Position numbers and translations under genes: made by a program. Of a stretch of 64,000 bases of DNA, positions 1-64,000 are shown piece after piece. The notes below the pieces were generated by a model, which made no database searches, was not told the DNA's origin, and saw only the letters and a program-made list of their open reading frames with translations. Positions within the stretch are counted from its first letter, which is position 1; each line of letters begins with the position of its first letter. The stretch comes from Phoronis australis (taxonomy: Eukaryota > Animalia > Phoronida): NCBI GenBank assembly GCA_002633005.1, contig NMRA01000859.1, positions 32,424-96,423 on the forward strand, read 5' to 3'.

Positions 1-3000
1 TTCTTCGCTGTGATGTTATTTAAAGACAACAAAGAAAATGATTTCCAATGAAAGTTTATCAAGAAGACATGTAATAAGCTTCAATAGAATTGAAATGTCA
101 AGCCTCAGTTTTGTTAATTTATAAAAAGTTACTACACGACCACGGATACTTCTGCTGTCTGATGTGCAAAATGTGGTACTTCAACTTCCTTTTTAGGAAG
201 ATGTTGATGAGCAAACCGCAGAATATCACGTTTCATTCCTGCCGCCGGGACGTGTCACTATATGTGTTCTGATGAATCTCACGTTGCAAACATAAACCCT
301 GACAGAAAGCGTACATCAAAAGGTACTAAACCTAATCATAAGACCAAATTTCTCTCCTCAGAGCACATGAACTTGATGTCAACCTAGGGATTGGCCTATA
401 GTTGTATAATCGATGCCATAGATGAAACAGCTCCTGGGAACTTTTATGTCTGCAAATGGGATCGACTATTATTATATCGAGGTCTCGCCTTGTCTCGTGC
501 ATGTTATTTGTCCCTTCCAGGAAACTGCTTCGTGTTTTTTTTTCATAAGGGAAAGTGGATGTCTAATTATTTTATTTCCTCTAGATATTATCATGATTGC
601 CGAGTTTGTGCTACGTGGAATTTCAATTAGTAGTTCACAGGCTGTAGACTTGGAAAATGTAAGTTTTACTTTCTGGCCGCTTTAGTCCTTACCGTGAAGT
701 AACAGGACCACGTATATGAACCGGACTTTAACACAAACAAAGAGTTAACTGGTGTCAGCCCTGTTAAATTGGCAGGAAACGAAAATCGACGTAGACTATT
801 AAAAATTAGACTCATAAAAGACATTCTATACCGTGATATGACTTTAAGAACGAGCCTATGAGTGTAAAACCCTGATCAGATTTTAGTTTTTTTGCCAGGT
901 AATTAGGGTAATATGCATTTTAAGCTACATTTAATGAACAGCCATACTATATTACTTAGATAAACTCGTTCTGTCTCTCAAAAAGGTTACTTTGTCAAGC
1001 ACTCGTTTGCATTGAACCAAACAACGTCTACACTCGCTATTTGTGACCGTGACCGGGTACGTATGCATCACTGGAAATTCAAAAACATTTTTAGCTCATG
1101 CTGTCTGGGCTAGGGGTCAACGTAAATACAGCGTTAACACGCGGCAGATATTAAGTACGTTGCCTTATCATTAGGTTCAGGTACACTCTATTTCACAGTA
1201 ATACGAAAGGTCAGTAGCACTTCTCATGTCATCGCTTAAAGATAATGAAACCAGTGTCATAACATTCAGTCATTCCCATTGATTGAAGTCTAGGAATCGA
1301 TCTCAGTTACTCTTACGAAGTATTACGACCACCGGCTTCGATTTGAAGAGTTGCAATTTATGTTCGAAGTACGTCTCGAAAATGATAGGTGCATCGCAAG
1401 CTCCGTTTCCAGAGATAAAAAGGAGACCATTATGTAGGCGATGTAAAGAACATTAATTATGATTGATAACGTACGGTACAGAAACATGAGTGTAAAATAA
1501 TAAATAAACATAAAATAATAATCCCCGGAAAGATGAACAGTAAAAGCCTAGCCGGTACTCAGGTAAGAGGAAACACCGGAAAAAGGGGTGGTAGTGGATG
1601 GAAAAAATGAAGGGAGATTATGCTCAAACGTAACTACTGTTAAAGGGAAGGAACGACAGGAAACATATGATTTCGGAGAACAAAGATTAACCCTAAGACA
1701 ACAGTGATAACCATGAGCCTATATGAGCCAGGAGGCACATGAGCACAGAATGCGTTTGCAAGTGATGGCGATGTGATCGATAAAGTTCCAATCAAGCATG
1801 CGCATTGATGCCCACACACGGAATTACGTGTGTCCAGGCACTCAATTCCACAGTTGTTCCCTACACTCCTGATCACTAACCTCCCGAAAGCACGATTCAA
1901 AACCATAAGTACTCAGTTAGTAAAATTACGACAGGATTTCGTTTACAGAATATGCTCATTGTTCCGTTTTCACCGATTTTTGCTTGTAAGGGGTGTTCTT
2001 TTTAGTGATTAAACCACTCTGAAAAGCTATATGCCTACATGGTGGACACTAGCACATGAAAGAACTGAGAATCCCATACCAAAAAAGCCCTCCTGCAAAC
2101 ACTTGCCGCAAGCTTGCCGCAAAGCTGCGGCAAGCTTGCTGCAAAAAGTTTCTGCAACATAGCCGCAAACATTGACGCAAGCTTGCGGCATGCTTGCCGC
2201 AAACATGCAGCAAACTTTTACCATGCAAATGAAGTTTGCCGCAAGCTTGCAGCAAACATCTCTATGTCCTTATATGGAACAGTTCCTGCAACCCAGCCGC
2301 ACACATTGCCGCAAGCTTGCCGCAAACATCTTCATGGGGTTATATAGAAGTTTCTGCGAACCACCAGAAAAAATATTGCTTCAAGCCTACAACATACTTG
2401 GCATAAATAACTTAATGCAAAAATGCCAGCTGACAAATACATAATTTTAATGCATGCCTGCTTGTTAAAGCAAGAAAATACACAATCAGCTGCACACTGG
2501 ATTTAACATGATAATTTTCAATCTGATGTATAATGACTAGAAATGAAGACAAAATCACATGACAATGAATAACAGAAACTATAAAAGGGTCTACAGTGGC
2601 AATTAGTAATAATACTTGTATTACAATCAAAATTGTTCTTGAGAGAACAACTTGAATGTATGCCAAGCTTTAATTACAATATACAGAGATGTTTTATTCT
2701 TAACGCACGACAAAATCTATAATAATTGCACCAACGATATTATTTACTTGACTAAACTAACAACAGCAACACAGAGCGTTGAAATGCACCCAACTGAGTT
2801 TTTATTAGCATTGAAAATGGCGCAAAATATGTCGAATGCCAGTGGAGAATCCATGAAACCTGACTTTCCCCGTGGAAAGGCATGCTTAGAACTGCATGTC
2901 GAGCATATTTAAGCATTTTATTTTAAATTACCTCATTACTTGTCAAGTGAAAAAATCATTCTTAACAATTATAAACATATTTATTTTTCCCATGTTCATC

Positions 3001-5590
3001 TAAAATACTTGAGAACTGTAGAATACTTCAACGATAACTATTTTTGCTTCCCAATATTGTTTCATGATACATCAATCTACTGAATGGGCTATCATTGAAC
3101 TTGTAGGCATATTATGAAATTTGCAATATTTCGATTATAGCGATATCATCCAATAACATCATTCATTTATCTAAGGCATCAACCATAAATTATACCTTTC
3201 TATTCTACAATATTACCATGGTGTTGAAAAGAACAACTATAGAGGTTATACCAAGTTATTACCATACTAGTGGACGTTCTTAACACAGTCTACTCCAGAC
3301 TAATCTGCATTACAGCAATCGGAGGTGTTCCATAGGGTTGATATGGGATGATCGCTAGTGTTTTCATCCATGCTTGTTCGAATCAACCTTGAGATGCTGT
3401 GTACGCCATTTGTTCCGGTGTTTTCAACTCAAACTTGTTGCCTCGTAACCTCTGCAGTGTCTCTGGCTTTCATCAAGTACATTATGTCACTCAATATTCA
3501 CAAACCTAAAATATGAATGTCATTTCACTTTCCACAAAAATAGCATTATTAGTCTCTCAATTACGTTTTAAGTCGAACTTTTGCTCTTCTGATCATGTAT
3601 GAACAGACAGTTAAACTTGTGTTCAATAGTTTGACTGCAGACTGAGAATGCGTATGACTGAAAGTGATGACAGTAAAAACACCTACCAGTAGTTACAATA
3701 TGCTAATCTTATTTTGTGCCCAATAGTTACCATGCATTTAACCAAAATAAAAATTTGTTGTTCCTGTTGTGAATCTAACAGTCAGAGAGCGATGTGAAAA
3801 TTGACACAAACCTAAGTTTTACTGTCTCAATTAAGTGATTATTTTGAAGGACTGGTTACATGTTACTTGACAATGTTTTGGAAACTAGTTGATTCTGGTC
3901 TCAACTCCAGTTAACTCATTTGAAATCTGTGCTGTACTTTTCCCTAACCATTATAACCTCCAATTTGGCTGAATCAGTAAGAATAATCAACTTCCTTTTG
4001 TTTGTAAGACCAAAACTACTAATTCATGAATGAAGTTTAAGTAATTTTACTTAACAATCACATCAATATAAATACAATTTTAAATTCAAAACTCACTTCA
4101 ATTATCCATGTAGTATCTAGGCTGTACCAAAACCGTTTGAATTTGGTTCAAATGAAAGTTTATAGGTCACTTCCCAGGCATGTAACCTTGACAACCACAT
4201 GCTTTCCTTGATAACAGTCCCACCAGATCAACATGTGGCTGGGCTAGCATAATTTAAATAAACAATCAACAGCCCTAGAGGCATTAAACATTAATGTATT
4301 TCAAGAGGCATTCCTTGAAAACTGTCCTAGCAGTTCAACATGTAGCTGGGCTAGTATGATTAAAGTGAACAATAACCCTAGAAACATAAAACAATAAAAT
4401 AAGGACACTGGTGAAATTAAATTTCCTATTTTTTCATAAATAATGTGGCAGTACCAAAAGAATCCCGAGTCATATCCAAGTCCGATAATATGTTGAAAAA
4501 TTGTGAGTCTTCACAACAATGCTAAATGTCCTTGAAAAATCAAAATGAGTAATTTTTGGCAATTATTTTTGTCCGAAATAGACAAAATTTTACTGTAGCT
4601 GCAGACTGGCAGCTACCACCTGATTATGAGATAATTTCAAATGTTGGAAAAGTACAAATTGCTCTAAATGCTAATACTTGCACATTTGGTAAAACTGGAT
4701 CATATATTTGTGTATGGTTTGTATGAATATTTATTGTGCTTGTTTACACAACATGCAGGTAACACTGCCTTTGTTGTTTTAAAGCAATTGCATTTAATAT
4801 TTTGCTGTACTGACTTTGACAGCAGTATGAAAACTTGTTAAGTATAGTGACTGAATAAAAAACAAAGAACANAAATCGGCACTCGAAACCATCCGTTCAT
4901 ACCTGAAAGTGAAATTATTCTCAAGGACACCACTGTTACCAAATCCCTCACTACAAGCAAAGCACTAAAATCTTAAGACAATAGCATTGTGTTTACCATA
5001 AACTTACATGAAGTACAAATGATGTGGCTAATTACATTTGAGAACAATAGAACATGGGTTTGGAAACAGCAAAAGGCCATACGAATGTTATGAGAAGATG
5101 GGAAAAACTTATTGTGCCAAACTATTTCACACTTTCATCTCAAAATTTTATCATTTTGACTTTGCACAACAGAAGCAATGCACCAATTAACTCAGATCTT
5201 TTAGGAAACTTTATTGTTACATTTCGCCTACTACAATCCTAAACTTACGACTCCATTTCAAAAATCAGTCACAGCAACTGATCGTTTATGTTTTAACATT
5301 CCAAAAAATCTTCAGTGAAAATAAATATCCTCTCCGCTAAAGACGATGGATACCCGTGGTCACTCATTTGCTAAACTTTCATTGTTACACGAACAAAACT
5401 GTACTAACTTTGCAATGGCTGAAGTTGCTTCTACAGACACTACATGTATGTCTAGCGTGAATAACCACATACAAATTGCACCATTATATAGATATACCAC
5501 TCATTTTTGCACACTTACTCGCACGCACACTCATACACGAGCACTCCTACAAGCACACGCACACGCAAACATATGCAAATGTAGTTAAGT
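1..5590 (-). repeat. Diverged duplicate of SDR intron 1 and upstream region (tandem paralog or unmerged haplotype)
   Basis: Colinear blocks: 1-450 ~ 14486-14930; 1075-1140 ~ 15380-15450; 1885-2075 ~ 15460-15815; 4873-5590 ~ 16448-17245. Each copy carries different insertions. Confidence 0.85.
2072..2340. repeat. MITE-like insert made of palindromic GCAAGCTTGC/GCCGCAAG units
   Basis: Many (gcc)gcaagcttgc units in both orientations, bounded by cccat...atggg. It starts where homology with the second SDR copy breaks off. Confidence 0.6.
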
Positions 5591-5849
5591 AGCGACCCCT
5601 ACTGTGAAACAGCTTTCTGAGTTGAAGCATTGAATATATATCGTGACCAGATGGAAACGAAGAAATATATTTAAAGTGTCCTTTTACGATCATAAATGCA
5701 TCGTTTGATCACCGCATGACAACAGTAACGTTGTTCAAATGTTGTTCCCTGATGTCTGGACCGGCATTTATTCCTCACATACAAAAGCAGTCAACTGAAT
5801 ACAAATCTTGAATAGTCCATCACTCACCCGTAGAATGAACACTAGACCA

Positions 5850-5990
5850 GCCTCCCGTTCTGTAACGCTAGGACCTCGCTAAAAAGCAAGACTTCGCGAG
5901 ATTACGTGAGATATTGCCGTGCATTTTAAATTAGAACACGTGACTTTGACTAGGTTTTAGCTCGGTCCTAGCGTCCACTGAACGCACGCC
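5850..5990 (-). mobile_element. MITE family A copy (TIR ~ gttcagtaacgctaggacc)
   Basis: Reverse complement of 55690-55842, with terminal inverted repeats. Related copies at 9616-9750 and, partially, 24226-24350. Confidence 0.75.
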
Positions 5991-8900
5991 AGTGCTCGCT
6001 TTGATGACATGCAGCCCGAAGTTCGTTTCAAAATTTTTCATGACTTCTAAACTATAAATTAATGAGTTTTTCCTATGTTCAATACCATTGGTTCACAAGT
6101 GTTCTATTTACTTCGTGAAATCAGTGCGTTTGCCAACATAGGCGGATTTAGGGGGCAGGGAAGGAGGACCTCCCCCCCCTTGGTTACTGCAAAAAAAATA
6201 ATACGGCAGAAGGGTGAGGAAATATTGAGCTCATTACCTGTAATTGCGATGCAGCTCCCGTTGTTTTTCGGTGAAAGGTCCACTCTCTCAGAAATTCGAG
6301 CCCCTATTAGGCTGGATGCCCCGGCGAGACATAATGTTGGCCGCACTTTATGATATCCCAGATCCGCCACTGGCCATCCTCACCAGTCAACAAATATCAA
6401 ACACGCGTTCAGATTACAACAGAGAAGAAACAGAAGACGGAATTGTTCGGCAAATGCCGGGCAAATTTGAACCACGAAACGCGCGTCCAGTGTTTTCAAT
6501 CGTCTGCCTGCGTTCCATACACCGCAATACTCAACGAATGTTTGAATAGTTACAAGAAAAATGTCAGAGATAAGAGTAATTTTATATAACGATGACAGCG
6601 GCACGACGTATAGGTCGTTGACCTCCGACCTCAGTTTTGATCTGGCTACCTACCTGGGTTACCCAGTCGCATTTGGCGAAATCAAATTTCATTTGGCGAC
6701 CTGAGATTATTACTTAGGCGCATTTAACCAGTTGGCATACAGCTAAGAATTAAGCATTGCATGTAGATGGACATTGGACAGTGGCGGATTTACAGGGGAC
6801 CAAGAGGCCATCACGCAAGACTCCGTCAGATATCGCCATTTATTACATGCGAAGCATAGGATGAATAAGCTTCCATAGCGAAATTCTTGCGTTTATGGAT
6901 CTCAATTCTGAACTGAGAGTCAAGCTAACACAGGTGTGATCACGTGCTTTGCTTGTAACACATGGAGATTTCTCGTGAAATCCTGCATTTTAACGAGTTT
7001 CTGTCGTGTACGGAACATAAAATCCTGTTAAGCTTATTTCCTGCTTTTGATCGCTTCGAGCTTCGGGTAACCCTAACAAATGTGCTCTCACCTACCTCGA
7101 ACGATTCACCTTCGCGGATATCTTAAGGATGACTTTTAGCGACCGCTGGCGCTGGATTGGCCAGGTTACTGCGAAAATCTATTCATGTGACTGGGTACAA
7201 AATGGAAACAACTTACTTACCGTTTCTGCAATACGGAAGCATTTTATTAGATTTCGCAGTTTAACCCAGAAACTGAAAGTGTAGTGTGAATAGGAAGTAC
7301 ATGCAAAAGTTGTTGTTATTGTTTGTTCATATAAAAACATTTAGCTAGCGTCTTAAATTCTTTCAAACACTTTTGAAGATGATAGTAATATTTCGTACAA
7401 GCTGATCCAGGCAATCGTGATACACATAGCGTATCAGAATGTCTAATAATGAACGGAGACGGATGCATAACCCTGTCTCTTTATTCATCGAAAAGAGCAA
7501 TATTTAATCAAAACTGATGCCGGTTCCTTCAGGTCCCATCGCGGTGTAGCCCAAATCCACTAGGATGTTAGCAGCATTGATGTACATGGCATCTTTGCTA
7601 CATATAAAAGCGACGACAGAGGCTATCCCAGAGCTTGGTATGACCTTGTTGCCCATTTGAGAATATCCTCGTTTCTTTATGAATTCGTCTTCAGTTTTGT
7701 AGAGATCCAGAGGCTGGAAATAAAAATGTATCTTAAACGTTCCAGGAGCTGATTAAACCTACTTGTGCTGATGATTAAAGAATAAAGTAGAGAGCCATTC
7801 GTTGACACCGTCGTTTTGCACCATACAGTCATGTTGAAACATGGTTTCTTACAAAAAATAACTACGAAAACAGCGTGCTGTCCAGTAGTAACGAACCCAC
7901 AAAATTTGTATATAATTTGCCTAAGGAACAGTTACCTACAACAATAAGTACTCTAAATCATTATTTCCAAGGAAGGCAGGCTTACAGCCGCTCAATGAAA
8001 GGAATTACACAAAAAGAGTTACTTTCTAGACTGCTCATCTTATACAACCATAAAGACCGTATCCAGAGTTTCTGTATCCGTCAAGCAACGCACCTGTACT
8101 TACAATTCCTGTCCAAGTCCATCCTGGACTAACACAGTTGACTCTCACCCCTGAAGACGATATATCCAGCACCATGCATTTACTCAGCATCACCAGACCA
8201 GCCTTGGACGTATTATATGCCGAAAATGTTGGTATGGCATCCACAGCCGCAATACTCGTGATGTTAACGATAGAACTTTCAGGCCCACCTAACACGAATG
8301 AAAGGAAATGAAAATTAAAGCTACAAAGAACTTCTTCCTTTCAAATTACTGTAGGACAGAGCAGATTTTGCGACGGTTTTCATTTTTGAGGCATCTGTTG
8401 TGTCTGCTTCCACCGAAAAATATCAAACTCGTCATGAGGACGCTCGTGCTCCACTTAACATCTCAATGAAACGGACTGGGGCAGGCTGATACGAAAGATT
8501 TTGGCTAAAGATATACGAAATTCGATACTCTCCTTTCGGTTCGTACTTAGATTGCATAACATGTAGTCACTTCCCACTCGTACGGAAGAATACATGTCCA
8601 TTATGTGTTACAGGGTTCTGACTACTTCTTCGGAGTTTGGCTCAAACATCAGTGTTATCCTAGTCAGTCGCAGGGAGAGACGTATTCCACTCATGACGTC
8701 GCACATTTTTACTGATTACGTTGGGAGTTCACAAATCTTAAAATAACACGAGGACGGAAAGCGTGTAACCAAGGTGGTGGGGTTAAAATTCATTTCAAAG
8801 TGATAAGTACATAACGAACCTGGTTATGAATGGACGGGGCAGGACAAAGGCAAAATTGCTAAGTGAAAAGTATCAATGTAAAGAGATGACGCAGCAGCAA

Positions 8901-9615
8901 ATATTTTACAAAGCGCACATTAGAACACTTTTTAAAACATTTCAGTGTATATACAGTGTGCAATGATGATCAAAAACAAAATATTAAATCTTGAGTTTGA
9001 AGATGTCTAATAATCAAATTACGCATGTAATTTTCACAATATCCAGAGCCGTTTTGCGAACCAATGTGCGGACATCATGCTTCGCTTAAGACGTTTATCC
9101 TATACGCATGGTACGTGAATGAAACGTTTACCTTTCCCTCTCATTCACGTGTCATGCGTATGAGATTTTCGACAATCTTTGAATTACTGGATGGAGCGCG
9201 TGTGCTATGTACACCTGTCCTTTCTCACCGAGTGACATTAACTTTTTCTTTCAGAAGAAAGGCTTTATATCAATGGTATTTTTATTTTTAATTTGGTACA
9301 CACTTAGGGGGAAATGACGTGCAGTGTCTGCAGTGGTTGTCTGATTGTCCGTGGAAAACAGTTAATGTTACACTTTGATGATCGAATAAAACGTTCCGTT
9401 GCTTTTGTTTGAAGCATGGTAATCTTAGGTGTGTCAAAAACGCGAACATGCGTGGAATGCATCGTTTTAGTCCGTGCTTGTGGTTTAAGCAACCGCATGC
9501 CAAAAAGGCATTTCTCAATAAATGAAGCTACATGTATACTGTGACGCATTTCTCAACATCAACCAATCAGAACGAATATATATTATTTTCCAAAGGATTG
9601 GCATGTACAGGTTAC

Positions 9616-9750
9616 AGTTCAGTAACGCTAGATAAGAACCTACGCTAGGACATCGCCAAAATCACGTGTTCACGTTTAAAATATATGGCAATGTCTCACG
9701 TAATCTCGCGAATTCTTAATTTTTAGCGAAATTCTAGCGTTACTGAACTC
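9616..9750 (+). mobile_element. MITE family A copy in SDR intron 3
   Basis: agttcagtaacgctag...ctagcgttactgaact inverted ends. The internal cacgtgttc and cgtaatctcgcgaa segments are shared with 55690-55842. Confidence 0.7.
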
Positions 9751-10329
9751 TATACCCAGATGTTACTTTTTTCTGTTAACCAATAGGAACGCGTGTTACA
9801 CGACCACTCCACAATGCTACCTCCCATAGCACTGGAAATATTGTACAGATGGCCTCACCAGCCGGTGCACTGAACTTTTTATAGCAAACGTCAACCAGAC
9901 TTACCACACATTCCAAATATCTTACTCTTCATGATGCAAGACCGATGAAATAAATAAAAGCACTCACCCTTCTTCAGATAGGGAATACAATCCTGCGCGA
10001 GAGACGCACAAGCCACGACATTAACGGACAGTGTCTTCTCCAAAAGTTCTTGTGACAAGCTTGTGAACTCCACTGTGACAAGATGACGAAAAAAAATGTT
10101 TTGAACAGCACATTACACACATACCTAGCCACGAACCAAATCTGTTCAGTGAGAATTTGTCCATTTTAAACTTAATTTTGAACATATATGCATTCTTTTG
10201 GATTAAGTACTGGCGCAAAATAATACAAACACCTGTGGGTACATGTAGGTGCAGGTAAGTGCTCTTTATAAACTCTTTAAATGCAGGACGCATTTGTCTA
10301 TCAGTAGCATGTCATTCTAAGGGCCCATG

Positions 10330-11150
10330 TCTTACAAGTGGACGCATTATGCTGTCATCCCCGTCCGTACGTCAACGCGTGCATGCATTATGCAATCAAC
10401 CCCGTCCGGCGTCTGGTGCTCTATCTCCAAAACCCTTTGATGTATGTTCACAAAATTTTGCACATATGTTTTTGTCATATAGAAGTAAATGGGACGGCAT
10501 GAGCAAACTTTCGGACGGATCCGACTACCGATGTGCCGCCCACTGGCAATTTTATTTTTTATGTTTTCATCTCTATCTTCAAAGGTCCTCGACGGATTTT
10601 CATAAAATTTGGCATATACATATACATACGCATCTATTAGTGAGATAACGCTATCTTCTCGTTTTCGGATGGATGCGAGGTATACTGCGCCTCCTAGTGG
10701 CCATTCTAACAGTGTTCGAGTCTGTTTTTTGTGAAAATTGACTATGTTCTTGCTATGAAGAGGACGGCTGACGATGATTTTCTGACGATTTCGATCACTG
10801 TGGAGCTTCCTGGTGGCAGTTTTATTTTGCCCATAGCTGTATATCCTAAACCCACCATCTTTGTAAAATCTAGCACTAAAGTGCATTTATATGAAGTTTC
10901 TAACGGACGACGACGACTTTCAGACGGATCCGACGAACGCTGTGTACCCTAATGTCAATTTCATTTTTTGCATTTTTTTGTTTCTCTGAAGCTCCTTGAC
11001 AGCGTTTTATGAAATTTGGCGAAACGCTTTGTATTACAGAAGTGACGGCATATTCTCGTTTTCGGATGTTTGCGACGCATTTTGCGCCATCTAGTGGCCA
11101 TTTTTATAACGCAAATAAACACCCCTGGAAGCACAACTTTTGTGACTCAT
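10330..11150 (+). mobile_element. DINE-1/Helentron-associated-like non-autonomous repeat with an internally duplicated ~400-bp unit
   Basis: CCGT-type microsatellite near the 5' end. Two internal copies (gacggatccgac...aaatttggc...ttctcgttttcggatg...gcgccNNctagtggcca). Family assignment is from architecture only. Confidence 0.5.
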
Positions 11151-12404
11151 TCGTGGTCGCATTTCAACGCTCCGCGTTGTTTTAAATGGCCATAAACTTT
11201 CCAAGCTGAAAACTGATTTGATTAAATTGGAACCTTAGCGCTTGTTCCTTATCTCTGTGATTTGTTGGTCAAATTAGTTAGAAACAGAGCATATAGCGAC
11301 AATGTGAATATGATGTAGGTTGCAAATTGCCAGATGTGTTTAAGAACGAGGCTAACGCCCCTCGGGCGATAATTCTTCAAAATCCACTCGGGCTCTAGAT
11401 AACGGGGTATAACGACTTCGCCATGTAATAATCTATATTTATGCACTGTGCTCCAAACAACTATTAGGAATTATTTTTAAAACGTACCTCTTTTTCATGG
11501 GAACTAATAAAATCAATGACGTTCATAAATTTTATGAAAAGTTGCATAAAACAAAAACAAACTCATACTTTAGAAAAATATAACAGAGTTTTGAAGACAT
11601 TTTCTTGAACATTTTGATAAATCAGTTAATGGTATTAAAGCCGTTTTTGTGGTGTGAACAGTCACGAACGTACCCCCTTTTGGCAATTTCACTAAAGACA
11701 TAGTCATGTGACCCAAAAATGGTACATTGACATAAACTCAAAAATCAAGTGCTACAAACTTTCTAGCTTCAGAAAATGTTAACTTTTTCTGAGTCAATAT
11801 CTTCAGTTTTCTAATTATTTGGTTGAATACAGATTTGTAGGCCTCTAAGTACCACTGAGTACCATCCTGTTTTCGACCGTTGAACCGCTTTTTCCTATTC
11901 GTCTTATAATAAGATTCGGAAGATTACTTTACTTCTGATAGTCGCATAGTTGCCTGAAGTGTTTCGAACCGGTTTTATGTAACCTTCTTAGATTGTGTTG
12001 AAAAAATTGTGCACAGCGTTTGTTAAATATTTGCGGAATAGGAACTGAATTTGCTGTGTAAATCATTCTCAATTGCGTCTTGCGAATATTATGTAGAGGA
12101 CGTGTGAACATGATGTTAATGTCGCAGTCATAGACATGATGATGTCCATGGTCGCAGCAGTATCGCGAGACATTGGCAAGGGAATTTCGAGCTACTTGGG
12201 TTCCAAAGTTGGCTAGCTCCGTGTAATTCCTGGAGTCATTGTGACTAATTTGCGTATTTTCTCACAAATAGGTGTCTGCAGCAAACCGCATCCCCACCTT
12301 ACGGCAAAAAGTGAATGTATTCACGCGACATTTGTTTGACTTTTAATACATTCTCAACGATACGTATCTATCCTGTTTTTTAAAAGATTGTAAACATTTC
12401 TTCT

Positions 12405-13918
12405 GTCGCTTTTACTTCCTTCCTAAAATCCACAAAGAAGGTAATCCTGGACGCCCAATTATAGCCAGAAACAAATGCCCTACTAAAAATAATTCTCAGT
12501 TTGCCGTGTACCATCTTCAGCTATTTGTCCACACCCTTCCTTCATATGTTAAAGATACGAATCATTTTCTTAATATAATTAAAAACATGAGTGATTTACC
12601 TAAACATGCCCTTCTAGTAACTCTTGATGTTAAAAGCTTATACACTAATATTCCTCAACATGAAGGCATAGAAGCCTGTACCAAGTTTCTTAGTCAACGT
12701 AATAATCCTAATGTACCTACATGTTTTATTCGCTCTCTTCTTGAACGTGTACTTACCATGAACCATTTTACCTTTAATAATAATCACTATCTCCAAATAT
12801 TAGGCACAGCTATGGGAAATCTTGAAAACAAATTCATCAAATCCTGCTCTGAAAAACCTCTTCTCTGGCTAATGTACATTGATGACATTTTTATGATCTG
12901 GACCCATGGCCCACAAAAATTACATGTGTTCTCAGAAAATATTAACAAATTTCACCCTACTATAAAGTTCACTCATGACATTTCTCAAAATAAAGTCTCA
13001 TTTTTAGATGTAACTGTCACCCTTAATAATGGTAAACTAGAAACTGACTTATTCTGTAAAGAAACTGACAAACACCAATATCTGTCATATCATTCGTTTC
13101 ATCCCTTTCATTGCAAGAAAAGCCTTCCATATAGCCTTGCCCAAACAATTCGACGCATTTGTTCAGAAGAAACTTCCTTCAATAAGCATTTAAAAGAACT
13201 CAAGCACTATTTAGTTCAACGTCATTTTTCCTTGCATCTTATACACAAACAGTTTGACAAAGTCCGCTCAATCACAAGAAATGAATCTTTAAGAACTAAA
13301 ACAAAAGGCAATACTACTAATAGAATCCCATTCATAACTATGTTCAATTCATGTTTAAACGGAATTAGCCACGTCTTCACAAAACATCTCTCCACGCTGC
13401 ATATTCCCCCCCAAATGAAAAACCTATTTCCTCATCCACCTATAATTTCTTGGAGAAAAATGTAATATCGACAATATATACCAAACTGACAAACCTTTTG
13501 GCAACACACAATGTAACAAAACTAGATGTAAAATGTGTAGCTTTATCAACGATAATACTTTCTTCCAGTCTTCCCAAACCAATGAAAACTTTGAAATAAA
13601 ACATTATTCTGATTGCACCACCACCAATATTATTTACCCTATAACAGATAAAAATATTCTATCCAATACGTAGGACAAACTCAACATAATCTACTAATTC
13701 GGTTTCGTAATCATAGATTTAACATAATACATAAAAACATTTCTGATGCCATAGGTAATCATTTCAATTCCAAAAACCATAATCTTCAAGATCTTTCTGT
13801 ACAAATAATAGAAAAACTCCAATACCCCAGTACCCCTCAAAGACTCAAAAGAGAACAATTTTGGATAGACAAGCTCAATACAGTAGAACCTCAGGGATTA
13901 AACATAAAAACTTCTTAA
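12405..13918 (+). mobile_element. Decayed, 5'-truncated Penelope-like retroelement (RT + GIY-YIG), antisense in SDR intron 2
   Basis: LPKIHKEGNPGRPII, LVTLDVKSLYTNIP, GTAMG, YIDDIF, FLDV, then after frameshifts CNKTRCKMC, NIIY..YVGQT, RFRNH, HFN, REQFWIDKLNTVEPQGLN*. ORF track 12506-13465. Confidence 0.93.
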
Positions 13919-15606
13919 ACTATATCGCTGAACTTTTTTCCGCAACAATGTATCATATTCATTACGCCACATCTAAATGTCAATTGCAGTGTTTGATTTT
14001 ATTGTATTTCTGTTTCTGTTGACGAAAGATGTTATCATATCCGAAAATTTCAGTTGATCCATTCTTGTTGTTTTATTTACCTATACATATTCTACTATTT
14101 GGTGAAACAATAGTATCCTTGAAAAGGATCTGGATCGCCTTATTTAGTTTCAGATTTATTTTCTACGTTCTGTTTGAAGAAATCTCTGTGGTCCTAAATT
14201 TAATGTTTTAGCTATACAAGCCACAAACTAACCACTTACCCCCGAGTGACTCCACGCATGCGGCGTTGTTCACCAGTATATCAATCCTTCCATCGTTAGC
14301 ATCGGCCACAGCTTTCACAGCCTCTTAACATGTCTTTCTATCTGTCACGTCCACCTTATAATAAGATACCCTTCCACCTGTAGCGTTGGTCTCCTTCACG
14401 ACAGCGTTGCCACATTCCTCGTTTCTGGCAAAGATGGCGACGATGGCGCCATCGGAGCTGAAACCAAAGGCCTCTTTAAGCACCATTCTTCGCTGTGATG
14501 TTATTTAAAGACAACAAAGAAAATGATTTCCAATGAAAGTTTATTAAGAAGACATGTAATAAGCTTCAATAGAATTGAAATGTCAACACTCAGTTTTGTT
14601 AATTTATAAAAAGTTATTACACGACTACGGATACTGGCTTCTGCTATCTGATTTGCAAAATGTGGTACGTCAACTTCCTTTTAGGAAGATGTTGATGGGC
14701 AAACCGTCGAATATCACGTTTCATTCCTGCCGCCGAGATGCGTCACTATATGTGTTCTGATTATTCTGATGTCTCAAACATAAACCCTGACAGAGAGCGT
14801 ACATCAAACCGAACTAAACCTTTTAAGAGCAAATTGCTCTACCTCAGTTCACAAGACCTGATATCACCCTAGGTTTTGGCTTCATAGTAAGTTGTATAAT
14901 CGGTGCCGTGGATGAAACAGTTCCTGGGCACTTACTTCCAGCTTTTCTTTTTCGAAAGAACCATATGACAGAACTCTGTTAGGATTTTGCTTGTGCACAA
15001 CAAATATAATAAGAAAAGCCTCAAATCTCGAGATGTTCATGTAATGGCTTACTTTCGGGGTACGAACGGACGGTCAAATGTTTCCACAATGCCCTGTGCA
15101 AAAACCTCTCCAAAATAGTGTCATTTTTGACAAATTCTATCTAAACGGGTGCCTTTTCTGATTTTCTGGAAAAGAACTCTGCAAAAATGTGAATTTTTTC
15201 ACAAAATAAGTTTCTGAATGGGTCACTTTTTGACTGAGCTCACTCTCTAAATGGTTTGGTATCCATTTTATCTCTGTGTTCAAATCACTAATACGTGGGA
15301 GTTGCACAGAAGATTTGCGCGCCGCACGAGCCGTGGAATGTCAGCGTTGAGCATGTGATTCAGTCTGGAGCCACATTGGCAGTTCAAAAACAACATTTTA
15401 GCTCATGCTGTCTGGGCTAAGGGTCAACGTAACTAGAGCGTTAACACGTAGCACTTCCGAAAGCACTATTCAAAACCCTGAGTACACAGTCAGTAAAAGT
15501 ACGACAGGCTTCCGTTTACAGAATATGCTCCATGTTTTTTTTCAGCAATTTTTGCTTGTAACTGGCGTTCTTTTTAGTGATAAACCACTCTGAAAAAGCA
15601 TATGCC

Positions 15607-15768
15607 GGTGGCGGATTGAGACGGGGCCAAGGGGGCCATACCCCAATCCCTAACTCTCTCAGATTGCATTTGGCCTTTCAGGGGTGCGACTGTATGACAG
15701 CCAAAATCCTGGCTAATAGGCCTACTCTGCCCTGGCCCCCCTAACTAAAAATCCTGGATCCGCCCCTA
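15607..15768 (+). mobile_element. Short GC-tipped repeat (ggcggatt...aaaatcctggatccgcc), MITE-like
   Basis: Inserted relative to the paralogous copy and flanked by tatgcc. Related copies at ~6140-6370, 44812-44970 and 54488-54638. Confidence 0.65.
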
Positions 15769-18221
15769 TATGCCTACAAATCTGGCACAGTGAAAGCACC
15801 GACACTGAGAATCTCATTGAGGCATTTCTCTCAGCTACTAAAGCTATCAGGCCATGTAAGACAATGTCTATAATGGGATGCATATAGTTTTATGTTACTA
15901 ACGAGTTATCTGCGCGCCTAACGCACTTCGCTTTCATTAGCTAGTAAGATGGACAAAGATACTATATCCCAAGTAGGTAACTATAAAATCTTTGATATGG
16001 ATACCTGAATCTTTCCACGATGGCTCGGCCAATGCCGTAGTTACCACCCGTAACTATGGCTACCTTCCCTTGTAGACGACCCTTCGTAAACTCTTCATCC
16101 AACTTAGGTTGGTGGAAAGTGTCGGCATACTCCTTGGATGAATAGGGATGCGATGTCATCGTGATCCTTGGTTCTCGATAGTCGGACAGTTTACCCGGCT
16201 TCGTATCGTGTTACAAAGGCTGCGCTTTTCTATAGATATGACGATCGGGGTCGTCTCCAGGTCAAAACCAGAACGAACTCAATTCATGTTCCGTCTAATG
16301 TCATTATTCGGTGCAGATAAAGCGGTGGCGCGATTTGCCCAACAAGTTTTCCAAATAAGCCAATTTTTGCTGTTTGCTCGGCTCGATTGTCAAAAAACTC
16401 TGACATGTCCAGTCGGTCGAATAGTCGAGTTTTTATATCCACCCGACAAATCGGCACATGAAACCATCTTTACACCTGAAAGTGAAAGTATTCTCAAGGT
16501 CACCACTGTTACCATATCCCTACAAGCAAAGCACTAAAATCTTAAGACAATAGCATTGTGTTTACCATAACTTTACATGAAGTACAAATGATGTGGCTAA
16601 TTATATTTGAGAACAATAGAACATGGGTTTGGAAACAGCAAAAGGTAATACGAATGCATGGGCGGCGCACCACAGGGGGCTGAAGGGGCTATGGCCCCCA
16701 ATTTTTTCAGCGCTGCGCCGCTCACGGAATCTTATGAGAAGATGGAGAAACCTTTTTGTGCCAAATTATTTCACACTTTCATTTTAATTTTGTATTTGCA
16801 CAGTAGAACAGTTTGTACCATAACAACAGAAACAATGCACCAATTAACTTGTGTTGTTCAGGAGATCTCTTAGGAAACTTTATTGTTACATTTTGCATGC
16901 AACTACAGTCTAACACTTAAGACTCCATTTCACAAAGCAGTCACACGAACTCATTGTTTATGTTTTAACATAGCAAGAATCTCCAGTGAAAATAAATACC
17001 TTCTTCACATCTAGAGACAATGGATACCCGTGGTCACTCACTCAGTTGCTAAACTTTCAAGTTGTTACACGAACATTACAATGACTAAAGCTGCTTCTAC
17101 AGACACTATGTCTAGCGTGAATAAACATATACAACTTGCATCATTATACAGAAATAGCCTACTACTCATTGTTGAATACTCATACACTGGCACACAAGCA
17201 CTCCTACACGAGCACACGCACACGCAACCACACACACAAAAGTAGTTATAAGAGGCAGTTTGCATCCCAGTGATGTCCCAAAAAGTGAGCCGATTTTTTT
17301 TTCAAAATCCTGGATCCGCCTCTGAATTTTGATAGCTGCTGATAACAGTTTAATCTAACTGTGATTCAAAGGAACTTTCAAAAAGTCCAGCAATAGGAGA
17401 AAGAAGGAATCTGTCAAACCATAGATTACCATATAGACTGCAGATTCGCAACTCTACATTTTCTCAAAGGAGGCACCCTTCTCCTCAATAATTACAGTGT
17501 AAACCAAAGTCTTTGATATTATATGGGCGAATCACACAGTAGTGCAAAGTAGACATTCATACGCCAAACACTTTATCGTCTGCAATACACCAAAACAACC
17601 AAACGCGCGCTAACCAAACAATACTGAGAAGGCTGACAATGGTTATGGATGAGGTAAAGGGTGTCACAATTTTACGTACTCCCAGTAGGAAGAACATGCA
17701 AACAACTTTTTAAACGGACCCATTTTCGGCGGCGAATTCCATATCAACGTTCATTCAGCTATAGATTATAGACACTATAGTCTATGTTCAAACGGAGACC
17801 ATCTCCAACTCAAGAAACGCGGCGAGACTGTCTAGCTGTGCTGTCTCACGGTCAATTCAGTGCTCACGGGCGGGGAAGCCTTGCTGGCTTATTTATAAAC
17901 ATGTTTTAAGTTTTAATATTACAACTTCAAAGACTGTTTATTAGATTCTAACTTGAAGGCGAAGGCAACCTTTTTCCATGTCATTTTGAGCTAAAATAAG
18001 GTTGGTTGGTTATCCTAGACATATTTTCCACTTAATTACAGCTTTTCGTAATTTTATTAATTACTCGTCCGCTACTGCGGAAGTGACGTTTTAGGAGGCA
18101 AGCATTTCGCGCCAATTTCTTTTCATATAGACTGACTGTGAGAGCTGCCGAGTCAGTCATTGTTTTACCTCGGTTGTGTTAAGTTCCGTCGTCGTTTGCT
18201 TTCATTTATAAGTCAGTCAAC

Positions 18222-19293
18222 ATGCCACACTGTTGCTGCGTACCGGAATGTACAAATTATCGGCTCACGCGCGCTTTGGGAGTACCTTTGCATCGCTTTC
18301 CGATGGATGACACACTTCGCCGTACTTGGCTCGTTCGTGTGAAGAACGCAGCGTTACCCGTCCACGCAACGTACAAAGCAGTGGAGAATTACCGTGTGTG
18401 TGGCAAGCACTTTCTGCCCTCCGGTTACGAAAGGGATTTGTACGCTGAACTGATGAAGGTCCCTGCGAAACAACGCCTGAAGAAGGATGCCATTCCGTCT
18501 GTGTTGATTCCCGGCAGTGCCCCGTCGCCACCCCCGAGAAGTGCGTTTTTGAAGCGAGAAGCCTCGCGAGCTGTGGCCAGTACAGTGACTGGAGCCAGTG
18601 GAGGCACTTCATCTACTGTCACCCGTGCCTCCGAACGTACCCCAGAGCGTGCAATTCCTGGAACCAGTAGTGATTCGCCCTGTGCTGTTTTCTCCAGCCC
18701 AGAGCCTCTAAGCAGCCCTGCAGCGATATTGAGTAGTGGGAGTGATTACAGGCCCAGTTCGACACCCAGTGAAGAGGACAGTTCGTCGTCCAGTGAACAG
18801 ATCGGTGAGCCAAACTTTGATAAGTTTATTGTGGACTTGTCTAAAGTGTTGGAGCTATTTAGAAGGTGCCAGGTGTGTGGCGAGGGAGTCACACGACACA
18901 ATGTAAGCAGTTTGGGTGCTCAGGTCACCATCCAGTGGGAGTGTGTCACGGGACACTCTGGCAAGTGGGACAGTTGTTCCTCTGTCCGTGGTATGCCGGA
19001 GGTCCACTTAACCATGTCCAGTGGTGTGCTCTTCACTGGAAACACGTTTCAGTCGGTGAAGACAATGATGGACTTTGGAAAAGTCAAGTTTTTTTTCGAA
19101 AACAACATTCAACAACATTCAGAATTCCTATTTAATACCAGTTGTCAATGACGCATACATGTCACAACATCTCGAGTTGGTGGCGGAATTCATGGAGAAG
19201 GAGAACTTGTCTGACTCACCAGGGCGGTCCGCCAAGTATACCACATACACTCTAATGGAGGAAGAGACCAAAAAGATAATTGATGTGGAACTC
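18222..19293 (+). pseudogene. THAP-domain Kolobok transposase, frameshifted and truncated
   Basis: MPHCCCVPEC..LHRFP..W..RVCGKHF..LKKDAIPSV (THAP), CQVC..CVTGH zinc motif, and DSPGRSAKYTTYTLME (start of the DDE region). Frameshift at the poly-T near 19090. Confidence 0.85.
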
Positions 19294-19563
19294 GGAACAG
19301 CACAAGCATTCAATTGAGGTAGGCATAACAACGCACACAGTGCATTTGCACCAAGATGTGTCACCACGTCTGTCTTCAGTAGCCGCCTCGTTTCTCTCAA
19401 CAGCTGCCTGTGCCTGTGTGTACTCTGCCTCGTTGTACTCGGGCTCAAACATGTACCCACCCACTGAATGTCCGTGAAAAAATTCCTCGTCACCACTGCT
19501 GTGAACAAGGTCTCCGTCACTCACACTACTGTCACTGTGATACGGGTCACCGACTCCAGCCAT
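19290..19563 (-). pseudogene. KolX-like (P2X7 intracellular-domain-like) second ORF of Kolobok, truncated
   Basis: YMFEPEY...SWCKCTVCVVMPTSIECLCCSE, the WCxCxxCxxMPxxxExxCC signature. Tail-to-tail with the transposase inside the TIRs. Confidence 0.75.
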
Positions 19564-20138
19564 TTTCAGCTTACAACACACTAAACAATCCCTAAATCCA
19601 ACGCAGTTGAGTTCTCTACTAACCTATCTTGCCGCAGAATACTCGCCGATGGAAAGTGGTGGCGACAATTGGTGAAAAATAGCACAAAACAAAAGTAGAA
19701 TAGAACAGATTCGCACAGTAAGCTCAACGCAAAACCAAGTGGCGGGAAGCGCTTGCCTCCTAAAACGTCACTTCCGGAGTAATGGACGAGTAATTAATAA
19801 AATTGCGAAAAGCTGTAATTAAGTGGAAAATATGTCTAGGATAACCAACCCACCTTATTTTAGCTCAAAATGACATGGAAAAGGGTTGCCTTCGCCTTTA
19901 AGTAATTGCTACGAAAGCTGAATGAAATTTACAATTGTTAAGCTTAAGATAAATTTGTTAACAAAACGTATCTGAATTCGTACTTTTCATTGCATATGCG
20001 AATTTTTACAAAAGTTGCGCCATGTGGTTGAAAGTTTTAGACACGTCGAGTTTTTCGGCGAAACAGATCGTTTATACCATAGACATCTTAATATTATATT
20101 CTGATGTCTATGGTTTATACGGTTCATGTGAGAAAACA

Positions 20139-20238
20139 AATCCTGCACTCGTCTCAGATTTATGACATGGGCAAAATCTCTTGAAAAATTCCAAGAGGTT
20201 TTCCCATGTCATAAACCTGAGACTCGTGTTTACAGGAT
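20139..20238. repeat. Near-perfect hairpin (~37-bp stem, 8-nt loop)
   Basis: cactcgtctcagatttatgacatgggcaaaatctcttg / caagaggttttcccatgtcataaacctgagactcgtg. Confidence 0.8.
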
Positions 20239-23200
20239 ACTTTATTTATTTAACCCTAAGGATAAAATCCAGGGTAGTGTACCATTTATCTGTGAGCTGG
20301 ATGTGTCTCCAGTCAAACAGGCGAAACTATTGGGGATTTGAAAAACCGGACCACTGAGTGAACATCTAAATTCTGATAGAAGTTCGCATATTGATATTCA
20401 TCTGCAGAGGTCTAGTCATTGTTACGAGCAATGCTCTTTCAATGACTTTGCTATAACAGACCAAGCAGACAGGCTTAACACATCAGTTGGTGTAAGCCCA
20501 TTCTCAATAGGCAACTGACACACCATGGGAGACGCACCATATGGGGCTGGCGGGGTTATAGCCCCAGGTTTTTCAATGCTGCGCCGACCACGGTCTATGG
20601 GCGGTGCACCACAGGGGGCTGGGAGGCTATAGCCCTCCTTTTCCAGTGCTCCGCCGCCCATGCACTCCGCAGGTTGTCATTGTTAGTCTAGTTTATTGTT
20701 ACTCCTCTGTAACTGACTTCGTCTTTCTATCATTACTTGTTGTTGAGCCTAGCAAGGTGGCGATCGTTTTTTGTGTCTGAAGATGGTGTTTTATAAACGC
20801 CGAAACATGTCAAGTGGAATTTAACCAATCGTTGTTTTTAACAACATATAGACTGCTACTTGCTATCATGGAAGAAATAAGTTGATGTACAAACTACTGT
20901 GGAAAGTCCTACGCTGCAACCTATGTAATGATGTATCCACACGGTATAGTTCAAATCTACACTAAGATGTATGCTCCTTGTTATCAATAAGAGCCCATTT
21001 AACTGTAAATTTAGGATAGATATTTGAAGTAATTAGTTCATCACTTTTTTGTAAAGAATTGTATCAACTGGCAACAAAATTCCAATAAATATATTATGGT
21101 GTAAAATTTTGAATGAATGAAGTTCTTTACACCAACTGTGGAGGGTACATACTCCAAACTTTTGTCGTGATTGGGTAAACATCTTTTGAATCATTGAACT
21201 TTTTGCCCTGCTGGTTTAATTAGTCATTTTTATTATCTGTCTGGTTCATTTCATTTTCATGTTACTATTACACTCCGTTATTGTTTGCATTTTGGTAATA
21301 TTTTTTGCCTGCCAGGTACGCGAAATGATGATAGTCTGTGAATTAAATTATGTATCGTCTGCTTCGGCTGTAATCATACACCAAAAAGAACTGACAAAGA
21401 GCTTTCTAATGCATTTTGGTCGTAAACGGTGGTGTTGCGAAAAGTGTTTGTGACAGTAAATTCTAAACAATGCAACCATCAAGTGCTTCGCATTTGTGGC
21501 ACAACCTATGGGCGAGATCGAAGTTATACGGTGGCTCAAAGGTGACATCTCGTCTTTTTTTAATTATCTCAGGATCTCCTGTCTTAACTATTTCATGACC
21601 TGGATATCCCGACTTAATTATCTCGGGATCTCGATATACCAACTTAATTATCCCGAGATTTCGGGATCTCGATTATATCAACACAATCTATTTTCAAATG
21701 CCCACCGGTCTCAACTAATAAATTGTGGTTTTCACGGCGAATGCTCGAGATAATTTGGATAAAAACACGTGGGAAACCAAATTGAATACTTGTGGTCAGG
21801 GGCGTCGAGAGGGGTGGACAGGGGGACCCACGACTCTGGGTTCCGTCGGTGAAGAAAAAAATAATGAAAACGACGCATCAAAAAAAGTTCCAGATGTTTG
21901 GCCCCCCGGTCAGCCCCAGTTGGACACGAATGATAACCTACGGAAACCCACGAGTGGCCCCTAGAATTTGACGGGAACAGTTTAAAAAATGCTCCGCCTG
22001 TTTGTGACTGTTGACAGCGGACAAAGCAAGAAACCACAAAGATCACGTAACCTTTTATATTGTACATCTGCGTATAATATGGGCTGCAGGCAAGTTGTAC
22101 AAGAAAATAAATGTGATAAAGCCGGTACACTAATATTTCAGCGGCAACCTTGCCGAAAAATAGGTGAATATCATCCGATCAAAACTGTAATATTAAAGCT
22201 GGCGGGGCCTAGTTATACTGTACAATACTCCCAGAACAATTTTACGCAGGTGAGCCTTTTCAATCGTAATCCTTAAAATCTCAAACTTTTGAGTCATGAC
22301 CAGATTGTGATGAGCCCTTTATCAAATAATCCAAATGGCAGTTGCACTCAGTGGAAAGTTTCAACATTTTATGTGACAATATACTGATATGCACATGCGA
22401 TCCTATCTGGTGTATGGTCTCAACGAAGAAAATTAAGTGCCAAAACCGAGATTTTTCAACTTAAACATGTGCATAGCAACAAAACACCATTGCAACACTA
22501 CGAACTTCCATCACTCAACAGTCCAGAGAACATGATCTGAGGAAAGGGCAGATTTATCACGCCGGCTACAACAGATTTACAGGAATGATTTTAAAGTTAC
22601 TCTATCTGCTTAGAGGAAATTCCAGCACTTAACCTACTAATTTGGACTGAAAAATAAAATACGGCTAGGACTCTTACTGTTACAAAATCGGTCTCACGTG
22701 ATACGCTTGTTTTCTGTTACCACGAATATTCCAATTTGGATGAAGAGATGAAGTTATTGAGGGCTTAGCTGTCGCAAAAAGAACTTCTAGAGGACATATG
22801 CTTGCTCAAATATCATTCGTTTTCAGTACTAAGCGTTTGGCATCTTCGGCGCTTAACTGTTGCCAGTCAAGACTAGTAGGGCTCACACGCCGGCTAACAA
22901 TTATTCAGACATTGATGATGTGATTGGTTTCACAGACCAACAAATATCAATGCCACGACACCTCATAGATTCATGCCGACCAAAAATGTGTGGTGAAACT
23001 CCCGGAGAAACTGTGCGAATCATTCTTTCTGCTGTCGATCCAGATGATGTGGCAATGCGACGCCCCAGAAAATTGCGGTAGGCAGTGATCCATGCTCGCA
23101 CCCAGGGGGGCTCGGGGGCTCGAAGGAGTCGACCCCCAATTTGGCGAAGTGTGCGAAAAGGTCCGCCCCGAGACAAAAAGACCGTGAAAATGAAACAAAA

Positions 23201-23658
23201 AAACCACTAAATAAACGCAAAGGCGCACTTCACAGTGGAGCTCCTGTTTTTTTTTTTTTGTTTTTTTGTTCGTTTTAGTTCGCCCGCTCTTTTGTTAGCA
23301 AAATGTCCACCGAACGTCAGGACTGCACTCTGAGCCCCCCATATATTGAAGGCTGCATTGGTGCGAGCCGCATCATGAGAGCTCGCTGGTTTCCTGCGTG
23401 CCGCAAGGTGGCAGCTGGCTAGGCACGTAGAGCCAGCGAGCACGCAGAGGAAAATTATCTCAAGATGCCTAGATAATTAAAAAAGAAACGCGCGATGTCA
23501 TTTTTGGCCGTCACCCGATCACCGTAAAGGTTGGCATTAGTTCCAATGTCAAAGTTGTGTTCTCTACTCCCCTAGCGGTCACAGACGGAACCAGCTAGGA
23601 GTTGTGTGCGCAGGCGAGCACTTCGACCATTTATTGGTTTAGAAAATTTAAAGGTAAA

Positions 23659-26600
23659 ATGGCGGTAAATGTGAAGTTTCTTGTTATGTTTACTTGTTCG
23701 CAAGCGATTTGCTGGGCTTTGCCGTCTGCCGATAGCGCAGAAAACACAGGTATTCAGTATTTAGACAAACTGATTTCTAAATTACTCGTCTCTAGTATGA
23801 TTTTTGCTTGTAAGTTATGATGCCTGCTCAACGATGTTCAGCACTGATACAACTTTACAACAGTGTTAAGTCTATGTTGGTGCACAGGCGTCCTCAGCTT
23901 CTTTCTGATCGTCCCCAATACACTATTGGGGACGATCAGAAAGAAGCTGAGGACGCCTGTGTGTTGGTGGAGGTAGAGATGGAGTTCAGTAGCCGTGGGC
24001 GGTGCAGCTCTGAACAAAGTGGGTGCGACTGTAGCCCCCCCCTTCCAGCCCCCCTGTGGCGCACTGCCCATAGACCATGGGCGGCACACTCATTGAAAAA
24101 AGTCGGGGGGGGGGGGGGGGGGGGTNNNNNNNNNNNNNNNNNNNNNNNNNNNNNNNNNNNNNNNNNNNNNNNNNNNNNNGGGGGGGGGGGGGGCTTGATA
24201 ACTCCCCAGCCCCCTGGCGCCCATGGTAACGCTAGGACTAAATTGGTCTTTGCACCAAAATCTAGCATAAAATAACACGTTCTCATTTAAATTACATATG
24301 GCAATATCTCTCCTGATCTTGTGAAATCTTAATTTATTGAGGTTCTGCGTTATTTTAATTGTTATATCACTTATACGTTAGGCAACACGTAACCTCTCGG
24401 TTGCTGTGGGGCTACATGTTTCCCATTACTTTCTATGTGAATTTCATTCTGTGTATTTTAAACGGGCAGGATATAGTATCCCCGAATAAGAGGTTTTCAA
24501 AAACACCTTTTATTTAAAATTGGTCACTTAAAAATGCGCTCAGCGACCCAACTTTCTGGTTATGCACATGTCATTGATGGAGCTTAAGATGACTCAGGTA
24601 AAGATATCGAATTCCAACTACATTCTTCTAGTTGCTGTTGTCTTTAATTTTCACCGAGTTCGATAACCACGGAGAATTTCAATTTATGTTTTGTTAGATT
24701 CACCCATGATGTCCCGAATGCAAAATTTCACAGCACAAAGGAATCTGCCTCAGTCTTCCCTGCGCACTGCCAGGCTGAATTAAAATTCATGTAGTTGACT
24801 ACCTTATCCCTGCTAGCCTCCACTAAATGGACACAAACACTGAGTACTTTATGCTGGCATATATCAGTTCAGCGCCTCATGAGCAGTCATTCAGAATAGT
24901 AAGTCTACCTCATGAGTTGTGAACCTTCGGAGTATAGTGACATGTACATTTCATCAGTTTCAGGTCAAGGTAACAGTACATGGAACCCTGCCTGGTCGTT
25001 GACATTTCCCGACAGACCACTGCAGTTAGTGAGACCAGATTATCAACACAAGATTCTGGTTCTAGATGAAGAGAACATTAAGGTTATGTGATGTGACACC
25101 AGTACACTCTTACAATTTACCCATGATGCCCCACTCGCATTATTTCCCTGAGAGCAGACGTCAGCCTTGTTGACTGGAAAACATTGATGTGATGATCTCG
25201 TTGAGGTTTTAATATATCGCTAATAATATGACCATGTGTTTAGGGAAAGAGCAGTGTTTACTACTAACAAAAATATTTGCGTCGTGTTTGGAATTTTTGT
25301 TGTGGAGAACACTGAATATCGGAAATTATTTTTTTATTTGTTTTTGTGTGTATCACCACATTTTTATCGAAATTAAAGCTTTCTGATAATTTTAGAAGTC
25401 TTACACTTTTCATTTGTAAAATACTAATTCTTTGCATGAAGGTTACAAACTATGGTTATGGTGTAAATGGATTGGTAGTACATTCTTGTCGCTCTCTGCT
25501 GGCTCACATCAAGTGTTCTGCCTTCTGGGACATTTTGCTTTAACAGTGTGTGAAATAGCCATACATAACCTTAACTTAAAAAGATACCAAACCTGGTTTT
25601 GGCCAATTAACTCCCTAATTAAAATGACTTTCCCGTCCGATTTTCTGAAACAATATAATTAATGCTCTGTAACCCTCAAAAACCCTGAAAAGTTTGAAGG
25701 GAAGTTTGAAAACCGCTCTCATAGTCTACTAAACGGGCAAGCGTGGCCTACACTTTTAGCGAATTACGCGACCACTGTGGGGAAAGACCACCCACCAAGA
25801 ACCATAATATTCAATCTGTGACATGGGGAATACGAGTTGTTAGTTAATTTCTGCCTTTATCTTTCAAGATTGACACCAACGATGCGTTTGCAGGTGACAA
25901 AACGTCTATTAGATGAAATCAAAGTTTAGTAGTCTTTTGAAGCTGACCAATTTCTGGAAGAAGACGTGAAATTCACAAGTTTCAGTTTTATTGAAATTGT
26001 AAAATCAATGCAGGATCTGTCAGAAGGCATACTCAGAACTCTTGTTGAAACATCACACAATTTTGTTATCTTGACAGCGTTGTACAGCGTATGTATATCT
26101 TGGTATATTTCTTACCCTCGTTGATTGGTGTGAGGTGCACACATTTTGTGGCAGAACTTGACGCCTGTAAACTTGCCGGCTGAATGTGTTTTGAGTATAG
26201 TATCAACGTCTTTCTGTACTTGATTAACTAACACATTTACTGCATGACTTGTTATTTGTTCACTGCAGCAATATATTTTCATGTACTCCAGATTCTTCAC
26301 CATATGAGGGGTGCCGTGGCAACTGTTGCTGTGGTGGGCAAGTTCCACAGTGGCAAATCTTTCCTGCTAAATCAGCTGATGGGTAAGGTGAATGGGTTTG
26401 GCATTGGTCCCTATGTGAAGCCACAGACCATGGGCATTTGGATGTGGGGCAAGGTAGGCTGGTCACTTCTCCCCCACTTTTTCTGAGTATTGATTAAATA
26501 GGATCAGATGACAAAATGATAAAAACAATTGATTAAACCGGCTTGACATGTTTTGCCACGTGAGTAGAATAATGTTAATCTTTCCGTTATATATCATTGT

Positions 26601-29600
26601 GATTAATAGCTGTTTTCACCGTCACCGTCTTCATCTCGTTCATTATAGTTGCATGACAACCTTCATTCACTTTTTCCTGTGTCCTGTTTATAATTATTTG
26701 AAACATTTCCCATGATTCCTGTTCCAGCCTCTTGTGATGAAAATGGACAGTGGTGATGACATGTCTGTAATCTTCCTAGACACAGAGGGGTTTGCGGCCA
26801 CCAATGTTTCAGAGAACTATGACGCCAAGATCTTTGCTGTAGCCACTTTACTTAGCTCATACCTTATTTATAACTCAGTGAAAATCATCGACCAATCGGA
26901 TATCGACTATTTGGAGGCACTCGCTCGTCGCACTCAAGTAATTATTGCTTGTAAATTTGTATTTAGTAATAAATTGACTTGCACGAAGATGTAATTCTGT
27001 GGTATTGTATTCACAGGCGACACCATCTTGTATTGTGTCAGTAATTTTTTTAACATTAGGTAACACTTTACTTTGTTTTGTCCTTATTTTGTATAACAAT
27101 AGACGACAGTGTGCTGTGTTGTGTTGGTAATGTGTAAAACAATAGATGCACTGTCCTGTGTGATTTTTGACAGGCAAGCGCTCAAGCTAAAGAGTCCCAG
27201 ACATGCTTTTGTAGACATTAAAAAACTTACTAATTTTTTTTGCAAGTTTTGCATAAAAAATCATGTCATGGAAAATATGGAAATCTCCAAGAAAAAAATC
27301 ACAATTTTCGAGAAGAAACACAGTGAATGTTATTACAAACATCTGGTCATTGTTTTCAGGTGCATAATAAGATTCAGTGATCATCATGATAATGAATTTG
27401 GTCATTGGTAAAATTGACCCCAACTGAGCCTAGTTTAGGCTGTGTCAACTAATGTCTCTGATATTGTTTCACTAGTGTTTTCTTCATTTCAGCTGTTTGC
27501 CCTGAGGTCTCAGATGTCAAAGGCCAAGTGGACTCATGACTTTAACCATGATCTTTTGAGCTTTCCACCACTACTATGGGTAAGAGTTAACCATGGTTAA
27601 TGGATGTGTGAGATAAAGTCTGGGGCTTGTTTTACTACAATGTTGTAACTAACTGTTACAGAGGGTAAATGGAGCGCTAAATTTCTGTGGAGTCTCAATT
27701 TAGTCTTTTGAAAAAGCATCAAATGTTCAGAAAATTTTAGTGCAGTAGGCCCATTATCTGTTGAGTTTCCACAATTGTCTGTTGTAACTTGTTTGAATTT
27801 GTCTGAAAACAATTACCGTTTTTGGGGTTACACACTTAGTGAAAACCTCTGTGTAATATACCACATACAGTGACATCTATTGAGTAAAGTTAGCAGCCCA
27901 GCAAAAGTGAAGTTAAGAGGCCTAGCAGAATTAAGTGAAGTTACTAGTTCAGCAGAATGGCATCTTGTGTGTGAGTCACATCCATTGAACAAAGGATATG
28001 ACCAACTGAACGTGACGTGTGCTTAGTAATTACACTCATAACATGCAGGTCCTAGTGCTGAACTATTGAGTCACTGTTCTATTGGTTACAAGGGCCAGGA
28101 GAGCAGTCTGCTACTGTCAGTGGTGGCTGGTGCTGGAAAATGTGTTTCCAAAATAATCGCGTATAGTTAGTGAAAGTCACATTAAAAACAATTTTCTTTC
28201 CTCTTTAATAGCTTAACTCCTGTGTACTCCTTTGTTGGTATTTATAAACTTTATATTTATTTATAACTGTTGCTGTAACCACCTTTGCAATCTACGCTAG
28301 TGGTGTTACAACCTTTGATTCACTACCTTCTAGGTTGTTCAAGACTTTGTCCAGATGACAGAAAATGGGGAGAGTCCACAACAGTGGTTACATCGGCTTA
28401 TGACTACACATGCCAGAGAGAATGAAGACTACGAGATCAGTCTACTTGGTGCGGTGACAGTTTATCTATCAATAATTTAGACAAGTCTGAACACATAAGT
28501 ATGTTGGCATCTCTTTCACCTAGGTAATATTGTGCTCACTCTGCTCCACTAAAGTCACACACAAGAAGAACAGATCTCAAATACAAGAATATGTTGACAA
28601 GAGCTTATAATCTGCTAGGAGCCAGAATTCCAATACTGTCAATGATAGTCATGCAGACAGTGTCAACTATTTTGTTCATGTACAAGGAGTCATTCTTCTG
28701 ATACTATGATATCCAGTGTTAATGGTTTAATTACAACTTTACTCTGTACAGTGAGGAAACATAACATTATAATTGACTATTCCCAAACACCGGATCATAT
28801 CTTGTTCTTGGCTACACCACATAAGCTAGGTTAGTTTGAGTACCTGTTAAAAACACCCGGACTGGGTAACTTTCAATACCTGTTTGTAACACCTGTGCTT
28901 GGTTAGTGTTCATAAATCAACTATAGATGCAGCAGTGTGATATTATTGTTGTTATTCTGTGTGTAAACATGCCAAGTGCTAGATATTGTTCTATATTACA
29001 GGTATATTCAAGTCTGTTGAGTGTCAAACGCTGTTCCTGCCTGCAGTCAAGAAGTCGCTGTTGAGTGACTTGTCTCAGGCGACAGAGGCTGACCTGACAG
29101 AGGAGTACAGGCAGGAGAGAGATCAACTGATTGACATATTGAGGCGGAGCTTGAAACCAAAGGAGAAAAACGGTAGGATGATGTAACAGGCTTTGATAGT
29201 GTATTGAAGCTTGACGTATTTCGCTGACATAACCATGAAGGAAAATGTCGATTCATTTGTAAAAAAGGAACTTTTACATGGATGTTTTTATATATGTCAT
29301 TTCAATTTAAACTTTCCGGAAGCTGTGTGCTTGTCTGTCTGGCGTATCTTTTTTTAAATTTCTTCTTTCAGACCAGCCAATCACAGGACCTGAAATAGCC
29401 ACTCTCCTGGAAATATTGGTGAAAGCAGCCAATGAGGGCTCCCTCGCTGAGGTACCCGTAGTTATAGGTTGTTATGTCAGCTAGCAAAAGATCCACTGGT
29501 CGAGGTGCATTGAGGAGACTGGGGTTAGGTGTATGATCTCCCAGATGGTACCTCAAGTCGTGTGTTTACATCACATCCTTACAAAATCAGAATTAATAAG

Positions 29601-32600
29601 TTTTTGTTTGTTAAAGTTTCCGCTTTAGTTGTGCTATTTTCTGTCATATTTCAAGCCCAGCTCTAATATGTCTATTTAACAAACTAGCATTTTTATTCTT
29701 TTAACTAGATTATTAATTACCCATAATGCTGCTTTGCATTCGTATTCCTGTGTCTCTGTATTGAAAGATTCCAAGTCGATGGGACACTTTCATCGAGCGT
29801 CTTGAAGACGGTGCTACTGAAGACTGCCTGCTGTTTTATGAGGTCGAGATGAACACGTTGTTCAAAAAACACCAGGATCAGCCAGTGAATCCTTTAGAAC
29901 TGGAAGTAGGTTTGGCATGTGTGTATTACATAAAATTATGTAGGTTTGAAGTTTGTACATTAGACGTGTGTTCCTTTGACATGCGAATATTTGACATGCG
30001 TACGTTTTACATGCTATTTACATGCCTACATTTTACAATTTGTATGTTGTTTGACGTGCAAATATTTGACATGTGAACGTTTGACATGCATACATTTGAC
30101 ATGCGTATATTTGACGTGTACAATTTTGTAGTGTGTATGTTTGATATGAATGTGTTTGACATGCGCACAATTGACATGCAGATGTTTGATGTGGGTTCGT
30201 GCTTGTGTTCGTTTGACATATGTTTGGTGGCATGTGTTCACTTGACAGTGTGAATGCATGAATTTTTGACATTTGTGCTTTTGACACTGTACATTAGGCG
30301 TGCGTAGCATGATTTGATGAATTTTCTTGTAATAGTCATTATTTCTTAGAGTAGATATTTATATATTTTGCGCACTATATTCAATTTCATGACTTTAGGA
30401 TTATCTGCATTATCAATATGATGGTTGGCATGTAAGCAGGCGTAGATCCAGCATCTTGACAAGACCAGACATACGAGCCCCTTAAAGGGATACCAAACCC
30501 AGTTTTAGCCTATTAACAGGTATTAAAAACATTTTCCCATCCAGTTCTCTGCAACAAAATAATGCTCTGTAACTTTCGACAATCCCAAAAAGTATGGAAG
30601 AAATTGTGAAGACTCCCTTCAAAGTCTGCTAAACGGGCAAGCGCTACCTACTATGCTTTTATCGAATTACACGGCGGCTGTGGAGAACGACCACCAATGA
30701 CCCACCAATATACTGCCCGATCTGTGACATAGAGGGAGTTGATTCCAGCCCTTAAGTTGGAAGATTGACACCTATGATGCATTTTATTTAGCAGTTGACG
30801 TAACGAGGATTGGTTGAAATCATCAAAACAGGGTTTAGTGTCTTTTTAAGACTGCTCTGTTACTGGAGTGCAGACTGTAGCGTGTAGTCCGGCATGTAAC
30901 TCTGTGTAACAATCTAAGTCTAGATTTGGTAAAATGTTTGGTTTTCCCAACAAAACATCCACTGACCACTTTTAAAATGGTCTCATGTTTTTTCATAATC
31001 TATCGAGATTTTTGTTTTCATTATGTCGAAAACAAATAATTGGTATGTACATGTAGCATTTTTCTTTTTGGAATAGACATTGTCTCTTTTTGAGTGTGAA
31101 TTTAGAAAGAACACTCGTAAAATTTTGCTGTCTTTTTGATGTACTTATAGGTTTAGCACATTATGATTGATGAGTGTGTAATCTTGGGATTCTAATTCTC
31201 TGTTGATCAGGTTTCAGAGTGTTGCGGTACTTTGTTTGGTGTGCCTTATAAGCAAGCGACTCAACTTTCAATTTTCACGGAAAACACTTTTTGATGTAAC
31301 TTTTTTACTTACATTCATTTGGTACTTTTTAAAAGCACAACTGGTTGAATGAATAAATTTTCATCCCAATGGTTGTCTCCCCTGTTTATGTTGCAGCAGT
31401 GGCACCAGATGTCCTTTAACCAGTCACTGACTCTGCTTCAGCAGCTTCTGTTTGGGTAGTATAGTTCTGACATCTGTTAACAATTTTGTTTACTAACATC
31501 TCTTACCGTAGTGTTGTCATGTGTCTTCTGTTTTGAAAATTTAACAAAGAACTTCGTGCAAATTGCATTTTGCTGTATCTTTGTCAGAGCTTAAAGCTAG
31601 GATTTGAGGCTGGGGATTTGGGGGGCCTTTTTCGGAAATGTTCATTTAGTAGAAGTGATTTTGCGAGCACAAAAAATCTCACAGAGTGCTCTTAATCAGA
31701 AAAAGTGGTGGGGCTTTTTTGGAAACTTAATATAGCTTTGTGCTTTGCAAGTGCTAAGAGAGTGTCTCGGCATGAAATTTGAAAATTCTGATGGTAATTT
31801 GTTATTACATAGTTCTTAATTTTTGCTGACTAGATGATAGAATAAAAACTACTGTTTTGAAACATTGGTCATGTACTTGAAATGGCACCCCAATTTCACG
31901 TTTTTCAAGGGTTCAAACGGGACACTCTGGTGACGCCTCAGATCAACTATTTTAACAGTCTTTTAAGGACCCAGATAATGACATCATTGTTTATTTTTCA
32001 ATGACATTTGTTTCATGCCAGGCATGCAAAACAACACCAAAAACCCCATGGGGGCTTTTTTGATCCTTTTTCCAAAAGAACCCCCATGGGGGCTGTTTAA
32101 TGGTGGCAGCTCTTTCGGAAATCCCAGATCCCAGGTAACCATGCATGAACATCTTTCACTATGTCTTGGAATGCGAATGTGAATTGAGTGTGTTTGTTTT
32201 TTTTTTCTTGTAACTTTCCGTAAAAAAGGCATTGCTGCATTCTGTACATCAAATTTTTAATTTCAAGATCCGTCTTTCCCATCACAAGGTCCATCCTTCC
32301 CATCACAAGGTTCGTCCTTACCATCATAAGCTTCGTCCTTCCCATCACAAGGTCCGTCCTTCCCATCATAAGGTCCGTCCTTCCCATCTTAAGGTCCATC
32401 TTTCCCATCACAAGGTTTATCCTTCCTAGCACAAGATCCATCCTTCCTATCACAGGGTCCATCCTTCCCATCGCAAGGTCTGCCCTTCCCATCACAAGGT
32501 CCGTCCTTCCCATCACAAGGTCCGTCCTTCCCATCACGAGGTCCATCCTTCCCATCACAAGGTCCATCCTTCCCATCACAAGGTCCATCCTTCCCATCAT

Positions 32601-35600
32601 AAGGTCCGTCCTTCCCATCTGAAGGTCCATCTTTCCCATCACAAGATTTATCCTTCCTATCACAAGGTCTGTCCTTCCATCACAAGGTACATCCTTCCCA
32701 TCACCATGTCTGCCCTTTCTGTAACAAGGTCCAGATTCTCCATGAGCAGTCTGAGTTTTATATTCATTTGGATGATACATTAATTACTTTCTTAGTACAG
32801 CCATCACATTAACCTATCACTCTGAGTGTTCTCTGCTGACTGTCCTGTTGTATTCTTCATATCACCCAGTATTGCATTTTTTGTTCTGTTTTAAGTAGTA
32901 AAGCTACTATGTGCTGACTTTCTAACTTAGATTGAACCTGAGGTCTTCACTGATACCAAACACTGACTGCTGAGTTCCACTTACAGCTTGAAAGACACTG
33001 TGAAGGAAGCCTCCAAACTACTGCGTAAGGGCATCATGGAAAAGTACACACGCACCAGGGAACTGAATGTGAAGAAGATAAAATTGAAGTGTTCAGAGAT
33101 GCAGCACCAGCTGGAGGTGTGTCATCGCTGCATATCCTGTGATCATGTGTTAGTTGTTCATACATGAGTTGTGTCATCACAGCGTGTCATGTCATCACTG
33201 CGTGTCATGTCATCACATGTTAGTTGTTTGTGTATGAGATGTGCCATCACTGCATGTCATGTGGTCATGCGGTAGTTGTTCATGCATACATGTAAGTTGT
33301 GTTGGCTGCATGTCATGTGATCGCGTGTTAGTTGTTTGTATATGAGGTGTGCCATCACCGCATGTCCTTTGATCATGTGTTAGTTGTTCATACATACAGG
33401 TTTGTCATCACTACACATCACACGGTCATGTGATAGTTGTTGGAAGTGTGTGGTCACTACATGTCATGATGAGGTCACCTGTTGGGTGTTCACCGAGTGT
33501 TGACAGCCAGTTGTTTAACGGTCAAACTTGAACCTGAAGTGGCTAAAGCTAATATTCTTAATAGAAGGAAATTGAAGTTTATTGAAAGGACTCTAGATAC
33601 TTAGTACAACTCAACTGAGACAGCATAGTTTACTGGATGGAGATATTGAGGTTTTTGTAAAGTCATTTTTGCTAGCAGTCAGTTGTCCACCTTAGTCAGT
33701 TTATGTTAATGTTTTATTTCAATTTTGATATTTCATTCAGTTGAGTGCCGAGGAACACCTGTTGTCAGTGAACTTGCCAGTGGCCAGCTCAGAGTTGAAG
33801 CAGATCATCGCGGCATTCATATCATCGGCTAATGAGAAGTATGCAAGCCAGGTCAGGGGGTTATTGAACATCACAGAATATGAAGTGTATAGCAGTAGAT
33901 TGCAGGTGAGTGGATGGAGAGAGGAACAGATGATCACAGCATTGGTGTCACGAGCCAATGAACAACATATGCAGGCCTCATTGAGGATGTATGAAGTGTA
34001 GAGTACTAGAATGTAAGTGTAGAACACTATGGTGGTTAGTGGAGAGTGTTTAGATGTTCTCTGTCATGTTTCTGAAAGCAGAAAATGGAGAAGACTAAAC
34101 TGGGGTGGTTTTGAAATGGTCACAAAGGTGTGTCACTATAATGTTCTTGTGGTTGTTTGAATAATGATACAGTGCCTTGACAATACATTCCGTTATTTTG
34201 AAAAGTTACAATGGTATGCATCAGGAGACATGTAACTAGTGAAAACTTTGATGATGTGACTGATAGATTGGTAGGGTTGTCGTTCCTGCTAGGCACGTGT
34301 CCACTAGCCTTAGATTAGCTGACTGTTGGAAATATATCTGATGGTGATAACAGAATGTTTCCCCTATCTCATTGAGCAATCATTGTTCTTGCAGAGCAGC
34401 ATCACAAATATTGGAGAGACATTCCTACTGAAGAATAAACAATCTCTAGAGAAGATGCTGGATGAAGCTGTCACCGAGGCTGTAGGTAGGCTGATAACTG
34501 TTATACAGACTGTTGATTGGCTGACCTCTTCATACAAATTGTTGGTAGGCTGGCCCCTGTCATACACACTGTCAGTAGACTAACCTATGCATGAACGCAT
34601 AATCATCAAGATGATAGCAGATCACCTATTTTCAAATGCATCAAACTGTTGCTGTGCCTTCTGCACTTCGTAGTGTCATGTGGCCATATGTTTTCAAATT
34701 GGGCTTTTCAAGGATTGTGTGAATGAAGAACCTTAACTTTCTGGATGATATCTAAAGTACCAATGACAAATTTCACTGAAAGTTGCCACAGATGTAAAAT
34801 AATGAGATTGTGCCAGCATCATAAGATTTTGTGGCAAATCCGATAACTGCAGTGCCTCCTAGTGGCCATTTTTGTTTCAATTAAAATTGAGACAGAAGTA
34901 TGTGATGGCAATGGGGCATCTCCATTAAGTTTTCGAGCGTATTTGACCACTGCAGCACCTCTCAGTGGCTATTTAGTTTTGGAAATGAGGCTTTTTAAGT
35001 GTTTTTGGGGAAGAGCATTTCAGTCTGGATTATGTCTAGTGAACTGATTGATGGATTTCAATGAAACTTGACTCACAGTCGTGGTGACAACGTGCCAACC
35101 CCATTTGATTTTTGGGCTGATTCCGGTACTGCAGCGCCTCCTTGTGGCCCTTAGAAACATGTCGTAATGAGATGCACCATGGCTGTATGTCAGTGCTCTA
35201 GCATTCCTCATAGAATGGAACTCTCTGCAAAGTTTCAGAGCTATACTCCACAGAAGGGGTTTCAGTTTACTTGTATGGGCTGCTGCCTTTAGGGGAAATG
35301 TTTGAAATAAAGGACACCTCTAAAATCTATGACTGTTGGTCATGCACACGGTGGGTCATCACGTCAACACTCTGGGTATGATGCACACAGTGAGTGCATG
35401 TTGACACTCAGTGCTGTATGTGATGTACATCATGACTGTAGTGTGGCTGGAAATGATGTTTTGCAGGCCTTATACTCACCAAAGTGAAAACACACGGTGT
35501 GCGCCCTCTGACGCCAGTTTCTCTGGAGCATGAACTGAAATCAATCTGGGAGGAAGCAAGTCTGTTGTTCACGTCCCATACAGCCATGGCTCAGAGTGAA

Positions 35601-38600
35601 GCTATTACAGATGTCTACAGAGGAATGTTAAAGGTGAGCTTACAGCTCAGATCTAGCTTGAGTTAATTGTATACCGCTTATGGTTTTTAGCAAAGTTTGT
35701 TAAAATTTTCTTGCTTTATCGTACTTACGACAAACACTGAGAAGTAAGACAAGCAGAACACGACATTCAGTTAGTGGGGAGTTAGTCCTAATGGCCATTT
35801 TGTTCTCAACTTGGAGCTTTTTAAGTGATGTTTGGGGGAAGAGCATTTCTGGGCGATATCTTTGGAGAACAGACTGACGAATTTCAATGAAATCCGATTC
35901 AGATCGAGTACTGACAATGTGCCAGCATCATTTGATTTTCTGGGGGATTGCGACACCTCCTATTGCTCCCTAGAAACATATCATTTGCGCGCACAATGCA
36001 TGTCAATGCCCCAGCGTTGCTCTTGTTTTAAACTTTGTAGGCACTGGTTGAACTGATATGTAGACATGCCTTGAACAGTCCAATTCTGTTGTTATGTTGG
36101 TTCACTTTGAAGAGCATGTAGTTGCGGCATTTGTTGCAATGTAAAAATACCTCGAACAGGTCATTTGTTGTTTGGAACCACACCTTGAAATTTTGAATAT
36201 TTCTTGATATACTGAGATACAGTGACTGAAGTGATCATTTTTTAATTTTGTTTGTTGACGTTTTGTAGACACCTTGAAATGATCATTGTTTTGTTGTTAT
36301 TTTAGACAAACGTTGAGATTTTCAAATGACACACTTTGAAGCGATCAATTTGTTGTTAATATATATTTAGACACACATTGAACTGTTCATTTCATATGTT
36401 ACATGGGCCCATTTATTTGTTGTAGTTGCAGTTTGACTCTATCATTTGTTGTTACTTAGGCACGCTTTGAACTGTTCACTTTTTATTAATCAGGCACAAT
36501 TTGCTGATGAATCTCAGAAAGCTACTGCGGAGAATGAAAGGAACTTGCAGCAGGCCGTTGTACAAAAGGTATTGACTGGAACTAAGGGGATGGTGCTTTA
36601 GTTATCAAGAACGCGAGGCATTTTGGAATTAGAATAAATGTTCACAGAGTGAACCTCTTATCTACATGTATGACAGATCATTGATTGGCCGAGTGTAGTT
36701 CTGGCTGGGGGTCAGGTTTGTACCGGATCTACTGATTGGTCAGAGTATTATTATGACTGGAGGTCATGAAAATATTCTAATTTGTTGACATCTGAACGTC
36801 TGCCATTATCTTCAAAGAAACCATTCAGCTGTAGGCTATTACATGGCTGTGGTCGCTGTAGGCTGCACTGGATGTATTATATTATTCTGGCTTGGCTGAC
36901 TTGTGTATCTACCAGCATTCTGCTTCTCATTAATTCTGCTGGGTAATTATGCAACTTAACGGGCCAATTATGAACAAGGTTCGTCAACCAGCAGGCAGTA
37001 GTTGAAAATTGTGGAAAGCCAACTGTCAATCCTTAGTAACCATTCTTGGCGTGTCAAATTTATGCCTGATCTACTGATTGGGCAGAGTATGGGTCTGGCT
37101 GGAGGTTGATTCTACCGTGGTCCTTGTGATGAGGAGACTGGCTGGAGGTCATATCTATGCCTGATGCACTGATTGGCTAGAGTATGAATCTGGCTGGAGG
37201 TCATAGTTATGTCGGATCCAGTCTGATTGGCCAAATTATTGATCTGGCCACAGGATGTTTGTCAGTCTTATGAAGTATATACCCGTTTGAGTGTATGCCT
37301 TTCCTGGAATTTTCACTCATGATTGAGCCATGCTTTCTTATAGGCCCAGCCCTAATTTGTAGTCATTAGGTTCAGTGTGTCAAGGGCACAAGCTGACTTT
37401 TTTCAACTTGAGAAATATCAATCTAATCCGAGAGTCACACAGTTACTTTCATGCTAAGTTGCAAGATATATTTCATGGACGTGTCTTTCTATAATGATGT
37501 AAATTTGTAATAAGTACTATATGATTGAACCACATTCTATGATAAACTACTAATTTATATGTGCGATGCATGCAGTGGATATATTAGTGCTCCGTGTTGT
37601 TCTTGTTCTGAGATTTTAGGGTCTACCTCTCTATCGGCCAATTGGATCATTATGAAAATTGGCATGTTTTTTCTGGGAAACAATTTTATTAGGACAAAAT
37701 ATGCTCATTATGACACCCTCTATTGGCACTTTTCTTTTCTTGCCTGTACTAAGTATCTTGATGGTCTTTCGTGAAATTTTTGTTTTTATGTGAATGGTAC
37801 AATTAATGTGGATTTCGAGTTGAATCTGACTATTGTAGAGTCCTCTAGTGACAATTTTGTTTTTCTTTGCTTTTGTGGTAGTATTTCATTTGAAGACGGT
37901 GCCACAAGACCCCTTGTGAGCTTTTTATTATATTTGTGTTACTCGCTTTCCCATCGTTTCAACTGTGAAGAATCATGATGAAAGGCGATGGTTGTATTAC
38001 TGAGAAGAGCTACCCCTAGTGGTTATTTTGAGTTTACTTGGAATTGGTCCCTTTAGTGGGATTTTTTTTAGCTGTTTCCAAATGAAGTGCCAGTCACTTG
38101 CATAAGACATTGATTTAGTTTTGCACTACACTGACTTTGACTATGTTTTACAGACAACGGAACTGATTGACATGTTCCGTTCATACACCGAGCCAGCGAA
38201 ATTATCGCTACCCATGAATGAAACAGATCTGGATTACATGTGAGTACCAGTGTATCAAATGACTGTGTACTATAAAGTTGTAACAACTTTATAGTACACA
38301 ATCTATCATGATCTCTTTCAGTGAATGCCACCTGTTATCAATTATGCGTACTATTCTCTTTACTTGTGTTTGTTGAAACTATAGGTTTGTTTGATGGTAG
38401 ATGACTGTACAATCACATATTCATTTCAATGATTGATAAAACAAATCATTTGACTTAAAATAAATTGGCACATAGTATTAGCAAAAAGTTCAATTAAAGT
38501 GAAGTTCATTGGCTTTGTTGAAACTGCATGTGGCAAACGTTTTTTAAATCAATAAAATAAAGAAGAGTACATTTAAATTTTGCAATCTTTTTTTGCTCTT

Positions 38601-41600
38601 ACCATCAGAAACTGGTCTTAGCTTCTTCCTTGCTTTAATGGGTTTCTGCAGTTTGTTATTGCTCGAGTCCAGGCACAATTATTTGTGTGGTCATTTTATG
38701 TACCAAGCGGGTCCTCAACCAATAACCAACAAACTGTTGTCAGTTAATTTTTCTCAAACCTGAAAATCCTATCACATCTTAGTATGAATGTGTCGAGACC
38801 ATTTGTGCACTGTATGTGTCTTAAATCAAAAGCAGTGTCGTTATTTTTTACAAAACGCAGGAGCATGGTTATTAGTTTTGGCGTGGAAGTGTCAGAAAAT
38901 TTTGTTTCAAAGGATTGTCAATTTTCTGGCAAGATTATATTAGTCAGGTTACTTGAAAGGTTCTGAAGCATTCTTTAGTGTAAATTACAAATGCTGCAGC
39001 CACTGTCTTGTTTAACAACACCATTGTATTGGCAGCCTCTTCAAAGAACGAGACAGGTGTTGTTCAATATTGAGAGAGGAATTCAAGGAGTTTTCCAGTA
39101 TGAAAGCCTTCACCGGTGGATTGGAACAACTGTCACAAGGTGAGTTATTCAGACTATATTTATTGTCTACAGTATTGTACATTTCTTAATTTTTTATTTG
39201 AAATAAAGCAAGTATTTACAAAAATCGTGGTAGTATGAACTAAACACGCTATCCTGGGGCAACCAGAAAAAGGGAAAGAAACAGCTAAGAAAACAAATGT
39301 ATTAGGGTAGCCCATCTACTGTTGAAGTCATCATGTTGGTAATTATTGTAATACATAATATATTATTCTTTATACAGTAGTCATGAAATTCCCTTTCATG
39401 TCTTTCAAGAGATGGTATAGTTCGTACACTTTATAAATAGTGGCGCGAGGCAACTATTACAAGATGAATGATACAGACTTCATTGGTCTACTGTTCATAC
39501 ACTTTATGCTTCCGATCTTAAGTAACTATGCTATTCAAGTGTAGAAGATTGGTGTTGTGATGGTGTTGTTACAGGCAAGTTTAAATAGTACAGGCCATGA
39601 ACATACATTTTCCTTGTAGAATGTTGCGAGTTTGCATTCTGATTAAACCTGAATAAAAATATCTACGAGATGCATTATCATAGAGCAGATGTATCTTTGT
39701 CACCCATTATAAGTCTTATTGATAAATTCCGTTTAAACTTTACACAGACTTCTTAGTTGGTAACATTGGTTTACATTTGTTTACACTGTCTTGAATTTTG
39801 TATTATTTACCATGCAGTAAATTAGACGTTTGATGATGCAGTTTAGTTCAGTTTCTGAGAGACACTGTTTTTTAATAACATCACCTGGTTTGGGATACAA
39901 AAGTTTGACTTCTGATATCATGATAACGAATTACTATGAAATGACATCATGACGATTTCTGTTTTTGGACTAGCTGTGGAAAATCTCATTACACTCCGTC
40001 GTCGTGACAACGTGGAAGCATTTACCCGCGAGGTCAGTCAGCCGCTGAACATGGCCAAGCAAGTAATCATGTTGTCTGCAGACAAGTTGCACACAGTGTT
40101 TAGTTTGAGGCAGTATGTAAGTATGGCTTGTAACTTGAGGTCTAAGGAATACTTCAAACTTAAAATGCAATTTTGGATGGTTTTGAGAAAAATAGCTGAC
40201 AACTGTGCACCAACCAGTTACTAAAAGATTGGTTGAGAACATTCTGCGCCTGAGGTTTTGAGGCTACGACCTTCAAGTAAAATGAGGGCATTTGTTCTGG
40301 AAAGACATCATGGAGAGTACATGTATAAACAGGCTCGCCATGTATTTTGTTGTCCTGAACACAGTAAAGTTGTAACTTAGGCAATCAAATTTGAACTGGT
40401 CCATTTATTAAGTTGCTGATCGACTTGCCACCATATTTCTCTGAATAAGTCATAAAATGAGGACGCTTGTATTATTTAACCGTAAATAACATACTAAAGT
40501 AACGTCAAATGGGGATCTCTGACATATTCAGTCATTTGTCAGTCACAAAATAGGGAAACCTGAATTATTCAGTCATTTGTCAATTCTTCCCAAGCGGGAT
40601 ATATGGTGACTAAAGCATGGGCAGCAAGATGTGTCACCAGCACCACCTAGTGTTAATATCCAAGTTATACATCACCTCTGTTCATGATGAGGCAGCCTTT
40701 AAGTTTACTGCAAGTGAAGAGATTGTCATTTATCGCATAAAAACTTCCGGTATTTAATTCTGGTGGAAGGCCTTACACTCATTATTTAGAAATAATCAAC
40801 TTTTAAGGTGTATGTCTGTCAAATAAACAATTTTTCATATAGATCCCTTATTGCTGTGACAAAATTGATGATGAAAACTCACTGGTTTCTGGGCTTGAAA
40901 AAACTGACAGTAGAAATAATAGAACGTCCTCTCGCTCATGACATGGTGTGTTAACCCTGTAGGAATAACAAACAGTCTAATACAATTTCAAGTCCTGAAA
41001 AATCAAATCAAATTTAAGTAACAACACTTACTCGAGACTTATTTCATAGCTAAGGTGTCTAAATTCTAAATCAGAAATTATTTTTTGACTCAAAACAAAA
41101 ATTTGTATCAGCTTTAAATGTTGTCACACTACTGCCTGTTTTTGTTTTGGAAACAAATTTTGAGTTCTTGGAATGAAATATCTGCAAATGGACATTTTAG
41201 CAATTCCAATTGTGAAGTTCAGTTAAACTCACACAACCACAACAGATGTAGTCAGCTTTTCACCAACAGAAATTCATTGCGGAAAAATACCTTCTGTTTG
41301 TTGTCCACTTATTATGAATTGTCTAGTATGAACACATTTCACTCTATAGTCTGAACACACTTTGCTTATGATGGTACAGTTGATGACCCAGATGGACTCA
41401 TTTTTATGTAATGCGTGACCTATTTTCTAGATTCAAAAAGTCTGCCTTCTGAACCTGAATGAAGGTAAAGCCAAGACGTGGCCAATCAACTTCAAGCAAA
41501 GCGTCATTAATCACTACATGAAGACAGACCATGAACTGGTGAAGTTGGTGGCCTCCAAGGAGGGTGTCTGGTCTACCGTGGTAGGCTTCTTCCACTGGCT

Positions 41601-41622
41601 GCTCTGGCTCATTGGTTTCTGA
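23659..41622 (+). CDS. Guanylate-binding protein (GBP)/atlastin-family large GTPase, 19 exons, 794 aa
   Basis: Exons: 23659-23749, 24964-25082, 26292-26453, 26728-26937, 27493-27579, 28334-28448, 29002-29172, 29372-29451, 29768-29905, 31397-31455, 32987-33116, 33741-33905, 34395-34485, 35467-35633, 36494-36568, 38154-38239, 39036-39139, 39974-40116, 41431-41622 (2385 nt, all GT-AG, phases consistent). Motifs: VAVVGKFHSGKSFLLN (G1), QTMGIWMW (G2), FLDTEGF (G3), LLWVVQDF (G4 position), then a long helical region. Confidence 0.9.
24126..24179. other. Assembly gap within a poly-G tract of a short GC-rich repeat
   Basis: Run of N flanked by G homopolymers. Confidence 0.95.
25660..25930 (+). repeat. 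Interspersed repeat; second copy at ~30560-30830
   Basis: Shared taatgctctgtaac...ctaaacgggcaagcg...gaattac...tctgtgacat...aagattgacacc. Confidence 0.7.
29960..30290 (+). repeat. Degenerate ~15-bp minisatellite (tttgacatg core)
   Basis: Repeated tttgacatg/tttgacgtg cores just after GBP exon 9. Confidence 0.85.
32268..32735 (+). repeat. 21-bp minisatellite (aggtccgtccttcccatcaca)n
   Basis: About 21 units in GBP intron 10. Explains the spurious (MGRTDLV)n ORF. Confidence 0.95.
33113..33480 (+). repeat. Degenerate ~52-bp tandem repeat starting at the GBP exon 11 donor
   Basis: Unit gag|gtgtgtcatc...gatcatgtgttagttgttcatacat. Confidence 0.8.
36680..37255 (+). repeat. Degenerate ~52-bp tandem repeat (ctgattggNcagagtat..ctggctggaggtca)
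   Basis: Two clusters (36680-36770 and 37060-37255) in GBP intron 15. Confidence 0.7.
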
Positions 41623-42624
41623 AGCTCTTGTCTTTTTGTGTCAGAAACTTTCAACAGAACATTTCATCAAATAGTCAACTTTGCTTGATTGTGCAGCAAG
41701 TTACAAGTCTTCAGTAATGGCTTGCGCGAACTTGTGTTTACCATGTCAGATACGTTTTCAGCGTGTTGTTTGAAAGGCATAGCTCTGTATAAAATGTAAG
41801 CAGTGCCCTCTGTCACCATGAAATATGTTGCTTCGGATCTGCGGTGGGTTTTCATTAACCTGTAAAGACTGGGTTCCTGGTAACAGTTCCAAATAGAGAC
41901 TCCACTGCCTTGCACTACATTGGTGGACTTGTCAATAAGTCAGAAGTATTGCAATAAGAGAATGTCGTTAGTCAGAGAAAAACTCACAACAAGGTATACT
42001 GATGGACAAAAACAGCTCCAGCAAATTTAGAGAACTTTGTCAAGTCCGTATTTGGGACTATAGTGCGTCATGCAGACAGTCACTTGTCTCCAGTGATGGC
42101 AATATCAAGGGGCTCGTTTTATCACCACGGTCATGTTACTAGTGGGTCGTAGCTCAGACCCCATTATTCTAGATTTCCACTTTGGTTTGTGAACGTAACT
42201 GGAGAGTGTGATTACCGTCTGTGGTAAACTTTTAATGTTAACTTAAAATGTTAGTCATTACGCTTAGTTTTGATGAAAAAACCTAGGATCTCTTGTGTTA
42301 ATACATGATTGTCTTCAAATATCCTAGAACATCACATATTTTCAAGTTACCAACTTCAAAAATTGATTTTCAATAAAAGAGGCTCCAGGTAGCTTCAACA
42401 TGTATGTGTTTTGTGAAGCTATTCGTGATAAATTGTGCATAAGTTGTGTGTCAAAACTTATACCAAAGCTAATCTACAGAACTACTGCAATGGCAAGATA
42501 GTTTTCAAAGCAATCGATGTTATCAAGTTTTAACATTCTGTTCTAGAAACTCAAGAAAAATTCCAAGCTAAAAATTCCACTAGGCAAATCTCGATCTCAG
42601 GACTCGAAACTTATTTTCGATTAA

Positions 42625-42815
42625 CTCAGTCCGTAAAAGGTAAAAGTGCACCAATGTGTTTACTGGTGTCACTCCGTGGTGAAGGGTGAACCAATGTGGT
42701 GTAACTCAGTGGTGAAGGGTGAACCAATGTGGTTTAACTCAGTTGTGAAGGGTGTACTGGACCAGGTGTAACTCAGTTGTGAAGGGTTTGCCAAGGTGTA
42801 CCAATCTGTTTACTA
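42625..42815 (+). repeat. ~33-bp tandem repeat (taactcagtggtgaagggtgaaccaatgtgg)
   Basis: About 5 units between the convergent GBP and SURF4 3' ends. Confidence 0.75.
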
Positions 42816-44100
42816 GAAGCAATTGAACAAAGGGAACCATCAAAGTGCTTTGCAATAGCTTCGGGAATTTCCTCGTCTGAATTCCCAGTTGTCAAAATTT
42901 AACCTAGACCTATTGAGGATTATTACAAGACTGGCGTTTAATATATATATTATATTTCTTACTAAACATACAGTTTGTACAACAACGCCTGGGTACAGGG
43001 TAGTCCAGACTTACAATGACATCTCATTAGGTTGATTGCGTTGAAAACATCTATGTGTACTGTGGTGCCACCTATCTTACCATTTTCATGCAATGCGTTC
43101 TTTAAAATGCAGCAATACAGTATCTCCGAGTTAGACATTGATTGCATCAGTGACCCATTCTTTATTCAATCACACCAATAGCTAGAAAACCCAACAATAC
43201 AATGTTGTGACCAGGGAAGACTAGATCACTAGACTCGCTGGCTACACTGTGTAAGCTGAAAATATGCTGATAAAGGCTGGGCGTACAGCCAGTCAATGAT
43301 TGACTTGGTATTGGCAGTGCCAAACATAGTTGTGGTTCACACGTATCTCAACATCCACTAGGGAATAAGTTATGATGTATTGCATTTTAGTACATAGAAA
43401 ACACGGTCCCTACTTAAGGTAGATTTCAAGAAAATAAAGGGAACATGTCACTTATCAACTGACACAACACCCTGGCTGTTAATGCACATTGGGGTAATAC
43501 TTAGCACCAAACGGGGTTAAAACCAATCCAAAATGGCCGCTGTTTAGCAGTGACACCATACGGCTTTGAAACGTTTACTCGCATCACATGAGTGCCGTTT
43601 TTCCTTGGTAAATCTTATCCTACGCCAGCGTGTAGAGGCAAAACACGCTCCATAATCCCCCACAATGAGCCAATCTCTTCACAAATTCAAATACATTGTA
43701 CATCGGGTTCATCGCCTAACATTTTCACATGCACAAAATCACACAAAACAACTTGCTTGGATATACAAACTGGACTTGTCACTTCAGAGATTGTCGCTAG
43801 CTATTTTATCTGCTTTTGAATGAATGCTTTTGCTAACTTAAGCGTGGGATACAAAGTTGATAGTTTAGTAAGGGCTTGGCTGTGAGCAGAACTAAAGAAT
43901 CCACCCAAGGGTACAGAGAGGGTGATATTGGGAAACGCAGTATCTCTTGATCAAGTATCTGCAGCCTATGTGACGAAGTGAACACCAGATGGCAGTAGTA
44001 GTCCCTCCAGACAAGTCCTCACATTGTGTGATTCCATGCACATGTTATCGCTGTTCCTCTTTCACTAATAGGCATAGCCACGTTAACACAGATGACACGA

Positions 44101-52163
<8,063 letters not shown>

Positions 52164-52558
52164 ACTTGCAGTCTCCTTCTAACACAGTTCCAAAAGCCAC
52201 GTACCATCCAATGTGTACGGACCGGAACTTGGCGAAATTATAGAAAGCTAAACTCAGTTAATATTATTCGACCCCTCCCGCACAAAACATTTGAATCTTT
52301 TAAATATCTTAAAAACCTATAGCAAAATTGAAAAAAAAACAGAAAAATTCGGCACTTTAAAAGTTGTTTTGTATACAATTTTACATTTTCATGAATATTT
52401 ACAGGAATAAAATTGTAAATGCATTAATAAGTGTACTCAAATATAGGGAGTGTGTTTGTTTATTCGCACCACTCGCCACGTACGCATAACTTGTCTCGTT
52501 TTCAAAAGTCAACTGTAATCGGTAAACTACGGTAACGTCCGTATATTTCCGAATAAAG
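52164..52558. promoter_or_regulatory. Bidirectional promoter SURF4 / TADA1
   Basis: Divergent ATGs 395 bp apart. ETS-like accggaa at ~52221 and YY1-like aagatggc overlapping the TADA1 ATG. Confidence 0.75.
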
Positions 52559-55500
52559 ATGGCAGCCCCCTTGGACTTGTCGCAGGCGAAAGAAAACTTA
52601 GCCGAAGCATTGGGAGATAGAATGAAGCAGTACGTTTTATTCGAAGCAATTTTGTCAGAGTTACTTAATTTTTTTCACATTATTATTTAATGACACATTT
52701 TCTCGATTCATTTGTCTGATAATCTTACTATGAACAGACATAGTCTTGCCCGAAGGCGACGGCGCACAGGATTGTGGGCCTTCTCTGACTGTTGTTGCTC
52801 GAAGATCTATTTCTGATAATTTAAGTTATAAGTCTATGAGTCAATCAATACACGAGTGAATGTAATAAAAACTCTGGGAGGGATGTGGAAGGGCCAGAGT
52901 AACATTTAGTGCTTAGCCTTAGGCTTAGTAGGCCTCTGCGGGTCTGATGTCACCCTGCCTAGGCAATGGCAATGGCCATTGCCTCTGTTCTGTTGGCTAG
53001 ACCAGAGGCGATGCAGCTCCTATGGGCGCTCCATACGCCGGAAGCTTTTCGGCGAATTATGCCTCGCTCCGACAAAAACATTAAAGTCACGTTGTTATAA
53101 ATACCTTTTGCGCATAGAGGAACACCTTAGGAGGTTGTCGATGTGTATAATTCCTTCCAACTCGAACAAATACTCCCGTTAGTGTTAAGTTTCTTTCGCA
53201 GGTATGAAACAAAGCCGGGATTTGGTTTTTACATATTGAGAAAAGATGTTTTCGAAAACTGAATTTGTTTTATAAAATGAGAGTGACACACTATGTAGGC
53301 TGCGTGTCAATTTTAAATCACGCGCCGTCGTTTGTCATGCGTTATGATGTGCGCTAGCCTGAACCATGGGCGCTTAATGGGAAATTCTCAAAGGTTGAGG
53401 GGGAACGCTTAGTAAATCAGTGACCGCTTATTACAAAACACTTCAAAGGTAGGGAGTAGGCTTGTGCGTGAGCATTGTCGTTAACCTGAGTGTTTGCGTT
53501 AATAAGATATTAAACAACTGCAATGGTAAGAAACGTTTTAATATTATGATTTTGCGAGACAAACTCCATCGAGTATAGGGGGGACTTTCTGGATATCGTT
53601 ACCACCTACATTATACCCTTTTTAGCCACCCCGAATAATTTTGTTTTTAATTACCCGCTTCAGCCGAAACAAAAATGTTTCTAGTGGAGTGTGAACATTT
53701 TACGGCGACGGTGGTCCGGGAAGCGAAAACTTGCCAGAGAGAAGAGAAGAATAAAAAATCGTTGACCACAATTTCACATCTAGTACCCGTTTAGTTGCAA
53801 CAGCTGGCTATGGGCATAGAATATAGGGTTTAGGGAACATCGACCTCGTGAAACATTGTCACAGGAAATATCAGTTCTGGATTATACCGGTCCCGGGGAA
53901 TATCGTAAAGCATCGGGTCTTTTATAACCGCCGGGAATCTATGAGTTCATTTTCAAATAAACCACTGGCACGTACCCGGGTGCTTAACAGAGCCAAGCCG
54001 GTATACTCTTTCATTTAGTACTGTAGCTGTTCTCTTTTGATTTGCAGCTTTGAAGTCCCCCCACTTTAATTGCTGGAGCAGGCCTACACTTAACATACGC
54101 GCACCCAGCCTAAAATATAGGGGGGCTCGAATTTTTCCATATGCAGACCTGTTACTGAAAAAAATCAACGAGGACCAAAAAACGGGGCCATTAGGTTCAG
54201 GCTTGCCAATCGTGCATCCGCGCCGAATTCCTGTGGACTTCGTGAATTTTTGTCTCGTTTACTCAAGGGACTTTTTGTTTCACTGAGGCAAACTTTTTTG
54301 CCCAATTCGCCAATTCGCTCCGATCCCCCCTGGATGAGCCCATTATTTACGCTGGCAGCAACGTGTGAAAGTCAAGTCATATTTCGCTCACGTAGCCCTA
54401 GAAATAAGGGGTTAGATAATTTCTTGGTAACTGAAAGTAAAGACGTGGCCGTCGCTTGGCGATTAATAGGGTTGTCATTTTCACTTTCAGTGGCGGATTT
54501 AGAGGGGCGCCATGCCCCCCCTAAAACTCTCCCAGATTCCATTTGGCAGTTCGGAGGTGCGCCTTCTGACGGGCAAAATCCTGGCTAATACTCTGCCCTG
54601 GCCTCCCCCCTAAATAAAAATCCTGGATCCGCCCCTGACTTTGGCTGTCATTGGCAATAAAAAACGAGACGCACATCTCCAAGTCACGATTTTCTGCCGG
54701 GACCGCTTGCGCGCTAACAACGGGACCGAACAGTGCCGCAGTGCCGGCAATATCAGGGATGTTGTCGTAGATATTTGGTACAACATGTAATAAGGACATC
54801 TTACGCAAAAAATAAACATATCTGTCCACCAAAAAGTTTGATAAGTTGATCGCTTAAGAATTAGTGGAAACACTGCCGTGTTGTGACATTTTATCACGTG
54901 TTATGCAGTGGCCTGAAACTTTCCGGCCCGAATCCGGAAACTTGCAAAAGTTGCCGGAAGTGTTAGCAAATGAAACGCGTCAAAGATCGATTCTGCATAT
55001 CCCATGTTCACGCGACTTGCTGACATGTACAAGTCATCGGGAGGGCTGTTCTCGGTTGGCGTTCTTTTGAACTTGGATTTGGAAACACCCAAATAACATT
55101 CGGATTAAAAAGGTTTCCTTCGCCTTTAACAGCAAAATTATGATCATTATGGGAACAAAATTATTATGACCGTTATGCTGAATACATTTTATATCCATTA
55201 TGCGGACAAAATCATTATTGTGACCATTATGCAGACATAATTGTTATGACCATTATGCGGTCAAAATTATGACCATTATGCAGGCAAAATTATGTCGATG
55301 ATCATTATGCGGACAAAATTATGTTTATGACCATTATGCAGACAAAATTATGTTGATGATCATTATGCAGACAAAATTATGTTTATGACCATTATGCGGA
55401 CAAAATTATGTTGATGATCATTATGCAGACAAAATTATGTTTATGACCATTATGTGGACAAAATTATGTTTATGATCATTATGCAGACAAAATTATGTTG

Positions 55501-58500
55501 ATGACCATTATGCGGACAAAATTATGTTGATGATCATTATGCGGACAAAATTATGTTGATGATTATTATGCAGACAAAATTATGTTTACGACCATGATGC
55601 GGACAAAATTATGTTGATGACCCTTATGCAGACAAAATTATGTTGATGACCATTGTGCGGACAAAATTATGTTGATGATCATTATGCCAGGCGTGCGTTC
55701 AGTAGACGCTAGGACCTACGCTAGGACCTAGCTAAAACCTAGTCAAAGTCACGTGTTCTAATTTATAATGCACGACAATATCTCGCGTAATCTCGCGAAG
55801 TCTTACTTTTCAGCGAGGTCCTTGTGTTACTGAACGGGAGGCACATTTCTTCCGAGAAGTGTAAAAACTCAGCTCGTATACGTTGGAAATTTCAGGTCGC
55901 ATTTAGCGACTTGATACGAGCTGACAAAAATCTCAGCTCGCATTTCCAAATTTCAGGTCGCAAATGCGACCTGCAGCTTGTTATGTCGAGCCCTGCCAAA
56001 TTGGCAACTGGCCATGTTTACACTGCTCAAACCAGGAGACATAATTTCATAAGGAAGGTTTTAGCACATTTTCCCCAAATGTTACCCTGTGTCTATATTC
56101 TGGACATAGCCCTTATCTACGCCCACTGGGTTTATCTAATGATGGACGTGTCTTCATCTCACCACTTTCTGAGTAGTTTTTAGGCTTTAATATTGAATTG
56201 CTAAATGTAATTGTATACTACAGATGTCGCTGTTGTATGTGGTCCCGTAACTGTGATGCGTCCAAGGCATATAGACTGTGTGTTATTGTCTGCTTTTAAA
56301 CGTTTCACTTTTGCTGGAGGGAAATTACTCTTGAAAGAAATTCAAGCTCTGATTTTTGTTGTTTTTTTTCAGATACATGGAAAATCTGAAGTTGTGGTTC
56401 AAACAAAAACAAAGCAGGGACCAGTTCGATATGCAAGCCCGGAAGATGTTGACATCTGACATTGTCCACCTTCACAATGAGTTTCTACTGGCCATCTTGA
56501 CAAAATGCCAGAGTTTAACACCCACACTAGGTACGTGAATGTGTTGGTGGATGATCATGCCCTCGGATGAGTTTGCGAATAAGTCTAATAACTGAGAGGT
56601 ACTGGGTAAATGTGGAAGATGATTTGTGCATGACACTTTAGCTCAGTCGGGAAGGTATGCTGATCAAAACTGTGTACTGTATGATGTGAGACAGTGATTT
56701 ACTGGAGCACCACCTAGTGACCATTTAAGTTTTCTTTGGTCTTTCCTCAATATTTTCCAATTGTCTGTGATATTTATAATCTAGTTTATGGAATTTTATT
56801 GTGAAGGGCATGGGTGTCATTGATGTTACGACAAATTCGTCTACTGTGGCGCCCCATATTGGCTATTGTGTGCGCCTGCCTAAATACCTACCATGTTCGT
56901 TAATGGGTCTTTATAGTGTTTGACATGTATGTTCCCATTGAGGATATCATGACTGTTGGTGTTGGAGTTTATATGGATATGACTACTGTTGCACCTCCTC
57001 GTGGTAGTTTTAGGGTTTTATGTTTACTTCAATGTTTGTCAAATCCTATGGTGGATCACCATGAAAATTGTCAAGTTGTTAGTTTTTCGGGTGGATCCGA
57101 TGAATGCTGTGCCTCCTGGTGGCCACTTCCCCACGATGTGAAAATAGTTATGGAACTTGACTTGTATGCTTGTCATATGACAGCATCTGTCAATATTAAA
57201 AGAAATCTGTTAAGTGCTATGCCATCTAGTGGCAGTGTTAGTTGTTTTGTCGTCTAGGTCTTTCTGTTAGCACTTGAGTGATCCTTATGAAATTGAAAAC
57301 TTAATGTTTCTACTACTAACAGATAAGACTGGACCCCATATTTTATTGCCTAATAACCTGTACTTCTTGTGGCAGTTGCAATATTTTGTTGTCCATCATA
57401 GTATCTACCAAAACCTCTTTTAAAAATGTTCGTAGAATTCAGCTGATATGTTTTCCTTCAATTTTTTGACGACTTGCTTTGCACATCCTGGAGACTATTT
57501 TAAGTTTTCAAGTATTCCGTGCTCTATTGTATGCAATGCACACACTGGGTGCATATGAGTGTTCTCCATTACTTTTGTTGATCATTGGTACCTGTCACTT
57601 TGTTCCTTTAAAGCGATTCCCTTTTCTTGCCTGAAAAGTGTCAGATTTTGTACGCCGAAATATCCGTCATTATTGATTTAAAAGTATTACTAAGTATTTT
57701 TCGTTGTATTTTTTGTATCGTATGCAGAAATGTCTACATTGGTTGTGCTTAATGATCCATAGAAATTGAATACGAGAAGTAAGTTCTCAAATTGTCGACA
57801 GATTGCGCAGAAATTTCTGCACTGAAAGATGTGCAAAACTTTCCGCATTGAGGGAAGGGCAGTATGGACAATATTTACTTTAAGCCAAAATGATGGCATA
57901 AAAAGGAAATCGATGGAATTTACCTTTTAAAATGGAGAGGCTATGTTTTGGTAATTTTTTTATTTAATTTCAGTCCCAAAGGACATGAACACAAGTGCTC
58001 TACCAGTTGCCAAGGTTATTAAGAAAGGAACAAAGTTTAAGAGGAAGCCAGTTGGACGCTCTCTACAGGTTTGGACGTTTTTGTGGTGAAGAACTTCTTT
58101 CAGTTGTAGCATAGAAAACAGAATTTATGAGGTCTGTTGTGAAATTGTTCAACCAATCAATGATAAATGTAATACTGAAATAAATCTATAATGATATCTG
58201 TGTGAAGTGCTTGGTCACATGCCGGACACGTTTGTGATATCAATGTGAAGTGTTCAAGACATTCACATACAGGACATGTCTCTGATATCAGTGTGTATTG
58301 TTCATTTGCATGAAGGACTTGTTCATGATATCAATGTGAAGTTTTCATTCATGTACTGGACATGTCTTTGATGTCAGTCTGAAGTGCTCATTTACATGCA
58401 GGACTTGTAGATGATATCAGCGTCAAGTGGTCATTTTTGTGCATGACACGTCTATCATACCAGTTGGAAATGTTCATTCGCATGTCAGACACATCCATTA

Positions 58501-61500
58501 TATCTGTAAATTGTTCATTAAGTTGTAGGTGACAACTATCATGTCAGTGGTGAATATTTATTCAGTAGTATGGAACACATCTTTAGTGTTTACATGGTAC
58601 TGTCCATTCAAATGAATGTAGCATATAACACGTCAGTGAGCATTAATGTTATTTGTACAAGTGTAGCGCAAAAACATATTTGACATTGTTGCAGAATTGT
58701 TTGTGTAGCACACAGCTCACCTTCAAGATCTCAATTGTAGTAGCGCCACTAATGGTTAAGCCAACTTAACTGTGTTGTAGTCACTGAGTCTCACCAGATC
58801 CTGTTCCTGGCACACCAGTCTAATAATAATAATTGGAAATGTGCTCTTCTCTATTCTAGCGGTTCCAGCCAGTTGACCCCATGTGTTTTGTGGCCAAGTC
58901 TGATGTCCTTGCTCCACAGAAGGATATCCATTTAAGTAAGACAATTTACCATATTGCCCCAGCTTTTAACCTGCCTCTCGAGTATACGCCAACTTCCCAC
59001 TTTTTGCCTATTTTTGTGTAAATAATGTACCACACCCATTTTTTCACAGGTATTAAGCGCACCCATCCTTAGTATTCACCCTCTAACACTTCTCAGTACA
59101 CAGTGTAAGTTCACTTTCTAGCACCCCTCAGTTCATGGTATCAGTTCCCATCCAAGGGTATTACCACAATTCCTAGTACCCTCCAGTTTATTGTATCAGT
59201 TCCCATCCAAGGGTATTACCACAATTCCTAGTACCCTCCAGTTCATGGTATCAGTTCCCATCCAAGGGTATTACCACAATTCCTAGTACCCTCCAGTTCA
59301 TGGTATCAGTTCCCATCCAAGGGTATTACCACAATTCCTAGTACCCTCCAGTTCATGGTATCAGTTCCCATCCAAGGGTATTACCACAATTCCTAGTACC
59401 CTCCAGTTCATGGTATCAGTTCCCATCCAAGGGTATTACCACAATTCCTAGTACCCTCCAGTTCATGGTATCAGTTCCCATCCAAGGGTATTACCACAAT
59501 TCCTAGTACCCTCCAGTTCATGGTATCAGTTCCCATCCAAGGGTATTACCACAATTCCTAGTACCCTCCAGTTCATGGTATCAGTTCCCATCCAAGGGTA
59601 TTACCACAATTCCTAGTACCCTCCAGTTCATGGTATCAGTTCCCATCCAAGGGTATTACCACAATTCCTAGTACCCTCCAGTTCATGGTATCAGTTCCCA
59701 TCCAAGGGTATTACCACAATTCCTAGTACCCTCCAGTTCATGGTATCAGTTCCCATCCAAGGGTATTACCACAATTCCTAGTACCCTCCAGTTCATGGTA
59801 TCAGTTCCCATCCAAGGGTATTACCACAATTCCTAGTACCCTCCAATTCATGGTATCAGTTCCCATCCAAGGGTATTACCACAATTCCTAGTACCCTCCA
59901 GTTCATGGTATATGTTCACGTCCTAGCTCCTCTTGGTCCATATCAATTTATCTTTTTCTTTCTCTTTCATCCTGTCCAAGCACAAAGGTGCCTACCAGGA
60001 AAAGAAATCTGGCAGCATACATGAATGTGTGATACAAGCCCATGGTCCACCTAGGTATAAGCCTGCTGCTGTGTTTTCAAGTCCCAAATAACGGTCCCTT
60101 GGGTTTATACCTGACTCTGGTAACCTGAGTGGTTACAGTATTTTTGAAGCACGTCATTTATTAACTGTACAATCCATTTGTGGCAGTTCCAAAGCTGGTA
60201 AAACACTTGAAAAGTCAGTAAAATGTAAAGTGTTTTACCGGCTTCAGCATTGTCTCGTTTTATCTGGTCTCGACACATGTCACTTCAAACTATTTGTGTC
60301 AGTTTATTCATTGAATGAAGTTTAATAGATCAGTATGACCTCACTCTCCAATAATAGGAGTTTTGGGATATCTTTTATGTGGGGTATTTTTGTCTGGGGA
60401 TCAATGTTCACGTGGCGACTTTCTGTTTCTATTTGAGAACTTATTTGTATTACCGTGTTCATCCGCACACAAAGTTTTTTCCCTGACACATCTAGTGGGC
60501 AGATTATGCGAGACCTTTCTCTTGTATTTCAGCATTCTGTTCTCGCGAGAAGTCTCTCCCTGACACATCGATGGTTTATGGACGGATGTATGTCACCGCG
60601 TGGGAAACTGATCTGGAGGAAGTTGAAGATGAGGCTGTCAAGTTGGTCATGGAGGCCGTAGAGGTTTGTGATTGGTTGATTCGAAGAAGGCTTAAGGCCA
60701 GAGTCACACTGCTGTGGAGTGTTATTGGTTGTACATGCACTTCTTACTCTGGGTTAGAGGCTTACACTGTTTGGTGAATGAGTTCAGGGAGGGAGGTCGA
60801 GTGAGGTTCTTTATTGGTTGATCAAATGAAGGTCAATGGTAAGGTCATGGGGTCAATGTAATTTCTCAGTTTCCTTGAAGTAGTTGTGTGAAAACTCTAG
60901 AGGTCTGATGGGATAGTTGACATGTCACACTGTTGGCCTTTCAGGACTCAGAGCACTGAATCATGGGGGGGTCCTTTTCAGTTTCATGCAATCCTTGTTA
61001 TCGGTGCATTATGTCCAGTTTGGGGACTGTCTGGCGTCCGCTGATGTATCTCCTAAACCCTTGGTGAATGTCCATGAATGTTATGAGACATGTTCCTGTC
61101 ATGGATGGATTCTACTACCAGCGCGCTCACTGGTGGCAATTTTTTATTTTATTAGGTTTGTCGCTGTATCTTCGGAGTTCCTCGACAGATTTTCATAAAG
61201 TTTCCAAATAAGTATCTGATAGCTAAAGGAGAGGCTGTGGTTTGGCGCCTGTCTCTCTTTCAGCCAAACTACTCTTAACTGTGATTGTGACTTTGCATTA
61301 TGTGTTTTACTGGGAAGACGACAGCTGACAGTGATTTTTGAATGGCTGACTACCTACTAGGTGCCTCCTAGGGGTGGTGCGTCGGCAGCTGTACGTCGTG
61401 AATGTCTTAGAGTACATGGTCATCACCAACCAGTACATAGGGCATCACCAACCTCCTAGTTCCAGCAAATGTTACGTTATATCCAAAATGTCATTTCTAT

Positions 61501-64000
61501 CAAGTGTTGTTGACATGAACGTTTGTGGTATTTAAATTGTTTATGACTTATACTTCCTCTCAGTTACCTGCTCATTGAATTTGAAGTCTCGTCATCTCTT
61601 GCCTATTTTTGTAACAAACACAGCTGCAGGATTCTGCGAGTGCAAAATGGGCGATCAAGAGAAATCAAATTATATTTTGCAAATAAAATTTACCTTCATC
61701 CTTCGGAAGCCTTGCAAGGTAACAATTTGTGTAATTTTAAAGAATGTTATTTGAAAATCGAATTGCGTCCGGGATGTACCAAGTCGCTGGATCTTGCGCC
61801 CTTTTTAATTTCAGTGCATGAAAACGTATAGAGACAGCGTTAACACTGTGTTTAGTGTTGACCTGAATTAGAATACATGTTGAGACTACCGCTACTCCTG
61901 CTACTTTCGACAGCTCTTAGCTTTGCATGGAATGAGTCTCCTGCAATCTGAGAAACTGAATTGTCTTTCTATTCTGTTTCAGGTTCATCTTAAAAATGTG
62001 ATATCGTGTGCCATTCACCAGCGTAAGGGTTATCACCTGCGAGAGGGCAGGTTTAAGTACGCCACAGGTGATGTCATACAACCGTATCTACGAAACAGTT
62101 CACTCATACAAGATGGTGCCAGGTGAAGTGGTCTTATTAAGTGCTGTTAGTTGCTTCGTTTAACAACAACAAAAATATGTCAACAGTTTACGGACTCTGA
62201 GGTCTTACATGGCAATCCATAATTACAGGGTGTCGTTTAAGTACTCTTTGGCCCCACATGGAAATGTATAATTAGTGGGGGGGGGGTTTACTGACTCTGA
62301 GGTCTTACATGGCGACCCATAATTACAGGCCGTGGGTGTACTTTATGTACTCTTTGGCTCCACATGGAAATGTATAATTAGGGGAGATGGTTTACTGACT
62401 CTGAGGTCTTACATGGCAACTCGTAGTTACGTGAGGGTGGTATATAGACTCAGAGGCCAATAAGACAACTCATGTTAGGTACAGGAAGATAAGATTAACA
62501 GCTAAATAAAATTCAGAATTCCTTGTTGAAGTCTGGGCTGGTAAACTTTTTCTTTTTACATTTATTTCTTGTATAATGTGGCATGCCAATTAGTTTTTGG
62601 AATTACCATTTTCATGTTACTCGACTTTTGAGCTCTTTCACTGATTCCTATTTTGATAGCTCCCTCATGCAGAAGTCAAACATGGCTGTTTAAACAATGC
62701 CTAACATCATTTTGAAGAACAATGCGTAAAACATAGTAACTTAGACTTTCCTGAGAGTCTGATTTGCTGAGAAATGATGATCTAAAAGTTAGCCAGGTTT
62801 GGTCGTTTTTCTTGGGTCTATTAAAACTGCAAGTTCTTCAAACGGCTCCCTTTCGGTGGCAGTGAATGGTAGTGTTTTTTAATAGTCTCACGCTGCTTGG
62901 TTTGTGGTGGGTCGCATATCTTGACAATTGCATGCTCCACATGAACGTGTTCTCTGGTTTTCTCGCTTAGTTTGAAAATTTGTCTACATACTTCCCAGCT
63001 TATAGTTGACCTTTCAGGATTTAGAAGGGGCTAAGGGGGAAAGGGCGCCCCTTAATGTGAAGGACTACATCAATATGAATCAAATATGAAGTGGAAAAGA
63101 GTGACATTTAATTCCTTCATTTGGTGACCCTCGAACTGGTGAATTTCATTAAGGGCGCCTGTTGTAAGTCCTGTTGTGTCTATGTCAGTATCTCTCCTTA
63201 TCTAGTGAGGTTACATACATGACAGGTCGACTACTCCTCTTCTAAACCCTTCTTTGTCTATGTATAATGTTTCTCCCCGCCTTCTTGTGAGGCTGCTTAC
63301 ATGACTGGTTGTCTAGCCCTGCTCTATGCTGTGTTGTGTCTGTGTGTTAATGTATCTCTCCCATTCTAGTGAGGCTGCTTACATGACTGGGTGTCTAGCC
63401 CTGTTCTATGCTGTGTTGTGTCTATGTGTTAATGTATCTCTCCCCTTCTAGTGAGGCTGCTTACATGACGGGTTGTCTAGCCCTGTTCTATGCTGTGTTG
63501 TGTCTGTGTGTTAATGTATCTCTCCCCTTCTAGTGAGGCTGCTTACATGACGGGTTGTCTAGCCCTGTTCTATGCTGTGTTGTGTCTGTGTGTTAATGTA
63601 TCTCTCCCCTTCTAGTGAGGCCACTTACATGACGGGTTGTCTAGCCCTGTTCTATGCTGTGTTGTGTCTGTGTGTTAATGTATCTCTCCCCTTCTAGTGA
63701 GGCCACTTACATGACGGGTTGTCTAGCCCTGTTCTATGCTGTGTTGTGTCTGTGTGTTAATGTATCTCTCCCCTTCTAGTGAGGCTGCTTACATGACTGG
63801 TTTTCTAGCCCTGTTCTATGCTGTGTTGTGTCTGTGTGTTAATGTATCTCTCCCCTTCTAGTGAGGCCACATACATCACAAGCTGTGGCGCACACGTTCC
63901 CAGCATAAAACCCTCAGTGGAGACGGGCCAGGGAGATGCTGCAAAACACATTGCATGTTCCGGGAACCACATGACCCCCACAAGGCCCCTGAACCTGTAT
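52559..64000 (+). CDS. TADA1: Transcriptional adapter 1 (SAGA subunit), 3'-incomplete
   Basis: Exons: 52559-52629 ([24 protein letters not shown]), 56373-56530 ([35 protein letters not shown]), 57974-58068, 58860-58935 (RFQPVDP), 60533-60663 ([15 protein letters not shown]), 61983-62122 ([21 protein letters not shown]), 63862->64000 (..IACSG..PLNLY). Phases are consistent. Confidence 0.93.
55135..55686 (+). repeat. 29-bp minisatellite (cattatgcggacaaaattatgttgatgac)n
   Basis: About 18 units, more homogeneous towards the 3' end. Confidence 0.95.
55690..55842 (+). mobile_element. MITE family A copy in TADA1 intron 1
   Basis: ggcgtgcgttcagtagacgctaggacc…ggtccttgtgttactgaacgggaggc; matches 5850-5990. 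Confidence 0.75.
58190..58560 (+). repeat. Degenerate ~43-bp tandem repeat (tgatatcaatgtgaagtgttcattcacatgcaggac)
   Basis: About 8 decayed units in TADA1 intron 3. Confidence 0.75.
59118..59911 (+). repeat. 55-bp minisatellite, ~14 near-identical copies
   Basis: (cagttcatggtatcagttcccatccaagggtattaccacaattcctagtaccctc)n. Confidence 0.97.
62186..62480 (+). repeat. ~100-bp tandem repeat, about 3 copies
   Basis: gactctgaggtcttacatggc…tactctttggcNccacatggaaatgtataattag. Confidence 0.85.
63170..63876 (+). repeat. 82-bp tandem array whose unit contains the TADA1 exon 7 splice acceptor
   Basis: Unit ends tctctccccttctag|tgaggc. Acceptor positions 63205, 63287 (mutated to TG), 63369, 63451, 63533, 63615, 63697, 63779 and 63861 (the true one). 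Confidence 0.95.

Follow-up and report, generated by a model that had tools for sequence, protein, structure and literature searches.

In a 64,000 nt stretch of the genome of the phoronid Phoronis australis (hereafter the window), 11 of the 54 splice junctions in three genes are echoed in the adjacent intron by a copy that spans the junction and aligns better than shuffled sequence (p ≤ 0.013), where about 0.7 would be expected by chance. We judge that these copies are probably 'mirage' minisatellites, generated through ordinary local duplication of DNA and surviving where an intact exon was left.

Gene models in the window

The gene models were derived from the sequence itself, and all counts refer to their 27 introns (33,461 nt) in this one window. 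The gene for a GBP-family GTPase (23659..41622, + strand) has 19 exons encoding 794 aa in an open frame, with a Pfam GBP match in exons 3 and 4; introns 11, 13 and 17 are each supported by RNA joints. SURF4 (44101..52218, - strand) consists of four exons with an open frame of 270 aa and a Pfam SURF4 match; all three of its joints are found in RNA, and its first intron is of the GC-AG type. TADA1 (52559..64000, + strand) has seven exons in an open frame up to the end of the window, where the gene is cut, and matches Pfam SAGA-Tad1. Seven of the eight gene pieces searched against Pfam gave a match, supporting the GBP, SURF4 and SAGA-Tad1 identities. The exon numbering of the initial annotation is consistent with ours if GBP exon 1 lies at 23659-23749. 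The available RNA reads come from other individuals, and most share 90-95% identity with the window.

Eight junctions of a neighbouring SDR gene were scored with the same shuffle test, and none of this overly small sample had an echo at p ≤ 0.013; as its frame is broken, this gene was omitted from the enrichment counts.

A tree of SURF4 proteins with 45 rows, including 44 of the 240 SURF4 matches listed (the named invertebrates and the top unnamed rows), placed the window's SURF4 in no supported group. Among the matches listed, the best identity was 81%, to Lingula, and the best bit score was to Ptychodera; none of the 240 and 10 matches listed from the protein searches was named Branchiostoma.

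Copies of splice junctions in adjacent introns

Each junction, represented by 40 nt of exon and 40 nt of intron, was aligned across the boundary to the neighbouring intron over a distance of 600 nt, and the result compared with 300 dinucleotide shuffles. The 11 echo junctions are seven donors and four acceptors, distributed as six in the GBP gene (two of them borderline), two in SURF4 and three in TADA1, with first offsets of 30-324 nt. Nine are clear, and six were recovered by a search blind to gene positions. At the nine clear sites the units are 30-142 bp long and differ from site to site; the exon portion ranges from 3 to 43 nt, and is often small (3 nt at the GBP exon 11 donor, 3-8 nt at the exon 13 donor).

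The TADA1 exon 7 acceptor mirage (63157..63886, + strand) has an 82 bp unit, composed of approximately 57 nt of intron and 25 nt of exon-derived sequence. Eight copies precede the authentic acceptor (63862), and seven of them keep the AG. Compared with the authentic end of the intron, six inner copies agree at 55-57 of 57 nt, and the two outer ones have decayed to 34/57 and 26/57. Seven copies share one exon-derived part, being 23-25/25 identical to the copy at 63534, whereas this shared part is only 17-20/25 identical to the real exon. In this one array, the pattern is that of concerted evolution with the edge units exempt, as described in PMC3087553. The same gene has two further echoes, both at exon 5: a single decayed copy 77 nt upstream of the acceptor, with the AG lost (60446..60543, + strand; p=0.003), and a decayed copy 142 nt downstream of the donor, with the GT kept (60658..60847, + strand; p=0.003).

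Both boundaries of SURF4 exon 2 carry mirages. That at the acceptor (48093..48227, - strand) has a 71 bp unit including 43 nt of exon, with the AG kept and an additional, fainter piece farther upstream; the authentic site is used by 183 reads. At the donor (47817..47880, - strand; p=0.003), the unit is 35 bp with 9-10 nt of exon, the GT is kept, and the authentic site has 115 reads.

In the GBP gene, the exon 11 donor array (33113..33484, + strand) has a unit of approximately 52 bp starting at the donor; the GT is kept in two of the four scored copies, and 11 reads and one contig use the authentic site. A decayed copy of the end of exon 12 lies around 111 nt downstream of its donor (33890..34019, + strand; p=0.010, or p=0.003 for the exon part alone), and the exon 13 donor mirage (34477..34592, + strand) has about three copies of a 30 bp unit, with 37 reads at the authentic site. 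The exon 15 acceptor array (36043..36503, + strand) is made up of decayed 34-62 bp units, each with the exon's first 10 nt at its end. The borderline cases are single copies, one of the end of exon 5, 204 nt downstream of the donor (27567..27787, + strand; p=0.013, or p=0.003 when only its exon part is considered), and one 324 nt downstream of the exon 17 donor, where the GT is lost and the authentic donor has 22 reads (39130..39472, + strand; p=0.007).

Of approximately ten main sites claimed in the initial annotation, eight are upheld at p ≤ 0.013: the acceptors of TADA1 exons 7 and 5, SURF4 exon 2 and GBP exon 15, and the donors of TADA1 exon 5 and GBP exons 11, 12 and 13. The GBP exon 8 donor (p=0.23) and exon 11 acceptor (p=0.46) do not differ from shuffles, nor do the four junctions behind the weaker cases suggested at GBP exons 2 and 4 (p=0.19-1.0). 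The SURF4 exon 2 donor and the two borderline copies were absent from its list. The phenomenon had been called pervasive, and it does affect three genes, but only around one junction in five, and most intron arrays touch no junction. It had also been held that the units are too different from site to site to be one transposable element family; a self-BLAST of the window agrees, as none of its 20 dispersed pairs links two echo sites, and a single such family is rejected.

Arrays at exon edges and elsewhere

The same introns contain a background of minisatellites that touch no junction, including a 21 bp repeat at 32260..32743, a 29 bp repeat at 55128..55687 and a near-perfect array of 14 copies of a 55 bp unit at 59075..59926. 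Overall, 19 of 25 clusters in an ungapped search and 28 of 39 in a gapped search were of this type. These non-junction arrays lie closer to exons than expected by chance (median distance 139 nt vs 247 nt, P=0.023), as would be the case if the middles of introns were younger. One cluster, at 42664-42798 in the 3' region of the GBP gene, was excluded from the counts as it is not intronic. A non-junction 33 bp array differs in length by 36 nt in one contig of another sample (joint 42708-42745).

The comparison of junctions with intronic anchors proposed in the initial annotation was run in the window alone. Although echoes beat shuffles, their rate per base is that of the background: at a score of 16, copies are found for 11/54 junctions (20%) and for 18.3% of 2736 intronic pseudo-junctions, and at a score of 18 for 10/54 junctions and 16.2% of pseudo-junctions, with enrichment absent at all four score thresholds. 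However, this control counts long arrays, mirages included, many times over, and per-event counts were therefore added. With present intron lengths, 6 of 25 ungapped clusters fall on junctions, against 1.6-2.7 expected (P=0.004-0.036); the gapped counts are 11/39 against 3.9-4.2 and 10/30 against 2.8-3.0 (P=0.0002-0.002). These nulls assume uniform placement and a unit length equal to the detected period, and the gapped count was limited to units of 15-120 nt, dropping matches more than 330 nt apart. Hence the excess per event is about 2-4-fold.

One explanation of this excess, which we regard as rather unlikely, is that duplications truly form more often at exon edges, as transcription- or splicing-coupled lesions are repaired by local tandem duplication; R-loops, polymerase pausing and nucleosome edges are the candidate lesions. 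Simulated detection bias, arising as a protected original decays more slowly, supplies only 1.2-1.4-fold of the 2.3-3.8-fold excess per event. Units starting 3-10 nt from the junction (GBP exons 11, 13 and 15 and the SURF4 exon 2 donor), the proximity of non-junction arrays to exons and the lack of echoes at the eight junctions sampled in the broken SDR gene would also suit such a bias. Against it stand the absence of any per-base excess and the spread of exon parts over 3 to 43 nt; furthermore, the window was chosen for junction echoes, and the counts are therefore biased upward. The excess also disappears if the effective intron length is set to 300-400 nt (ungapped, P=0.73/0.45; gapped, P=0.62/0.26 and 0.32/0.10), and the shortest of the present introns measure 199-316 nt. 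This short-intron explanation does require half to two-thirds of the intron DNA, far above the 2250 of 33,461 intronic bases that can be demonstrated as dispersed repeats from the window alone. Nevertheless, the likely cause of the 2-4-fold excess is that introns were shorter at the time of duplication, in combination with a slower loss of similarity where selection protects the original.

SURF4 exon 2 in other animals

The comparison of orthologous introns that had been suggested was made for SURF4 exon 2. Of 70 loci, 57 were examined, split and partial matches being excluded, and 27 had genomic flanks; other animals share the boundary positions, at 24 genomic loci for the acceptor and 23 for the donor. 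Echoes were largely absent, at 0/24 acceptors and 1/23 donors, although these counts are not independent because many of the loci are near-duplicates, and the echo sequences themselves had no match in the 70 loci. As the boundaries are shared and mostly echo-free elsewhere, the introns are old and the echoes are later additions to them. Duplication has not created a new intron position at SURF4 exon 2, the sole gene compared.

Splice site usage and the nature of the copies

Mapping of RNA to the echoes, another proposed check, found the authentic sites in use at five of the 11 echo junctions; the joints listed included none at TADA1 or at the GBP exon 5, 12 and 15 echo sites. No decoy splice site was used among the best 15 of 62 RNA joints, whilst weaker joints may hold low-level use. 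The GT or AG is retained in 18 of 26 scored copies, by a score that favours such copies, compared with approximately 56% expected from the decay of the flanking sequence; hence the decoys have not been purged.

This slight surplus of retained splice sites, together with a proposal in PMC3087553 that mirages give rise to new introns, might indicate that the copies are kept as functional decoys or alternative splice sites, or as intermediates of intron sliding or gain. We consider this improbable. All 17 decoys tested are predicted to lead to an early stop, each truncating the protein, and first offsets are divisible by three in 4/11 cases, which is the chance level, such that frame-preserving alternative sites are rejected. 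Additionally, the authentic sites are those used in the RNA joints listed, and both boundaries of SURF4 exon 2 are of old origin, with the echo sequences there unmatched in the 70 loci.

It is more improbable still that reverse-transcribed pre-mRNA or mRNA was inserted beside its source, although the copies do adjoin their source on the identical strand: the units are unspliced exon-intron sequence arranged head-to-tail, and copies of spliced exon-exon junctions are found in only one of the 27 introns (p=0.02), a chance level at which an mRNA-templated origin is rejected, with the lone match being the same stretch as the GBP exon 5 donor copy. Equally remote is the stacking of polymorphic haplotypes in tandem by the assembly, for which the divergence of other individuals' RNA and the near-identity of the TADA1 exon 7 array, known from the assembly alone, might be cited, as most copies diverge far beyond alleles (17-20/25 for the exon-derived part of that array) and decay in a gradient, even if the copy number of near-perfect arrays may still be wrong.

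A model for the origin of junction copies

The initial annotation had offered two options. A duplication process anchored at splice sites gains from the 2-4-fold excess per event, but short ancestral introns explain the same excess; random duplication, surviving where one exon remains intact, fits best, given the lack of per-base excess, the variable exon parts, which differ from what one set breakpoint at the splice site would give, the many non-junction arrays and the chance-level frequency of spliced junction copies. Neutral duplication followed by survival is the most likely history, and the copies are likely to be harmless debris, modestly over-represented at exon edges.

Under this model, local duplication at the DNA level, through slippage, unequal exchange or repair, would produce tandem units that span a boundary. 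Where a unit covers only part of an exon, one intact exon would be left and the extra copies would land in the intron, allowing their retention. The exon-adjacent acceptor would keep working as exon definition ignores the decoys, and the exon-adjacent donor because the choice of the first site would do likewise, as has been reported for human F7. The copies may then decay neutrally, or re-expand and be homogenised, as seems to have occurred at TADA1 exon 7.

It is conceivable, if doubtful, that a mutational bias in marine invertebrates causes short tandem duplications to favour the exon edges of transcribed genes, with mirages being no lancelet peculiarity but a widespread way for introns to lengthen and a constant source of cryptic splice sites, here at around one in five junctions. 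Should the excess hold genome-wide, it would imply a duplication bias at exon edges, with a bearing on intron growth and gain.

Comparison with known systems

The original description of the Adh3 mirage is reportedly that of Canestro et al. in 2002. Contrary to the statement in the initial annotation that no named system was known, PMC3087553 already calls such structures 'mirages', a name coined in amphioxus, where they are reported in Adh3, the globins BflGb6 and BflGb9, troponin C and PGBD5 (PMC3087553, PMC3902484). The structure itself is already known, and what is new here is a count with controls: around one in five junctions, with an excess of 2-4-fold per event and none per base. Our search of the accessible literature, subscription papers being largely outside it, turned up no count of mirages across a whole genome and, outside lancelets, only the human F7 case.

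The amphioxus mirages are described as being alike in having tandem units across the exon-intron boundary on both 5' and 3' sides, unit lengths specific to the locus (10-160 bp in print), and GT or AG in many but not all copies. Splicing is reported to be normal there, and inner units are homogenised with edge units diverged, as at TADA1 exon 7. The globin mirages, however, have 81-100% identity, whereas most of the present copies have greater age and decay and come nearer to the imperfect PGBD5 ones, and the host is a phoronid rather than a lancelet. Gene prediction can also be led astray by junction copies, an effect reported for PGBD5 in lancelets (PMC3902484).

In the 37 bp VNTR of human F7 intron 7, the first unit is likewise described as spanning the exon-intron boundary, and the pseudo-donors farther downstream normally stay silent, since splicing selects the most upstream donor (PMC1557585). 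That case is one locus on the donor side only, whose copies do not differ at the splice site, whereas here there are several loci per gene, and acceptors are included. The TADA1 exon 7 acceptor array is its counterpart: with seven spare AG acceptors, six having a near-identical upstream tract, it constitutes a natural test of 3' splice site choice.

The Rogers model of intron gain through tandem genomic duplication (PMC3443670, PMC3265369, PMC4974935; cited in PMC3087553) is reported likewise to invoke local duplication of a stretch bearing a splice signal. In that model, duplicated exon sequence becomes a new intron, whereas here existing introns only grow, at positions that are old in SURF4.

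Copies of splice junctions in three genes

Three gene models with open frames were derived from the sequence, each backed by Pfam: a GBP-family GTPase gene (23659-41622 on the forward strand, 19 exons, 794 aa), a SURF4 gene (minus strand, four exons, 270 aa) and TADA1 (seven exons as far as the window end). The exon numbers of the initial annotation agree with these models, and RNA reads under the same species label verify all three SURF4 introns and GBP introns 11, 13 and 17. All statistics below refer to this one window, which has a G+C content of around 40% and 39 tandem-repeat rows. The host is an invertebrate bilaterian; a SURF4 tree gave it no supported position (81% was the best identity), and none of the listed protein hits bore the name Branchiostoma.

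Junction copies in the adjacent intron ('echoes') were sought with a query taking 40 nt from the exon and 40 nt from the intron; its alignment to the 600 nt of intron next to the junction had to cross the junction, and 300 dinucleotide shuffles served as the null. Eleven of the 54 junctions reached p <= 0.013, against a chance expectation of about 0.7: GBP donors 5, 11, 12, 13 and 17 and acceptor 15; the acceptor and donor of SURF4 exon 2; and, in TADA1, both boundaries of exon 5 and the acceptor of exon 7. GBP donors 5 and 17, each with a single distant copy, may be chance matches, and the unit at GBP donor 11 includes only 3 nt of exon. The initial annotation had proposed around ten main sites, eight of which hold, the exceptions being the GBP exon 11 acceptor (p = 0.46) and exon 8 donor (p = 0.23); its weaker cases at GBP exons 2 and 4 are indistinguishable from shuffled sequence (p = 0.19-1.0). 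The spectrum of decay it described is borne out by the alignments: at one extreme TADA1 exon 7 has eight copies of 82 bp, and at the other the copies are hardly visible. The observation is real, if in part overstated.

In the TADA1 exon 7 array, the authentic intron end is reproduced at 55-57 of its 57 nt by six inner copies. Seven copies have one exon-derived part in common, in which 5-8 of 25 nt depart from the real exon, and decay is evident in the two outer copies; from this we infer an old duplication, then re-expansion and homogenisation that would have included the working acceptor tract.

Frequency relative to the intron background

Per base, the 54 junctions were not enriched over 2736 intronic pseudo-junctions, a score of at least 16 being found at 11 of the former (20%) and 18.3% of the latter; the figure was 6.3% for 780 positions outside the three genes. 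As this control counts long arrays many times, a count by event was added. A search blind to gene positions found 25 tandem clusters in introns (0-2 segments in shuffles), six of which span a junction, where uniform placement predicts 1.6-2.7 (P = 0.004-0.036); with gaps allowed, junctions were spanned by 11 of 39 clusters (3.9-4.2 expected) and by 10 of 30 (2.8-3.0 expected), at P = 0.0002-0.002. There is therefore a two- to four-fold excess per event, the weight of which is lowered by the window having been picked for its echo pattern.

Such an excess is what favours a real bias of duplication towards exon edges, which nevertheless seems unlikely, given this selection of the window and two further considerations. 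In a simulation, junction copies became 1.2-1.4 times more detectable when the original exon and its splice site were protected, a single-anchor value and hence an upper figure for cluster counts, and the excess disappears if the effective intron length was 300-400 nt when the duplications arose (the present median is 981 nt). Shorter introns at that time are favoured by the 19 non-junction arrays, which lie nearer to exons than chance (median 139 versus 247 nt, P = 0.023); counting against this account, dispersed repeats demonstrable from the window alone make up 2250 of 33,461 intronic bases. On balance, we think it rather probable that the junction copies represent ordinary local duplication with survival where one intact exon remains: duplication would drop copies beside exon edges, those leaving an intact exon would persist, and the excess would reflect ancestral introns that were shorter than today's, together with slower decay at junctions.

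Origin of the copies

The units consist of unspliced exon-intron sequence arranged head-to-tail, with 3-43 nt of exon. Spliced exon-exon copies did not exceed chance in 27 introns (one, at p = 0.02, coincides with the GBP exon 5 donor copy), which speaks against mRNA-type copies. No sequence is common to different echo sites within the window, in keeping with the original view that these are not one transposable element family. Together these features point to local duplication at the DNA level.

The SURF4 exon 2 boundaries are at the same positions in other animals, where none of 24 acceptors and one of 23 donors has an echo (loci not independent), and the window's SURF4 echo sequences had no match in 70 loci of other animals. 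This comparison indicates that the introns are old and the copies lineage-specific, added to the introns and not the source of them. In an unrelated animal (L002:2027-2300), a repeat begins at the SURF4 exon 2 donor, includes 3 nt of exon and recurs 246 nt downstream (p = 0.01).

Between GBP and SURF4, in the 3' region, another sample has a contig in which a 33-bp array (42664-42798) is shorter by 36 nt, and 41 reads of one RNA run carry a tandem duplication of 49 nt at 43599-43647; this species thus segregates for short tandem duplications.

Decoy splice sites

GT or AG is retained in 18 of 26 scored copies, so these decoys have not been purged. First offsets are divisible by three at four of the 11 echo junctions, and an early stop is predicted for all 17 decoys tested. 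Authentic GBP donors 11, 13 and 17 are joined by 11, 37 and 22 RNA reads respectively, and the SURF4 exon 2 donor and acceptor by 115 and 183 (the latter in two rows of equal skip length). With GBP and SURF4 sites covered, none of the 15 best-supported RNA joints uses a decoy (there are 47 weaker joints besides).

Other features of the window

The translated GBP-like protein (23659-41622, forward strand) has hydrophobic N- and C-terminal ends flanking a long helical region, which would suggest a membrane-anchored form. SURF4 intron 1 (48136-52112, minus strand) is a GC-AG intron with 183 RNA reads behind it; it contains a 430-bp inverted pair (49826-50256 and 51385-51824, 80% identical and covered by RNA reads from either strand), which probably represents two copies of a dispersed element. 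The SURF4 and TADA1 genes are in head-to-head orientation with starts around 340 nt apart (52113-52629), and the region between is likely a bidirectional promoter. Three other individuals provided RNA reads whose identity to the window across 32760-52700 is mostly 90-99%, with many fixed exon differences, reflecting either very high polymorphism or a related species under one label.

A short-chain dehydrogenase (SDR) gene (7504-16161, minus strand; Pfam adh_short) has in-frame stops and a frame break in exons 1-2, and is probably a pseudogene. Two internal matches, of positions 1-443 with 14486-14933 (87%) and of 4873-5587 with 16448-17248, suggest either a tandem paralogue or a segmental duplication of local extent. 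Translation of SDR intron 2 (12347-13918, forward strand) reveals decayed reverse transcriptase and GIY-YIG-like frames, which we take to resemble a Penelope-like element, whilst a 322 aa open reading frame at 18183-19623 presumably has a THAP-like N-terminus, with transposase-like pieces nearby.

Relationship to known minisatellites

These junction echoes belong to an already known kind, the 'mirages' of amphioxus, minisatellites with a unit spanning an exon-intron boundary (PMC3087553). Literature searches, in which subscription journals were thinly covered, found neither a genome-wide count of mirages nor a paper on them in invertebrates other than lancelets. In lancelets, PGBD5 and troponin C are additional cases (PMC3902484). 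A study of human F7 describes a 37-bp VNTR in intron 7, the first unit of which lies across the boundary and the pseudo-donors of which are silent (PMC1557585).
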